A DNA stretch of 64,000 nucleotides, from the NCBI RefSeq assembly GCF_052425735.1, contig NC_135758.1, positions 46,252,001-46,316,000 of the forward strand, read 5' to 3'. The notes below the pieces were generated by a model. That model was not told where the DNA came from, did not search any database, and worked only from the letters and a program-made list of their open reading frames with translations. Source of the DNA: Oculina patagonica (taxonomy: Eukaryota). This document shows, one piece after another, positions 1 to 64,000 of the stretch (positions are counted from its first letter, which is position 1; each line of letters begins with the position of its first letter). Both the position numbers and the translations under genes were made by a program.

Positions 1-444
1 AACTCGACATATAAATATAAATTATCCTTACTCTGGGTTACAAATTGTTCTAATATCAGTTATGAGGATTCAGAAGAACATTAAGACAATCTCTCTTGGT
101 GAACGCTTTTGTTAATTCTTCTCATCACTGGTCTCCTTGACGATGAACTGGAGAGAAATTGTGTAGTCGTCACATTTGAGAATTAAAAAAAAATCGTTAA
201 AAACCGGTAAGAAAGACGAAAGTCTGACAGAATATTTTCCCAGTTATTTATTTTGTACCCCAAGCTTTTCTACACATATTACTCTGGCACAGTGTTTATT
301 TTTTTAATCTAATATATTCGTTCTTACAACAGAGGCAGTAACATATATTTAAACGAAAAGTTTGAGTGATCCTTTCGTTCTCAAGAAAAGAAACGAAAGA
401 ATAATCACAAAACAAGTGTAACAAAATTGAATCCGGCAATGTGA

Positions 445-645
445 ACCTAGTAAATGGCCCAGCTCACAACGAGTCTCTCGTAGCTCAGTTGGTTAGAGTG
501 CCCAACCGGTATCTGGGAGGCCATGGGTTCGATTCCCGTCGGGGACTCAGATTTTTTCTTTGTCACATGCTCGTGTCATGTTGAATACTTCATCTTCACT
601 ATTTATTTAACGAGCTTAAAATTTACCATCTTTATTATTTACTAA
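445..645 (+). mobile_element. tRNA-like (Thr/GGT-like) interspersed repeat, SINE-like
   Basis: A box TAGCTCAGTTGG, B box GGTTCGATTCC and a cloverleaf-like fold at 471-548. Absent from the paralogous site at ~9140. A second copy lies at 15236-15388. Confidence 0.8.
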
Positions 646-1007
646 TAATTTATGTGATTTAAGAACGTTTGCTCCCTTCATGAAGCTTGCATTAAACGGC
701 AACAGAAAACTAAAAAGTGAACTATATTTTTTATACTGCTGCCCGATTAAACAAGTTATTTATTTATTTATTTTTTTTCACAAAAAACTTGTTTTGTAAA
801 CTCAGTACAACTGAAACCCTTCTACTAACAGAGCTGTGACGGTAGCGAGTGGAAAGAAAACGTTTTCAATCTAAAATTTTAAAGGTAACTTTCGGTACGG
901 ATATTGTGTGGTTGTTTTAAAATAACAGTGCCAAGGAAACTGCAAAGCATCCTTACGTATAAATATGCTACTTGGTCGTAACATGGAGTAGGCGACAGCT
1001 GGCAACC

Positions 1008-2521
1008 TTAGAAGTCCTTTGGACGAATCTTCATCTCGGACCTCTTGACAGACTCACTGTTATTCTTCCAGTGTAACCAGCGCATTCCTCGGTCATCGTT
1101 CTTCCCATTGAGGTAAAAACCATTGAGGTTTACATAATGGCAAGCGTTGTACCACCAGCCGCCTTTATACACCAAGGCACAGTGGCGTGATGAGTCGACG
1201 TCATTATCGCGATCCTTGGTGGAAAATGCAGAGCCACGGTGATAAGCAAGAGAATCACCAGCAGTACCTAGGAAACGAAAACAATTAACTTTGTGTGAGC
1301 AAGTTTATTTTGTTTATCTGTTTGTACAGGCCGAGAGACAAAATTTTTCGAAACAAACTTGGGTGGCTTTTCTTCCAAAATAGGTAGATTTGCTGAAAAA
1401 ACGAAGGAAATATGACGTTTCGATACCGCAATTACGGCAAATGTAGTATATTTTCCAGCTCAAAATTTCATTTACAGAATTAATCAACTCAAACGTAACC
1501 TTTACAAAAGTACCGGCTTACCTGAATAACTTCCCAAATTCAGCTGATATTTCGCTCTCCCACTTGCTACAGAAAACGAGCTGTACTCTGCAAATGCTGT
1601 TTTACCATGGATGTCTTCCAAGTCAACGCGAAGCTTGTTACTGCTGCTTACAGTCAGGCGGTGGATCTTGTCTAGTCCGAGCCAAAACTCGCCGTTCAGA
1701 TTGCCGAAGCCTCGTTTGTAGTCATCCCAAGCTCGGAAGAAATCTACAGAGCCATCCCGTCTCTTCTGAAACACCGTCCATCCTCCACCGGCTGTTTTCT
1801 GATCACAGAAGACTTCAAATTCTCCCAAACCATCAGGATCGATTTTGTACACTCCACTGATCTTGTCACCGGACTTGTAAACTTCGGCACAGTTCTTGTA
1901 AACTGAAAATTGTATAATACAGTTAAGAAGTTATCTCTCCTGATCTTGAATCCTTTACTTTTCCTCGTCAATACCAAATTTTCCCCTCTCTATATTAGCT
2001 TGAAAGATAGCATATAGATTTTTTTTTTTATCTACTGATTTTCGATTGTTTAACATTTAACGTTTATTTTAAGTAAATGCAAGCAACGGAGCAATTGATC
2101 ATGAACACCGAGACAAAGGTCTAACCGAAGAAGTTAAAATAAAATGTTAAAAATCATAAATTGGTTGAAATTAATTGATGCTAAAGTTATACTTTAAAGA
2201 AGGAGAACATAGATACAAATATCGCAAGTTAAAAGTTTTAAAAAGTTGAAAGTTGAAATGTTTTTGTTACAAACCTTTTCCACCCGGGCCGCCAGTTTGG
2301 TTTTCCTTCATTTCCCTGATTTCTTGTTTTATTTCAGCCAGCTCTTGTTTTATTTCAGAAAACATGTTTTCGATTTTCTTAGAGTTTGATCCAGCGATGA
2401 AGTAATTGTTCTTGACAGTACACTGGGAATCTTCGGTGGGTGGCTTTGTCGGCAGATTTGAGTTTGCAAGCGCTGCTGTGAAATAACCCAACAGAAGAGC
2501 TTGGAAGAGATATTTCATCAT
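1008..2521 (-). CDS. Secreted fibrinogen-related domain (FReD/FBG) protein, copy 1; exons 2521-2275, 1902-1522, 1267-1008
   Basis: Exon 1 gives signal peptide MMKYLFQALLLGYFTAALA plus a coiled coil. Exon 2 (381 nt) gives VYKNCAEVY...[47 protein letters not shown]. Exon 3 gives GDSLAYHRGSAFSTKDRDND...GGWWYNACHYVNLNG...MKIRPKDF*. Both introns are GT-AG, phase 1, and the frame is preserved. Confidence 0.93.
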
Positions 2522-4606
2522 GGATCGATTTCTGGAACCTCCTTGTTAGAATGGACAGCTACAGGCAGTGAATGATTCAAGAAGACAAAAAAGCAGTTAA
2601 TATATCTGATCTTTGAGATTTTAAACAATACTTTATGCGTGTCAAATTCTATTTAGGAGCGCGCTCGACCATCACCAATCAAATATCTCCACATTTTCAA
2701 TTTGCGTGCCCAACGTCACTTACAGCTTAAGACTCCATGATGTTTAGAATTCATATATTTTACCAGCTTTAAAAAGACTTTTAAGTTAATCAAAGCTTCT
2801 GACTATTGTTTACGTATCGGGAAGAAAACGCACCAGTAATTGATTGAAAAAAACTCAGTAATGCAGTTCAGACACTTAAAAAGCCCATAAGGCCACTTAA
2901 TAGACACCTTCTGTCATTAACTGCTGATGAAATCGTGATACTCAGGATTGGTATGTTTTATCAGCTTTAAAGTTAATTAAGGCCTTTAAATTAAATATAT
3001 TATTACACAACAGAAAAAAGGGTCCTTTGATGACCGACATAATGTATTTGAGTCGCAACAAAACCTAGAAGTTTTCTTAACAGACAATTTACCTCAATAA
3101 CAGCAAATGAGATTGTGAGGTTTGGAATTAATTTATTTAAATCCAAACTTTCGGAGTATCCCACCACGGAATACGAAAAGGGTTTAACTTGACGTTTCAA
3201 AAACAGTAATGCAGGCTACATTAAACGACAAACGACCCCCCTTTAATTTTACTAACCGTAGCTATTGACACCTTACTTAACTAACAGCTAATGATTTCAT
3301 GATGTTTAGAGTTTGTATATTTTATCAGCTTTATAAAATTTTAAGATAATTAAACCTTTGACTATCGTATTTATTGGCGAATTAAAGACGACCAGTAATG
3401 CAGTCGAAATTATTAAAGAACATAAGGGCGATTACTAATCAGACACCTTGTTATTCCGCACGGGTTTTTGTTCCACTGGGTATTAAAGAAAACATTGGTT
3501 TTATCTAACATATTTTTTCTTCTAATAATTTCAATTTTCTGTAAAGATATTGTGAAAGCAACGCTTTGACGCTGCGATTAATTAAAACTGCCAGACTTCA
3601 CATTGAAGTTTTTTGATTTCGTAGCTGACATTAAACGTGATCGCTGTAAATCAGAACGTATCATACCTTTGTATATCCACCTTTCTTGCTATATCACGAA
3701 AAATATCAGTTGATATAACTAATGCCACGAGTACCTTTCCAGTTCGAAGAAAACAACCAGATAAGAAGCAGATAATTTTTCAAAATGTTCTCGACTTCAA
3801 ACAATTGGTGGAATCGAGTTAATTGGAATATTTAGCAATTATTTACCTAAGTGGCGCATATCCACCGCTTTTAAGCATTTATCAAACTTAAAGTGAAATG
3901 GCCGGCTTAAAAATTTATAGCTTTAATCGAATCATCGAAAAACAAAAAAATCTTTTTCAAAGGGGTTTCGACCGAAAACATCACGAGAAAAGTCGCATGG
4001 TAACATCAAACAATTGACCGAAAAATATTTGTTTTGAGTATTGAATGGATTTATGAAAGTGAAAGTTGTTTTTCTAATCGTTTTATTTCGTCATGGCTTA
4101 CAAGTTTTGTTATTACTGTTCCCTGGGCAATGGAGTGAAAATTGCAGTTCTGAAATCTGCCGCTAGAATCTGAGCCTTGAACAAGATGCAAAGAAGATCG
4201 TGAGAACCAAGGGAAAGAAAATCGAATGCTTGGCTGAACCTGACTTTTTTTTGATTTCCTGGAGAAAGAAGAAGAGCTAGAGATTTGGGAAACCACGAAA
4301 CATTTGACATTGATAAGGCGACCAGAATACTTTCAAACATAACTGGAGACGGAGATTAGTTTAGCGGAAATTTTCCAAATCGTATTCCTCGCCCACAGCT
4401 AAAAGCGTATATAAACACGAGAGGATAACGGCTTTATCCCCTCTTGATATAAAGTAGTGTTTCCCATGATAACGAAAAAATAGTGTAAATAGAAACTTTG
4501 GTCAATCATTGCAGTACCTTTCGGGAGAAATATAGTCATCGACAGAAAAAAGAGAATGTTGCTGTTTATCACTCTCTGTATTACGTTCTGCTATAGCGGT
4601 CACCTT

Positions 4607-4808
4607 TAGGGGTGTCGAATGGCCATGGTAAATGTGAGACTTTGCGAGACGGCGAGACTGTTATCTTTATTGCGAGTCAGAGACCTTTTTAAAAAGAAAT
4701 CGAGACTCCGCGACGACGTCAAAGAAAAATTTGAGACGACGAGACCCCTGAAATTTGGCTAAAATTTTGCGAGACAAGCATTTTTTGAAGGACCATTCCC
4801 CACCCCTA
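4607..4808. mobile_element. Small MITE-like element with GAGAC-rich interior
   Basis: Imperfect TIRs taggggtgtcgaatggcc / gaccattccccaccccta; repeated gagac motifs inside; no clear TSD. Confidence 0.45.
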
Positions 4809-7144
4809 CCTCTAATGACAGCTACGTAAACTTAAATGTGAACTGAAACCTAGTAGCTTGAGTTGCAGCTTCAAAGCATAATTTTTGAAGAAATTTTTGC
4901 TATCGAGATAAAAATAATTCAAGGGAAAATGAGTTTTAACCGTGTAACTATTAAGTATGCACAGAAAAACTGCTTACATTCAAGGTATCCATATTTTTGT
5001 TTTGAATTCTGCGGAATCCGTATTCAACTATGAAGGCTCAGTTTTTAGCGGCCATTCCAAAACTGCAATTCTCTCGCTCCAATCTAAATTAATTTCAGGG
5101 CCAGTAGTAAATTGAAAACCTGTTAACCGTGCATATTAACTAAAATGTTCAAAGTCGACGTACACTGTAAATTCCCTTTGAAATCGACATGGATTTTTAT
5201 GAATCCATTCAACATACCAAACTCGTCGATCGCCAAATGTTGTCAGGTGATTTTCCACGCTTTTCTCGGTCGCGCACACGAAGCATTCTCTTTTGAAAAT
5301 GATTTTTTTTTCGACAAAGAATAAAGCTATAATTTTAGGGCCGACTATTTCACTGGTTTGGTATATATCAAACATTCAAAGCAGATTTTATCTTCATTTC
5401 GGAGAAAAGTGGTGGATATCCACCACTATTAACCTCCACTTCGGCGAACAATTGCATTAATTAAGTATCCCAGATACCACCAACAATTGTTTCAAATCTA
5501 GAATGTTTTGAATATTATTTACTTTTTATTTCCCAACTTGTGCTCGAAGCACAAGTTCTCGCTCGTATGTAAGAGCGCATGGCAAATGCGGTTTTCTCGT
5601 GATATTGAAGAAAAAGCGGATTGAAATAATGTTAAGGAAAATATAGCCATCGAAAGGATGGAGAGAAAGTTGTTTTGCACTAATTAACACTAATTTACAT
5701 TACATCACTAATTTACAGCGATAGCGTTTATTGTCAGCTACGTAAACTTAAATGCATATGTGCCTTTATTGCATTCTCAAAAGGCACCGTTTCACGAAGC
5801 CTTTACTATGAAAGTGAAAATAATTCAAGAGAAAAAATAAGGTTAAAACATGTATGACTTTTAGTGTTCTGGAAACAAGAACTGGTGCAAGATTACTAGG
5901 TGGCTGATGAGTAACTTTATTCAGACACGATAAATTGGTCAGCAGAGCATGTGGGGTCGTGCAATTTTAACTAATTATATAATAAATAACTCGAAAAGGT
6001 TTAAATATATGTACATGATTTAAAGGCACCAAAACAGTTTACATTTTTTATTCGAGCTCTCAAGCAAGATAAATTTCTTTAGATATCTCCTCATTTCCAA
6101 TTTACTTGCCGAAAGTCGCTAACAGCTTAAGATTTCGTGATGTTTAGAATTCTTATATTTTACCAGCTTTAATTTAAAATTGCTTTTAAGATATCCAAAT
6201 CCTTGGATTTACTTCTACGCAATAGAAAAAACACATCAATTTGTGACTAGGAAAACCATTAATTCGGCGATGTTTGGACACGCACCAAAAGTGTTTATTG
6301 CCTTTATAGACTTAGTATAATTTTGCCTGCTTTAGTAACACTTTGAAGATAACTAAAAAAGAACATGAAAACGTTTTCTAACAAATAAGAGAAGACCACA
6401 TCACGCTGTTTTCTTTGAACCAATTAGGAGCCAAACCAAGACCAGTTGCAGTTGGAACCGGCTGATTGGTGAGTTTGATGATGCAAACATACTTGTTCTC
6501 AATAGTGGGAAGGAATAAACATTCTACGTGTTAGTTCGCGATGATTTTATTCTCAGACTCGACATATAAATTCTCCTTACTCTGGATTTCATTTATCCCT
6601 TTTTATTTTAAGGTTTCGATAAAACGCGCGCTCTGATTGGTTGAAAGAGCGTCCTTTATGAGAGTACCAAGGGGTCTGATTTTTGCTTCGGCATTTATCA
6701 CGTGCTTGATTGAACATTTTGCCTTCTGAGAAAATCAATGTTATGACACTTTGAGACAGTTACGCTGAACTTTAAGTAAATATGATAAATTTCATGAGCT
6801 ACCTAGGTAAAAACGTTTCAATCTTATGGATTGCACTAGAAAACTACAATGAACTAAACAGTGCATTACAAAATGCATGCGAAAGCACTGTTTAAACGTT
6901 TACAAAAACTTGACCTCTCAAATTTCTTATATTATGTCCCTTCTCGAGCACGCTCGAAATTTGAGGTTGTTTATAAAATGGAAAGTTCATAAAATTGTGC
7001 AGAATTACGGATTGTAATATTTTCTGGTTTTAAAACATTGCCAAGAAAACTAAGGCAAAAGCACCCTTACTTTACTTATTTTCCGGGGGATAGATACTTC
7101 ACTCCAGTGTGACATACAGCACGCGACACTGAATCTTCAAAATC

Positions 7145-7886
7145 TTAGAAGTCCTTTGGACGAATCTTCATCTCGGACCTCTTGACAGATTCACTTTTAT
7201 TTTTCCAGTGGTACCACGACATTCCTTTTGGGTCGGTTTTCCCATTGAGGTAGAATCCAATAAGGTTTGATTCATGACAGCTATTGTACCACCAGCCGCC
7301 TTTATAGGCTGAGGCACAGTGCAATGACCACTGGTCATTATCGCGATCTTTGGTGCTAAATGATGATCCACGTTGATAGGTGAGAGAATCGCCAGCGGTA
7401 CCTGAAAAAAAAAAAATTCAAAATAAACATGTGTCAATACTTTTATCTTTGTTTATCTGTTTGACCAAGGAACTAATTTTTCCGAAACACCGTAGGGCAT
7501 AAATGGCATTTCTTCCAAGAAAAGGGAATTGTCGAAAAAAAAAGTAAATATAATATTCAGATGTCACAATTAAATGTAGCACATTTCGCAGTGGCAAATT
7601 TCAACCATTCACAGAAGTAATAAAATCAAACTTATCAAAGGTAATGGCTCACCTGAATAACTTCCCAAACTCAACTGATATTTCGCTTTCTCACTTGCCA
7701 CTGAAAATGAGCTATACTCTGCAAATGCTGTGTTACCATGGATGTCTTCCAAGTCAACACGAAGCTTGTTACTGCTGCTTACAGTCAGGCGGTGAATCTT
7801 GTCGAGTCCGAGCCAAAACGTGCCATTCAGATTGCCGAAGCCTCGTTTGTAGTCATCCCAAGCTCGGAAGAAATGTACAGAGCCAT
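7145..7886 (-). pseudogene. FReD copy 2, 5'-truncated (exon 3 7401-7145; partial exon 2 7886-7653; exon 1 absent)
   Basis: Near-identical to copy 4 (22669-23415), including the intron and 3' flank. Homology stops abruptly at 7886 inside exon 2, and no exon 1 lies upstream. It carries NLNG>NLIG and YHRG>YQRG changes. Confidence 0.88.
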
Positions 7887-8258
7887 AGAAGGGATGATGT
7901 TCACCGCACGGTAATAACATTACATTATCCCTTCTCCGGTGGGGTCCGCAGGTAATTTAAACCAAAAGGCCGGGTCGCTAAGCTATTTTCAAACGCTTCG
8001 TGCACGGATCACACAGTCAACGCATGTTTCAACGGCTCTCGATGGAAAAGCCTTGTGACATTTGCAAGCTACATTTGCTCCTTGGCGGTCGTATTTATCA
8101 GATGAAGCACAGAAATGGTTAAAGCAACTATCGGCGGTGCTCTGGGCGAAAATTTGGGGCGATCGGAGCCTTTGGGGCGAATTTATGGCTGAATTCCTTC
8201 AGTCGATCTGCTGGCCTTCGGCACTCGAGTGCCCTACCTTGAGGAATTATATATAGAG

Positions 8259-8603
8259 AGGAAACCAGCGAACCTAAAACCCACTGGAATCGCTACAAAA
8301 CGCCCCCAAACGGCATAGAAATACAAGATTTACATAGAAGAGGATAGGTTAGTCCATTTTATCGGATATTGTCCCTTTATTTTGAATTATTTTTTACGAT
8401 CGTTATATTCCCATACAAACCCTTATAATGATAGGAAACCAGCGAACCTAAAACCCACTGAAATGGCTTCAAATCGCCTCCAATCGGAATAGAAACACAA
8501 GATATAGACAGAAGAGGATAGGTAAGTGAATTTTATTGGATATTTTTCCTCTATTTTGAATTAATTTTTACGATCGTTATATTCCCATACAAACCCTTAT
8601 AAT
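8259..8603. repeat. Two-copy tandem repeat, ~174-bp unit
   Basis: aggaaaccagcgaacctaaaaccc...cgatcgttatattcccatacaaacccttataat at 8259-8429 and 8433-8603. Confidence 0.9.
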
Positions 8604-8811
8604 AACGTTATTACGCAATGTCATATGTGGTCTATATGTTAACGGCTCCTTTAGGAGCTTGGGCTACCTGTGACCTCACCAGTGATTGTAAAAAAACGTC
8701 ATGGAACGATTTCTATAACCTATCAGAAGCGGATTGTTTCATAAAATAATGTGAAAGAAAATAATCTTATCTTATCGCACACGGTAGCAAGGTAACAAAA
8801 GTAACAAGCAA

Positions 8812-9520
8812 TTTTAATCTTCTCAGCACTGGTCTCCTTGACGATGAACTGGGGAGAAATTGGGTAGTCGTCACATTTTAGAGTTTTAAAAAATCGTTAA
8901 AAATCAGTAACAAAGAAGAAAGTCTGACAGAACATTTTCCCAGTTATTTATTTTTTTTATTTTGTACCCCAAGCTTTTCTACACATATTCCGCTGGCACA
9001 GTGTTTATTTTTTTTAATCTAATATACTCTAACATATATTTAAACGAAAAGTTTGAGTGATCTTTGAGTGATCCTTTGGTTCTTTAGAAAAGAAAAAGTT
9101 ATCTTAAAACAAGTGTAGCAAAATTTAATCCGGGAATGTGAAAGAGAAAAAATAATTTATGTGATTTAATAACGATTGCTTCCTTCATTTAGCTTGCATT
9201 AAACGTCAACAGCAAACTAAAAAGTGAACTAAAATATTTTATATTGCTGTCCGATTAAACAAGTTATTTATTTATTTATTTTTCACAGAAACCATTTTTG
9301 TAAACTCAGTACAACTGAAACCCTTCTACTAAGAGAGCTGTGACGATAGCGAGTGGAAAGAAAACGTTTTCAATCCAAAATGTTAATAGTAACTTTCAGA
9401 ACGGATATTGTTTGGTTGTTATAAAATAACAGTGCCAAGGAAACTGCAAAGCACCCTTACGTATAAATATGCTACTCGGTCGTAACATGGAGTAGGGGAC
9501 AGCTGGGAACCTTAGAAGTC
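8812..9520 (-). pseudogene. Ghost FReD unit: 3' flank plus only the final GAC TTC TAA of the gene
   Basis: Aligns to 111-1016 up to ...ccttagaagtc, then jumps to sequence homologous to ~5640 (atatagcca.cgaaa.gatg.agagaaagtt). Confidence 0.75.
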
Positions 9521-9857
9521 CATATAGCCACCGAAACGATGAAGAGAAAGTTATTTTGCACTCTCTATGATATGTTCTGATTTACAGCAATCGCGTTTAA
9601 TGTCAGCTACGTAAACTCAAATGTGAAATCTGTCAACCTTTATTGCAGCCTCAAAGGTTGCCTTTTGACGAAGCCTTTACTATGAAAATGAAAATAATTC
9701 AAGAGAAAAACTAGGGAAAAATGTATGGCTTTCAGCATGCTGGAAACAAAAACTTGTGCAAGATTGCTAGGTTGCTGTTGAGAAACTTTATTGAGACACG
9801 ATAAATTGGTCATCAGAGCTGGTGGGGCCGTGTAATTAGAACTAATTATAAAATAAA

Positions 9858-10475
9858 TTACCGTACCCAAATTCGCAAGTAGCCAATCAGAAGCGCGATC
9901 TACTGTCCTGATATCCTACGATATCAAGCCACTGATCTGATATGCCACCATAGCACGGTCACTTTGAAGTAAAGTAGTGTTACTGTACGATGAATTGAAA
10001 AAAGATTTTACCAATAAAACAGAAAATCGTAATTTAAATTTAGCGGTGTTTAGCGGTCGTAAAAAGAGAAAAACTTTCCCGCCAAAACTAAACTTGAGCG
10101 CGCTCGCCAATTGCGTGATGTTTGCCGACGAGTACTGAGACATTCAGAGACTGAAAATCTAAACAAACGAGTGAAAAAACGGCAGAACAAGACTGACTTG
10201 GTAAAAGTGTTGAAGACCAAGTCAACACAATTAGCAGTACGTACCTTGCAAGCATGGCTTCAACAGAGCGATAAATATCACCGGATTTTTGGCTGAATTT
10301 GGGTACGGTAAATACCTAATCGTACCTTTTTGGTACGCTTCGGCTGCATAACAGGCTCGTTTGGTCTCGCCATGGGTATTTTGGCTCGACTGCGTCTCGC
10401 CAAAATACGAACCATGGCTCGACGAAACTCGCCTGATATGCCGCCGAAGCGTACCAAAAAGGTACGATTAGGTAT
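9858..10475 (+). mobile_element. Non-autonomous fold-back element, possibly Crypton-derived
   Basis: Absent from paralogous sites (~5985, ~16140). Inverted pair ttaccgtacccaaattc 9858-9875 / 10295-10312, a 164-bp fold-back at 10312-10475, and a degenerate peptide TKSTQLAVRTLQAW. Confidence 0.55.
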
Positions 10476-11452
10476 AATAACTATAAAAGTTGAAATGTAT
10501 GTATGTAATGTATGTATGTGATTCCAAGACACCAAAAAAGTTGGAGCTTTCAAACAAGATAAATTTCGCATGTTCAATCCCATTTTTAGGTATCTCCGCG
10601 TTTTCAATTTACGTGCCGTGTGTCACTAACAGCTTAAATTTTCGTGATGTTTTAAATTCGTATATTTTACCAGCTTTTAAAATGCTTTTAAGATAACCAA
10701 AGCCTTTGATTATTTTGTCACCTTTCTAAAAGCTTTAAAGATAACTAAGGCCTTTGAATTATCGCATCACGGAATTGAAAAAAAGGAGCAGCTGATGACG
10801 GCGCTAAAAATTGTCCACAGAGAAGAAAGTCTGAGACAATAGTTTCCCAAGTTATTTATTTTCATTTTGTACCCCAAGCTTATTCTTCACATTTTCTCTT
10901 GGAACAGTATTTCTTTTCTATTATATTCGTTTTCACAACAGAGGCCGTAAGACATAGTTAAACTGAAAGTTTGCGTGATCTTTAAGTGATCTTAGGGTTT
11001 TCAAGAGTAAAGAAAAAATGATCACAAGGCCATTATAACAATTTTTACTGAGTTCGGCAATGCGTGAAAGAAAAAAAAATAAATTATGTGATCTAAGAAC
11101 TTTTTTTTTCTTCGTGTAGCTCTCACTAAAATGTTGCAGAAAACTAGGCAATGAACTAGAAGTTATATGTTATTATATGGCTGTTCAATTAAACCACTTT
11201 TTTACATAAAACTTTGTTTTGAAAACACAACAATCCTGCTAAGATACCTGCAGTGGTAGCTAATGGAAAGAAAAATGTTTTCAGTACAAAATATTAGACA
11301 CTATACATTAAAACTACTTTTACAGACGAATATTTGAGGTTGTTTTAAAATAACAGTACCAAGGAAACTACGGCAGAAGCAACCTTACATTTATTTGTTT
11401 TTAAGCTAAATGTTACTCAATCGTAACACGGAGTACGCTGTAGGCGGGAATC

Positions 11453-12747
11453 TTAGAAGTCCTTTGGACGAATCTTCATCTCGGACCTCTTGACAGACTC
11501 ATCGTTATTCTTCCAGTGGTACCAGCGCATTCCTCGGGTATCATCCTTCCCATTGAGGTACAAACCATTCAGGTTTGAGGAATGGCAACTGTTGTACCAC
11601 CAGCCGCCTTTATAAGACAAGGCACAGTTGGATGACCACTGGTCATTATCGCGATCTTTGGTGGTGAATGCTGAGCCACGGTGATAGGTAAGAGAATCGC
11701 CAGCGGTACCTGAGAAATGAAAAACAATTTAGCGTTAAATGGTGTAAATAAGTTAAATTCGTTGATCAGTTTGTACAGACCGAGGAATTAATTTTCCGAA
11801 ACAAACGTGGTTGGCGTTTTCCTTCAAGAAAGGTAATTGCCGAAAGTTCGAGGCAGCTGCAAACTTCATTCACAAAAAAATAATGTCAAACTTAACAAAG
11901 GTACTGGCTCACCTGAATAACTTCCCAAATTCAGCTGATATTTCGCTCTCTCACTTGTCACTGAAAACGAGCTGTACTCTGCAAATGCTGTTTTGCCATG
12001 GATGTCTTCCAAGTCAACGCGAAGCTTGTTACTGCTGCTTACAGTCAGGCGGTGGATCTTGTCGAGTCCGAGCCAAAACTCGCCGTTCAGATTGCCGAAG
12101 CCTCGTTTGTAGTCATCCCAAGCTCGGAAGAAATCTACAGAGCCATCCCGTCTCTTCTGAAAGACCGTCCATCCTCCACCGGCTGTTTTCTGATCACAGA
12201 AGACTTCAAATTCTCCCAAACCATCAGGATCGATTTTGTACACTCCACTGATCTTGTCACCGGACTTGTAAACTTCGGCACAGTTCTTGTAAACTGTAAA
12301 TTGTACATCAGTTTTAACATTTTAATAGAACCTGCTTTAGAGTCAAAAGCTTGCACTTAACAATAAAGCAGTTAAAACAACAGTATCTCGGACGACAAGA
12401 AATCACTGGAGTTTCAAAACGTTTTTATATTAGTACAAACCTTTTTCTCCCGGACCGCCAGTTTGATTTTCTTTACATTTCCCGATTTCCTGTTTCAATT
12501 CGGCCAGCTGTTGCTTCACTTCAGAAATCATGTTTTCTATTTTCTTGCAGTTTGGTCCAGCGAAGAAGCTGTTGTAATTGTGGTTGTTATTGACATTACA
12601 CTGGGAGAATTTCGGTGTCGTCAGCTTCCTCGTTGTCGACCATGACAGAAATGTTGGTGTCGTTGGCTTCCTCGTTGTCGACAGAAGTGAGTTTGCATGC
12701 ATCGCTACAAAAGAACTCATCAGGAGAGCTCGAAAGAAATACTTCAT
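11453..12747 (-). CDS. Secreted FReD protein, copy 3; exons 12747-12441, 12293-11913, 11709-11453
   Basis: Signal peptide [18 protein letters not shown], Thr/Pro-rich linker, coiled coil, 381-nt exon 2, and exon 3 [46 protein letters not shown]...KDF*. GT-AG introns, open frame. Confidence 0.93.
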
Positions 12748-12829
12748 TGTGGATCGACGCTTGTAAATATTCGTCAGTATAGAGCACCAACAGGCTACAA
12801 ACAGCGAATGAATCCACGAGACTCCAAAA

Positions 12830-12925
12830 GCCGTTTATATGATATGTTGTTTGAGCTTGCTCTTTCAAAATTCTATTTCAGGAGCACGTTTATCGCCAAT
12901 CAAATATCTCTACATTTTCCAATTA
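12830..12925 (-). promoter_or_regulatory. Putative proximal promoter (TATA-like ATATAAA plus CCAAT block) shared by FReD copies
   Basis: Minus-strand ATATAAAC ~90 nt upstream of the ATG, and a conserved ccaatcaaatatctc block. Equivalent motifs lie upstream of copies 1 (2595-2695), 4 (25523-25625) and 5 (29840-29925). Confidence 0.45.
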
Positions 12926-15193
12926 ACGTGTCGAACATCACGAACAGCAAATGAATTCCCGTTAATACGAATGAGTTTATTTTATCAGCTTTATTAAAGC
13001 TTTTAAGAAAACCAAGCGCTTTTTATTATCGCATCACGGAATAGAAAAAAGGAGCAGCTGATGACTGAAAAGAGCCCAGTAATGCAGTCACAATCCATTT
13101 TAAATCCCACGGTTGTCCATAAAACAAGACACCTCACGTCGTTAAAGGTTGATGAGTTCGTTGTGCTCAGAATTCGGTTATTTTGTCAGCTTTGTAAATG
13201 CTTTTAAGAGAACCAAAGCCTTTAATTACGAAATAGAAAAAAGGGATGAAAGCTGACCTCTCAAAAACGACCGGTAATGTTATGGAAACCCAGGACAATA
13301 CCCACATTTAAAGATTATTGCACCCAGTTATTTTGCACAAATTTTTGTTCACAACGGAGTAAAAATTCATACGTTTTCTTTTAACTTATGTTTCTTCAAT
13401 TTTTTTTCATTTGTATAAAGTGTGACGGAAAAAAGCTTTTATCCTTCGATAAAAGATGTCATAAGTTTACGTTAGCTGATAAATTTATACGTAGCTGATA
13501 TTAAACGCGATCGATATCATTTTTAACGTATCCTCATGTATCACAAAGACTGAAAAATACCCTTTAATAACTTTATAAATTGTTTTAAGATAACATGGCT
13601 TTCGAGTATGGAATAGGAAAAAGAAGTGTTGTGGTAACGTGCAGCTTTATTTTTAAGGATACTCGCTATAATCAGACAACTAGTTATTTAGTTATTTTGC
13701 ACAAGCTTTTGATTCTTGCACACTAAAAAGTCAAACGTTTTCTTTTAACGGTTTTTGCGTGATGATTTTCTGCTATTCAAAATTGTCTTATATTTTATTA
13801 CCTGTATAAAAGTCTTAATTAAAAAAAAAACTTATTTCGGAATAGAAAAAAGTGTTAATTGATGTCTTCTTTAATTTCGCTCAATCTATAACCATGATAA
13901 TTCGCAGCTACATTAACTGAAGCTAAATTAATCGAGACAGTATTTCAAGCAGTTGCCGCAAAAAGCGTTGTTGTCAGAAGAAATCTGCAACACCTTTCGT
14001 GTCCCAGAGCTCCCTCGGTATAACAATGGAATTGTCCGCTAGTGAGTTTGTTCAGATCTCCTCCGTTAGTTTCCTATCACCATATTTTTCTTATAGTTAT
14101 AAAATAATGTTCTTTGAATTCAAAACGTCACTAAGCTCGAGGTGGTGAAAATAAACTTGTGCTTCTCGGCCAACTGCATATATTTCTTCGCTTGTGAAAG
14201 AGACTGCTGCATTCAGATTCAATAATACTTATTATAAGAAATTAACGCTCGTGTTAAATAAGGTATTTAAAATGACTGCGACTTAAATTTACGTGATTTG
14301 GAAGGAAAATTACTCCTGAATAAATGAAATTGACGCGAATGAGGAGATAGTTTTTTAGAATTAAGGATATTAAGGCGATTAACACTTGAAAGCACAGTTT
14401 GTGACAACAAATGAACAAATTTAAGTTCAACAAAATAATCATAAGAAGTTGATGTGTAAGATATCCAGCTGCCCTTCTGAAAACAGGCATGAAATGGAAA
14501 TATCGTAGACAATATACCCGTAAAATATGTCTGAACGGGATCCAGAATTTAGGGTAATAAATATTAACGAAAATTAATGTCGCGGAAATTAACGCCGGCA
14601 AAAATCTTGAACGTGACTTAAATTAATGCAAATTTTTAAAATCCGCGTTAATTTCATAGAGCGTTAATTTCTTGTGATAAGGTAACTTACTTTTTTTAAA
14701 ACCTTCCAAAACTTAGCGGTTTGCGATTTTTTCCCCTCAAATTGAAGAAAAGTGTAAAGGAAAACTGTGGACAAGTATTGCAGTTCCTTTTCAGCAGAAT
14801 AAAAGCCACCGACAGAATTAGAGAATATCGTTTTTCACTCTCCAAGATTGTGACCCCATGATCCGTTCTGATTTACAACGCTCTCGTTTAATGGTAGCTA
14901 CAATTACGTTAACGTGAATGTGAAGTCTAGAAGCTTGAATTGCAGCGTCAAAGCGTATTTTTTTTAAAAAAAGTCTTTGCTGTCAAAATGAAAATATTTC
15001 GAGATAAAAAAGGAATTTAAATGTTTGACTCTTTAGCATGCGCGGAATAACTACTTACATTCAAGGAATTGCCATTGTTTTCTTTGGAACTCACAATCGT
15101 ATGCGGGATCCTGTTTAAACTATGAAGGCTCAGTTTTAAGCGGCCGTAGCACGTTTGAGAGCTTCAGTTTTCACTCCAATGTAAAACAAATTT

Positions 15194-15391
15194 ACGACAT
15201 TGCTGCTCCTAGCATTATGCAGGACGTGCATATCAACCTACTGAATGGCCTAGCTCACAACGAGTCTCTCGTAGCTTTGTTGGTTAGAGCGCCATACCGG
15301 TAACTGGGATGCCATGGGTTTGATTCCCGTCGGGGACTCAGATTTTTTCTTTGTCCCATGCTCGTATCATGTTGAATACTTCATCTTTATT
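15194..15391 (+). mobile_element. Second, more decayed copy of the tRNA-like repeat
   Basis: High similarity to 445-598, including the 5' leader aaccta.t.aatggcc.agctcacaac and the 3' tail. Absent from the paralogous segment at 32220-32385. Confidence 0.8.
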
Positions 15392-18300
15392 ACGAAAATA
15401 GATTCACTATGAAACGAACAGAATTGACAAGTTTTCTAGAAATCAAATTCATTCAACACACGGAACACGTCGATCGCCAGATGTTGCCACTCCCGCTTCC
15501 CTCGACCCCGCGCTCGAAGTATTCTCATTTGGGCGGCTATTTCACTGGTTTGGTATATAGATATATAGCAAAGTAAGCTTTTTACTTCAGGTTGGATACA
15601 AATTGTTGTATACACACCACTTCGGCGAACAATTGTAAGTTAAGCCGATCCCATTTACAACCAACGCTTCAAATCTAGAATGTTTTCGAAAACTATTTAC
15701 TTTTTATTCCCAACTCGCGCTCGTAGCACAAGTTCTCGGTCGCATGTAAGAGCGTATGTAAAATGAGGTTTTTCGTGCTGTTGGATTGGAGTGATTTCAA
15801 GGGGAAATATAGCCATCGAAAGGATAAAGAGAAAGTTGTTTATCCGACTGTGATACGTTCTGTTCCGCAGCGATCGCGTTTAATGTCAGCTACGAAAACA
15901 TAGCTGATATTATCAGGCAGCTTATATTGCAGGGCCAAAGAGTGCTGTTTCACGAAGTCTTCACTATGGCAATGAAAAAAAAATTCAAGAGAAAAATCTA
16001 TGGTTATAAAATGTATCACTTTTAGTATGCACAAAAACGAGTGTAAGAGTACTAAATAAATGAGTACTGACTTTATTTGGACACGATAAATTGATCAGCA
16101 GAGCTGATGGGGCCGCCCAACTATAATTATATTGTAAATAAACTTAAACTTTAAATGTATGTACATGCTTCCAAGTCACCAAATCAGTTAGTAATTTTTT
16201 TCTAAAATTTTAACAAGATCATTTTTGTGTTTAGATATCTCCTCATTTCTAATTTACGTGCTGAACGTCACTTACAGCTTTCGTGATGTTTAGAATTCGT
16301 ATATTTTACCAGCTTTAAAATTGCTTTTAAGCCTTTGACTGTAGTATTCAGAATAGAAAAAAAGCATGCATTATTAATTAAAACACCCAATTAATGAAGT
16401 GATGTTGAGACAAACACAAAAAGCTCATAAGGTGTCTAAACAGACACAGTCATTAACAGCTGACGAGGTTGTGGTATTCAGTATTCAAAGCTTTTAATTA
16501 TATCATTACAGAATAGGAAAAAGCATCCTTTCATAACAGAAAAACGACCAATGCAGTCTATACACACGTCAAAACTCCTAAGTTAATTGTCTCAACAGAC
16601 AACTTACGACAAACAAACAGCCAAAAAGGTCGTGATGTTAAGAATTTGTTTATTTTAAAGCCAAGACGTTTGAGTATCCTATCGAGGAATAAGAAAGATG
16701 TAAGTTGATGTCTCAGAAAAACTCAGTTTTCTTAGGTCACCAACAGCAGATGATTTCATGATATTCAGTGTTCATTTATTTTATCAGCATTATTAATGCT
16801 TTTTACGAGAACCAGAGCCTTAACTTATCGTATACAAATGGAGCAAAAATAGTGTTTGAGGAGGGATTAATGCAGTAGAAATCGTGCAAGCAAGGACTAT
16901 AAGGAAACTTGCTTAACAGACACCTCGTTATTTTGCACATTTTTTGTTCCCTATATACTAAAAACTCACACATTTTATCTTAACGTATTTTTCTCCTGAA
17001 TAATCTTCATTTCAGGATTTTACGAAAAGCTATGCTTTGACGCTGCGCTGTAAGCATTAGATTTCACATTAAAGTTTACGTAGCTGACGTTAAGCGTGAT
17101 CGATGTAGATCAGAAACTTATCACAAAGACTGAAAAACAACTTTCTCTTCATCCTGTCGTCGGCTATGTTTTCCTTAAAAAATACTCCAATGCATGCACA
17201 GAAGTTGGTATATCTATTTTCTTTTCACGATATCACGAAAAAGATCAGTTAATATACGTTACTGCAGCAAGCGAGAACTCATGCCACAAGTACCAGCCCG
17301 AAAATAAGCAGCAACTAATTTTTGAAACATTCTCGATTTGAAACATCTCTTACCCCATTCTGTGGAATCATGTTTTCCAAAACAAAACACCGTTGTCCTT
17401 TAATCTTAAAAATTTGTAAACATCACGAAAAAAGATTTACTTAAGGACTTTACGTCCACGAAAGCGAACAGAAGTGACAAGTTTTCCTGAAATCGACTTA
17501 GTTTTTTAATATAGATCCATTCAGTAACATAACACGTCGATCGCCAGATGTTGCCATGCGATTTCCACGCTTTTTTCTGTCGCGGACACGAAGCATTCTG
17601 TTTTGACAAGGGGTTTTCGATTTTTCGTCTAAGAATAAAGCTATAATTTTAGGGCAAGCTATTTCTCTTGTTTGGCATATATCAAAACAATTTTTCACGT
17701 CAGTGTCGTTTAAAAGTGGTGAATATCCATCACTATTAACCTCCACTTCGGCGAACAATTGCAAGTTAAGTATCCGAGTTACCATCAACAATACTCGGTG
17801 AGTGTTCCAAATCTAGAATCTTTAAAAAATATTTACTTTTTATTTTTCGACTCGTGCTAGAAGCACGCGTTCTCGCTCGCATTTAGAAGCGTATTGTCCA
17901 ATTTTTCGTGATACAAGGAAAGAGCGGATTGGAGTAGTTTAAAGGAAAAATCTAGCCGTCGAAACGATGAAGAGAAAATTGATTTTTAGTCTCTATGAAA
18001 CGTTCTGATTTACAAGGATCATGTTTAATATCAACTACGCTAAATTATTATGTGTAAAATGCGAAATTATTTGAGATTTCAAACTAGATCATTTTTCGTG
18101 GGTCTAATCTCATTTTAGAAGCTGTTTTTCGCCAATCAAACACCTCCACATTTTTAATTACCGTGCCAAAAGCGAAGAACGAAATTGCCAGTATATTAAA
18201 ATAAAACGCTCATAAAACTTGCACTCGTTGTAGGTGACATTCTTGCCGCAATCGATCGATCTCGACTCTTCTTCTGTGCTGTAAAACGTTTTTCCACTTG

Positions 18301-19892
18301 TACACGAAAGGGACTTTCGTGACCCCATTTCATATTGCCAAATAAACTTTAAGTTCGTCTCTAGAGATAATGCTTTCATGGAAATTTCACTTTGCGGGTC
18401 GATATCTCAAGTGCAATGTTACACTGTCATAATTTTTTACAATCTTTAAGAATAGATCAAAGTTTTACGTTCACCAGACTTGAAATTTTATATTTTGAAT
18501 TTTTGATAAAAGTTCGATATCCGAACTCAATGGAACAAAATCAAACAATGAAATTTAATTTGACGTTCAATTTGGTTTGAAAATCGAACTTACGAAGACG
18601 TTGTCTTCGATTTCGTTCGATGACGGAATTAAAGAAAATTTAATAGAAGCGATTATGCAAGTTAAATGAAGCAGTTAGATAATAAATATTTTATTATAAC
18701 TTGCGGCGTTGTGTCGTTGAGTAGTTTTAATCGTTGTCTTTATTTTGACTCGCCCTGCGGGCTTCATTTCAGATTATAATTTACAAAGCGTTCCTTGCCG
18801 TTGCTACAACGGCGTAATCTTGTTTAATCCGTGTGACTGAAGAGATTAATTTACGTCGAACTATTCTGGTTTAAAGTTTCTCGGTACAGCTAGTGGAACC
18901 CCGCCCGATATAACGATCTTCGATATAACGATATTCCCGATATAACGATGATTATTAAATTTTCAGCCACGGATATTGCATTTCTAGCATTCTGATTGGT
19001 TCACTCAATCCCGGTTGTCAGCTCGTATACCTTAGTTTGACCTTATTTGGAAAATGATTGCGTTACTTTTGCCAAGCTAAAATTTTTCTACGGGAAGCGA
19101 CAGTTCCATCGGAAAAATGGTTGAAAAACAGCAAATTTGGCGAACTTTACGAACAAGAAATAATCAGCGGTGCCTACCACAACCACAGAAATTCCATAGT
19201 AAAATTAACTACGCAAAACAAAAGGATTGATGCGAAAAGTTTAATTAATAATACTTGTAAACACACAACAAGAGCGAGTCAATAGAAAAGCAGCAAATAA
19301 TTTACGAAAGAACGGCAAACTGACACAGTTTCATTCAGTGTACGTCATAAAACTAGGCTCAGCACTTCCGTAAAGTTTGTTACCTTTCAATCTTGGTTTT
19401 GTCCTTTTATACTTCAACAAACCTGTTCCACTTTAAGCTGAATTACGCTTCAAATAATATAGCAGTCTTGATGACAGCCGTGGAGCCGTAAAGAAGTACA
19501 ATGTAAACACTTGCTTCGTTCGACTTGCACAAGACTTGTAGTTTCCAGAAAAGCTTTTGCTTCGGATCTTCTCGTAAATCTTAACTGTTGTCACAATTTC
19601 CAGGATATTTAGACGACTTTAGAGGGGATTGTTCGAGGAAAATCTTGGAAAGAAAACTCTCTGGCTCGCTTTCCTCGTATGTTTCATTCAACTCAAGAAG
19701 TGAACACCGCGCCAGAAATTTTCGCGCCTCCTCATACTACCACTTCGTTTACATCAAAATGAAATGTCCAGTCGATTTAAACTTGAGAAGAATTTAATAA
19801 AACAATTATTCCATTCGAGTCGTTATAGCCAACTCGGCGCTTCGCGCCTCGTTGTTTTACCACCTCGTATCCAACGCGGGCTCATGGAATAA

Positions 19893-21310
19893 TAGACCAT
19901 TTGCATTATGACGTAAAAGCGCAAGGAATTCTGGTAGTTGTAGTTAGGTTCGCGGGAAATTTTGAATCGTCATCAAGCCCGCTTGCCCAAGAAAATCGTG
20001 ATGGAGGTAAAGAAAATTACTCTCACCGAAGAAGACGTCCCTGTGGCTTCATTTAAAGCGGAAAAAACAACCTCTCAGTATAAAACTAAGTCCGTTAAAA
20101 TGGCAAAAAGTTATGCAAGAAATTGTATGTTTGCTGGGTTGCGTTTTGTAGTGAAGTTTCAACGAGTGTTTCCTCCACTCGAGTCCGCGCGGTTATTTAA
20201 TTAAATTCCTAAAACTTTTGCTTGCCAGGTATTTTCAAATAATATACGAAGACGCAATATTTTACCCTTTCTAAACATGGGGAAGTACAGTACATGATGT
20301 CTACATTCGAGTCTCACAAGTAATCGTTCATCAACAAGCTTAAGATTATGGAAATAAAATTATATTTGCTCGCACGGCCCTCGCTCGGATTGAAACCACA
20401 ACTGCTACTCCACGAGTTGACATTTCCAGCACAAAAACAAGAAAACTTCTTTGGTAAAGAATATTGCAATTACAGTTCAAATTTGACGAAAACAGAAATA
20501 CAATTTAAAGATAAAAACAAATATTAAATATGGCATGTATTCACCTGCACAGGGTAGTTTGAAAATCCTTTATGATTGACCCTTCATGATTCATCGATGA
20601 TCGGATGAAGCTCGATTGAACGAGGAAAATTATTTGACTCTTTTCTCTGTCTCGCTGTAAAAATAAATTAAACTGATCGTCCCGCCGAGCAATCATGATA
20701 AATGGTAAATTTTCTATAAAGCTTTCTTAGTGAAGAATTATTAATTCACCTGCGATTGATGAAAGCGATCGTTTGTTGAACGTCTAAAACTAGATGATGG
20801 ACAAAGTCAATGGCTTGCCTTGCTTTCACTTGATTCCACACAAATTTAGTTATATCCTAGACTCATCCCGAGTTTCAAGCAATCTGTTTCCAGTGCGCGA
20901 TGCTTTGAAGCTGTGATATTAGGCTAAAATTGTTTACGGCCGCGATGAATGAATTTCTACCAAGTCAACTCCGCCACACAACGTACACTTACTTGAACAA
21001 GAACAACATTTGACTGTCTTGGTTAAAACACAGAACTCAGTAAATTTTCATTCCAAAGCTATCATCCTGTTTTCTATATTTTTTACAGGGAACTGAAAAA
21101 ATAAATGTATAAACAAATTTCGAAGCGACAAAGAGCGTAAACTTGGCACATCTTGGCAGCTCAACTTCAGATCAAAATAAAAGTCCTGGATGTCCACCTT
21201 CACGCTTGGCTGCCCTTAGCCAATCATAAGGCAGAAATGGTTTTTTCCCGCGAACTTAACTACAACTACCAGAAGTCTTTGCGCTTTTACGTCATAATGC
21301 AAATGGTCTA
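19893..21310. mobile_element. Non-autonomous TIR DNA transposon (~1.4 kb, ~68-bp TIRs, TAGACC...GGTCTA ends)
   Basis: tagaccatttgcattatgacgtaaaagcgcaa...cgcgggaaa and its reverse complement at 21244-21310. It interrupts ggaataa|ttgttaaata of a host repeat. Confidence 0.85.
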
Positions 21311-21879
21311 TTGTTAAATATTCTATGTCCCGGCAAAAGTTACAGTAAAATGTTTGGGACGGAACCCCGATATAACAATCTTCGATATAACGATATTCCC
21401 GATATAACGATGCGAATTTAGCAGACCGAACGTAAAATCTTTCCCGATATAACGATATTATCAGTACACAGTCACAAAACATCGAATTTAATACAATAAC
21501 ATTAGAGTAATCGAGTAATCTCTAACGTTTCTGTAAACAGACGGCACGATGATATACGAAATATCAGCGGGCATTACCCCGGAGAGAGTATGCTCGCAGG
21601 CTAGCATTTCGTGCGGTTTGAAGAACTTTCGGCTGATTTTTTTTAGGTCATGACAACGAATCTGCAAAATGACTGGCCTTCGATTAACGAGATTTTCAAG
21701 CCAATGAAGTGAATATGTCGATGAACTTTATTTTATATGTAAACCAGTTTAAACTAGTAAGCTAAGTTAGCGAACTGGACTTTCTTTCGAGTTACCGGTA
21801 AAACAAACTAAAGGGGAAAAACGAAGGAACTATCATTTCTTCGTTTTTATTTGCTTGCCTCACGACTGATTGGTTATAA

Positions 21880-23415
21880 AAGAGAACATGAAACGTTTTC
21901 TAACAAATAAGAGAAGAACACATCACGCTGTTTTCTTTGAACCGATTAGGAGCCAAACCAAGACCAGTTGCAGTTGGAACCGGCTGATTGGTTAGTTTGA
22001 TGATGCATGGGAAGGAGTAAACATTCTACGTGTTAGTTCGCAATGATTTTATTCCTAGACTCGACATATAAATTCTCCTTACTCTGGATTTCATTTATCC
22101 CTTTTTATAATAAAGTTTCGATATAACGCGCGCTCTGATTGGTCGAAAGAGCGTCCTTTATGAGAGTACAAAGAACGGTACTCACGCCATCATCCGCAAG
22201 GTCTGATTTTTGCTTCCGCATTTATCACGTGCTTGATTGAATATTTTGCCTTCTGAGAAAATTAAAGTTATGGCATTTTGAGACAGTTACACTGAACTTA
22301 AAGAAAAGATGATACATTCCATGAGCTACCTAGGTGAAAACTTTTCCATCTTATGGATTGCACTAGAAAACTACAATGAACTAAACAGTGCATTACAAAA
22401 TGCATGCGATAGCACTGTTTAAAAGTTTACAAAAACTTGACCTCTCGAATTTCTTACATTATGTCGCTTTCTCAAGCACGCTCGAAATTTTTGGTTGTTC
22501 ATAAAATGGAAAGTCCATAAAATTGTGCAGAATTACGGATTCTAACATTTTCTAGATTTAAAACATTGCCAAGAAAACTATGGCAAAAGCACCCTTTACT
22601 TATTTTGCGGAGGATAGATACTTCACTCCAGTGTGACATGCACCACGCGACACTGAATCTTCAAAAACTTAGAAGTCCTTTGGACGAATCTTCATCTCGG
22701 ACCTCTTGACAGATTCACTTTTATTTTTCCAGTGGTACCACGACATTCCTTTTGGGTCGGTTTTCCCATTGAGGTAGAATCCATTAAGGTTTGATTCATG
22801 ACAGCTATTGTACCACCAGCCGCCTTTATAGGCTGAGGCACAGTGCAATGACCACTGGTCATTATCGCGATCTTTGGTGCTAAATGATGATCCACGGTGA
22901 TAGGTGAGAGAATCGCCAGCGGTACCTGAAAAAAAACAACAATTCAAAATAAACATGTGTCAATACTTTTATCTTTGTTTATCTGTTTGACCAAGGAACT
23001 AATTTTTCCGAAACACCGTAACGCATAAATGGCATTTCTTCCAAGAAAGGTAATTGCCGAAAAAAAAAAAAAGCAAATATAATATTCAGATGTCACAATT
23101 AAATGTAGCACATTTCGCAGTGGCAAATTTCAACCATTCACAGAATTAATAAAATGAAACTTGTCAAAGGTAATGGCTCACCTGAATAACTTCCCAAACT
23201 CAACTGATATTTCGCTTTCTCACTCGCCACTGAAAATGAGCTGTACTCTGCAAATGCTGTGTTACCATGGATGTCTTCCAAGTCAACACGAAGCTTGTAA
23301 CTACTGCTTACAGTCAGGCGGTAAATCTTGTCGAGTCCGAGCCAAAACGTGCCGTTCAGATTGCCGAAGCCTCGTTTGTAGTCATCCCAAGCTCGAAAGA
23401 AATGTACAGAGCCAT
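21880..23415. repeat. Segmental duplication paralogous to 6358-7886
   Basis: Near-identical 3' flank, exon 3, intron 2 and part of exon 2 of copies 4 and 2. Confidence 0.9.
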
Positions 23416-25437
23416 CGCGTCTCTTCTGAAACACCGTCCATCCTCCACCGGCTGTTTTCTGATCACAGAAGACTTCAAATTCTCCCAAACCATCAGGATC
23501 GATTTTGTACACTCCACTGATCTTGCTACCAGACTGGTAAACTTCAGCACAGTTCTTGTTAACTGCAATTTGTACAGTTCAAGGAAGTCAGCATGCAATC
23601 CCTCCCTCTGAGACTTTGTTTTTACAACATATATTCGTTAAAAACTGCCTTAAAATACTTAAAAAGTTGACACTGGTTTAAAAAGAATGTTTCTGGGCGT
23701 TTTGGTTATATTACTTCTGTTACCTTCTTCAGCAAAATATGTAACTTGTAAAACGGCGTCCCTGGTGTTATAAAGAGAAAGACCCTTACGCACACTAAAA
23801 CACGGACGAGGAGCATTCCAAAGCCAACAATGGACAAAAATTACTTACTGGCCGAACACCATTTTCTTCACCATAGTTGATAGAGGGAAATGATTAGGAA
23901 GTCCGTTTCTCAATCGATACCAATCGATAGTATTTTAATTTTTTCTGTGAGTTTGATATCGATTGTTATGGATTAAAGATTTGAATCGATATCCATCGGT
24001 TGTTGATATCGATTGATATAGATTGATTTCCGATGTTGACCTTTATCGATTGACTACGCCTGGATTTATAAGTACCTTTAGAATTTTTAAAGGGGCATTG
24101 TCACCGAGATTTAGTGGCCTGGCCTTGTTTAAACGTAGTGCACTAGTGATGAAAATTGTTAAAAGTACATGGTGAGGCCGCAGACAGGTAAGAAGAAAGT
24201 GGCCTAAAACTTGGAAAGGTCCGGCCGACGTTTTTAAGTTTGACAGTGTTACTTGGAAGAAATTCACATAAAAACCATTGATTATGGTTTATTTACATCT
24301 TGAAGAATGAATTAAAGCCCTTCCTTTATTTCAGTGTAAAAGTTATTTTGTTGATCACTGAGTGTACCCTCACAGTTCTAGCATAGTTTTCACAAAAAAC
24401 TTAGAAAGAACTTAAGGCTTGTTAAAACGAGCAATTGTTATGTGACAATTTTTATTTCCTCGTGTATACGAGGAAAATTGGACAAACTTTTATGTGACGA
24501 ATATATTTGTTGAGAAGCTGGCGTGTAGTTTTCATGTGACAAATAAAAGTTGTCACATTAAAAAAAAAATGTTCGTGTAGACGACTCGTCGCATAAAATG
24601 TTGCAAAAATTGCGACAGCGTAATTATGCGGTCCCCAGTGTCCCAATCGCCACACTGGGCACTGCGCTCGCGTATCTCTGTGCGTATCTCATTACTGGCG
24701 CAGTTGAAAAATAATTGTTGTGCCATTTACACGATCAAATATATCTGTCACATAAAACTGCCTGTGTAAACCCGGCTTTAGAAGACTTCTCGTGACACAG
24801 TCACTTTAACAACGTGTCACCTGTTTCACGCTTTTGTTTAAAATCGTGATTTGAATTTCAACCCCCCATTTTGCTTAGAAGACCCACTGTCACCGTTTTC
24901 TGCATTTTTAGTTCTTTATTCTTATAACACCAGGGACGCCGTTTTACAATTTACATATTTTGCGGAAGAAGGTTACAGAAGTAACCGAGACGTCCAGAGA
25001 CTTTCTTTTTAAGCCAGTGTCAACTTTTTAAGTATTTTAACTCAGTTTTTAAAATATATTCTACTTAAAAACCATTCTACTGAACACCTAACTGAAGCAG
25101 TCTAAAACAACAGTATACACGCGACAAAACATTGCTAAAGTTTGACTCAGTTTTGTTACCGTGACAAACCTTTTCCAATCGGGCCGCCAGTTTGGTTTTC
25201 CTTCATTTCTCTTATTTCTTCTTTTAGATCGCCTAGTTGTTGTTTCACTTCAGAAAACATGCTCTCGATCTTCTGATAGTTTGGTCCGGTGTAGAAGCTG
25301 TTGTAATTATTGTTGACGTTACACTGCGAAGCTTTCGTCGTGCCGTTGTTATTTTTCGCGGGTTCCGTCGTCAGATTTGAGTTTGCAAGAGCCGCTGCAA
25401 AATAACCCAACAGAACAGCTTGAAAGAGATATTTCAT
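22669..25437 (-). CDS. Secreted FReD protein, copy 4; exons 25437-25170, 23562-23182, 22925-22669
   Basis: Signal peptide MKYLFQAVLLGYFAAALA. Same exon phases and exon 2/exon 3 sizes (381, 257 nt) as copies 3 and 5. Intron 1 is expanded to 1.6 kb by nested inverted-repeat elements. Confidence 0.92.
23638..25052. mobile_element. Element with ~135-bp inverted arms in intron 1 of copy 4, containing nested MITEs
   Basis: 23638-23773 is the reverse complement of 24922-25052. Internal TIR pairs at about 24087/24809 and 24413/24780, and an ATCGAT-rich repeat at 23912-24063. Confidence 0.75.
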
Positions 25438-26724
25438 CGCGCGATTCAATGGTTGTAAAATTTGTTATTATTGGGAATCAAAAGCTTCAAAGAACAAATG
25501 ACTCGACAATAGTCAAAAACCTGTTTATATGATGTGTTGCTGGAGCTTCCAAACAAGATTTTTCCCGCGTCTAGTTCTATTTTAGGAGCGTGTTTACATC
25601 AGTACACCAATCAAATATCTCCACATTGCTGCAGGACGTCACGGTAACTAGCTTTGTGATAGTCATAATTTGGTGTTTTTTTCTACAACTCTCACCCGTC
25701 TATGCTTGAGATGGCCAAAGAGTTTCGACATCGTTATACGGAACTTAATAAGCCAGCAGTCGAAACTCGTCATTTTATTTATTTTTTAACTGACACTCGG
25801 CTAAGACACTTTGTTGTTACGCAGTGTTCTCTGCATGCTCAAAGGCGATACATTTCCTTTCAAATAATACCTGCTTAACAAGTCCACTTTCTCTTGAAAT
25901 CTCAATATCAACAGTTGAAATACGAAAACGTTTTTGGCTGTAGCCAAAAAAAGCCGTCAATTCGTTTCAATTTGTGACTCTATCTGAGTACACTTCACGG
26001 CTTCTGACTTGAAGGAGTTCACATGTCTAGAAGGCACTATAATTAATACGGGTAGACAATAAACACAGATTTTCATTAAAAATCTCGATATGACGCTACC
26101 ATAAAAACGGCTGGGTTTCAAAAAGCAGTTTGCACTTTGAGTCTAGTGCGTATCGATAATTGGAATTTGAAAGATAATTCAATGCTCGCACAAATCGAAA
26201 TATTCACGACTTCCATCAACACTGCACCATACTAACACCTTGAATACGTGCGAACGATTAATTTCAAAAGGTAAAAACGGAAATAAATAATTTTTTAAAT
26301 GAATATCGCTTGAAACAATTGTTGGTGGTTACTAGAGCATACATCGAACGAGGCACTTTCGCTGAGAAATTAGCATAGCGATTGATTTTTTTCTTCTTCA
26401 ACGATTCAACCAACCAGGAATTGCTCAAAAACTTTTGTTCGCGCTACAAATGCTACAATTTATTACTTGAAGGCTGTAAAATGTGATAGCGTTTTTTCTT
26501 TTTTCAATTGACTTTTTGTGTTTCTCAAACATCTCTCATAGGTATATTTATTCAAACACAGACATACGATAGTTACTTTTGTTTCCTGTGTTGAAAACAC
26601 AGGAAACAATTTTATTATTTGTGGAATAAGAGATTACTGAATAATTAAATTTTATTGCAATAAATCAACTTGCAGATTCTGTTTTTATTTACAAATTAAA
26701 TGGAATTTAACTTAACTTGAGATA

Positions 26725-26780
26725 GGCTCACCCGGCAGTGAATATTTTCCCAAATTCAGTTGGCATTTCGCCCTCTGACT
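26725..26780 (-). pseudogene. Degenerate relic of the FReD exon 2 3' end and splice donor
   Basis: ggctcacc[cggcag]tgaatattttcccaaattcagttggcatttcgccctctgact versus ggctcacctgaataacttcccaaattcagctgatatttcgctctctcact at 11906-11955. Confidence 0.55.
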
Positions 26781-28371
26781 TTAACGTCATGCATACATCG
26801 CCAGGCTGTTAGTTAGTCCAAGATGGCCGGTTCTCAATCTTTGGACTACATCAGACAATAAATTGAGCTTGAGTTTGAATAGTCTTTGGAAGCTGAAATT
26901 TTGATGCTTTCTTTATATGTCCTTTTTATATTACCTTTTCGTTCAGGTGAAGAAAAAAAGTACCATTTTGGAATGAACTTCACCTTTAAAGTAAAACTTA
27001 TTCTTCCAGTGCCATGGCCATAAGTTACTGGGAAAAATAATTCGGAGTTTTCCCAACGAGTTTAACCTATTTACTTCTCAGCCGTATTAATTTATTGCGA
27101 ACTTAAAAAAAACGTCAGACAATTTCACATTTATTATTTTGGCTTCCATGCAATCACGTTTGCTTTCCAGTTACACTAAAGGCATTCACTTAATAACCTT
27201 GAACACTCGAAAATTTTCAGTCGACTTATTCATCGATATAATTTTAGTCATAGTTTTAAGTTAGGCGTCTATAGTAATGTTCTCTTGTGAATAAGTAGGA
27301 TACGTTCAGAATTTCGTAAGTGAAATGTTAGCTATCAACCCAAAAGCTCCATTTAAATAGCAACGGCGTTAATAATCGTCAACCATCAAAACTGTTATAA
27401 ACCACTTACTAAGTCCCTCACATTCTGTACTATCTAGTGAGACAGGGGCCTGAAGAGGTGAAATGGGAACTGGGATTTGAGCAAATCTTCACTGGGAAAA
27501 TGAGACTTGAGTCACTCGGAATAGGAATCACAAAAAAAAAAACTATTTGGGAAAACGATAAGCTGCGAAATGGGTATTATACCGAAATGAGAGTTCGCTC
27601 AGTACTTTGTATTTGCGAGGAAAAAAAAACAGATATTGATTACACTTAAAAGTTTAAGAAAAAGAAGAGACAGTCAGCAAAATTAGTTTTTTCCCAATCA
27701 TTTATTTTTATTAGCACCACAAGCGCAGCTTACATAGGCTTACTTCCTTGGCTAGGAACCATTTTTCCATTATATTCCCACAAAAAATGAACTTGGAGAT
27801 TTAACTATTTTTCAGGTTATCAAAAATCAAGTCATCTTGAAATAGTCAATCATGACAAACAAATGACGGAGTAACAGCATAAAATAAACGGCACATACTT
27901 TTTAGCTTTTAGGAAAAGTAAAGTGAAATATAAAGAATCTATAGCTGCAATAACCTAGAAAATGGGTATCGCTTCGCAGTCTGTGATTTTAGACTCTAAC
28001 AGACATCCTTTTCAGGTTGTTCTTCCACATTAATAACTCAACGAAAAAAACATTTGTACCTACACTGATGAAGTGTCTAATGCGAGAAAATATTAACTGC
28101 ATAAAACCTTTTATGCACAAAATTTAAAGTTCAACGAATATATTTTCTCTTCCCCACATTTTCCTGTGCAATGTCTTGGAGGGTGATTCTTGATATCTCC
28201 CATATGTGTCTAAATATCACCCCTACTATTAAATTTGTAAGTTTATGAGCGAAACTACGAATACTTTCTGGTTGTTACAAACGGCACCAAGGAAATGTGT
28301 ACAGCAGAAGCACCCTTAATTTTTTTGGATAGTTTTATTTCCCTTTTAATTCAAGTAACCGACACTGAATC

Positions 28372-29754
28372 TTAGAAGTCCTTTGGACGAATCTTCATCT
28401 CGGACCTCTTGACAGATTCATTCGTATTCTTCCAGCGGTCCCAGCGCATTCCTTGACCACTGATCTTGCCATTGAGGTACAAACCATTGAGGTTTGAGTG
28501 GGCGCAAGCCTTGTACCACCAGGCGCCTTTTAGAGCCAAGGAACAGTTGCTGGACCACTCGTCATTATCGCGATCTTTGGTGGAAAACTGTGCGCCACGA
28601 TGATAAACAAGAGAATCACCAGCAGTGCCTGAAAGAAAGGAGAAAATAACAACTGTACCATTCTTCTTGATTATTCGATTGTGTTTTGCTGAAGATAAGA
28701 GAACAATACGATAAATAACTACACACTTTCGGTTTTATCAAAGGACTCTGATAAAAACAGCTTGGTGTTCTTTCATTTCAAAAACAAAATCAATCTTAAT
28801 CATTTGAAACTGACAACAGAAGTTAGAACATCAATTATGCTTTAATACATTTTCGCCTTTTTTCTTTCGGGGAAGATAACATGCCAAAAAATATATAATT
28901 TTTATTGTTTCTGGTGTGCAGGAGCTGATTTTATTCCAAATAATAGAGTAACTCCAACAGAGGCAAGCTCACCTGAATAACTACCCAAACTCAGCTGGTA
29001 TTTTGCTCTCTCACTTGTCACGGAAAATGAGTTGTACTCTGCAAATGCTGTTTTACCATGGATGTCTTCCAAGTCAACGCGAAGCTTGTTACTGCTGCTT
29101 ACAGTCAGGCGGTGAATCTTGTCGAGTCCGAGCCAAAACTCGCCGTTCAGATTGCCGAAGCCTCGTTTGTAGTCATCCCAAGCTCGGAAGAAATCTATAG
29201 AGCCATCCCGTCTCTTCTGAAACACCGTCCATCCTCCACCGGCTGTTTTCTGATCACAGAAGACTTCAAATTCTCCCAAACCATCAGGATCGATTTTGTA
29301 CACTCCACTTATCTTTTCACCAGACTGGTAAACTTCGGCACAGTTCTTGTAAACTGCAAATTATACATATCTGCCTTAGAACAGTTAAAACAACAGAATC
29401 TCAGACGACAAGGAATCACAGAAGTTTCAAAACGTTTTAGTACAAACCTTTTTCTCCCGGACCGCCAGTTTGATTTTCTTTACATTTCCCGATTTCCTGT
29501 TTCAATTCGGCCAGCTGTTGCTTCATTTCAGAAATCATGTTTTCTATTTTCTTGCAGTTTGGTCCGGCGAAGAAGCTGTTGTAATTGTGGTTGTTATTGA
29601 CATTACACTGGGAGAATTTCGGTGTCGTCAGCTTCCTCGTTGTCGACCATGACAGAAATGTCGGTGTCGTTGGCTTCCTCGTTGTCGACAGAAGTGAGTT
29701 TGCATGCATCGCTACAAAAGAACTCAACAGGAGAGCTCCAAAGAAATACTTCAT
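28372..29754 (-). CDS. Secreted FReD protein, copy 5; exons 29754-29448, 29353-28973, 28628-28372
   Basis: Exon 1 is nearly identical to copy 3. Exon 3 is divergent: [86 protein letters not shown] introns, open frame. Confidence 0.93.
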
Positions 29755-32700
29755 TGTGGATCGATGTTTGAAAATATTCGTCAGTATAGAGCACCAACAG
29801 GCTACAAACATCAAATGATTCCACAAGACTACAAAAGCCGTTTATATGATTTGTTGTTGGAGCTTGCGCATTCAAAATTCTATTTTAGGAGCACGTTTAT
29901 CGCCAATCAAATATCTTCACATTTCAAATTTACGTGTCGAATATCACGAACAGCTGATTAATTCCCGTTAATACGAATAAGTATATTTTATCAGCTTTAG
30001 TAAAGCTTTTAAGAAAACCAAGCGCTTTTTATTATCGCATCACTGAATAGAAAAAAAGGAGCAGCTGATGACCGAAAAGAGCCCAGTAATGCAGTCACAA
30101 TCCATTCCAAATCCCACGGTTGTCCATAAAACAAGACACATCACGTCGTTAAAGGTTGATGAGTTCGTTGTGCTCAGAATTCGGTTATTTTGTCAGCTTT
30201 GTAAATGTTTTCAAGAGAACCAAAGCCTTTGACTACTGAAAACGAAATAGAAAAAAAGGGGTGAAAGCTGACCTCTTAAAAACGACCGGTAATGTTGTGG
30301 AAACCCAGGACAATACCCACATTTAAAGATTATTGCACCCAGTTATTTTGCACAAGTTTTTGTTCACAACATAGTAAAAATTCATACATTTTCTTTAAAC
30401 TTATGTTTCCTCAATTTTTTTCATTTGTATTAAGTGTAACGAAAAAAAGCTTTAATCCTTTGATAAAAGATGTCATAAGTTTACGTTAGCTTATAAGTTT
30501 ATACGTAACTGATATTAAACGCGATCGACATCATGTTCAACTTAACGTATCCTCATGTATCACAAAGACTAAAAAATACCCTTTTATCAGCGGTCGACGA
30601 CCTTGTGCGTGGGAATTCGTATATTTTAATAACTTTATAAATTGTTTTAAGATAACAGGGCTTTCGAGTATGGAATAGGAAAGAGAAGTGTTGTGGTAAC
30701 GTGCAGCTTTATTTTTAAGGATACTCGCTATAATCAGACACATAGTTATTTAGTTATTTTGCTCAAGCTTTTGATTCTTGCACACTAAAAAGTCATCTTT
30801 TTTTCTTTTAACGGTTTTTGCGTGATGATTTTCTGCTATTCAAAATTGGCTTATATTTTATTACCTGTATAATAGTTTTAATTTAAGAAAAACTCATTTC
30901 GGAATAGGAAAAGGTGTCAATTGATGTCTTCTTAAATTTCGCTCAATCTATAACCATGATAATTCGCAGCTACATTAACTGAAGCTAAATTAATCGAGAC
31001 GGTATTGCAAGCAGTTGTCGAAAAAAGCGTTGTTGTCAGAAGAAATCTGCAACACCTTTCGTGTCCCAGAGCTCCCTCGGTATAACAATGGAATTGTCCG
31101 CTAGTGAGTTTGTTCAGATCTCCTCCGTTAGTTTCCCATCACCATATTTTTCTTATAGTTATAAAATAATGTTCTTTGAATTTAAAACGTCACTAAGCTC
31201 GAGGTGGTGAAAATAAACTTGTGCTTCTCGGCCAACTTCATATATTTCTTATAAGAAATTAACGCTCGTGTTAAATAAGGTATTTGAAATTACCGCGACT
31301 TAAATTTACGTGATTTGGAAGGAAAATACTCCTGAATAAAGGAAATTGACGCGAATGAGGAGATAGTTTTTTTAGAATTAAGGATATTAAGGCGATTAAC
31401 ACTTAAAAGCACAGTTTATGACAACAAATGAACAAATTTTAGTTCAACAAATCATAAGAAGTTGATGTGTAAGATATCAAGCTGCCCTTCTGAAAACAGG
31501 CATGAAATGGAAATATCGTAAACAATATACCCGTAAACTATGTGTGGACAGGATCCAGAATTTTGGGTATAATAAATATTAACGGAAAGTAATGTCGTGG
31601 AAATCAACGTTTCAGTTAATAAATGTCACGGAAATTAGCGCCGGCAAAAATGAACGCGACTTAAAATCCGCGTTAATTTCATAGAGCGTTAATTTCTTAT
31701 AATAAGGTAACTTACTTGTTTTTGAAAACCTTCCAAGGCTTAACGGTTTGCGATTTTTTCCTTCAAATTGAAAAAAAGTGTATAGGAAAACTGCATGTGG
31801 AGAAGCATTGCAGTTCCTTTCAGGAGAATAAAAGCCATTGACAGAATTAGGGAATATCGTTTTTCACTCTCCAAGATTGTGACCCCATGATACGTTCTAA
31901 TTTACAACGCTCTCGTTTAATGGTAGCTACAATTACGTTAACGTGAATGTGAAATCTAGAAGCTTAATTTAATCGCAGCGTCAAAGCGTATTTTTTTGCA
32001 AAATCTTTGCTGTAAAAATGAAAATATTTCGAGAGAAAAAAAGAGTTTTAAATGTTTGACTGTTTAGTATGCGCGGAATAACTACTTACATTCAAGGAAT
32101 TACCATTGTTTTCTTTGAAACTCACGATCGTCTGCAGAATCCTGTTTCAACTATGAAGGCTCTGTTTTAAGCGGCCACAGCACGTTTGAGAGCTTTAGTT
32201 TTCACTCCAATGTAAAACAAATTTTCGAGCCAGTTGAAATTGAAGCAAAACTTGAAAATTGTGTGCATTAAATAATATATTTAAATTCAACTCAGAGATT
32301 GAAACTTACGATGACAGACGTTGCTTTCGAATCATGTTTTCCAAAACTAAAAAGCGTTTTCCTTTTTTCTTAAAAACTTCACGAAAATAGATTCACTCTG
32401 AAAGCGAACAGAATTTACAAGTTTCCTAGAAATCGAATTTATTCAACACACGGAACACGTCGATCGCCAGATGTTGCCACGCTTTCCTCGACCCCGCGCA
32501 AAGTATTCTCATTTGGGCGGCTATTTCACTGGTTTGGTATATATATAGCAAAGCAAGCTTTTTACTTCAGGTTGGATGCAAATTGTTGTATACACACCAC
32601 TTCGGCGAGCAATTGTAAGTTAAGTATCCCATTTGCAACAAAAGGTTCAAATCTAGAATATTATTTTAAAAATATTTACTTTTCATTTCCCAACTCGTGC

Positions 32701-35700
32701 TCGTAGCACAAGTTCTCGGTCGCATGTAAGAGCCAATGTATTAAAAATGAGGTTTTTCGTGATATTGGAGAAAAAAGTGGATTGTAGTAATTTCAAGGGG
32801 AAATACAGCCATCGAAAGGATATATAAAGAGAAAGTTGTTTTACAGTCTCTATGATACGATCCGCAGCGATCGCGTTTAATATCAACTACGTAAACGTAA
32901 ATGTGAAATCTGACAGCTTATATTGCAGGGCCAAAGAGTGCCGTTTCACGAATTCTTTACTATGAAAATGAAAATAATTCAAGAGAAAAATCTAAGGTTA
33001 TATATATATGACTTTTAGTATGCACAAAAACGTGTGCGAGAGCACTGACTTTATGTGGACACGATAAATTGATCATCAGAGCTGATGGGGCCGCCCAACA
33101 AAAAAACTATTAAACTTTATAATTTAAAATTAATGTATGAACTTGGTTCTAAGTCACCAAATCAGTATATAATATTTAGTTCGAGCTTTCAAACAAGATC
33201 ATTTCGTGTCTTATATCCCATGTTAGATACCTCTGCATTTCCAATTCACGTGCGGAACGTCACTAGCAGCTTTCGTGATGTAAAGAATTCGTATATTTTA
33301 CCATCGTATACGGAAAAGTAAAGAAAACATCAATTATCGACTAAAAAACCCATTAATGCAGTGATGTTGAGACACACACAAAAAGCCCATAAGGTGTCTT
33401 AACAGACACAGTCATTTACAGCTGACGAGTTCGTGATATTCAGAATTGGTTTATTTTATCAGCTTCATTAATGCTTTAAATGAGTTACCCAAAGCTTTTA
33501 ATTATATTATTACAGAAGAGGAAAAAGCATTAGTTCATGACAGAAAAACGACCAATTCAGTCGATACACACGTCAAAACCCATAAGTTAATTGTCTCAAC
33601 AGACAACTTACGACAAACAAACTGCTAATAAGGTCGTGATGTTAAGAATTTGTTTATTTTATAGCCACGATGTTTGAGTACATGTATCTTATCACGGAAT
33701 AAGAAAGATGTAAATTAATGTCTCAGAAAAAACACAGTTTTCTTAGGTCACTAACAGCAGATGATTTCGTGATATTCAGTGTTCATTTATTTTATCAGCA
33801 CTATTAATGCTTTTTACGAGAACCAAAGCCTTAAATTATCGTATACAAATAGAGCAAAAATAGTGTTTGAGAAGGGATTAAAAACGCCCAGTAATACAGT
33901 AGAAATCATGCAAGCAAGGACAATAAGGCAACTTGCTTAACAGACACCTCGTTATTTAAACCAGTTTTTTGTTCACGGTATACTTAAAAGTACGTCACGC
34001 ATTTTATCTTAACGTCGTTTTCTCCTGAATAATTTTCATTTTCCTAAAAACATTTGTGAAAGGCAACGCTTTGACGCTGCGCTGATGATTAAAGCATTAG
34101 ATTTCACATAAAAGTTTACGTAGCTGACATTAAACGCGTGATCGATGTAGATCAGAACTTATCACAAAGACTTTCAACAACTTTCTCTTCATCCTGTCGA
34201 GAGCTGTGTTTTCCTTAAAAATTACTCCAATGCTTGTCCAGAAGTTTGTATATCTATTACCTTTCTACGATATCGCGAAAAAGATCAGTTAATATACGTT
34301 ACTACAGCAAGCGAGAACTAATGTCACGAGTACCAGTCCAAAAATCGCTAATTTAATTGTAAAAACATTCTCGATTTGAAACAACTGTTGTTAAATTTTT
34401 AAAAATTATTCCCTGAGGTTGCGAATATCCACCACTTTTCACCAGCACTGTAAGAAAACCGGCCTAAAAATGGGGTTTTATATATAATTAGATAAGAAAT
34501 CGAAAAAATCATTTACAAAGGGGTTTCGACAGAGAAAATTCTGAGAAAATTTAATGAGAGCATCAGGCGAACGACAAAGAAGGTACTTGTTTTTAGTTTT
34601 AATAAAATTATAACGCTTTTGAAGTGAAAGGACTTTTTCTGTTCGTTTAATTTTAGACATGGTTTACAAGTTTTGCCGTCACTATTGCAGGGTAACCTAT
34701 GTTGGAGTGAAAATTGCAGTTCTGTATTCTGCCGTTAGACATCTATAAGGCAACCAAAATACTTTCAAACATAACTGAAGACGGATATAAGTTAAGCGAA
34801 ATACAACATTAAATCGTTTGCAAAATTAAAATATAACCGATGGATTTATTTGCTTGTGAAAAAGATTGCTGCGTTCAGGATTCAGAAAGGACATATATTT
34901 TGAAGTTATTTTGACTTTTAGGGCTTCAAGATTTTCCATTGTATTCCTTTAATTATGTAATTACTCGCATTCAAGAAATTAATATGTTTTTTCTTTGGAA
35001 CTCACGATCGATCCTGAATTTTTAAGACTCAGTTTCTAGCGGCGCGTTTTAAAACTATAATTCTAATTCTAATGTAGGACAAATTTCTGACCAGTAGTAA
35101 AAGCAAAACTTGCAAAATGTGTTTATTAACTAAAATATTCAAATTCAACGCAGATAATGTAACTGACGATAACAGACTTTGCTATCCAATCATGTTTCCA
35201 AAAACTAAAAAGCGTTGTCCTTTTTATTTTTAAAAACTTGTAAACGTCACAAAAATAGCTGTGCTTACGGACTCTATGAAAACGAACAGAAGTGAGAAGT
35301 TTCCCCTTTAGTTATTATAAATTCGTTCAACACACTAAACACGTCGATCGCCAGTCGTTGTCATGCGAATTTCCACGCTTTTCTCGGTCGCGCGCACGAA
35401 GTATTCTCTTTTGAAAATGATCGTTTTTTTCGTTTTTTCGTCTTAGAACGAAGCTATATTTTTGGCGCCGACTATTTCTCTGGTTTTATATATATTAGAA
35501 CAATTTTTTCCTTTGGACTTGCTTACATGTCGAGCTGACAGAGCGCACAGAGCGCGAAGTGCAAAAGCGAGCGCGAAGCGCGAGAGGAGTACCACCAAAC
35601 CGGAAACGAGAACCTAACGACTTTTAGAAAGTCTAATTTTCCCTCCAGTGTCGGTAAAAAGTGGTGGATATTCATCACTATAAACCTCCACTTCGCCGAA

Positions 35701-36295
35701 CAATTGTAAGTTAAGTATCCAAGTTACCACCAACAATAAGTTCAAATCTAGAATGTTTTACAATTTATTTACTTTTTATTTCCCAACTCCCGCTCAAAGC
35801 TCGAGCTCTTGCTCGCCTTTGAGATCGCATTGTCAAATGTTTCGTGATACTGTAAAAATGTGGATTGGGGTAATTTTAAGGAGAACTCTAGCCGTTGAAA
35901 GGATGAAAAGAAAATTGATTTTCACTCTCTGTGATACGTTCGATTATGTTTACTGTCAACTACGTAAACTAAATGTGTAAAATCTGAAATTATTCGAACT
36001 TTTAAACTAGATCATTTTCCATGGGTTAATCCCATTTTAGAAGCGCGTTTTGGCTATCAATACCCGTGCCAAAATTAAACAACTATCATTGCCAATAGAT
36101 TAAAATAAAACACTCATTAAACTTACACTTGTTGTAGATGAAATACTTGCTCCTGATCACCCATCACCTTCAATGCGTTGTCGCAATTGATCGATCCCCC
36201 CCCCCCCCCCCTCTTCTTCTGTGCTGTAAAAACGTTGTCCCACGTGTACAATTTCATTAAACGTCGAACTATTCTGTGTTAAAGTTGCTCGGTAC
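29375..36295. repeat. Segmental duplication (exon 1 and upstream region of copy 5), paralogous to 12350-18887
   Basis: Collinear similarity with indels. Confidence 0.9.
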
Positions 36296-36604
36296 TACGC
36301 TTCTCAGCGAGTACTACTTTTATCGATATCGTTGTTCAGTACTCCTTAAGGTTTGCTAAGAAATGTACAGTAAAAACACTTTGAACTCTTGTAACTCGCG
36401 AGGAAAGCCAAAAATGTTTTGGATAAATATATATTTGCGTAAGATTTAGCCAAGCCTAAAAGCAGAATTCGAACTCCTCAGTTATTCATTTCACCTTTTA
36501 TAGCTCTGAATTTACTTGAGGATGCCATCTTCAGGGCTATGAGAAATTTTCATGGTGTGTTTTTGTTTAACTGTGCAGAAACAACAGCAAACGCACATGT
36601 GCGT

Positions 36605-36632
36605 ACAGACGGACGGACGGATGGACAGACGG
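36605..36632. repeat. (GACG/GACA/GATG)n microsatellite
   Basis: acagacggacggacggatggacagacgg, ~45 bp outside the inferred Helentron 3' end. Confidence 0.8.
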
Positions 36633-37234
36633 AAAACTATTTTTCGGTATGGAGCCGAGTAAGGAACCATGAACAAACAAGAAGCTTAAAGAAGCTTAAA
36701 ACCGGGCGGTAAAACATGCCTTCGTCAGAGATACTGTATCCCTCTTCTAAACTTTTCACTTGGGTTTCCCTTCAAATGTTTAACTGGATCACTCATTAAA
36801 GTGTCAGTTAGAGAAACTTTGAAAGACCATTTTAAATATTTAAATGTCATTTCGCTCAACCCTTTTCTATTATTGTATTCACCTTGTGCAATTCCCACCT
36901 TGTTGTAGACCTCCCGCCTAAAAAGGGCACCCTTTTTGACAGGGCCATTCTATATATTCCACTATAAAGAGTACTTTCAGGAAGAAAACACGGACATACA
37001 AGTCATACACAAGGATTGCAAAAGTTACTTGTGGCTATGACCTTTATGTGGGTGGTCACTAGCTTGGTTTACACGAGGCACAAAATGTGTGGCTTGTCTC
37101 ACTGGCTGGTTCAAACAGTTTTTCTTTTCAAATTTGTGCCTAATAATTAAATGCCGAATTCTACCATCATTAAATCAATCTTTGTCGTAACTATTAGGGT
37201 AGTTCATCCAGGTAGTGTATGAACTGAGAACTAT

Positions 37235-37281
37235 AGAAACATAATCGAGTCGGTACAGTGTACCGACTCGATTATGTTTCT
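37235..37281. repeat. Perfect 23-bp inverted repeat with 1-nt spacer
   Basis: agaaacataatcgagtcggtaca-g-tgtaccgactcgattatgtttct. Confidence 0.95.
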
Positions 37282-38779
37282 GTTTCCTGCTTAACAAAAA
37301 TAAACAAGCATTGTTTTTGATTAGCAGTTATCATTGATTATTAACATTGAAAATAAATAATTAGAGGCTAAGAGTGTAAAATATTATGCAAATATAAATA
37401 TATTAATAACACAAAATATGCAAATAGGAGTACAATCATTGATTTTTATTGTTATCGCCAGCTGTGAGTATAGTTCATTTTGTGTATTTTCAGATGGATT
37501 TCATTCTGTACGTCGAATCACATTTGGGCTGTTACATTGTTTGTCATGGCTCTGGAAAAATCCAACTTAGTTGCAGAATATACAAACTGAAGTCTTTTTT
37601 CCCTAAAACACAAGTTCGCGATTGCACATAGTTTATATGTTGATTAAAAAATATAACGCTTTTCTTCTAAGACAGAACGTAGATTCTCTGAGGTAAGAAG
37701 TGTACTTCCACTACACTCAAGTATCAGTGCACGATGGCAGCTTGTTCTTAGGCTTTGTCTTCACTTTATTTGGTTTATGTCCAAGTTGCTCCGTGACTGT
37801 TATGAATCATTCTGTAAACGTACAATGTCAGATCAGCTGATTAACTTGAGTCCGTAGCTTCTGTGTTTTTTAATGCAATCTTTTTTTGGCAAAAAATGAA
37901 ATGTTCATTTGTTCTTGACATATTTAGTTTCATTTTAATAAATGTCGCCTTTGATTTTTGTGTACTTGACTTGTGATTGACGTATTTTCTTGGCCTGCAA
38001 CTGAATAAAATCAGAGAAAGATCCTGTTTAGTTTTAGAGCCAAAATAACTTGAGTTAGTAGGAGGCTAAATTTATTTCAGATTAAAATGGTTGCATGAAA
38101 CACTTCAGTTGTCAAGGTTTCAACAGCCAATTGATTTTTTAACAACGCTTATAACTGATAATTACCAATTACTCGTAAGAATTGTGTTATAGAAATAGAG
38201 ACCTTGACTTAAGAGTGTAGTCATGTTGTTTGGGGACAATCGCTGCGTGAGTAAATGGATATAGTTCTCCAACTCATTAATAATTCAGCAAGTTAAAACA
38301 AAGAAAATGATAACCGTGAAGGAGGTTTGGAAACCCTATCTTAATAAGCATAGATTTTGTACGATTTTATTTCTCCATTTATTCCGTAGTTTTTGTTGCG
38401 ATTGAGAAGATATATCAAACACTCGAGACAGTGTTTCATTGGCTATCCAAACATCTCGGTGTTGGATATCCCGATGGAACACTGTCTCTTGTGTTTGATA
38501 CTGATTACTTCTAAACTTAACATGTATGAAAAACTTATAGAAAGCAAAAGCTTAGGATGCTTGTAACAGCTGTAAATTTCAAATTAAGGTATCACTTACC
38601 TTCATGATGATGTAGGGCTTGGTGTCTGTCAGACATACATGCACAGCTAGCTTTGCACAGCATTGATTGCTGTGCACCAGGAATAGTTGTTGAGGACATA
38701 TCGTCCTCATCTTATCGTTAATTTGCAAACTTATGTTTTTGTTGTTTGCCGGTGTTTAAATTTACCACTTTCTCTTTCA

Positions 38780-39560
38780 CTTCATTCACTACATTGGCTA
38801 AATTCAGTATTTATTCACGAAATTAGATAGGCTCAGGATTTTTACTTCATTGGCTAAATTTACTACATTAGCTAAATTCACTATCTTCACTAAATTGGCT
38901 AAATTTACTATATTCACTACATTGGCTAAATTCACTATATTCCTCTCAATTGGCTAAATTCGTTATATTCACTTAATTGGCTAAATTCACTACATTCACT
39001 AAATTGGCTAAATTCACTATATTCACTAAAATGGCTAAATTCATTATATTCGTCTAAATTGGCTAAATTTACTATATTCACTAAATTGGTTTAATTCACT
39101 ATATTCACTAAATTGGCTAAATTCACTATATTCACTAAATTGGCTAAATTCACTAAATTGGCTTAATTCACTATATTCACTAAATTGGCTAAATTCACTA
39201 TATTCACTAAATTGGCTAAATTCACTATATTCACTACATTGGCTAAATTCACTATATTCACTACACTGGCCAAATTCACTATATTCACTTAATTGGCTAA
39301 ATTTACTATATTCACTACATTGGCTAAATTCACTATATTCACTACACTGGCCAAATTCACTATATTCACTTAATTGGCTAAATTCACTATATTCACTACA
39401 TTGGCTAAATTCACTATATTCACTACACTGGCCAAATTCACTATATTCACTTAATTGGCTAAATTTACTATATTAAATCACTAAATTGGCTAATTCACTA
39501 TATTCACTACATTGGCCAAATTCAATACATTCACTACATTGGCTAAATTAAATTCACTGC
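38780..39560. repeat. 27-bp minisatellite (aattggctaaattcactatattcacta)n inside the Helentron 3' region
   Basis: More than 20 tandem units read directly; scattered degenerate units continue to ~39895. Confidence 0.95.
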
Positions 39561-39988
39561 ATCCACTAGATAGATAAATAGATAAATAACTTTTATTTAA
39601 ACATGATAAATATTTAAGCTTATAGCTTGTGGGGTTCAGTTGTAGGAAAATAAAAAATAAAAATTTCTTAAGTTCAATATTTAAAATTTAAAATTTACTA
39701 CATTGGCTAAATTCACTTTATTTAATAGTATAAAAAAGGCAATAATGTAAATTCACATTCACGTTGGCTAAATTCACTAGTTTTACTATTTATGTATTAC
39801 ACCTGCTTACTAAAGCCACAATTTAAATTCACTACTTTTACTACATTCACATCATATATCCGATTTACTACAGTCGGCTAAATTCAATATATTCATTACT
39901 TGTATTAAATGACTTTTTAACATCATTTTCTCTAAAATAGAAAAGTATGTTTAAAGGGCTTGGAAAAACTGGGTTTTTTTGGCACAAA

Positions 39989-42900
39989 TTATTTTCGTTT
40001 GCATAATAAATAAAGAAGGACTTTAACTGCATCATGATCGGAATAGTAAATGCTAATTATGGTATTTTCGACAGTTTTGAACTTTTGTGACTTGACATAA
40101 ACGTGATCGAGAAGACTTCCTGATAAAAATGTTGGTTTGTTAACAATTTGTTGATAACCTAACGTTTTTTCCAAAACATTCTTTAAATTATGCGATTCTT
40201 TTTCATCCTGGAAATTGATATTAAAATCACCAAGTATTACATCGATCGTGTACAAATTGATGATATGTCTTAGGTTATTAACAAAATCATGCACGTTACA
40301 GGCTTGTTTTCGGTAAAGGGATAAAAGTTTCATTTCACAATTCTTCCGTCTAGTGAAAACTGTTGTCAACATCAAAGCATTTATGACTGGAAAATACTCT
40401 TTTTCAGTGATAAGAACTGTTGTTTTGTTACAGAAAGCTAGGCTTGAATATCTATCATCGTTGTCGTGCCTGTTTAGTATAAAAGGATCAAGATGATCTT
40501 GCATATCATTGTCTGAATCAGATGGTAGAAGTTGAGTCTCCGTTAACAGAAGGAGATCACAGTTAAAAATTTTAGTGTCAAATTTCATGTCAATACTGTG
40601 TTTTCGAAGCGATCTGATATTTAACAACACAATAGGTATAATGGGATCATCTTCCTGTACTTGGAAATTTGTATTATCTACCAGCAGCGATGTACTTCGT
40701 AGTCTCTCATACTCGTCAAGTACTCTTGGATCTGCTTTGACATGTTTGCGTTCTAATTTTCCAAGCACATAAAGACCTTGAAGAGAAGTGGCACGGCTCA
40801 GAGCAACATATATTTGTCCGAAGTTAAATGACCTTTGTCTAAACAATTCGAAACTTACAACAATTTTTTTTAACGTTAATCCTTGAATTTTATGAACAGT
40901 ACATGCCCACGCCAAAGCTAATGGAAACTGCAATCTTTGTATTTCTGGCGATGAACGCTTCCCTGGGTTACACTTTATTTTAGCTAAAATTGGTTTAATT
41001 GCCACAACTTTGTTTTCTATAGCAAAGGTATCTGCAGATTTTTCAATCGTCAAGTTACCTGCATCATCGTCATCAAACTTAACGTACACGATAGTGGGCT
41101 TCTGAGTAATTTCACTCACCATAATTCGAGCCACAGTACCCAACTGGCCGTTTATAAGTCTGTCAGAGATATCGACATTGTTTGTTAACATGACACGAGC
41201 ACCTTCTTTGACAGAAATCTCAAAATCAAGACCACCTGTGTAAGAACGTCCTTTTGAAAGAACTCTTTCAATATCTGTCCTTGATACATTGTTTGGATAT
41301 TGGTCAACTGCTTGAAGGACATGTAAAGGCATGGAAATGTCTTGAAGACGTTGATTATTATACTCTGTAGCAGGTTTATTTTCAGCCCACACATGAAGCT
41401 CATTTGAAGGATAGTTATTTGTGTCATTGAGATCAATCGATCTAGATTGAATAGTACATATGTCGGCTTCTGTGTGTTTTCCAACCCTCAATCTGTTTAA
41501 GAGCTCAATAAAGGCTTGATCACCCTTTTGCCGCATAATTTGAAACAATTCTACCATCTTGAATTCATACCATGGATGTGCTAAGTTATATGTGTCATTG
41601 GCATAAGAAGAAAAAATAGGTTTCTGTTTGATAGGTGGTAACTGGAGTAAATCACCCACAGCGATAATGCTTATACCGGCAAATATCTTTGAGCTCGAGC
41701 TTCCAAAAATTTCTTTTAATCTTTGGTGGATATGCAGTAACATATTGTTTGAAACCATTGAAATTTCATCAATAATTAAAAGCTTGAGTTCACTAAAACT
41801 GAGCCTCAACAACGTTTTCTTTTGATCTGGCAGTGGAGGTAAATTAATTCCAGCATCTTTTGGAATACCTAGTGCTGTGTTAACAGTTGTACCACTAATG
41901 TTTACAGCTGCAACGCCAGTAGGGGCCATTAAGAGAACTGTTGGCAGAGAAGGATTTAGTGCAGCATACTTGAATGTATTCACTACAGTGTGATAAATTG
42001 TTCTAATTAAATGGCTCTTTCCACCACCACCTCCACCAGTAACAAAGATATGTATTGGTTCAATGCTTTGTTTGTCCAAGCAGTTAACGTTTTTTATCAT
42101 GCTTCTACACCAAGACAGCACAATGTCATACGTAAAACGTTGTTTTTCATTTAAAGTTCTTACAGAATTGCGCAATGCATCATCTGTTATAGCAGATGGT
42201 TGGTTGTAAGTAGTAACTCCTAGGGATGTTGGTTGGATGCAAGGTTGTGGAATTGATATCAATTGTTCAGGTAACTGCTCATCGCATTGATCAAATTCAT
42301 CTGTGTCAGTTGTTGGTTCTGTTGATAAATCATCATTTTCTTGGTCATTAATAGCATCATATGATAGACGATTCAGTTTCACTGTGTTTTCACTTAACAA
42401 CTGCAACGCAATATCAACAGCCTCAGCGTTGGGTTCAAATATTCTCCTGTTTGCCTCTACTTTAGTATTCACTACTGAGTCCTGAAATTTGGTTACGTAT
42501 AATTGATCATCACCAAGAAGATCACTCTCTTTTCGCCATGGAAAGTAAAGCATTAATAAATGATGATAAAATTTTTCAGGCTCTTTTTTTTTGCTTGGTG
42601 TGTGAAATCTTATAACAGCCTTCACCTTTCGACGTTTCATGATTTCTTGGGCGTTAATCAGCTTAATTGTCGGTGGTAGAGCTGATTCAGAATTAGAAAC
42701 ATGGTTGGATTCTACTAAATCGTCAGAAAGTACATTTGGCTGAACATCATTAAACTCATCAGAATTTTGTCTGTAGTCTTTGTAGTAGTAAGCTGCAAAT
42801 TCAGCTAAGCATAACTGGTCAACAATATAAGGTCGATCACTGTATCGTTCAATTACATTTGACTTGAAAATATCAGTGCTATCGTCGTCAAGTGCTTCGA

Positions 42901-44177
42901 TCTCTTGTTGACATTTTGCAACTCGACATCTTTCTTGCGGTAACCCAGTATTAACAAAAATTGTGCAAGGAAATGTCTTTCGTAACCAAAGTTCAGGCAT
43001 GCATCTGTAAACACATTCTTGAGCACTGACTTCCCTATAAGACAAGAAAGCTGCACCAACCTTTTTTAAGCTTTCTCTAATGTTTAAATTATTGGCTTTA
43101 GCTTCTTTTGCGGCATTCATAATAGCTTGGGAACATTCAGTCTCATCTTTTGAAAAGTATGAACAAACGTAGGTTATGCACTTGTAGTGATTAAAAACAG
43201 GCTGTAAATCAACATTAGCTCTAAACCCTTTTATTCCAGCTTCAAAGTAATTATTAATGAAGCAACTGTTAATTGGTCTTTTAAGATGCAGTTCAAAATC
43301 GGCATCTGCGCTAATTGATAACGCCCAGTTATAGTTGTCTTTGGAAACTTTGCACATAGCCAGTAAATCGTCTGCAGTTATGCTTGAGTCATAATTAGAC
43401 TTACTTGGATCCAATTTTTCATTGATTTTCTCTTTTATAGAACATAAGATTTCATTACGCCTTTCCAATAGCATTGCTTTTTCATCATTAGGAATTTCAT
43501 CTGGCAATGGTTTAGAAACAACTGTCTGGTCTGTGAAAAATTGGCCAAAATCAAATCTGCATGGAATATTTTTATACTTTTTACAACTTCTTGAATGAGT
43601 GTGCTTCTGATATAGGTTTACTAAGTCATGGAATTCGGAATCGTTTTCCTTTTCTGGAAGTCTTCCTTGCACATGTTCATCAATGTATCGTATATAAGTT
43701 TCCTCGTTGCCTTTTTTCAGCTCAGGACAATCTGAAGTCCATATCAGTGAGTGCAAGTGAGGAGAACCACGCATTTGAAATTCAATCCTAAGTGCATAAT
43801 AAATAATCTTTCCAATAGGGTTGGCGTTACTTAGTAATACATCCTTAAAAAAAGTTTCCACTCTGTACTGGAAGTGCTTAGCAGTAATAACAGGGTTAAG
43901 ATTAAGCAAAGAACATTTCTCATTATACGACAAACTGTCAATTTCCTCATCCGTCATATTTTCTCCTTTTACACGAGACAGTATGTGAACAAGTTCATGC
44001 CATCTAAGATCAGCACATGACAAAGTCAAAAACCATGTTGGGATTCCGAGTTGTTGTACCATTGCTATCACTTCATACATAAACTTCTGCCAATACGGTG
44101 GACTACCTGGGATACCTCTGAGAAAAAGATATGCCTGGTCCTTGAATATCAGTTTTTTGAGACATTGTTCATCTGAT
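39989..44177 (-). CDS. Helentron RepHel-EN, C-terminal part: HUH Y2 Rep + PIF1-like SF1B helicase + AP-like (EEP) endonuclease
   Basis: Rep motifs WFLTLSCAD, EFQMRGSPHLHSLIW, YVCSYFSK. Helicase motifs GGGGGGKS, IIDEISMV, GDLLQLPPI, QIMRQKGD, QFPLALAWACTVHKIQGLTL, YVALSRA. Endonuclease motifs LNIRSL, LTET, GDFN, LLDHVY, SDHDAV. Out of frame with the upstream ORF. Confidence 0.93.
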
Positions 44178-45543
44178 CTAATACCCATATCTGCCTTTAG
44201 GAAACAGAACTGGAAAGGCAAGCTCCTCACAATATCTGTCAGTCATTATAGACACGGGATGCTTGTTTTCTCCAGGAGCGATATCAAATATTTCATTTCC
44301 AGCTGAAGTAGTCCTGCCTTGCTCATCAGATATAATAGGGTAGTCTGGAATGATGGATTGAAGACAGGTTTCACATGTTGCTGCTCTGTGTTCGTTAATT
44401 GGGTCTTCCTTATCACAGTCGTCGGCATCATCCTCGCTTTTATCTTCACTGGTGAAAGGTGTACTTTGGTCATTGTTTGCGTTTTCTGATCCGGCGTGCT
44501 CGTTAAGTGAATGTTCCCTCTCACAATTGTCACCACTGTCGTCATAAATATCACTAGGTGATACGGTTCCATTTTGAGAACAATTTGTGGTGTTCGATCT
44601 ATTTTGTTCTTGGTGCGCACAAAAAAACGATAGTTCAGGATCAATGTTCTCAAGATTAATAGTTACATTTTCATACAACTCGTTATTACTTTTAAGCCAG
44701 TTGAGAGCATGCATTATGAGTTGTGGACGGACTGCCTGAAAGTAGACATGACCTCTGAATTGTAACTTCCGCTTTAGTTTTAACATGATAATCCCAGTAC
44801 TATCAGGTGGCCGTGGTAAAACTTTACATGTTTCCTCACAGGTCACTGGAACATTACAGATCGCTCCTTTAATTTTCCGTTGCTGACCTTTCGGCATCAC
44901 AATGAGTTTTTGAAACACTATTCGTTGTGAAATCAGAATTTGCTCGAGTTTTTCTAAAACCGCAAGCTCGCGTGGTACTTCATCGACTCCAAGGTTGTTG
45001 TGCACTGCTTGACATGGAGTTTTGTTTTTCTTTTTGATTGTATTATGACAAGTGTTACAAATATACATCTTTTCATTGAACGACTTCACACTTGTAAACA
45101 AACAGCAGCTGGAGTCGTATTTATCCTTTTTAAATTCCACAACAGTTTTTCTGTACAAAAGCCTATTGCAGACCACACAAATATAATAAGGGCCTTCCCT
45201 TATATCTCGATTGAATTGTTTAATATAGTAGTCCAGAGAATGTATAGATGAACGTTTTTCTTGCCTTAATTCTTTTTTTCTGGCTGCGCATTTTTTTACT
45301 AGGTCCTTCTTCTTACTAGAATCCATTAGTTTGTATTTTTCAGCTCTTTTGGTTTTTAGCGCCGTCTTTTCATCGAGATCCATAAGCCTGCATTTTTCAG
45401 CTCTTTTGGTTTTTAGCGCTGTCTTTTCATCGCTATCCATAAGCCTGTATTTTTCAGCTTTTTTAACACTTAGCGCTGTCTTTTCATCGCTATCCATAAG
45501 CCTGTATTTTTCAGCTTTTTTAGCACTTACCGCCTTTTTTTTT
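44178..45543 (-). CDS. Helentron polyprotein, middle part: 19-aa repeats, C4 zinc finger, pre-Rep conserved region
   Basis: CVVCNRLLY...YICNTC; QRKIKGAICNVP; LKLKRKLQFRGHVYFQAVRP; ends EELAFPVLFPKGRYGY*. It joins the upstream ORF if one A is removed from the A9 run at 45535-45543. Confidence 0.85.
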
Positions 45544-45612
45544 ATCGAGTTCCATGTTTGCGTACTTTGAGGCGTAATAATCTAAGCAAGCTCGTTTCTT
45601 GGCTGGTTCCAT
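45270..45612 (-). repeat. Coding 57-bp (19-aa) tandem repeat
   Basis: MDSDEKTALSVKKAEKYRL-type units; atccat recurs at 45321, 45378, 45435 and 45492. Confidence 0.9.
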
Positions 45613-47427
45613 AGCAGCATAGCTTTCCCTTCTATCTTTGGCAAGTTTCTGCTTTTGCTTTGCTGACACATGCCTTCTTAATACAGTCTGGCGGTCTTTG
45701 CTTGATAGCTCACAATTGCACTTAACGAAATGTATTTCGTATGCTTTCACATCTAACGTTGTTTTATCTGCTATCATTCTGAGAAGAAGTTCAATTGCAC
45801 TTGTTATGTTCTTGACTTTCTCATAATCATGACCTTTCAATTTGCTATTGTTGAGACCAAATAGATTGTAACATGTATTCCCTTTACAATCTCTTTTAAA
45901 AATGCAGCAAACATAGCATTTTAACGCGGACATTAAAAAGCCGGTATTGTGTTCTTGGTTTTCTGCAATAACTTTTTTCATTTCTTGGATAAAGCATAAA
46001 GACTGTTGTTCTGTTTTTCTTATTTTGTATGCAACACTTAAATGTGCCTCGATGATTGCAATGTCTATTGCAAGTGAATTTGGAAGATCAGAGGCCGTGC
46101 AATGTTCTTTTAACATGAGCTTTTCTTGCAGCCGATTACAATTTTCAATTATGGCATCAAATGTATTTTCATTCCAATAACTAATTTGCTTTAAGACGGA
46201 GAAGCAAATTGCATAAAAACAAATAAAACAGCACTGCTTACAAGAGCAATAAGTGTCACTGTTTCGTACACTTTCTTGACCTATTTCAGTTTTACTTAAA
46301 TTCTCAAACTGCACTGGTCCAGAGATTTCGGGCGTCGTTATACTAACACCTTCGGTCACTTCTGTTAATATCTGGACGCCTTTCAATTCATAAAGGGCAT
46401 CTTTTATTAATATGTGCAAGTTTTTAAAATACTGGACAAGATGGTCAAGAGAAGCTATTTCAATTAGCACACAGGTACCACAGGGATCAGACATTCCTTT
46501 AGAATCACGGCTATGCGAGTCAAAGACTTTAAATGTACCGTCCTTTGTTATAAAAATGGCTACGGTGGAGATCGTTATTGTGAGAATAAACGATTTGAAG
46601 TTTTCTCCAATTAACAGATCAAAGGCGTCTAGTAGGGGTCGACAATGAACATCTTCTGTTGCACAGTCATATAAGTTATGTACAGTACCAAAATAGCTGT
46701 CACTGTATCGCATGCTATACATGGTTTCTCTTAGACACAACACTTCAGGTAATTCCGTCAACATCAAGCGATCCTGTGCTACTGACGTTGAAAGGTGTGT
46801 GTATAACTCATTACCAATGGTCATTATTTCTACAAGGTCTGAGGAGGATCTTACGGAATAGATGAAGCTGTACAATATTGCTGTCAAGCTCATTGCCACA
46901 CACTGATTTCCTGCATTTGAACCAAAAACTGAACTATTTCCTTGACTGTATGGAGCATGAATGGTTTTGGTAGGATCTACTACAAACGGGCCAGGATTTG
47001 TCTCTATATCCCCAGAAAGCTTACTAACAATATTGTTTATTCTGTGATTTACATTTTTGTACACCAGTTTATTCCGTGATGGCAAAATTTTACAGCCATT
47101 TCTCAAAGGGTATTTTTCAGTAACTGTAAACTCATTGCCTTCCGATATACGTTTGCCATTGGCAAATGCAACCCTTTTGCGCAGTGAGGGTGTTTGAATG
47201 ATGTGATAGAGTTTTGATGACTTGGGAACATTCTTTAATACATATTTTCGCATTATTTTCCTAAGTTTTCTCTTTCTTAAAGCCCGTTTCAATTGTTTTA
47301 CAGGCAGCCTACTTGGTTCTGCACAGCGTCTTTTTTTCCCATTCTTTTGGCTGTCAACACTATTAACAAACAATGCAAAGCGAGATCTAGATGATGTTTC
47401 TTTTATTATCTTCATTGCGTCAAGCAT
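45520..47427 (-). CDS. Helentron polyprotein, N-terminal part: basic leader, 2A-like motif, viral-tegument-like deubiquitinase (VTD, peptidase C76-like) and degenerate second VTD
   Basis: LSGDIETNPGP (DIETNPGP = aa 140-147); SQGNSSVFGSNAGNQCVAMSL (Cys176) and VFDSHSRD (Asp303/His305); second unit KQCCFICFYAICFS..ISYWNENTFDAIIEN. Confidence 0.8.
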   Translation of the reverse strand: MLDAMKIIKETSSRSRFALFVNSVDSQKNGKKRRCAEPSRLPVKQLKRALRKRKLRKIMRKYVLKNVPKSSKLYHIIQTPSLRKRVAFANGKRISEGNEFTVTEKYPLRNGCKILPSRNKLVYKNVNHRINNIVSKLSGDIETNPGPFVVDPTKTIHAPYSQGNSSVFGSNAGNQCVAMSLTAILYSFIYSVRSSSDLVEIMTIGNELYTHLSTSVAQDRLMLTELPEVLCLRETMYSMRYSDSYFGTVHNLYDCATEDVHCRPLLDAFDLLIGENFKSFILTITISTVAIFITKDGTFKVFDSHSRDSKGMSDPCGTCVLIEIASLDHLVQYFKNLHILIKDALYELKGVQILTEVTEGVSITTPEISGPVQFENLSKTEIGQESVRNSDTYCSCKQCCFICFYAICFSVLKQISYWNENTFDAIIENCNRLQEKLMLKEHCTASDLPNSLAIDIAIIEAHLSVAYKIRKTEQQSLCFIQEMKKVIAENQEHNTGFLMSALKCYVCCIFKRDCKGNTCYNLFGLNNSKLKGHDYEKVKNITSAIELLLRMIADKTTLDVKAYEIHFVKCNCELSSKDRQTVLRRHVSAKQKQKLAKDRRESYAAMEPAKKRACLDYYASKYANMELDKKKGGKC

Positions 47428-48055
47428 GGGGATACTCAGTGAAGCTGTATTTCAGTATAATTGTGTATAATTGTGTATATTTCCGTTACTTGGTTAATCT
47501 CCGTTACGCTAAGACTTTGCTCAGCTTAATAATAATAATATAATAATAACTCTTGATAACTGGGACAACTCTTGATAAGCTCACTCGTCGATCAGGTCCC
47601 GTTTTTTTTGGAACCTAAAAAAGAAAAAGAAAACAACAAATATTGTCAGTGTCTTCTAAAACCCATTTAGTTCATTTTGTTAAATATTCAAGTCCTCCGT
47701 GTTAACCTAAGGGACTGTTAATTTTTTATAGGGGGGGGGGGGGGCTGGTGGGATTTGATAGATAGTCACTGTTAAATATAATGCCCCCCTTCTTCATCGG
47801 AAATTTTTACCTGCTCCCCCTCTCAAAATCGATTTTTTTTCATGTCCCCCCCCCAAAAAAAAAAACAGTAATCAAGTGATCAAGCCTTTGACTAAAGAAT
47901 GCATCAGTTGTTCAGTCATAAAAATAGACAAACAAAATCCCCCCAAAATTGCCTTGACTGTCTGTTGTGGATTCCGTTTGTTATTTACCCCTTTAAGCCC
48001 CAATATCAAAACAAAAATTCTCATTACTTATTTTCATACATTTTTCTATAGTATG

Positions 48056-48993
48056 TAAGGGACTGGTCAATAAGTACAGGGGGGAGGGGGGGGGGTGGGC
48101 CAGAGCAGAAAAGGGGTGGGTCATCAGTTTTTGAGCCCTCGAAAAGGGGTGGGTTATTTAATTTTGATCTACACGTAGGGGGTGGGTCATCTTATTTATT
48201 CACTAACTTTAAACTGTTATAGTTCCAAGAAAAGTTGTATTCATCATTATATAAAATTGATAAATTTCTCCATGTGAGCAGTTTTAAATGAATTTCTAGC
48301 AATTTCAAAAGGCCCAAATATAAAAATTTCCCGGGGAGCATGCCCCCTGGCCCCCCTAGATGACTTGTGATCGTAACATCAGTTTTGCTTGTCTCTCTTC
48401 AACCTGCATAGATTCACGCTGGGCTTTAGGCCTTTTAATACCAGTAAACTCTTTAGTCAAACACTTTGCAAATATGAATGATGGGCAGTGGTTGAAGTTT
48501 CTGTTATTAATTTCTGTATAAAAATATGAACTCTTCAATAATTGATTATGAATTAATATTACATACTGATTCAGTTTTTTGCATATGTTTGTGTCTAAAT
48601 TTCCCCATGGACTTTACACACAAATATGTGGAAAACTTACAAAAGGCTAGTATAAGAAGCAATAAATTCATCCTTCTTTGGTGTGTAAAGAAAATGGAAA
48701 AAAGACGTACATGGAACCGCAGTGTTCATCAGGGAAAATGTCTATGTAGGGAATTTCACTTTAAAAGCTGAAGTCAAATCAAAAAATCTCCAACTCCTAA
48801 CAGATGATAAAGAAATGATTGGTCCCTAAAAATTTTTTAGCAAAAGGGGTGGGTCATGTAATTTTCAACCCCCTATCAGGGGTGGATCAATCATTTTTGA
48901 GCCAGAAGGAAAGGGTGGGTCACAAATTTTTGAGCCACCACCTTTTTTAATTGCTCCGGTCCACCCCCCTGGTACTTATTGACCAGTCCTTTA
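48056..48993. mobile_element. MITE with ~22-bp TIRs, nested in another short repeat (~47985-49122)
   Basis: taagggactggtcaataagtac / gtacttattgaccagtccttta. Confidence 0.8.
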
Positions 48994-50553
48994 GTTGGAG
49001 AATTTGTTAAACAATCAAACAACTTTTCCTTTTGTGATCATTTGTCAATTCTCAAAACCTGTCCTCTTGTTTATGTTTTGATATTGTGACGAGAAATTTG
49101 ATGTTGGCACTCTTGGGGTTAATAACAAAGAAGAGTACATAACAAAGAAGGGGGGTCCAGAGGCATGCTCCTCTGGGGAAAAATGGAATTTTCAGAACGT
49201 CAGGAATGTTATTTAGGGCATTTTAACAAGATTCAAACTATAACAGAAACCCTCATTACAACACTTTAAGCGCCGCTTTAGTGTATGCAAGACTTGTACT
49301 GGTACAAATTTGCGTTCTTTATTGTTTTAAACTTCGGTACCTTTATGCGTTTTGAACGGTTCAGGCAAGAGGGAGGACAATTGGTAACCTTTAGTAATTT
49401 TGTTTCGTTTTAAATTTGATTGTTCAATGTTCTCAATTTTTCTTGCATTTGTGTATTTTAATATATTTTAGTTTGATGTTATCAAAATCCATATGACCTT
49501 TTCGCTACGGCTCAACTCATACAGGGTAAATTTGTAGGTTATCAAGACTACAGCACCACTTGAAATCTTATAGGGGGTGTTGTCCTACACAGGGTATGCA
49601 TTTTAAGTTTTTATTGTCCTAAACAGGGTTTCAATTAATAAACTCCCAGCGGCACCCCTATACCTAAACTTAGGTCAAGTACCCACCTCAGGGTTTCAGC
49701 TAAGGGTATTGTAGTTGCCTTAATAGTGAGGGCTAGAGATAAGGGACATGGTGGGGTAGGGTGTTAGAACTGTGTTATAATTACTGCTTTGTTGGTTCTG
49801 TTGCACAATAGTTCCTGATTAGTTTGTTTACAGTAGAGACAAATCGGGCGTGCCAAGTTTCATCAGTTTTAGCTGGTTGGGCTTCGAGGAATGTAGAATG
49901 TAGATGTAGATGAAACTGCAGAATTCCTTCCAGTAAATAAACTCAACGCTTCGACTTACTAATGTTAATGAAAATACTTCTTTGTTTTTTTCTGAAGCGG
50001 TGTAGTAATTTTCTAAATCCTAACTATTCCCAGACAAGGTGCGTCTTGGGGTTTCAAATCTGTTCGCTTAAAAAAGTCAAAATTTCCGAACTAAAGATTG
50101 AAATATGAAAGAACTTGAACTCAACTTTGTTTAGAATAATATTTCTTTTAAGATGAAGGCAAGAAATGCATACCAAAGCGCCAAGATATCGAAAATTACG
50201 TCGTGGATTCCATCGATCAGAAAGAAAGCTATAAAGAGTTAATAATTTCGTGTTTCAAATTTATAACTTCTAATCTTTATTCTGTTGGGCGTCACATTGT
50301 AATTACTGTACTGTACTTCAATTTTTTTCTTGGGTTGTCCGGCATTTTTTTCCGAACGCGCTTTTAGATGTCTCGGACGATCACTAATCTCGAGCACTGA
50401 TTAAAAATAAATCCGGGAGAAAATAATGCAATTTCACGCAAGTACTTTCACTAACTTCAGTATTATTGAATGTCCGATTTAAGTATAACTTCCATTTAAT
50501 TTTTTTCTGTTTGTGACGACAGTCAAGCAAAGCACGTTTTATTCGAAGGCTTA

Positions 50554-51302
50554 GGGTGCGTTTCTTTGGGAAAAATCCAAATCCGGATTCTTGATCCAAA
50601 AACGGATTTTGCGTTTCTTTACCTATATCCGAAAATGGATTAATCTTGGATCAATGATCTGAAGAATCCACACTCGGAGTGGATACATCAGATCATATCT
50701 GAATCCGGATTTTTAGGATTCATGATCCGTGCGTTTCTTTGGGAAAGGATTCGAAAAAAGTACCTTGGCCCAGCGGTCTTTGCTGTGAAAATGCAGGTTC
50801 GCTCTTTGTAAACATTGTCATACGGTACGTTTTCAGGCGGTTATTTCGATCAAAATATGAAAATATTTCATGTTAAAAGGAAACGGTTGCTCCATAGGTA
50901 TGAAGTGTCATTTTAAACTTGATACAGGTTTTCTAGAACAGCCACCGTGTGCCTACGGAAGTTGTATCCTTTTGAAATTGTCACGAGTGCAGTTTGCATT
51001 GATCATTTCGCAAACATTCTTCGCTCTTTGATGCTTTCTCGCCACACTGTGCTTGAGGCTAAAGAAGAACTATTTCGACGTGTGATTTTTGTAAAAGATT
51101 TTGTATGCTGAAATTATTTTATCTAGGATACATTCGACGAAAAATAAATTTGTGCTGATATTTTTTGTTCTGTGCGAAATGTGTTTACGGGGTTGTCATG
51201 GCAAAAAATCCATTTTCGGATTCTTCGTTTCTTTGGGAGCAAAGTATCCATGTGATCTGAGATCAATGATCCAATTTTGGATTTTCCCAAAGAAACGCAC
51301 CC
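50554..51302. mobile_element. PIF/Harbinger-type MITE
   Basis: TIR gggtgcgtttctttgggaaaa / ttttcccaaagaaacgcaccc, flanked by a 3-bp TTA duplication (50551-50553, 51303-51305). Confidence 0.85.
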
Positions 51303-52994
51303 TTACTGTATCAAGGCAGTTCCAACTTTGGTAGCACATAACTTATGCAAATTCATGTCCCTTACGTGACAAAAAAATACAGTCAGAAAATGCGTGATAT
51401 TTTTCGTTATTGCTTTCGTCAAGGTTTTGGTATTCAATTTTAAACATGACTTCAATTCAAGCTTTTCATTTCTGGTACACGTTATGCGTCCAGCAAAGCA
51501 CATTGTGAGAATTTGAAAACTTAAATGTCAAGTAAACAAGCTCGTCGAGCGATCGAAGGTAAATAGTGGATACGAAATACCTGTACATCACACGCGAATA
51601 CTTTTAAAACTGTCCATTTTTGCGAGGAATAAATCGTTTTCTCGGGAACATTTTCGAGTTTGCACATTTAAGAAAAACTTTTTTCTCGATACCCAGAGAA
51701 ACGAACAGCTCATGGAACATAACAATTTAGAGCAACACAACACCCAGAGAAATTAAACGAACTGCTTTCTATGAACAGAATTTGGAGCAACACAAGACAC
51801 ATAACAGTATTTCAGTGTTTCTATAAATGCTTTCGCTGTACGAACAATATAATTCTGCTTCTGCGAGCTAGTGCTTCCCTTCTATGAGATCGATAATCGC
51901 TGAACCAACAGAATTGTGATTTATTACTAAGCCTTATCTCACGAGCAAATCGGCACGGTAAAAGGAAACGCAAAATGGGCTCTGTACAGATATCAAAATT
52001 TTAACCCTGACAGTAAAGGAAATACACGTAAACGCTTACCTTCACGTTTCTTGTCCACGGGCAGTCCGGGAATTGTAAATACACTTCTGCAGATTTTATA
52101 AAGCTCAAGGCAACTCAACGCGACCTCAACAAACACAGCGCTCGACGACATCAACAACGCAACTGGTATTGCACCACCGCTTGCCAAGGTTTTGACATCT
52201 GTCATGACGTAATGGTTCTTTATTTAGCGTGCAGCTTGGACATGTCAAAACAAGTCGTTGTTTTGCAATATATTCAGCACGTTCCGTGTACGGCTTGTAC
52301 TCGCTTCGAGAAAAACGCTTGAATAACACAATATCACACAAAACAGAGCGCAGAGTATTCGAAAATATTTTAAAAACCGGCACTGAATGATTTTTGTATA
52401 GCTACACGCGACTGATCGCTGGTAAACATCAAATCTTGCGTGACCAAGGCGTGACCTGCTGGTCACCGTAATAGTTTCATTTAAAAATAGCGTGGACATT
52501 TCAAAACAGTTTTCGGTTTTGCAATGTGACAGTCAAACGCTCGAATGTCACAAACATACACTTCACACTAAACAGAGAGCAAAGTGTTTGTAAAATTTTA
52601 AACGAGCGATCGCCATACACATCAAAATTTGCGTGACCGTGACCTGCATCTCGAACGATTTACCGACAAAACGACAAAAACTAAACCCCGGGCAGATTAT
52701 GAACCGGGCCCAGGCCCCGCCCGGTTAACAAGTTTTTGGAAAAACAAATTTACCCCTTCACATTACTTCAAATTGTTCGTCTCCAGCAGAAACTGGAAGG
52801 TCACCGATGAAGGAAATATAGACATCAGTAAACCTCTTGAAAGAAACATCCTTTTTTCGACTTTTTTTGCTTGTTTACAAGCGAAAGTAGGAGAATAGCA
52901 GTTATGTTGGGCAGAATTTGGAACATTCTTGTTAACTCTTAAGGGACTTTTTTAATTTCTCAAGGGACTGTTTTAATTTCTCAAGGGATTTTTT

Positions 52995-53161
52995 TTCCGC
53001 TGTGGGTGATGAAAGGGTCTCTTATTAGTATTGCGTCAACACTTGCGATCTCGTGTTAAAGACGTGACCTGTCACATATTCCGCTGTGGGTGATGAAAGG
53101 GTCTCTCATTAGTATTGCGTCAACACTTGCGATATCGTGTTAAAAACATGACTTGTCACAT
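52995..53161. repeat. Two-copy 84-bp tandem repeat, preceded by three ~21-bp units (52938-52990)
   Basis: ttccgctgtgggtgatgaaagggtctc...tgtcacat at 52995 and 53079. Confidence 0.9.
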
Positions 53162-53416
53162 GTATAAACGTTATATAACAATTATTTTTATGCGTGAGTA
53201 TCTCAAATGAGATATGACACAACTAGTCGAAAATGTGAGTGGTTCAGCCCATGAAGGCAACGTTTAAGTCTTTCACAGTCTAAAGCGTTTGAATTCTTCC
53301 ATGATATGTTCGAACAACAATGCCCAGGATAAACCTTCTACTCATAACCTAAACGATTTGTTTTCGCGACAATCTATTGCGTTAGTCACGCTAAACACGA
53401 GTAAAGCGGCGCTAAT

Positions 53417-54122
53417 ATTCAATCTAACCTGACCTGTGACACTGAAAACCTCATCTACATAATTCAATGTAACCGCTGTAATTTACAATACATAGGAGAA
53501 ACTAAACGACGTTTAAAAGACCGATTTAATGAACACCGCCGTACCATAGATAACCCCAACAGTAAATCTAAACCCACTACAGCCGCACAACATTTCACTT
53601 CCTCGCCTAACCACACTGCTAATGACATACAATTAATCCCCATCGAAAAAGTCTTCTCTAACCGAGACTCAATCCGTAAGGCCAGGGAAGCTTTTTTAAT
53701 TCTAAAAGGCAGAACACTTGTTCCCGATGGCCTTAACATACGCGAAGAAACCTATTAGTTTGTTTACTTATATTATTATGTTGTCATTTTTTAAGCTTAG
53801 CATATTTTAAATTTTTTGTTTTATACTAGCACACTGTTTACATATTTCCTGTATTTAGTTTTACGTATTTCCGGTATTTCGTAAGATATCATTATCACCA
53901 TATAAATTTAAACATAGCCAATGTAAACTTCATTGTACCTGAAGAAGGCTGGTTTGGCCAGCCGAAATATAGTACAAGACTAACTCTCTCATTCTACGTT
54001 GTATCGGTCTCTGCTTCTTCAATTTCAGTTTTCTATGTGTCAAACCGATTAGATCACTCAGTTGATCCAACGTATACCGGTAGGAGATCGTACACGGTTT
54101 GCTTGCTTGAACTTTTAATAGT
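53417..54122 (+). mobile_element. 5'-truncated Penelope-like element: GIY-YIG endonuclease remnant (53417-53758) plus 3' region
   Basis: Manual translation LTCDTENLIYIIQCNRCNLQYIGETKRRLKDRFNEHRR...HF...RKAREAFLILKGRTLVPDGLNIREETY*. A 13-bp direct repeat cgctaatattcaa at 53410-53422 and 54123-54135 brackets it. Confidence 0.9.
53933..53977 (+). ncRNA. Minimal type I hammerhead ribozyme of the Penelope-like element
   Basis: Stem I TTGTAC/GTACAA; core CTGAAGA(A); stem II GGCTGG-TTTGG-CCAGCC; GAAA; palindromic minimal stem III ATAT. Predicted cleavage after A53971. Confidence 0.8.
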
Positions 54123-55694
54123 CGCTAATATTCAACCTAAAGGATTTGTTTTCCCGACAATCTATTGCGTTAGTCACGCTAAATACGAGTAAATAATCAT
54201 TTATTCGCGTTCTCAATTCAAGGGATTTCTTTTCGGTGTGGGCCGGGGGTGTGGGTATATATGAAGAATGTATTCTGAAAATAATGCATCGCCATTAGAA
54301 AAATAAACAGCAACTGTTTTACTGGAAATGTAGTCGTTAGAAATGGCATGTGTAGCCGTAAGGTAAAGAATAACGCGAGGAGAAGCGGCTTTTGGTAATA
54401 TCCAAACGAAAATTTACTTTTCAATGTGGGGTTAAGATTGCGTGACGAGGTAAGGTAACTCTGTCGTGCGTAACCTTTATCGAGAACCCCGCATTAAGCC
54501 AAGTAGAAATCTTTCTAACTCGAAAGGAAACAACTATTTGGATTAAAGGCAAACGTCAAAGTTTACCATTTTTAACCAAGCCAAAGTATATGAGTCGCAA
54601 ATCACCCAGCCGTCGCGACTGACAAATACAGCATTTCCTCCGCGAAAATAAAAAAAAATGCTTGAACTGAAAGACGTTTGAATTCTTCCATGATATGTTC
54701 GAACAACAATGCCCAGGATAAACCTCCTACTCATACTAACTTCATACAAAAAAGTCGATATCTCGAAGAGATCTTTGATTTAATTCATTTGAAGCGTGAA
54801 CAAACGCTTTGAAAGTTAAGTGGCCGATAACTGGGCTCCTGACTGTACAACGAACAGTTTTATTATACACTCGCCAGGCTTCGTTCAAATTTCTTCAGTA
54901 TCGATCAGTTATGAACATTTTAACTACTGCCTTTAGTTTTTAGTTCTGTTTTTTGTTTCCTCTTATTCAAGGGGAACAAAAAGCGAAACAGGATGCGAAT
55001 GCAATCCGTTATATAGAGAGTTTATGAAAAGGTGGTCCGCCATATTTAAAATTGAGCCTGAAAGGACTCGAAATGAAGACGGGTGATGGGAACGAAACTT
55101 CAGCTAGCTCATGAATTAAAAGTGTCGGTGAACGTGGTGGATATTTACCACGCCGCTTCGCGGCTCGGTAAATATCCACCACTATTCACCTCTACTTCGG
55201 CGAATAATTGTTACAACACTACCCTTGTGCAATTCAGTTTGGGTGGGGTGAACAAGGGGAGCTTGCTTGAGGCTGGGCGCTTATCACTTTTCCTACCTTC
55301 AAGATGGGTTCTTATTCAAGGTGGCGCTTATTCGAGGTTGGGCGTTTAATCGAATAAAATATACGGTACGCTCTTACCTGCGAGCGAAAGACGCAATTGT
55401 TTGTGGTCATTGGAGTGTACGTATGTCCATATACAAATGTCGCACCAAAATAAGTGCACCGGTCCATTGATCAATTATAATATGTCTGCGCTGTAACATA
55501 AATTAAATAAACAATTTGCGCTCTTTGTAGAGAGAAAGTTATTCAATTAGCTGACCTTTCTAATACATTGAGAGCTGCAATTTCGAAGTTCGAAACCAAT
55601 GTACGTTGATGGTACGAGCAGCCCGTTGCTCGAGTAATTTTGTTTTTGCTGGACGAACACTTGACAACATAGCATGACGGGGCCGGCAAAGAAC

Positions 55695-56187
55695 TACTGT
55701 ATTTACTTGAATAAGCGCCGCGGCGCTTATTAAATTTTTTGTGCCTCGAGTGCGACGCTTATTCGAGAGCGGCCATAACTTTTGGGCGGCACTTACTTAA
55801 AGTTTGGACGCTGCAAATAATTTAATCTTTTTATAGTAATTGAAAATAGCGTCTTTTGATTCAGTATTCGTCTCTTGCTAAAGATAGAAGTGGCGCTAGC
55901 AGTCCCGGCCTGTTTGCGGCCTTCGCAACATTTACAGCTCTACGTATTGTAAGAATGTTGGATAAAAGAAACTTATGGGCGAGCGGTAAAACAATCACTT
56001 GAACTGCAAAACATCGCTTTTGATAGAAAGAACTGTCCAAGTTTGTTTTAAAGTTGCTTTGTAGTTCTGTTTTAAGTTAAATGGAATTCCTCGAATAATG
56101 CCGCATAGGGATTGCGGCGCTTTTTAACTTTTTTGTCCCATTTGCGGCGCTTATTCGGGGGCAGCGCTTATTCGATTAAATACGATA
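55695..56187. mobile_element. TA-flanked MITE (Tc1/mariner-like)
   Basis: tactgtatttacttgaataagcgc / gcgcttattcgattaaatacgata, with internal gcgcttatt repeats. A partial relative lies at 55270-55368. Confidence 0.65.
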
Positions 56188-56300
56188 GACAAGTTTTTGG
56201 GCCTAATGTAGAGGTACGCAGGCCATGCTCTTGAAAAAAAAGAGTTGTGTACAGTGTTTAAGATTAAGGGAACAAACACTTGTTAGAAGTTAACAAATGA

Positions 56301-56513
56301 AGGCGCGTTTACACGACAAAAAATTTGGGTGTGGACCCGTCAGAAAATTGGTCCGGACCTGATCACTTTTGTAGAGAAACAGTCAAATCAAAACGGGGCC
56401 ATAGGCGCCTATGGCCCCGTTTTGATTTAACTGTTTCTCTACAAAAGTGGTTAGGACCAGACCGTTTTTGTGACGGGTCCGCACCCAAATTTCTCTGCCG
56501 TGTAAACTCGCCT
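56301..56513. mobile_element. Fully palindromic Harbinger-type MITE
   Basis: 213-bp fold-back centred on taggcgccta; ends AGGCG.GTTTACACG; TGA duplicated at 56298-56300 and 56514-56516. Confidence 0.85.
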
Positions 56514-56554
56514 TGAGTCTGTTTTTTATTTAACAATTAGATTATGAGCTCGAG

Positions 56555-59500
56555 CAAACAAGCAAAAGTCATCGGAAGAACTCTGAAAATTGAAAACGCT
56601 AAATATTCAATCGACAACGTGCCAAAGGAACTACTTGAGTGAGTTTATTAGTTTATTATAATACTATTTGTCTTAATCGTCATTAATTCCGGATAAGGGC
56701 GCACTCAGGGTTGCTATAGCCAATGTTGGTTTAAGTCTGCTTAGTTAGGAGGATTTCGAAGTTGATGGAAATTGCTTTACTACCTTTCTGAATTGCTCAG
56801 GAGAAATCAAAATTCACAAACCCGAAAATGCTAATCACACTTCTTAGTTCTATTGTTATATATGTGTCTAGTCCCTCGTGTCTTTTTTCTTTATTGTATG
56901 CATACTTATTTATATTGTTTGGTCTTTACGCACTCAATTTCACGACTTTTTTTTCTCTAAGTTATTCAATGATAATAATATAGACGTAGGGTTAATATCT
57001 CTCAATGTGAGAGGATTACGCGAGTATAGGAAATCTAATAAGATATTCAACTGGGTGGCAAAACACGGTGGAAATCGAGGAATCGCATTTCTTCAAGAGA
57101 TTCATTCGATATTGAGACGGAATGGTCCCAAAGATATAAAGGCGAAATAATCATGTCTCATGGAACGTCAAATAGTAAAGGTGTCGCTATTTTATTTGGT
57201 GAACAACTAGACTATAGCATCGTTAAGAAAATTATTGACCAAAATGGCTGATTTATCCTCGCTTTGTGCCTGTTGCAAGGCAACTCCTTTCTACTAATAA
57301 ATTCTTACGCACCCAATGATGAAAAAAATCAAGTATCGCTTGTGTTAGAGATATGCGTAGTAATCAACAACCTTGACTGCCCAGTAGATACCTCTTTTAT
57401 CTGGGGCGGCGACTTCAACTTTATCTTCGATATAGAGCTGGAAGCAAGCGGTGGGAATCCAAAATTAAAAACTCACTCGATCGAAGCTATTCTGGAAATT
57501 ATGCTAGATCTGGATCTGTGCGATATATGGAGGGTCAGAAACCCGGACGCCAAAAAATTCACCTGGAGCGGCAAAGGGCAAGGACGAAGCAGCTCCTTAA
57601 ACATAACCATATATAGGCGTTTAGATTATTTCTTAATTTCTGACGAACTTCAATCATATATCGAACAAGTAGATATCATTCCGGCCCCGTCCACCGATCA
57701 TTCTGCGATTACTTTGCGTATTAAATCATTGCCCGGGGTTAAAAACGGTCCATCATTTTGGAAATTCAACAACTCTCTCATTAACGACAGCAACTATATT
57801 GGAGAAATGAAAAATGTAATAAACAACTGCAAAGTAAAAATGGATTCTGAAGGAATTGTAAATCCTCAGCTGCGATGGGACTTGTTGAAATATGAAATTC
57901 GCAAATCAACAATAACATTCTCAAAAGCACGTGCAAAAACATTCAGGAATGAATACCGAGATATCGAGGAAAAGATTAAGAAAATCGAAAGCTTTCACGG
58001 GTGGGAACATGACCCTGTTAAAACCGCCGAGCACGACAAATTAAAAAAGTCTTTGGAAGATAAAAGCAATTACATCACGGAAGGAATAATCATAAGATCC
58101 AAAGTGAACTGGTATGAGCAGGGTGAAAAAAATACAAAATATTTTTTATCACTGGAAAAGCGTAATAAGGCCAAAACATATACTTTATCAGTTTTCAGTA
58201 TCTTTAATTTTTGAAGAAAACTCAGCTTTTTTAATAAAATATCCGATAAGCGAACGTTGTTACTATATTTGCATCTATGCCAGAATCCGGCCGCTGGTAG
58301 TACGTTCTCTAAGGTGCCAAAAAGGGCAGAATAGTAATGTCATTTCACGCAATAAATAGGATAAGTAATAACAGCTACATTTGTTGTAAACTGATTTGTT
58401 GGCTTGTCGTTGTTTGGTTTTGCTAGCTTGATTATTTCTGTCGATAAGGACTCTTCAATGTTACTTGTAAAAATCACATTAGTTATGCATAAATTAAATT
58501 TCTCATCTTTCATTGTAGTTCAAATATCGCAAAAAAAGACGAGGTTCCAATACTCCGATTCACGGTGACTTTTAGTATGTTATTCCTCAATATATGCAAA
58601 GTCGAATAAGGCATGTTTTATTTTTGTTGCAATTTGTTTTGGGTTAGGCAACGAAATGGCTTGTATTGACTGGACTACAAGGCTGGAAAACGCTAATGAA
58701 GGACGCCGACGCTTTTGAGGATCACGATCCCTCAAACCCCGGTAGAAATGACACTGCTTCCAAAATAACATCAAAAGACGTATACCTTTCGTTTGTTCAA
58801 TCAAAATATAAAAAACCTACTGCCCAATCTCATTTCCTGAAACGGGTCGATGGCCAAATTGACTGGGAATCCGTCTATCGTAGAATATATAACATGTCTA
58901 TTGATCTTTACACAAGATGTTTTCAATATAAAATCCTTAACAATTGCCTTTATTTAAACAGGGACCTATTCCGCTTCAAGATCATCGAATCTCCTATTTG
59001 TTCCTTCTGTTCTATTTATTCAGAAACAATCGATCACCTTTTTGTCCATTGTGAGCACTCTAAATCCCTGTATAGGGACATAAGAATTTGGACTAAATCT
59101 GCCGGAATTGTTTTGCCAGAATTGAATATCTCAAATATTATATTAGGTAAAGACTCTGAAAAAAACAGCGCTATAATAAACCTTATTCTTACAGTGTTCA
59201 AACTTTTAATATATAAGTCTAGATCTGGTGGCCAAATGCCAAGTGTACAACGTTTCATAAATGAACTCAACTTTTATGAAAAAATAGAAAGAAATATTGC
59301 CAGGAAACGAGATAAGCTTGCGTGTCATTTTAAGAAATGGTCTAATCTAGTATCTATTTTGTGAGATATTTAAACCCCTTATCTTTCCTTTATAAAAGCT
59401 TCCTGTATAAGTAGCGTAGAGACCACTCTTTGTTGTTTGTTTTGTATGGCACAAACTTGTAATGTAGTTTATGTAGATTAGGTTAATTTGATTTTAGTTA

Positions 59501-59655
59501 TCGTAATTGTAATCGAATGTAATATTATGTAATTCAGTTGAATGTGATTTATTCATTTATTTATCTATTTATTTATTTTTGTATTGTATAACTGATTTTT
59601 TTATGTTGTTTGTAATTTATAATTGTGCAATCAATTAAAAAAAAAAAAAAAAAAA
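56555..59655 (+). mobile_element. Tx1/L1-clade LINE, 5'-truncated, RT domain missing
   Basis: ORF1-like tail to 56641. ORF2 endonuclease (SLNVRGL, LQEIH, GDFN, RLDYFL, TDHSA) with a frameshift near 57110 and a stop near 57250. WYEQGEKNTKYF linker. C-terminal CSFC...ETIDHLF..C zinc knuckle. 3' UTR and poly(A) at 59637-59656. 16-bp TSD agattatgagctcgag at 56539-56554 and 59656-59671. Confidence 0.93.
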
Positions 59656-61119
59656 AGATTATGAGCTCGAGATTTCTATGAGGTGATTGATGATGAGCTA
59701 AAATTAACTGTCAAACATTCCGAGCTCGCGCGTACCCCTATACTAACGGCTGATCGGCTGAAAGTATACTAGTAGCTCTGCCAATCAGATTGTCGCATTT
59801 GCAATGATGTACTAGTAGAATTCTACTAGCAAAAAGACCCATATAGCTAGGATTTTTAACGTTGGGTGCGTTAGAGCTGCACAGGAGTGTTCTCATAAAG
59901 GCCGGAAGGTATAGCTTGTAGGGGTGGCCAGGGGTATGCTCCCCCGGGAATTTTGAATAGTTGTCTGAGACAGCATTTCGTGCGTTCTGAAGGCAGTTTG
60001 ATATAAACTCTGGCAGCCAAAAGCGAACGAAAACACATGATATTTCTGGGACTTTTAACCTTCAATGAATTTTTGGATAAAAATAAACTTTATGTGACAT
60101 GCAATTAACGTGATGTAACTAAATTTAAGTAAGAGAATACCGATTACAGAGACATATCATCACTTACAATTTATGCAGCACATAAAAGGAACGGTTCGGC
60201 TGAGGTTTTTAGGTCAAATTAAAAAAAATGTCACCCAATATATCTGCAAATAACTGACTTTCGATTAAAGAAATTTTCAAGCCAAAGGAGTAAATATGTC
60301 GGTGAAAATGACTGATGTAATTTTTGTTTAAACTTCACCAGTAAGCAAAGCGCCGGCACTACTATTTTAGTTTTTTCTTTCTTTCTTTTTTTTTTTCTTC
60401 TTCAAAAATTCTTTTCCCTTTGAGTCATCGGTCCACATTAGATGGCATTCGTATCCGTTGTACCCTTCTATCTCCAGGCCTGCGCATATCACTGCATGAA
60501 AAAGTGGGCGAACTACGTTGGCTTTGGATATGGGAACCAAGGAAGTCAGAATAATTTTCTCTTGTGAAATGGCTGCTTACATATGTTAAGGCCCGCAACT
60601 GCTAAAAAAAATAAACTTGGATAAATAAAAATACAACTAATATATTAATGATGTGGTTCCAAGGAAGTATTGAAACCATCATATTTATTGCGATTTATCG
60701 TCTGGGAATTGTTCTGGTTTTCCAATTATCGCCATACAACAAGCATTGAGGTATAATTAGCTGATTCATATCAGTCGAAGAAATAAAAAAATATCACTTA
60801 TTTGTTTCTTCTTTACTCGCCTCACCACAGATTGATTAAAAAAAGCCAAAAGGCGTTTTCTTACAAACAAGAGCAGGACACGCCACGCTGTATTATTGAG
60901 CCAATCTGTAGCTAAACCTTGAGCAATTGTCCTTGGAACCGGCTGATTTGGTCTTCGGTCACATAAACAGACTTGTTCTTCTTTGTTTTACTCTGGATTT
61001 CATTCATCCTTTTACATAAAGGGAAATTTAGTGGTGCATCAAGTCAATAACTTCTGGTTATTGATTTTTTTTTTCATTATTCTCGTCACCTGTCTGCTTG
61101 ACATCAGAGGAGAAATTAA

Positions 61120-61781
61120 GGACGTTCGCGCTAATTGTTTATGCGCATCCTTACTGAGCACGTAATTCATGTCGCAACGGCACGCCACGTCATGCATGAT
61201 CGCGCGCGTTTATAAATCGTTCCAAACACATACAGGGTGGGTAGCCGTTGTGTTAACTTCGCTTGTAGTTTGATTCCTTAAATGGTCGGTGACCCCCATT
61301 TTTCCGGGATAAATAACCTTTTGGGATAAATCTTTACCGATTGACAAAAAATGAGCCAAATTCGAATGTTAGAAGTTTATTATTTTTCAATTTTTTTCCC
61401 GCGCGCGGTCGAATTAGTCACATTTTGCAGCATTTCGCTGTTTTGAACGTTTGCAAATCTAATTCTTAAAGACAAGGTTTACTCTAAGGGACTTTAAAAG
61501 TGAAATGTATTCGTTCAATTAACCAAATTAAATAAATTGGGACAAATGAAATGGGCCTGCAGGATTTCATTAAAAATATTTTGTTGCCAGAAGCCGCAGA
61601 GGTCATATCGAGTCACGAAATCAAATTTATCCAAATAAGCATCTTCTTTCAGATATCATATACTGAAAACGAATTCGGTGACCCCCAATGTTTTTACATT
61701 TCTGCATAAGTAACCTGTAAGCTAGCAGTGGTGAAAGTTAAAGAAAAATTGCAATGTTGGAAGATTCTCGCGCGAACGTCC
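61120..61781. mobile_element. TTAA-flanked MITE (Kolobok-like)
   Basis: TTAA-GGACGTTCGCGC ... GCGCGAACGTCC-TTAA. Confidence 0.8.
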
Positions 61782-62349
61782 TTAAATGATCTTCACTTTA
61801 GAAATTCAGTCATTAACAAACAAGGTTGTCTAAGAGAATATTTTCCCAGTTATTATTATTTTTTATTATTTTGCACCCCAAATTTCTTTACACATACACC
61901 TTGAAAACAATTTTTTCTATATATTCGTTTTAACAGCAACGGCTGATGTAATATATATGAGGATCACGTTAAGTTTAGATTTATGTCATGTTTTAGAGTT
62001 GATCTAGATGCTTTAATTATTTGGCAGTCGAGTAATTTTTCGATTTTTAAAAGAAATAAAGGTAAGCAATCACAAGGCTACAACTAATTTCAAACTGGCA
62101 ATGCCAAAAAAGAAAAGAAAAAAGAAATTATTTCTCTTCCTTTGTGTAGGTTGCTCAGTAACCGTCTTTTTATAGAGAGCCACAGGTTCATCAGCCCTGC
62201 TGTTAAGTGCGAGATTACAAACGAATATTCTGGTTGTTTTAAAATATCAGTGCCAAGGAAACAACATACAGCAAAAGCACCCTTACATATTTATGTTTTT
62301 AATAAATAATTTACTCCAGCGTAACACAAAGTTAGCGACAGCTGTGAAT

Positions 62350-62603
62350 CTAGAAGTCCTTTGGACGAATCTTCATCTCGGACCTCTTGACAGACACACC
62401 GTTATTCCAGTGGTACCAGCGCATTCCTCGAGAATCGGTCTTACCCGGCAGGTACATGCCATTGAGGTTTGAGTAATAGCAACTCTTGTACCACCAGGCC
62501 CCTTTAAATAGTAAGGCACAGTGTGATGACCAGTCGTCATTATCGCGATCTTTGGTTGAAAAAGCAAATCCACGATGATAGGTGAGAGAATCACCAGCAG
62601 TTC
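62350..62603 (-). CDS. Last exon of FReD copy 6 (upstream exons presumably beyond the window)
   Basis: Acceptor tttccag|GA ACT GCT, then [46 protein letters not shown]...KDF*. The 3' flank is homologous to that of the other copies. Confidence 0.85.
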
Positions 62604-62897
62604 CTGGAAACAAATTTAAATGCAAACTTGGCGTTGAACTTAGTCATTTCAAAATAGTAAGGAACAATTTATAGTCAACAACGATGATATGCCAGGGTAA
62701 ATATTGTGTCTACTGTTTCCCGAAAATTTAATTTTATAGTGTACCACTTACGTCATAAGAAAGCGCATAAGTAAACAATGTAAAAAACCTAGTATGACGG
62801 TTGACTTGGACATCGACTATCAGCAGCTGATATCGAACCCTCAGAAGCTATTTGTTTCCTCCAAAAGACATTCAAACTTTCCACGCAAGTATATATA

Positions 62898-63041
62898 TGT
62901 TATTCACCAGCCGGGAGGTCCGTATTGGGATAAACTGTGCCCGAGGTCTTGGATACCGCCCGAGGCCGCAGGCCTCGGGCAGTTCCAAGACCTCGGGCAC
63001 AGTTTATCCCAATACGGACCGACCAAGGCTGGCGAATAACA
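62898..63041. repeat. 144-bp fold-back, probably the end of a longer element in intron 2 of copy 6
   Basis: tgttattc.ccagcc...cccgaggccgcaggcctcggg...ggctggcgaataaca; same style as 10312-10475, 19800-19892 and 55128-55191. Confidence 0.75.
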
Positions 63042-64000
63042 TTTTTATTTTTTTCCTACTTTATTTGTTTTTAAAAGAAACCTAGAAAGATTGCGTCACA
63101 AAATCTTTGTTTGTATACGCGCGCCATTTCAATGTTGAGACGATCGACGGGTTAGCAAGAGTGTAAAATGCTGTTAAGTTTGTTTTTTAGTTCAATAATA
63201 TTATAAATAGTCGCTTCGCTTAAATGAACCGTATTCACAGAAAGGTTCAGCATATTAAATCTAAACTGAAGAGATTCAATTGAAGAAATTGAAGTAGTAA
63301 ATATATCATAAATGTAAAATCGAGCCACAGCATTATCATTGAAACTAAACGTCGATTCCGGCTTCCCGATGAATGTTTTGATAAAGAACTCTGTTCGCAG
63401 GACATTAAGTTCGAGAATATCTCTGACTAAAAAATACTATCTGACTGAAGGAGAGTTTCGGTATAGCTATACACACTTGTATTTAACGAATTAATAAACC
63501 CTACGTTGATTCCCAGCATAGTTTCTTTTTGATAAACAGTGCGAAAGTGAAACTGAATGAAATGCGTAGTTTGGACGTACGGCACAATATTGCGAGAATT
63601 ATTTTGGCTGTTTTTAATTAACGAATCTCATTTTCTTGAATGATGGCAACTAGTGTTTTGTTTTGGCAAAAAAGTGGCCGATAAAAACACAGTATTTACT
63701 CAAAATTGAAGTTTAAAACCGGCGCAGCTTATCGTAATGGCGTGCAAATGATTGCGAAATGCGAAACTAGAACTTGATTTTGTCGATAAAAAAAATGAAT
63801 ACTCGCCTTTAGAAGAACTTCGAGGCCTTTAATTCCACTTCTATTCTGTCTTTTCACATTTACAACAGTTGGTGAGCGACTATTTCGATTTTGCAGAGCA
63901 AATCTTTTATGTGTCGTTCGTACAACGCTGCAAAAAGATTTCGCGCGGAAAGTACACTTGACGATTCATCTCGCAACGGATACCGCCCGCTCCCGGAACC

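Follow-up and report, generated by a model that had tools for sequence, protein, structure and literature searches.

Introduction

In the fibrinogen-related proteins (FREPs) of snails, IgSF domains precede the fibrinogen domain; the diversification of these proteins has been reported as somatic and as centered on the IgSF region. In vertebrates and plants, the immune genes of the KIR, MHC and NLR clusters undergo partial concerted evolution and domain shuffling. Corals, which to our knowledge have no antibodies, depend on expanded families of pattern-recognition proteins, and the way in which such families make and keep diversity therefore matters. Diversification of Biomphalaria glabrata FREPs by gene conversion together with point mutation has been described (e.g. 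PMC3313920, PMC7588048), and a general model for multigene families was given by Nei and Rooney 2005, as cited in PMC10236652. In that study of coral genomes, gene conversion was reported to be very rare among tandem duplicates (Noel et al. 2023, PMC10236652).

The locus described here belongs to the stony coral Oculina patagonica, a species that features in papers on Vibrio coral pathogens. It is a tandem array of lectin genes of the fibrinogen-related (FReD) type, and it adds a good new case to an established mode of gene-family evolution. The sequence comparisons lead us to conclude that the array probably evolves by gene conversion based on exon 2, combined with cross-overs or long conversions that join 5' and 3' modules of different members.

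Organization of the array

The window, i.e. the whole stretch of 64,000 nt analyzed, is CM126635.1:46,252,001-46,316,000 and contains, on the minus strand throughout, four intact three-exon FReD genes plus a truncated copy (Table 1). The initial annotation had placed a five-copy array at 1008-29754, and these limits were borne out, the stop codon of copy 1 (c1) lying at the first position and the ATG of copy 5 (c5) at the last. The window genes are a section of a tandem array of at least 370 kb with all members on the same strand; array-wide comparisons used n=18 loci, comprising the five window copies and 13 neighboring paralogues from the same chromosome. Exon 2 measures 381 nt with AG/GT borders in the spliced ORF models of all four intact window copies. 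For c1 and c3 the models agree at every residue with the annotated proteins P0271 and P0270, respectively, and exact matches to annotated proteins were obtained for ten gene models across the array. At least five array members are pseudogenes. A Helentron and ORFs of retroelements lie nearby.

Table 1. Positions of FReD genes, gene remnants and shared blocks in the window
Feature	Position	Strand	Parts or matching segments	Basis or remark
c1, intact, 295 aa	1008..2521	-	exon 1 2275-2521 (clade B); exon 2 1522-1902; exon 3 1008-1267	spliced ORF, = P0271, Pfam Fibrinogen_C
Block common to c2 and c4: 3' flank, exon 3, intron 2, 3' part of exon 2	6354..7886	-	= 21877-23415, 91.9%	self-BLAST, per-segment identities
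Copy 2 (c2), truncated pseudogene fragment without exon 1	7145..7886	-	exon 2 positions 148-381 (7653-7886); intron 2; exon 3 (7145-7401)	c4 homology ends abruptly at 7886
Ghost of deleted gene	8814..9861	-	8814-9521, c1-type 3' flank beginning with last 10 nt of exon 3; 9522-9861, c1-type far-upstream sequence, abutting 9521 directly; 644-1017 = 9151-9521 (90.7%); 112-445 = 8814-9142; 5641-5990 = 9522-9861	self-BLAST
Copy 3 (c3), intact, 314 aa	11453..12747	-	exon 1 12441-12747 (clade A); exon 2 11913-12293; exon 3 11453-11709	spliced ORF, = P0270, ACROYT_G003987
c3 5' module common with c5: exon 2, intron 1, exon 1, ~4.6 kb upstream	11907..17351	-		self-BLAST
Copy 4 (c4), intact, 301 aa	22669..25437	-	exon 1 25170-25437; intron 1 1607 nt; exon 2 23182-23562; exon 3 22669-22925	spliced ORF
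c5, intact chimeric gene, 314 aa	28372..29754	-	exon 1 29448-29754; exon 2 28973-29353; c5-specific intron 2 28629-28972; exon 3 28372-28628	5' half like c3, 3' half like g34
c5 5' module, homologous to c3 5' module	28967..34389	-		self-BLAST
Exon 3 of next array member, gL5c (= P0283)	62350..62603	-		exons 1 and 2 beyond window end

The gene products are predicted to be secreted lectins. Exon 1 reads as coding for a leader peptide and a putative coiled-coil stalk, exon 2 for the fibrinogen domain's conserved core, and exon 3 for the predicted calcium- and ligand-binding end of that domain. On the Pfam profile PF00147 (Fibrinogen_C), exon 2 corresponds to positions 2-129 (E 2e-49) and exon 3 to positions 138-221 (E 7e-28); PDB matches at E ≤ 1e-60 include FIBCD1 (E 3e-67), tenascin-R (6e-72) and ficolins. 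All 14 members with an intact frame have a calcium site D-x-D, followed at +8 by a Cys and, 13 residues further on, by the other Cys of the disulfide that connects this site to the ligand pocket. Pocket and disulfide residues are numbered after FIBCD1, for which Tyr405 and His415 have been described in the acetyl pocket (PMC3908420). The equivalent of Tyr431 could not be mapped reliably; the pocket comparison covers Tyr405 and His415. Judged from the alignment, both residues of the predicted acetyl pocket are kept in c1, c3, c4, g22, g146 and g014; they are replaced by Leu/Ala in c5 and by Arg/Ala in g34 and g140, while the corresponding pairs are Ser/Gln in gL5a, Tyr/Gln in gL5b and g16, and Phe/Tyr in gL5c.

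Divergence of exon 2

The initial annotation described an invariant, nearly identical 381-nt exon 2 between diverged flanks. Near identity holds (93.1-98.1% of nucleotides in every pair of window copies), but invariance does not, since 39 exon 2 sites vary among the window copies (119 among the 18 array members). Exons 1 and 3 of the window copies are 71-89% identical or, without two young pairs, 71-82% and 76-86%, respectively. Synonymous divergence follows the same order: dS in the window is 0.065-0.18 for exon 2, 0.28-0.72 for exon 3 and 0.53-0.95 for exon 1, and the array-wide medians are 0.165, 0.467 and 0.654. Mean p-distances over the 18 loci are 0.197, 0.065 and 0.190 for exons 1, 2 and 3, and dN/dS is 0.27, 0.27 and 0.41. 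The comparison of dS per exon that had been proposed as a check came out clearly, exon 2 dS being lower than exon 3 dS, at about one third of its value, in every one of the 78 intact-gene pairs. In exon 2, dN and dS are lowered together, the expected result of a younger coalescence rather than of stronger constraint on the protein.

A rival account does without conversion: strong constraint on the domain core, possibly aided by constraint on synonymous sites or by a local mutation cold spot, might slow the evolution of exon 2 three- to fourfold, and the apparent mosaics would then be partial duplications coupled with uneven divergence of exons 1 and 3 (a "slow exon"). This account, taken as a whole, we regard as unlikely. 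In its support, exon 2 is also the best-conserved part in comparisons with other corals (10.6-14.7% divergence, as against ~26-28% for exons 1 and 3), and constraint therefore contributes. Exon 2 distance is in addition correlated (r 0.54) with that of exon 3, at a slope of 0.26, as a uniformly slower clock would likewise produce. In favor of conversion, exon 2 distance is independent of exon 1 distance (slope 0.02, intercept 0.061). Against the slow-exon account stand a dN/dS equal to that of exon 1, with dS reduced as much as dN, and the behavior of young whole-gene duplicates, which diverge more in exon 2 than in the adjacent introns and exons: 4.7% versus 2.5% for c1/g151 and 4.2% versus 2.2% for g50/g146 (pooled Fisher p 0.014). 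The exon 2 of c1 is closest to that of c3 (1.8%), not to that of its sister gene g151. A search of exon 2 for an antisense open frame or other overlapping element that might slow it revealed none.

Exon 2 differs by 6.5% within the species and by 10.6-14.7% between species, the latter figure coming from three foreign sequences that are not true orthologues. With these three, which sit on long branches within the star-like exon 2 tree, an exclusive O. patagonica clade was neither supported nor rejected (p-AU 0.44). Within exon 2, the PHI test gave no distance-dependent signal of recombination (p 0.89, 36 informative sites), as a slow exon would predict; 43% of informative site pairs are incompatible, and differences form local clusters, e.g. 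at positions 227-275 in g50/g146. Overall, the divergence pattern of exon 2 fits exon-limited gene conversion, and not selection alone, as far as sequence comparison can tell.

Genealogies of the three exons

Separate trees were obtained for the three exons. The exon 1 tree contains five clades, each with 100% support, the exon 2 tree is star-shaped, a single clade in it having support, and the clades of the exon 3 tree differ from those of exon 1. The initial annotation had proposed this comparison, with congruent trees counting against its reading; the trees are incongruent, and AU tests rejected every cross-assignment of the data of one exon to the tree of another (p ≤ 0.0012). Neither the tree of exon 1 (dlnL 50.8, p 0.0012) nor that of exon 3 (dlnL 45.9, p 2e-5) is accepted by exon 2 data, a result that speaks against a merely slow exon; several exon 3 sister pairs, taken singly, are not rejected by these data. 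The penalty is 342 for exon 1 data on the exon 3 tree and 87.5 for the converse (dlnL). Among named clades, exon 3 data reject c3+c5 (p 9e-5) and clade A (p 0.004), and exon 1 data reject {c5,g34,g45,g140} (p 2e-4). PHI on the concatenated exons is significant (p 0.001). In most genes the nearest neighbors in exon 2 are unrelated to those of either flank, again contrary to a slow exon. The incongruent trees, coupled with the low dS of exon 2, support the view that exon 2 is homogenized and that the modules on its 5' and 3' sides are exchanged.

Chimeric genes and their breakpoints

Two of the four examples of reassortment in the initial annotation turned out to be something else. As it had stated, c2 and c4 share exon 3 (99.2% identical); they were rejected as reassortants, since c2 is truncated and homologous to c4 throughout its remaining length, i.e. 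a partial duplicate. The gene c4 itself forms a pair of whole-gene duplicates with g22, which lies outside the window. The proposed sharing of an exon 1 type, without exon 3, by c1 and c4 is weak, and this pair is no reassortant either: their first exons are 81.5% identical (dS 0.57) and fall into different, well-supported exon 1 clades, and the two genes are about as distant in exon 3 (dS 0.72). They are just old paralogues.

The pair c3 and c5 stood up to breakpoint analysis. These genes have in common exon 2, intron 1, exon 1 (98.4%) and ~4.6-5.5 kb upstream, somewhat less than the ~6 kb first proposed; the shared blocks are 11907-15197 = 28967-32228 (88.7%) and 15392-17351 = 32381-34389 (80.5%). 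As originally observed, their 3' parts are very different: no alignment is possible for intron 2 or the 3' flanks, and identity in exon 3 is down to 81%. The maximum chi-square breakpoint lies 6 nt past exon 2, with 5.3% divergence to its left and 41% to its right (permutation p ≤ 0.001). Homology of c5 to g34, on the other hand, begins 14-17 nt before exon 2 and covers intron 2, exon 3 and the 3' flank (72-87%). With breakpoints on both sides of exon 2, c5 is demonstrably, by alignment, a true chimera whose two affinities overlap only in that exon; a cross-over point inside exon 2 could not be placed. The 5' half of c5 is 90.5% identical to c3, while the 3' half is just 72-87% identical to g34, its nearest relative in an incompletely sampled array. 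The halves are unequally close to their relatives (90% versus ~75-82%), and a simple single unequal cross-over between sampled genes does not account for c5; a parental or reciprocal arrangement in which both halves are equally close was not found among the 18 loci of this incomplete sample. Outside the window, gL5b and gL5c form an independent pair that breaks at the same place, 1.65 kb being common at 91.4% up to 4 nt past exon 2, with unrelated introns of 244 and 1506 nt beyond. Exon 2 is not the only break site: the 5' module of g16 ends 14 nt past exon 1, within intron 1.

Such chimeras could also stem from non-homologous or microhomology-driven rearrangement (template switching, deletions, transposons) in an unstable array. 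Breaks at exon 2 would then be partly illusory, exon 2 being the only place at which any two members still align. The array offers material for this argument: c2 breaks off at exon 2 position 148 and adjoins, on its upstream side, jumbled sequence with a piece of intron 2 from another paralogue, a whole gene has been deleted between 9521 and 9522, a Helentron and ORFs of retroelements are close by, and the halves of c5 differ in age. We nevertheless find this origin distinctly unlikely. In two independent pairs, which belong to different exon 1 clades, homology ends 4-6 nt from the same exon 2 border and an intact, in-frame 381-nt exon with working splice sites is kept, an outcome that such joins would rarely give, and the sole clear non-homologous join in exon 2, that of c2, yielded a pseudogene.

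In short-read data, unitigs break within exon 2 and depth there runs to thousands, indicating a collapsed repeat; no independent read or contig in these data crosses the whole exon, and it is the chromosome assembly that links each 5' module to its 3' module. That paralogues were wrongly joined through this near-identical repeat is extremely improbable, given that exon 2 copies differ at 7-40 sites, that the repeat is just 381 nt in a 49-Mb chromosome-scale sequence, that a 505-nt short-read contig without mismatch joins exon 3, the c5-specific intron 2 and 90 nt of exon 2, that no reciprocal mis-joined partner occurs among the 18 loci, that the 5' modules of c3 and c5 are 10% diverged, as real paralogues and not duplicated reads would be, and that the ten models noted above translate exactly to annotated proteins.

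A model for evolution of the array

The low dS of exon 2, the three differing genealogies and the positions at which homology breaks are direct observations. They would be explained by two homology-dependent processes, conversion and unequal crossing-over in type and germline in timing as we infer them, both using exon 2, the sole long tract alike in all members. In the first, repeated non-allelic gene conversion would be limited to exon 2, the introns on either side having diverged too far to sustain a heteroduplex, and would hold exon 2 copies within ~2-11% of one another regardless of gene age. In the second, occasional cross-overs or long conversions would start or end in exon 2 or, in at least one event, at the conserved 3' end of exon 1. 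They would combine one lineage's upstream region and exon 1 with the intron 2, exon 3 and 3' flank of a second lineage, giving chimeric genes such as c5.

That this shuffling is selected as "combinatorial diversification", and does not simply result from homology-dependent repair among tandem copies, can only be inferred, as can any benefit of new combinations of stalk and binding site. A stronger version, in which exon 2 is a selected recombination hub that provides a uniform subunit interface, permits mixed oligomers of array members and lets shuffling widen the recognition repertoire of the coral, seems to us very improbable; if true, exon 2 would be more than the last alignable tract.

The array nonetheless provides a well-resolved case in which one exon is homogenized over at least 17 paralogues while the predicted pocket exon diverges and recombines with different 5' modules. 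Paralogues differ at two canonical pocket residues, and c3 and c5, with the same predicted stalk and promoter region and different predicted binding ends, are concrete, testable objects. Gene-tree and orthology pipelines that handle such genes as single units should take warning.

Comparison with known systems

The acetyl-binding FReD lectins FIBCD1, ficolins and tachylectin 5A, whose structures are solved, resemble the array proteins in a full fibrinogen C domain, Asp-x-Asp and 13-residue Cys-Cys spacing. They differ from the exon 3 clade of c5, g34 and g140, which has Leu or Arg for Tyr405 and Ala for His415. Like the B. glabrata FREPs of the reports cited above, the array is a multi-copy tandem family of invertebrate fibrinogen-domain lectins for which sequence exchange between members has been proposed as a source of diversity. 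In contrast to the snail proteins, those of the coral comprise only leader, stalk and fibrinogen domain, the evidence is germline only, and the homogenized part is the core of the fibrinogen domain.

The KIR, MHC and NLR clusters share with the array birth and death, homogenization of some segments and recombination of others through non-allelic homologous recombination or conversion, and the presence of hybrid genes and pseudogenes. The array differs in protein family and phylum, and in that its homogenized tract is one whole exon between unalignable introns. With tandemly duplicated coral genes (PMC10236652) it has in common a long-lived, same-strand tandem arrangement, an immune-type family and a scleractinian genome. 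With its exon-limited homogenization and chimeric members, the array runs counter, within a single family, to the generalization drawn from those genes.

Structure and extent of the array

Five copies of a fibrinogen-related lectin gene (c1 to c5) were identified on the minus strand of the window by tblastn and frame inspection, and splice-site mapping resolved four of them as intact three-exon genes, each with an exon 2 of 381 nt and phase-1 borders. Positions 2-129 of the Pfam Fibrinogen_C domain fall in exon 2 and positions 138-221 in exon 3, while a Pfam search returned no match for exon 1, which, judged from its sequence, may encode a leader peptide, a variable linker and a heptad-like stretch. 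An exon 3 near 62.4 kb that could be taken for a stray, isolated piece proved to be the last exon of the next array gene.

Searching with a profile built from the window exon pieces aligned with one full-length relative brought up the window's own annotated proteins together with a dozen close paralogues from the annotation of the same chromosome. Neighboring sequence amounting to ~150 kb of the ~390-kb array was sampled between 46.01 and 46.39 Mb, including a locus (L005) whose positions 16835-21632 correspond to window 64000-59203 (minus strand) at 100%, a match that puts the window at CM126635.1:46,252,001-46,316,000 of the Oculina patagonica assembly GCA_052425735.1. In the sampled array, window included, 18 gene loci share this three-exon structure and lie on a single strand. 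Five of the 18 are pseudogenes: c2 and, outside the window, the paralogues g50, g45, g019 and g151.

Window copies (coordinates in the window) and pseudogenes of the neighboring array
Gene	Exon 1	Exon 2	Exon 3	Strand	Product or lesion
c1	2521-2275	1902-1522	1267-1008	minus	295 aa
c2 (fragment, by homology)		from exon position 148 (7886)		minus	continues through intron 2, exon 3 and 3' flank
c3	12747-12441	12293-11913	11709-11453	minus	314 aa
c4	25437-25170	23562-23182	22925-22669	minus	301 aa
c5	29754-29448	29353-28973	28628-28372	minus	314 aa
g50					exon 1 frameshift and bad donor sites
g45					exon 2 deletion, 14 nt
g019					exon 2 deletion, 16 nt
g151					exon 2 stop codon

The paralogue g34 has a copy at a distance of 148 kb with the same 300-aa product, P0276 (L009:10001-12159 and L010:10001-12158; CM126635.1 at ~46.38 and ~46.23 Mb). 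The same relic exon 1 fragment and a c4-type exon 1 follow each of the two genes, and the pair looks like the result of a recent large segmental duplication inside the array. Some array members seem to have been fused with a neighbor or given a wrong start in the public annotation. A 463-aa model covers c1 plus the adjoining pseudogene g50 (L008:1755-7825), and the public model of g22 (P0275, 310 aa; L004:10001-15737) starts ~2.4 kb upstream of the mapped exon 1, within a stretch where a relic exon 1 fragment also lies; over 296 residues the public model shares 97% identity with the mapped one of 301 aa. Retroelements are interspersed among the lectin genes, as indicated by reverse-transcriptase ORFs (RVT_1, zf-RVT) found between array members at L006:1-1138 and L005:21471-21632. 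Self-comparison also revealed dense staggered direct repeats, ~80-87% identical, at window 38757-39571.

Probable homogenization of exon 2

The core description in the initial annotation, a near-identical exon 2 between diverged exons 1 and 3, agrees with both identity and dS in the window. Pairwise identity is 93.1-98.1% throughout for exon 2, whereas for exon 3 and exon 1, with two young pairs left aside, it is 76-86% and 71-82%; Nei-Gojobori dS is 0.065-0.18 for exon 2, 0.28-0.72 for exon 3 and 0.53-0.95 for exon 1. Across 17 paralogues (136 pairs), mean p-distances are 0.197, 0.065 and 0.190 for exons 1, 2 and 3. Among the 13 intact genes (78 pairs), the corresponding median dS values are 0.654, 0.165 and 0.467 and dN/dS is 0.27, 0.27 and 0.41; each of the 78 pairs has a lower dS in exon 2 than in exon 3. 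Since dN and dS of exon 2 are lowered together, the exon looks to have a shorter time to common ancestry rather than stronger protein constraint.

Exon 2 distance is independent of exon 1 distance (slope 0.02, intercept 0.061). In the young whole-gene duplicates c1 and g151, exon 2 has diverged by 4.7%, as against 2.0% in exon 1, 2.4% in intron 2 and 3.1% in exon 3; in the duplicates g50 and g146 the figure is 4.2%, as against 2.1-2.7% in exon 1 and intron 2 and 1.2% in exon 3, and their intron 1 (94 nt) differs by 4.3%. Pooled over the young duplicates, the excess exon 2 divergence gave a Fisher p of 0.014, and the nearest relative of the c1 exon 2 is that of c3 (1.8%), not that of the sister gene g151.

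Trees of the separate exons are incongruent, as the initial annotation had predicted. The exon 1 tree contains five clades with 100% support and the exon 3 tree another set of clades, and the exon 2 tree is a star in which the sole supported clade joins c4, c2 and g22. Every partition rejects the maximum-likelihood trees of the other two (exon 2 data on the exon 1 tree, dlnL 50.8, p-AU 0.0012, and on the exon 3 tree, dlnL 45.9, p 2e-5; exon 1 data on the exon 3 tree, dlnL 342; exon 3 data on the exon 1 tree, dlnL 87.5). These results argue that exon 2 is homogenized across paralogues, beyond mere constraint.

Constraint nevertheless adds to the effect, because exon 2 is also the best-conserved exon against three foreign coral sequences (10.6-14.7% vs about 26-28%), and its distance correlates with that of exon 3 (r 0.54, slope 0.26). 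PHI within single exons gave no spatial signal either for exon 2 (p 0.89) or for exon 3, and with these null results single conversion tracts in exon 2 are not delimitable. The nearest foreign exon 2 fragments, L001 from an ENA assembly and L002 and L003 from Tara coral metagenomes, were rejected as orthologues, being too distant and incomplete. Antisense overlapping coding was rejected as the cause of the low exon 2 dS: long plus-strand ORFs do cross exon 2 in the ORF list, but each antisense frame contains 1-10 stops, which vary between copies and are not far in number from the synonymous-resampling expectation.

Exchange of modules and its breakpoints

A per-segment nearest-neighbor table showed that in several genes the upstream region, exon 1 and intron 1 come from one lineage and intron 2, exon 3 and the 3' flank from another. 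The clearest case of such a chimera among the array genes is c5. It tracks c3 (90.5%) over a region reaching at least 1.5 kb upstream at one end and 6 nt past exon 2 at the other, and g34 (72-87%) over a region that opens 14 nt ahead of exon 2 and takes in intron 2, exon 3 and ~800 nt of 3' flank, so that the two affinities overlap in exon 2 only. Self-BLAST matched c3 and c5 over 11907-15197 and 28967-32228 (88.7%) and over 15392-17351 and 32381-34389 (80.5%), and maximum chi-square placed a switch in divergence just outside exon 2, 6 nt beyond its 3' border (left 5.3%, right 41%; permutation p ≤ 0.001), upholding the initial annotation of a common 5' part joined to different 3' parts. Comparing c5 site by site with the two parental lineages gave no position for the cross-over inside exon 2. 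Exon 3 data reject c3 and c5 as sisters (p 9e-5), and the clade that c5, g34, g45 and g140 form in exon 3 is rejected by exon 1 data (p 2e-4), which means that one exon 3 clade is joined to three distinct clades of exon 1.

Another pair, gL5b and gL5c, lies outside the window and has 1.65 kb in common at 91.4%. The similarity stops 4 nt past exon 2, beyond which the introns are unrelated (244 vs 1506 nt) and exon 3 is 81% identical; this break is an event independent of c5, in another exon 1 clade. A further case of exchange is g014 (p 0.013). The proposal that exchange takes place at exon 2 fits the breaks in c5 and gL5b/gL5c, but the close 5' match of g16 to g151 (92.6%) stops 14 nt after exon 1, and exon 2 is therefore not the sole junction. 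Exon 1 and exon 3 distances gave a Pearson/Mantel r of 0.35 (p 4e-4) and a rank correlation of 0.08, the positive Pearson value being attributed to recent whole-gene duplicates.

Two of the four mosaic examples originally put forward do not show what was claimed. The exon 3 shared by c2 and c4 does lie in a common block (6354-7886 and 21877-23415, 91.9% by self-BLAST), but c2 is a partial duplicate and a pseudogene, not a product of reassortment; c1 and c4, said to share exon 1 and not exon 3, are about equally far apart in both (dS 0.57 vs 0.72) and belong to different exon 1 clades. A single two-gene duplication (c2-c3 to c4-c5) is not sufficient by itself for both young pairs, as the stretches between the shared blocks (4.0 kb and 5.6 kb) are unrelated.

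No short-read contig placed on 27900-30300 spans the entire exon 2, so the linkage of the 5' and 3' parts of c5 rests on the chromosome assembly, and the summed depth over exon 2 (~3,300-5,500 in three DNA-type runs) is that of a collapsed repeat in short reads. We nevertheless consider it very improbable that the chimeras are assembly artefacts. A 505-nt contig from run X8 (28558-29062), which may derive from the assembled individual, passes with 0 mismatches from exon 3 through the whole c5-specific intron 2 and into 90 nt of exon 2; the exon 2 copies differ at 7-40 sites; no reciprocal partner of a mis-join occurs among the 18 loci; and ten gene models, those of c1 (P0271), c3 (P0270) and eight more array members, translate exactly to annotated proteins.

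Logan contigs from three DNA-type runs have a summed word depth of ~2,000-5,500 over exons 2 and 3 (28305-28628, 28973-29357); across intron 2 and the greater part of the 3' flank it is 0-100. The contrast indicates that the family exons exist in very many copies, which short-read assemblies collapse. At 95% identity or above, family exons occur in runs under three different organism codes.

Scars of rearrangement and a proposed mechanism

Immediately upstream, in the sense of transcription, of the truncated c2 exon 2, the segment 7887-8813 is a patchwork that includes 85 nt of c1-type 3' flank and a fragment that matches gL5a, another paralogue, in intron 2 at 89-92%, the latter as two self-overlapping blocks offset by ~175 nt, an internal tandem duplication. 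The point at which truncated c2 meets this patchwork is a non-homologous junction inside exon 2. Within 8814-9861, the last 10 nt of an exon 3 and its 3' flank abut sequence that in c1 lies ~3.1 kb upstream of the ATG, apparently through loss of a complete c1-type gene at 9521/9522. Like the c2 truncation, this gene-sized deletion counts as a scar of non-homologous rearrangement.

Flanking introns are unalignable between most members, leaving exon 2 (381 nt, 89-98% identical) as the only long tract where non-allelic strands can pair. We propose a model in which short conversion events, bounded by the intron borders, would keep exon 2 uniform, this uniformity would preserve the substrate for further events, and rarer cross-overs or long tracts resolving in exon 2 would give rise to chimeric genes, duplications and deletions.

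Predicted ligand binding

The closest solved structures are tenascin-R, FIBCD1, ficolin-1/2, MFAP4 and tachylectin 5A. With pocket residues mapped by FIBCD1 numbering (PMC3908420) and fixed spacing from two cysteines, the calcium-site aspartates and the disulfide are kept in all members. The equivalents of Tyr405/His415 are Tyr/His in c1, c3 and c4, Leu/Ala in c5 and Arg/Ala in g34 and g140, and that of His415 is Gln or Tyr in several other members; given these differences, exon 3 modules probably differ in ligand preference. No metatranscriptome protein at least 85% identical to any array member was found, and one raw RNA run yielded no reads.

Relation to known systems

Tandem immune families undergo partial concerted evolution with hybrid genes. 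For the snail FREPs, gene conversion has been proposed (e.g., PMC3313920 and PMC7588048), and sequence exchange between fibrinogen-related paralogues is likewise proposed for the coral array. Among coral tandem duplicates, gene conversion has been described as very rare (Noel et al. 2023, PMC10236652). Our literature search found no paper on partial concerted evolution with hybrid genes in a coral fibrinogen-related family. As the process is textbook elsewhere and no report of it was found for these coral genes, the array is a new example of an already known process.

Follow-up and report, generated by a model that had tools for sequence, protein, structure and literature searches.

Our data describe a tandem gene cluster in the coral Oculina patagonica in which certain positions in the P-subdomain loops of a three-exon FReD gene are under diversifying selection, the body of the gene having been homogenised. 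We give the full reading, i.e. that this large cluster encodes small secreted FReD proteins and serves as a germline recognition repertoire, a probability of roughly 70%. Exon 3, which encodes the P subdomain, carries the Asp-x-Asp Ca2+ site, the disulfide and the ligand surface known from FIBCD1, M-ficolin and tachylectin-5A (TL5A). About 15–18% of its codons are diversifying (omega 2.5–3.6) and fall in three loops which, judged by homology, lie along the extended S1 site and the Ca2+ loop; the scaffold and the C-terminal strand are under strong purifying selection. Unequal recombination or gene conversion may meanwhile homogenise the 5′ halves, exon 2 and, within the window, the last 42 coding bases, while the P-domain loops stay different. 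The likely outcome is a set of recognition proteins that would form oligomers and share one body but present many different binding surfaces, with microbes, symbionts or other non-self surfaces as possible targets.

The window, i.e. the whole 64-kb stretch of DNA analysed, corresponds to about 46.252–46.316 Mb of O. patagonica chromosome CM126635.1 and lies within a tandem FReD gene cluster of at least 385 kb. It contains six copies in tandem, all on the minus strand, as counted by a C-terminal 14-residue block that is found six times on this strand. The genes consist of three exons, with the A and B subdomains encoded by exon 2 and the P subdomain by exon 3, the borders of the latter being set by GT-AG splice sites and the open frame; the same exon junctions occur in homologous spliced transcripts. 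Together, the exons 3 span exactly 1008–62603, in agreement with the outer coordinates of the first-pass annotation. Copy 1 has exon 3 at 1008..1267 (stop included, with an AG acceptor, an open frame and a Pfam match on a paralogous exon), exon 2 at 1522..1902 (flanked by AG and GT, in phase 1 on either side) and exon 1 at 2275..2521 (from ATG to a GT donor); its spliced model is identical to NCBI protein P0285 (100% over 295 aa). Copy 3, with exons 3, 2 and 1 at 11453..11709, 11913..12293 (bounded by splice sites) and 12441..12747, equals protein P0279 (ACROYT_G003987, 100% over 314 aa). The corresponding exons lie at 22669..22925, 23182..23562 and 25170..25437 in copy 4, which has an intron 1 of 1.6 kb, and at 28372..28628, 28973..29353 and 29448..29754 in copy 5. 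Exon 3 of copy 6 (62350..62603) is identical to that of P0294 (ACROYT_G003992, 293 aa), encoded by a gene of 2.9 kb in L045; exon 2 of copy 6 was not found in 62604–64000, and exons 1 and 2 lie beyond the window end. Copy 2 retains exon 3 (7145..7401), near-identical to that of copy 4, and the 3′ part of exon 2 (7653..7886), where homology to copy 4 ends at 7886; the 5′ half of exon 2 and exon 1 are absent (tblastn covers exon-2 residues 60–138 only), and copy 2, being 5′-truncated, is therefore probably a pseudogene.

The proteins comprise 295–314 residues, of which approximately 85–100 precede the FReD. Judged by reading the translation, exon 1 would provide a signal-peptide-like N-terminus, a short linker (in copy 3 a Thr/Pro-rich, duplicated 13-residue element) and one coiled-coil-like stalk module; a heptad-like module was detected in the exon 1 region, and exon 1 of a paralogous copy matched no Pfam family. 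Exon 2 of copy 3 matches Pfam PF00147 (Fibrinogen_C) at profile positions 2–129 (E=2e-49) and exon 3 of copies 3, 5 and 6 at positions 138–221 (E=7e-28 to 3e-23), all above the cut-off of 22 bits. A structural comparison with tachylectin-5A and ficolins, of the kind proposed by the first-pass annotation, gives a matching fold. It was done with an AlphaFold2 model of L003, a member of the same subfamily from outside the window (pLDDT 97.3, pTM 0.93), which Foldseek aligned to FIBCD1 (4m7f) with a TM of 0.96 and an rmsd of 1.1 Å, and to TL5A (1jc9) with a TM of 0.97; the rmsd to L- and M-ficolin is 0.9 Å. FIBCD1, M-ficolin and TL5A thus share domain and fold with this model at 44–53% identity, and also share with the coral copies the Asp-x-Asp Ca2+ site (D20/D22, equivalent to Asp393/Asp395) and the disulfide formed by two cysteines spaced by 13 residues (FIBCD1 Cys401–Cys414), both kept in 6/6 copies. 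In copy 1, the Ca2+ loop is longer by one residue.

Several more specific identities were considered and rejected. Ficolins have an N-terminal collagen-like Gly-X-Y region that binds MASP; exon 1 has no Pfam collagen match, only G-G-P-G-E/G-K before the FReD, and the coral proteins carry the short coiled-coil-like module instead of the collagen stalk of ficolins or the transmembrane segment of FIBCD1. In snail-type FREPs, the FReD is preceded by one or two IgSF domains, whereas no Pfam domain was found in the corresponding region of the coral proteins. NCBI labels copy 1 as ‘MFAP4-like’, which is an automatic similarity label: vertebrate MFAP4 has an N-terminal integrin-binding RGD, which is absent from the four full models, and in searches by sequence and by fold MFAP4 structures come after those of tenascin, FIBCD1, ficolins and TL5A.

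Within exon 3, variation is clustered in three slots, as had been claimed from the sequence at first reading: across the six copies 17/22 slot columns are variable versus 15/63 outside (Fisher p=1.8e-5), and all the slot peptides quoted then are present in the window. There are only five slot versions, since copies 2 and 4 do not differ there; over the whole of exon 3, these two differ by two nonsynonymous and no synonymous changes. In copy 3, slot 1 (Q23–Y32, 11612..11641) corresponds to FIBCD1 396–405, i.e. the Ca2+ loop, the first Cys and the Tyr405 equivalent, and contains the selected sites W24, S26, S31 and Y32. Slot 2 (N39–S44, 11576..11593; FIBCD1 Arg412–Ser417) holds the His415 equivalent and the X-Cys pair predicted to form the cis-peptide, with S40, equivalent to Asn413, as the selected site (P=1.0, FEL p=0.004). 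Slot 3 (K54–R58, 11534..11548) is homologous to the FIBCD1 Tyr431/Ala432 loop, and here T57 and R58 are selected (P≥0.99; R58 FEL p=0.002).

An important question is whether this clustering reflects adaptation or just old paralogs with unconstrained surface loops; in the latter case, the rest of the gene would stand out from the loops because gene conversion repeatedly homogenises exon 2 and the 3′ coding end. We used codon site models on intact open exon-3 frames, with our own code, which reproduces the iqtree M0 likelihood and fixes branch lengths to the M0 or nucleotide tree plus one scale factor (PAML re-optimises them). For the six window copies alone, M1a/M2a gives p=0.06 and assigns an omega of 1 to 37% of codons; at this scale, the diversifying selection claimed earlier does not reach significance. 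It does so in larger sets, which overlap in that both include the six window copies: for 19 same-genome paralogs the M1a/M2a LRT is 62.7, and 18% of codons belong to a class with an omega of 3.6; for 31 family members, including metagenome sequences that are a mix of species and paralogs, the LRTs are 79.6 (M1a/M2a), 70.5 (M7/M8) and 58.5 (M8a/M8). Neutral models are thus rejected in both sets (LRTs 58–86), and with an estimated omega of 2.5–3.6 rather than 1. The expectation that dN/dS would be elevated in the slots has to be narrowed accordingly: taken whole, the slots have an omega of 0.97 (0.23 outside) and pairwise slot dN/dS does not exceed 1.2, but an a-priori set of S1 and Ca-carbonyl positions has an omega of 2.03 (p=0.004), i.e. 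selection works on particular positions within the slots, not on whole slots. The His415- and Trp443-equivalent columns fall into the omega~1 class rather than the selected class, and synonymous change is clearly lower in exon 2 and the C-terminal block than in the sequence around them, both as expected without adaptation. On the other hand, close paralogs (L014/L017/L021/L033) have whole-exon-3 dN/dS values of 1.0–1.5, and exon 2 shows no selected class in the same test (LRT 0.27, p=0.87). We therefore consider purely relaxed divergence unlikely.

We think it very unlikely that recombination, multi-nucleotide mutation, misalignment around loop indels or admixed pseudogenes created a spurious site-model signal, even though some features of the family point in this direction. 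Recombination can inflate site-model tests, paralogs are chimeric between exons, and for exon 3 the PHI test gives borderline values with two sets (p=0.05–0.06; this genome p=0.06); on the 31-sequence set, however, PHI gives p=0.98. Synonymous rates are also raised in several hypervariable codons, which could be due to multi-nucleotide changes or small conversion tracts, and with site-specific synonymous rates only five columns (25, 43, 62, 69 and 75) are significant. Yet, the LRT stays at 80–86, with the same sites, when the tree is changed or all gap columns are removed. Copy 2 is truncated and frame-broken exon 3 copies occur on several metagenome contigs, but the site models took in only exon-3 frames that are intact and open, the gene models of copies 1 and 3 match annotated proteins, related genes are transcribed and spliced, and scaffold codons in the same sequences are strongly purifying, unlike in pseudogenes.

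That the variable residues lie near the binding pocket, as originally suggested, is supported by alignment to the FIBCD1 chain sequence, with residue positions taken from PMC3908420 and PMC10825690. The selected sites align with the Ca2+-loop carbonyl positions, Tyr405, Asn413 and the Tyr431 loop, which in FIBCD1 form the extended S1 glycan site (PMC3908420, PMC10825690); FIBCD1 positions 396–399, 404–405, 412–416 and the 431 loop are thus where the coral family varies and is selected. The cis-peptide had been misassigned to a Cys-His pair; it is X-Cys, i.e. Arg218-Cys219 in TL5A and Asn413-Cys414 in FIBCD1. The His after the second Cys is indeed missing in copies 5 (C-A-H) and 6 (C-Y-Y), as is the Tyr four residues past the first Cys (Leu in copy 5, Phe in copy 6); copies 1–4 keep both the Tyr405 and the His415 equivalents, which are present in 12/31 and 17/31 relatives, respectively. 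To say that copies 5 and 6 have lost the acetyl pocket, however, presumes a canonical pocket that the His-bearing copies do not have either. In FIBCD1 the aromatic Trp443 closes this pocket (Tyr in TL5A and ficolins), but no aromatic was found at this position in the window (N/K/N/K/T/N), and in the family as a whole the column holds N, S, M, K, T, R or A. Tyr431-Ala432, which contacts the acetamide nitrogen and forms the pocket floor in FIBCD1 (PMC3908420), occurs in none of the six window copies, whose loop (G-K-x-x-x-x-G) is two residues shorter than G-A-H-A-S-Y-A-D-G of FIBCD1. With these equivalents missing in all copies, a canonical acetyl pocket is not expected and, as far as residue identities can tell, simply acetylated sugars are unlikely to be the ligands.

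The variable surface might bind proteins rather than glycans, as tenascin and angiopoietin FReDs do—host receptors, allorecognition partners or prey/venom targets being candidates—and diversify by protein–protein co-evolution. Among solved structures, the best sequence match to exon 3 comes from the FReDs of tenascin-R and tenascin-C (E=9e-28), which share the shortened loop after the YLxG motif (three residues shorter than in the coral relative P0264) and have been crystallised bound to a PTPRZ fibronectin domain; moreover, NCBI names relatives ‘ryncolin-like’, after a snake-venom FReD. Tenascins, however, are very large matrix proteins with EGF and FN3 repeats and come from single-copy genes, whereas the coral proteins are stand-alone FReDs of approximately 300 residues from a tandem array, with hypervariable loops and no tenascin-type EGF or FN3 repeats in Pfam searches. 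The Ca2+ ligands, the disulfide, the cis-peptide-Cys spacing and the His382 equivalent are kept as in lectin-type FReDs, and the selected sites coincide with the FIBCD1 glycan subsites S1(1)–S1(3). We regard protein partners as somewhat unlikely; they would change only the ligand class and are compatible with the selection result.

The other side of this architecture is mosaicism. A 1.5-kb duplicate joins copies 2 and 4 (6354–7886 and 21877–23415, 92% identity), and a 3.4-kb block at 11907–15197, which takes in exon 1 of copy 3, is 88.7% identical to 28967–32228 of copy 5. Exon 2 is 93–100% identical between copies (98–100% between copies 1 and 3) next to unalignable introns, and the trees of exon 2 and exon 3 conflict (AU p=0.039 and 0.017). 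Of 105 gene pairs, 99% have a higher dS in exon 3 than in exon 2. Chimeric paralogs with a homogenised exon 2 point to recombination or gene conversion having acted beside selection. The C-terminal block (11456..11497 in copy 3) is invariant as a protein, as first noted, but it is also identical at every nucleotide in 6/6 copies, with 3′UTRs diverging immediately past the stop codon; the lack of synonymous differences in these 14 codons is significant in the window (LRT 19.0, p=1.3e-5), whereas family-wide the block has an omega of 0.01 with normal synonymous change. Its nucleotide identity in the window thus reflects homogenisation as well as protein constraint.

Fast-evolving binding loops on a near-constant body are known from snail and mosquito immune lectins; in the literature searched, we found no description of this pattern for the present coral gene family. 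Biomphalaria FREPs, Anopheles FREP/FBN proteins and oyster FReDs are likewise large, tandem, lineage-specific expansions of secreted FReDs, and invertebrate families of this kind are reported to be tied to immune recognition, with hypervariation, gene conversion and positive selection (PMC12074976, PMC7588048, PMC4346834). The coral copies may have an immune role and differ in glycan or microbe specificity. The coral family stands apart from these expansions in its cnidarian host and in having one whole diverse exon beside a homogenised neighbour. Oculina tachylectin-2, from the same coral genus, has an unrelated fold, modelled on horseshoe-crab tachylectin-2, and is not a FReD; there, variation is allelic at one locus, in contrast to the diversification of paralogs in a tandem array seen here (Hayes, Eytan & Hellberg 2010, PMC2880987).

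The variation among the six tandem fibrinogen-related domain (FReD) genes on the minus strand is concentrated in three loop segments of exon 3, i.e. slots 1, 2 and 3 following the DND, WWY and YLxG motifs, respectively. Every peptide string quoted for these slots in the first-pass annotation is present in the window, with copies 2 and 4 sharing one slot version and hence five variants in all. The clustering that it described is clear-cut (17 of 22 columns are variable inside the slots versus 15 of 63 elsewhere; Fisher p = 1.8e-5), and the same three slots are hypervariable in all relatives. Its assumption that exon 3 encodes the P subdomain is borne out by Pfam, with exon 2 aligning to positions 2-129 and exon 3 to positions 138-221 of Fibrinogen_C.

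The window is AT-rich (37% G+C, no N). All six occurrences in it of the 14-residue peptide at the end of exon 3, together with the stop codon, are on the minus strand. Gene models obtained by tblastn with flanking open frames and splice-site inspection consist of three exons with GT-AG borders and phase 1 at all junctions: exon 1 (247-307 nt; N-terminal hydrophobic segment, linker and a heptad-like module with a G-G-P-G-x-K end), exon 2 (381 nt) and exon 3 (254-260 nt, stop counted). Copies 1 (2521-1008), 3 (12747-11453), 4 (25437-22669) and 5 (29754-28372) are complete, all on the minus strand. Copy 2, with only exon 3 and the 3' part of exon 2, is a partial duplicate of copy 4 (92% identity; 6354-7886 equals 21877-23415), and copy 6 has exon 3 alone inside the window, its gene starting approximately 1.2 kb past the window end. 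The models are supported by spliced transcripts of relatives, which share their exon junctions. The models of copies 1 and 3 are 100% identical to the database proteins P0285 ('MFAP4-like', Oculina patagonica) and P0279 (ACROYT_G003987), respectively, and exon 3 of copy 6 is that of P0294 (ACROYT_G003992). The identical exon 3 at position 18234 of locus L045, which overlaps the window, together with the record range of that locus, places the window at CM126635.1:46,252,001-46,316,000 of assembly GCA_052425735.1.

Searching representative sequences with exon 2 gave matches that pointed to scleractinian corals. With a degenerate DNA pattern of the C-terminal peptide, 42 contigs of the same subfamily were found in metagenomes and metatranscriptomes. 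Starting a protein search from one of these transcripts brought up the genes of the window itself, which were missing when the seed was an Oculina protein of another FReD subfamily (all matches 57-66% identical). Fetched neighbours spread the subfamily over at least 46.008-46.394 Mb of CM126635.1, with outliers at 40.47 Mb, at 48.27 Mb and on another chromosome. Within one neighbouring locus (L047, CM126635.1:46,134,893-46,156,844), very large annotated mosaic genes combining a C-type lectin, many EGF modules and Fibrinogen_C adjoin small stand-alone FReD genes.

Do the variable loops evolve under diversifying selection, as the first-pass annotation proposed? In the window, pairwise dS and dN/dS are 0.07-0.18 and 0.10-0.28 for exon 2 versus 0.25-0.72 and 0.20-0.53 for exon 3, with slot dN of 0.27-0.66; Nei-Gojobori ratios for the slots alone were uninformative because their synonymous sites are few (approximately 12) and saturated. 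For the six window copies alone, site models are underpowered and not significant (p = 0.06). The inference holds, however, once relatives are added. Codon models were fitted with our own code, which matches the iqtree M0 likelihood exactly (-3553.14). On a 31-sequence exon-3 codon alignment (the six copies plus 25 distinct relatives), M2a (lnL -3205.5) places 15.5% of codons in a class with omega 2.96 and is strongly preferred over M1a, which has no selected class (lnL -3245.3; LRT 79.6, p = 5e-18). M8 (16% of codons, omega 2.5) is likewise preferred over M7 (LRT 70.5) and M8a (LRT 58.5), and using another tree and dropping all gap columns left the selected sites unchanged (LRT 80-86). The signal is also found among 19 distinct exon-3 paralogs from the O. 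patagonica genome only (LRT 62.7, p = 2.5e-14; 17.8% of codons, omega 3.6), whereas the exon-2 control, covering 15 of these 19 genes, gave none (LRT 0.27, p = 0.87). Among the close transcripts L014, L017, L021 and L033, dN/dS of the whole exon 3 is 1.0-1.5.

This selection acts on particular residues rather than on the slots as units. When each site was tested with a synonymous rate of its own, beta exceeded alpha at columns 25, 43, 62, 69 and 75 (p 0.002-0.044), and the scaffold showed strong purifying selection. In set-level tests, omega was 0.97 for the slots taken whole and 0.23 for the columns outside them. It was 2.03 (p = 0.004) for a set chosen a priori from structure papers on FIBCD1, a human acetyl-binding FReD lectin, which comprised the S1 positions and those of the Ca2+-binding carbonyls but no Cys.

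In FIBCD1, the Ca2+ site consists of Asp393, Asp395 and the carbonyls of Ser397 and Asn399, and a disulfide links Cys401 to Cys414. Subsite S1(1) is formed by the backbone NH of Cys414 and His415 together with Tyr405, Tyr431, Ala432 and Trp443, S1(2) by the Asn413 backbone with His382 at its base, and S1(3) by the side chains of His396 and Arg412 and by Glu398 N (PMC3908420, PMC10825690). The printed FIBCD1 chain sequence confirms this numbering, and the mapping of the selected sites rests on alignment to FIBCD1 and on the published contact lists. The alignment with the window copies is gap-free from T374, the first residue of exon 3, past Cys414, with the exception of one additional residue in the Ca2+ loop of copy 1. 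An AlphaFold model of one family member, which reached pLDDT 97 with a more diverse alignment of 91 sequences (a model from 49 close relatives, pLDDT 42, was discarded), superposes on FIBCD1, ficolins and tachylectin-5A (TL5A) at 0.9-1.1 A, which makes this homology mapping reasonable. In copy 3 exon-3 numbering, the selected sites W24, S26, S31, Y32, S40 and S43 correspond to FIBCD1 Ser397, Asn399, residue 404, Tyr405, Asn413 and Thr416; D55-R58 fall into the Tyr431/Ala432 loop, and R61 and D69 correspond to Glu436 and Gln444. S25 (Glu398) and Q23 (His396) are near threshold, and His9 (His382) is kept in 29 of the 31 sequences. By homology to FIBCD1, the variable residues do not map away from the pocket.

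This pocket is not expected to be of the canonical kind. The cis-peptide, which had been described as Cys-His, actually precedes the Cys, being Asn413-Cys414 in FIBCD1 and Arg218-Cys219 in TL5A (PMC3908420). The column equivalent to His415 belongs to an omega class of approximately 1 and contains His in 17, Tyr in six and Ala in five of the 31 sequences, with Gln, Trp and Ser once each. Copies 5 and 6, singled out earlier for having lost this His, do show a further departure from the acetyl pocket, but they are not the only copies to depart: all six lack the aromatic equivalent of Trp443/Tyr and also the Tyr-Ala motif, the latter because their loop has two residues fewer than that of FIBCD1 and M-ficolin. 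On these grounds, the subfamily does not count as a canonical acetyl-binding FReD. The longer loop is retained in the consensus of coral FReDs more broadly. By sequence, the nearest solved relatives of exon 3 are tenascin FReDs, and the ligand may possibly be a protein.

The diversity of exon 3, at synonymous and nonsynonymous sites alike, stands against a homogenised exon 2. Among copies 1, 3, 4 and 5, exon 2 is 93-100% identical at the nucleotide level, whereas identity is 20-80% in the introns on either side, where these can be aligned at all. Self-comparison revealed chimeras: copy 3 has a 3.4-kb 5' block in common with copy 5 (88.7% identity), which stops where exon 2 ends, and its 3' block in common with copy 1 (77% identity). 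With a dS of 0.065, exon 2 of copies 1 and 3 is far less diverged than both its flanks, which indicates a conversion tract. The tree of exon 2 conflicts with that of exon 3 (AU p = 0.039 and 0.017). Across 15 O. patagonica genes (window and loci L044-L051), exon 3 has a higher dS than exon 2 in 99% of the 105 same-gene pairs (median 0.474 for exon 3 and 0.176 for exon 2; median ratio 2.7). Synonymous rates are raised in the hypervariable codons, too. PHI within exon 3 gave no recombination signal for the 31-sequence set (p = 0.98) and a borderline one for the two same-genome sets (p = 0.05-0.06).

The simplest, though unproven, reading of this dS difference is gene conversion of exon 2: the gene body would evolve in concert, with the P-domain exon escaping homogenisation. 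Synonymous constraint on exon 2 or a raised mutation rate in exon 3 might also produce low exon-2 relative to exon-3 dS. A dedicated mechanism that diversifies exon 3 beyond ordinary mutation and selection seems very improbable to us, even though the exon-3 dS excess, the synonymous rates of the hypervariable codons and the occurrence of chimeric paralogs with breakpoints at the border of exon 2 and intron 2 are compatible with it. It could involve cassette-like conversion, in which diverse exon-3 donors, among them truncated genes like copy 2, would be placed onto the homogenised 5' body, or locally raised mutation, possibly somatic as well. The contrast between the two exons makes these genes a clean natural example of a multigene family with a uniform scaffold and a diverse predicted binding surface.

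The C-terminal peptide had been noted as invariant, which is true of the protein across the whole family. Since metagenome matches encode it in 20 nucleotide versions (omega 0.01, synonymous rate near normal family-wide), this is classical purifying selection. Unlike these synonymously variable relatives, all six window copies are also identical in the 42 coding bases, which the synonymous divergence of the remaining exon 3 makes improbable (LRT 19.0, p = 1.3e-5; 14.9 with the family-wide rate); this exact version occurs in eight of 19 copies of the wider O. patagonica cluster.

The heptad-like module of approximately 33 residues (..KQQLAEIKQEIRALKENQTGG..) is present once per window gene and in one to approximately five tandem copies in the transcripts L012, L014, L017 and L021; the family thus varies in stalk length as well, with module number probably changing via duplication of a phase-1 exon. 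In copies 3 (12441-12747, minus strand) and 5 (29448-29754, minus strand), exon 1 contains a duplicated Thr/Pro-rich 13-residue unit, which copies 1 and 4 lack; from its appearance, it may be a mucin-type O-glycosylated linker.

Overall, these genes are members of the FReD superfamily that would work most like lectin-type FReDs yet fail two of the defining pocket features. They differ from ficolins in lacking a collagen region and from snail FREPs in lacking an IgSF domain, and they are not MFAP4 orthologues. To our knowledge, corals lack adaptive immunity, and they must tell pathogens, commensals and algal symbionts apart; the classic models for bacterial bleaching include Oculina patagonica. 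A FReD cluster of several hundred kb with a common body and positively selected, predicted binding loops is a concrete candidate for a recognition repertoire, for which exon-3 positions 24, 26, 31, 32, 40, 43, 55-58, 61 and 69 provide a residue list for binding and mutagenesis studies. Snails, mosquitoes and oysters have established examples of tandem, hypervariable FReD families under positive selection (PMC12074976, PMC7588048, PMC4346834), and positive selection on another lectin, tachylectin-2, has been shown in Oculina itself (PMC2880987). Our literature search, which was not exhaustive, turned up no paper describing this coral subfamily or its exon-wise mosaic. Molluscs, insects and vertebrate ficolins already provide examples of this kind of system, and the coral family extends what is known from them rather than opening new ground.

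Altered or incomplete copies are also found elsewhere. In L032, a Tyr replaces the first Cys of the P-domain disulfide, and the metagenome contigs L005, L023, L031 and L036 carry exon-3 copies whose 5' part is not in frame. Other corals therefore have broken or decaying copies alongside intact ones, as this window does with copy 2. A related coral contig (L001; ENA ERZ25067556, 9712-10565) contains exons 1 and 2, the latter 90% identical in nucleotides to the window's, with no exon 3 found within 10 kb downstream, making it unusable for exon-3 analysis; either this 5' half is an orphan or the gene has a very long intron. Long open frames antisense to exon 2 (1447-1857, 11766-12248 and 29058-29600, all plus strand) are most simply by-products of its extreme conservation and not genes.

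Between copies 5 and 6, window positions 30-62 kb contain no FReD exon and seem to be mostly repeats. Fragments of further mobile elements at 53405-53755 and 57264-59361 (both plus strand) include a GIY-YIG nuclease ORF and ORFs with a reverse-transcriptase zinc-binding domain. A Helitron-like transposon (39989-47427, minus strand) lies inside the lectin cluster and has three long intact ORFs, of 1413 aa (Helitron_like_N, PIF1 helicase and an endonuclease-like tail), 439 aa (DUF6570) and 635 aa (weak match to a herpesvirus tegument N-terminal region, PF04843), and its unbroken frames suggest that it is young and possibly active. The 3' end of the Helitron-like ORF is adjoined by a tandem array of approximately 700 bp (38854-39549), in which a 27-nt unit is repeated approximately 26 times with 85% matches.

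Follow-up and report, generated by a model that had tools for sequence, protein, structure and literature searches.

Why would a coral DNA transposon keep two herpesvirus-tegument-like deubiquitinase domains in tandem, one of which has lost the residues of an enzyme? The question is raised by a 64,000-nt stretch of the Oculina patagonica genome (contig NC_135758.1), referred to as the window herein. A first-pass annotation had placed one intact domain and one pseudo-enzyme of this kind in a Helentron, and had suggested that the pair sets ubiquitin-linkage specificity or counters host ubiquitin-dependent silencing or repair. Our best explanation of the whole, to which we give a probability of about 0.6, is a defective Helentron copy in which the first viral-tegument-like deubiquitinase domain (VTD1) would be active, the second (VTD2) would serve for binding or as a scaffold, and a 2A-like motif ahead of VTD1 would be a weak throttle or splitter.

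Layout and identity of the element

The element occupies three overlapping reading frames on the minus strand, spanning 47451 to 39989, with the following features.

47615..47640 (minus): candidate splice acceptor 5′ of the coding exon; pyrimidine tract, AG at 47616-47615
47050..47427 (minus): basic leader peptide, aa 1-126
46987..47046 (minus): 2A-like (StopGo) 20-mer, HRINNIVSKLSGDIETNPG↓P; core motif at 47010-46987
46363..46986 (minus): VTD1, predicted intact viral-tegument-like deubiquitinase domain, aa 148-355
46249..46362 (minus): variable linker, aa 356-393
45712..46248 (minus): VTD2, VTD-fold pseudo-enzyme, aa 394-572
45535..45543 (minus): break 1, a run of 9 A with one base that most relatives lack; the frame shifts
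45321..45521 (minus): 57-bp coding repeat, 3.5 copies, KKAEKYRLMD-type helical repeat
44178..45581 (minus): second frame, Cys-rich region and DUF6570 (Pfam E 3e-22)
44178..44184 (minus): break 2, a ~193-base (~65-codon) deletion near 44181, where the Rep domain begins; the frame changes
39989..44242 (minus): third frame, Rep (HUH motif IEFQMRGSPHLH), Pif1 helicase and C-terminal AP-type endonuclease
38844..39549 (minus): 27-bp tandem array, ~26 copies, 3′ of the stop codon
38647..38709 (minus): candidate 3′ end; palindrome TGAGGAC-N5-GTCCTCA (38709-38691), hairpin at 38676-38654, then CTAG

Pfam assigned Herpes_teg_N to the first-frame product, DUF6570 to the second frame, and Helitron_like_N and PIF1 to the third, whose C-terminal endonuclease gave a weak match under the curated cut-off (E 7.5e-4). 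Rep, Pif1 and a C-terminal AP endonuclease in one polyprotein define a Helentron (HLE2), and two relatives, P0003 and P0007, carry all three in a single ORF. The Rep motif IEFQMRGSPHLH contains the Ser typical of Helentrons (RGSPHLH), a residue that marks these elements within the pattern ExQxRGSPHxH (PMC4067079), and DUF6570 accompanies it. The three residues ahead of the motif are ALR in the window versus F/Y-x-R in the passages of PMC4067079. With DUF6570, RGSPHLH Rep, Pif1 and a C-terminal AP endonuclease, the Helentron context proposed at first pass holds.

To gather homologues, we searched with aa 125-600 for longer proteins and obtained 42 matches of 1,147-2,835 aa, 36 of them spanning both domains. 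Most have Pfam Herpes_teg_N, DUF6570, Helitron_like_N and PIF1; Acropora muricata is among the named sources. An alignment-based scan of metagenomes returned 106 relatives, of which 80 were retained as related loci; the same scan with a single-sequence query gave no match. When we looked for VTD Helentrons in non-coral hosts, only three Patella proteins and one protein of the coral family came up. Intact relatives appear to encode a polyprotein of ~2,540 aa that runs from leader, 2A-like motif, VTD1 and VTD2 through helical repeats to DUF6570, Rep, Pif1 and AP endonuclease.

Since a single ORF in each of P0003 and P0007 (~2,545 aa) spans what the window splits into three frames, the window copy carries two breaks. 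Break 1 was placed by the frame change relative to these two proteins and by DNA alignments to the related loci, and either mutation or assembly error may have caused it; homologues contain repeats like the 57-bp coding repeat. The segment missing at break 2 corresponds to P0003 aa 1091 to 1157, and seven related loci have ~193 more bases at this site. A 994-nt contig from run X17, possibly an RNA run, matches window positions 43367-44181 and diverges beyond them, as expected if other copies retain the deleted segment. Neither break is among the indel and joint entries listed. Downstream, the third frame is 82% identical to P0003 aa 1157-2544. The first-frame product is 635 aa long from Met 47427 and, the element being broken, would end here at aa 635. 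Judged by its frames, the window copy cannot make the polyprotein and is a defective copy of a stony-coral Helentron (HLE2). Its defectiveness had been overlooked at first pass.

The leader is strongly basic (37 K+R versus 9 D+E over aa 1-146) and shares the family motif RSR..F..REPSR.P.K.L.R..PKSS; the window leader had neither a Pfam nor an Atlas match. Position 47615..47640 is a probable splice acceptor: 11 of 13 related loci align there with a similar pyrimidine tract and AG. A 5′ end near 47530 was considered and discarded because this conserved acceptor lies further upstream. The region upstream of the element is crowded with high-copy insertions, and a 22-nt match to locus L002 at 52058-52037 (E 0.025), next to a possible donor site, is a hint only. 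On the 3′ side we found two hairpins; no 5′ partner of the candidate 3′ palindrome was found in the window or in the related loci.

VTD1 and the 2A-like motif in front of it

VTD1 matches Pfam Herpes_teg_N at E 4e-11, better than the curated cut-off. In the 635-aa product, the QG (aa 162), AGNQC with C176 (46902) and FD303SH305 (D303 at 46521, H305 at 46515) noted at first pass all lie where they had been placed, and the underlying coordinates agree (aa 148 at 46986, aa 550 at 45780). For residue analysis we aligned 37 tandem-domain proteins, namely the window product and 36 of the 42 matches, the six without domain 2 being excluded. Q162, C176, D303, H305 and R307 are invariant in all 37, and VTD1 has the catalytic Cys and Asp-x-His of VTD deubiquitinases in alignment with 8ADD. 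E225, acidic in 37/37, aligns with E377 of zebrafish DrT1-VTD2, which is required for ubiquitin-tail binding (PMC9741609), and supplies the acidic residue for the ubiquitin RxR tail (D376/E377 in DrT1); the position of D376 is Thr/Ser. Modeled together with AlphaFold (pLDDT 83, pTM 0.56), the two domains matched 8ADD in Foldseek (E 5e-15, TM 0.83 by target, rmsd 2.3) and herpesvirus M48 2J7Q (E 4e-13), and the Pfam match together with a phmmer alignment assigns this structural match to domain 1.

According to passages of PMC9741609, autonomous Helitron VTDs retain all catalytic residues, pseudogenes excepted, and those of zebrafish, assayed in isolation, are reactive toward ubiquitin probes and prefer K48 and K63 chains, with NEDD8 reactivity in two of the three. 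By analogy to these assayed domains, VTD1 is very probably an active cysteine deubiquitinase, and probably a deneddylase as well. It would shield the transposase or the transposition complex, a target suggested by the context, from ubiquitin-dependent removal. The counter-ubiquitin role raised at first pass is likewise a published hypothesis, in which Helitron VTDs keep the proteins of transposition from being lost to the proteasome (PMC9741609).

Immediately 5′ of VTD1, whose first residue is aa 148, lies DIETNPG↓P (aa 140-147, 46987-47010). The first-pass annotation overlooked this peptide, which ends one codon ahead of its start coordinate. The peptide has the class A 2A C-terminal pattern D(V/I)ExNPG↓P and is the sole class A motif across the six frames of the window. 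The motif was found in 38 of the 42 homologues, always 13-18 residues ahead of the VTD Gln, with 0.00015 matches expected from composition; the other four comprise one degenerate case, one N-terminally cut protein and two Patella proteins with a VTD and an OTU domain. D(V/I)ExNPGP is exact at all seven positions in 36 of the 37 aligned proteins. Of the 80 loci, 52 have it in frame, 5 are truncated and 23 lack it, many of the latter being decayed or frameshifted. The helix upstream is of at least three types: H-x-x-N...KLS as in the window, PLLIRQAN before single VTDs, and Leu-rich in distant relatives. P0015 and P0017 each carry two motifs of unlike type, which suggests module swapping. A search with the P0038 leader among proteins of lengths 1023-3255 returned four, all Helitron-type, and gave no evidence that the leader derives from LINEs.

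We estimated dN/dS from the window and 10 close open-frame loci, excluding three distant loci and one with a stop, as pooled pairs that are not independent. Of the segments compared, the stretch of 21 codons that closes with the 2A-like motif had the lowest values (0.13-0.22); the others were VTD1 (0.25-0.26), VTD2 (0.23-0.30), the leader (0.33-0.39) and the linker (0.74-1.37). At least three subfamilies retain the motif although their upstream helices differ, which, like its place as the most constrained segment, is a point in favor of a function.

Whether that function is recoding is doubtful for the window peptide. DxExNPGP could instead be left over from a captured leader and serve VTD1 as a structural cap or linker, with no recoding and the polyprotein made in one piece, a reading that we hold at somewhat less than even odds. 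Active 2A 20-mers are Leu-rich in the helix (PMC13405545), and the cap or linker reading would account for the Leu-poor helix found here: a single Leu occurs at -19..-10 of the window peptide, and the family is mostly similar, with one or two Leu in 58 of the 69 distinct 20-mers. It would also account for the Patella Helentron VTDs, which lack the motif, and agrees with passages of PMC3708506 stating that the canonical motif alone is insufficient for activity and that inactive ones are common in invertebrate elements. Against it stand the exact pattern in 36/37 proteins and the low dN/dS just described.

Published screening data bear on both sides. PMC13405545 reports a screen of 20-mers placed in a fluorescent-protein loop in HEK293T cells, with classes that are model-predicted from sort data, and its authors state that 20 residues may misrepresent the native context. 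In its supplements, all seven ‘-ANDVEENPGP’ peptides of the sister subfamily are non-skipping (five) or fall-off only (two), and none skips. One of the non-skipping rows is identical to the peptide that precedes the VTD in loci L033 and L037; one fall-off row is Acropora millepora XP_044182051.1, for which the top PDB match is ‘Viral tegument-like DUBs’ and the curated label only DNA helicase. Four look-alikes of the window type, chosen by eye and absent from the sequences of this analysis, divide into three non-skipping and one fall-off. We covered all ANDVEENPGP and all DIEKNPGP rows, 13 of 22 DVEKNPGP, 13 of 16 SGDIETNPGP, 5 of 17 DIERNPGP and 8 of 94 DVETNPGP; the window peptide is absent from the tables of the screen. 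Zero skipping among related peptides in human cells suits a structural cap or linker, but two related peptides and one look-alike scored as fall-off, and the assay is confined to the 20-residue loop format noted by its authors. Elsewhere, a truncated P2A kept ~8% activity, and KLSGDIETNPGP is listed twice, neither classified nor assayed, in a table of the same work (Rao et al., PMC12338488).

Since related peptides are non-skipping or fall-off only, we name the window motif 2A-like rather than 2A. We place the chance of some recoding effect in the host just below one half, and a weak translational throttle or splitter, as a deduced role, is a suggestion of the same tentative standing. Under the preferred explanation, some ribosomes would fall off or skip at the motif and transposase output would be limited, much as 2A in non-LTR elements has been proposed to down-regulate downstream products (PMC3708506). 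Skipping would split off the basic leader and leave VTD1 as the N-terminal domain of the downstream product.

VTD2, its history and its role

VTD2 had no significant Pfam match, and pairwise BLAST of VTD1 against VTD2 was uninformative; their likeness came from profile and structure comparison. Hhalign aligned VTD2 to VTD1 over 112 columns (probability 91, E 9e-7). Modeled alone, VTD2 reached pLDDT 87 and pTM 0.86, and the model matched 8ADD in Foldseek (E 1e-8, TM 0.68) and, by VIA, 8ADD residues 318-510 (Z 16.6, rmsd 3.1, 171 aligned residues). Other VIA Z scores were 15.3 for M48 2J7Q, 13.5 for Wc-VTD1 8ADB and 10.9 for AvrPphB, the next match; Atlas features lay at 0.94 to Herpes_teg_N clusters. 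On the predicted structure, VTD2 has a papain-like M48/VTD fold. The match to 8ADD begins at residue 318, four ahead of the catalytic Cys, in agreement with loss of the N-terminal Gln-Gly segment from VTD2. Both domains thus pass the structural comparison with the M48 fold put forward at first pass (2J7Q, Foldseek E 4e-13 for the two-domain model and VIA Z 15.3 for VTD2).

At the positions of the active-VTD Asp and His, VTD2 has G524 and N526, so that FGLN (523-526) replaces FDSH. Across the 37 proteins, the Asp column never holds Asp, the His column holds His in three, and no protein has both; Asp-x-His is lost in 37/37, which bears out the reading of LFGLN (aa 522-526) as a replaced FDSH. 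The nucleophile column is Cys in 26/37 and Ser, Asn or Thr in 11/37. The ‘KQC’ used at first pass to recognize domain 2 is indeed present (KQCC, aa 397-400) but is poorly conserved, with Gln in 4/37 and Cys in 26/37, and is largely a feature of this copy; the domain also extends to about aa 572 rather than 550, with the N-terminal Gln-Gly segment lost as well. Without the combined Cys and Asp-x-His of active VTDs, VTD2 was classed as an inactive VTD and is almost certainly unable to catalyze. Fold and catalytic columns in 37 proteins together uphold the description of tandem tegument-like domains, one intact and one a pseudo-enzyme. The active-plus-dead pair is present in 36 of the 42 homologues, and related elements with domain 1 alone also exist.

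To examine the origin of the pair, we searched with a VTD2 profile and examined the best 150 of 622 representatives at E ≤0.001. Among these, DxH occurs in 7 of the 84 rows covering the catalytic strand, six being active-looking VTDs and one a VTD2-type fragment. Several of the six have 2A-like variants upstream, and downstream C-terminal sequence like that after VTD2. In quick, unrooted trees from a short search, with the comparison set picked by the VTD2 profile, VTD2 forms a single clade (SH-aLRT 98-100) that is sister to active-looking DxH single VTDs (90-91), and VTD1 clusters with single-VTD Helentrons (99). An exclusive clade of VTD1 and VTD2 was rejected (p-AU 2e-5), so the pair is no recent tandem duplication; leaving the active-looking DxH group out of a wider VTD1/VTD2 clade was not rejected (p-AU 0.2). 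We slightly favor a history in which VTD2 would be an older resident DUB that was inactivated once an unrelated VTD had been acquired on its N-terminal side.

Purifying selection on VTD2 like that on VTD1 indicates a retained pseudo-enzyme and no relic. VTD2 was likely retained as a flexibly tethered, folded domain for binding or scaffolding rather than as a fixed specificity switch. The switch, in which VTD2 would bind a second ubiquitin or pack on VTD1 and thereby set chain-linkage specificity, would be in keeping with the selection on VTD2, with Asp in 24/37 at the position equivalent to the ubiquitin-tail-binding Glu, and with retention of the pair in 36/42 homologues. We nevertheless consider it unlikely, and the first-pass suggestion to this effect gained no positive support: lone Helitron VTDs already cleave K48 and K63 chains (DrT1 also K11) and Ub-AMC, and the authors of PMC9741609 infer, in the passages concerned, that proximal ubiquitin binding is unimportant for Helitron VTDs. 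The linker varies from 18 to 68 aa among the 37 proteins, is unconstrained and is predicted to be disordered (pLDDT <50 for model residues 210-245), and single-VTD relatives are known. The pTM of 0.56 for two domains versus 0.86 for VTD2 alone points the same way as a weak indication only.

There is a similarly small chance that VTD2 is a mere folded spacer without a ligand, whose loss would disturb the polyprotein. Its best-conserved residues (Y405, C408, W418, P449, G496 and F497) resemble core positions and its acidic ubiquitin-tail residue varies, as a spacer would allow, but its constraint equals that of the VTD1 enzyme, and single-VTD relatives join the VTD straight to the downstream region, so that a spacer is not strictly required. 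That VTD2 is an active protease with another catalytic arrangement is highly improbable: Cys in 26/37 of the nucleophile column and the invariant C408 nearby would permit it, but that column is Ser, Asn or Thr in 11/37, the expected strand has no conserved His and the Gln-Gly segment is gone.

Relation to known systems

The nearest described relatives are the zebrafish domains DrT1-VTD1/VTD2 (8ADD) and DrT2-VTD, which share the fold and the Cys/Asp-x-His triad (Erven et al. 2022, PMC9741609). Like coral VTD1, zebrafish Helentron VTDs form the N-terminal part of a Rep-Hel-endonuclease polyprotein, and DrT1 has two. Both DrT1 VTDs are active, whereas the second coral VTD is dead yet under selection. 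The presence of VTDs in some Helitrons, assumed at first pass, is well documented (PMC9741609; PMC11417382), and cnidarians are among the listed hosts. VTDs in cnidarian Helentrons and a two-VTD element with both active are thus already published (PMC9741609); a family-wide active-plus-dead pair appears to be undescribed in the passages of this literature. HLE2 subgroup b of HELIANO combines DUF6570, Herpes_teg_N and Exo_endo_phos in the RepHel frame, as in coral, and the passages of PMC11417382 searched contain neither a second VTD nor a 2A peptide.

The herpesvirus large tegument DUBs (M48 2J7Q, UL36 and BPLF1) share their fold with both coral domains at 14-19% identity. The viral DUB forms the N-terminus of a very large protein and, in pseudorabies virus, is tethered with regulated release (PMC11784296). 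In contrast, the coral element is a transposon polyprotein rather than a virion protein and adds a second, dead domain and a 2A-like motif. The insect iVTDs (Drosophila CG32436 and others) have also lost the catalytic residues, often in several copies (PMC9741609), but lie outside transposons with no active partner described in those passages, whereas coral VTD2 follows an intact VTD within an element of autonomous type.

For the motif, the closest parallel is the 2A of APE-type non-LTR elements, D(V/I)ExNPG↓P near the polyprotein N-terminus as in coral (Odon et al. 2013, PMC3708506; PMC13405545); some non-LTR ORF2 proteins with 2A even carry Josephin or OTU DUBs. The coral motif differs in its rolling-circle DNA transposon host, its place ahead of a DUB and not an endonuclease, and its Leu-poor helix, and the leader of 100-470 aa in most homologues is unlike that of non-LTR 2A elements. 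We found no mention of 2A in the passages and supplements of PMC9741609 searched, no ‘helitron’ in the main-text passages of the 2A papers searched, and no description of 2A in Helitrons in the literature searched, a scope outside which most subscription journals and Repbase lie.

A more ambitious version of our explanation, which we rate as rather doubtful, is that coral Helentrons use StopGo recoding, with a leader-2A module that would throttle the transposase and free a DUB-headed polyprotein comparable to the large tegument protein of herpesviruses, and with a dead VTD that would bind ubiquitin or a partner. As part of this joint reading, the module would have been gained or swapped repeatedly, always directly 5′ of a herpes-type deubiquitinase. 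If true, rolling-circle DNA transposons would join RNA viruses and retrotransposons as users of 2A recoding, and their Leu-poor peptides would be a class tuned to the ribosomes of cnidarians. Recoding in the host would give DNA transposons a form of translational control of which the searched literature has no description, and the ~69 natural Leu-poor variants would then suit asking whether 2A activity is host-specific. If the motif does not recode, the element differs only modestly in architecture from a system already published.

Independently of the motif, the family shows a transposon keeping a pseudo-DUB under selection. Helitron VTDs are a proposed source of the herpesvirus tegument DUB, their role in transposition still being a hypothesis, and the natural single-VTD and active-plus-dead forms of the coral family, with the double-active form in the literature, make up a comparison set. 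Lastly, related 2A-like peptides are already present, unrecognized, in two published supplementary tables.

Variation between the VTD domains and in the leaders

When the contigs of the sequencing runs were compared with the window, contigs from three runs skipped ~95 bases of the linker between the intact deubiquitinase domain (VTD1) and the pseudo-enzyme (VTD2), at 46253-46349; the linker therefore differs among close relatives. A separate lineage is represented by the homologous protein P0175: its 2A-like motif is richer in Leu, and of its two VTDs one is intact and the second has a partly decayed N-terminal motif. Judged by its sequence, P0175 possibly contains an independent active-plus-degenerate VTD pair.

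Two 2A-like motifs of different upstream types, separated by ~70 aa, were found in P0015 and P0017, where the first motif precedes a short stretch, several residues long, of the beginning of a VTD. The leader starts of P0038-P0040, P0079, P0089, and P0175 have the pattern M-x-x-x-I/V-x-Q-Y/W-R-x-x-I-G in common. LINE ORF2 leaders in marine invertebrates may have a similar start; a protein search with the P0038 leader did not confirm the likeness.

An additional ORF in related elements

Two related loci carry counterpart ORFs 3′ of the endonuclease, which are 34% alike:

L042, 8574-9668, + strand: 365-aa ORF
L020, 9546-10523, + strand: counterpart ORF

The window Helentron is without a counterpart. 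A Pfam search gave no significant match for this ORF, which may resemble an RPA/OB-fold protein.

Surroundings of the Helentron

Insertions of very high copy occupy 47800-51500, 5′ of the coding exon, at a depth in the run contigs 100-fold above that of the coding region. These insertions may belong to an intron of the Helentron. Further upstream, 52037-52200 (−) is weakly similar to the region ~600 nt 5′ of the start codon in L002-L005 and ends in a possible splice donor GT (52039-52038); this stretch may be the first exon of the Helentron.

Other features of the window were as follows:

48056-48993: element with 29-nt inverted ends, among the high-copy insertions
53405-53758, + strand: GIY-YIG ORF (Pfam E 8.5e-9)
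58648-59364, + strand: zf-RVT ORF (Pfam E 2e-9)
37235-37281: perfect 23-bp inverted repeat, 1-nt loop
near 56428: inverted repeat, arms ~20 bp

A 320-aa ORF at 57252-58214 had no match in a Pfam search. The GIY-YIG and zf-RVT ORFs are probably retroelement fragments, and neither inverted repeat is linked to the Helentron.
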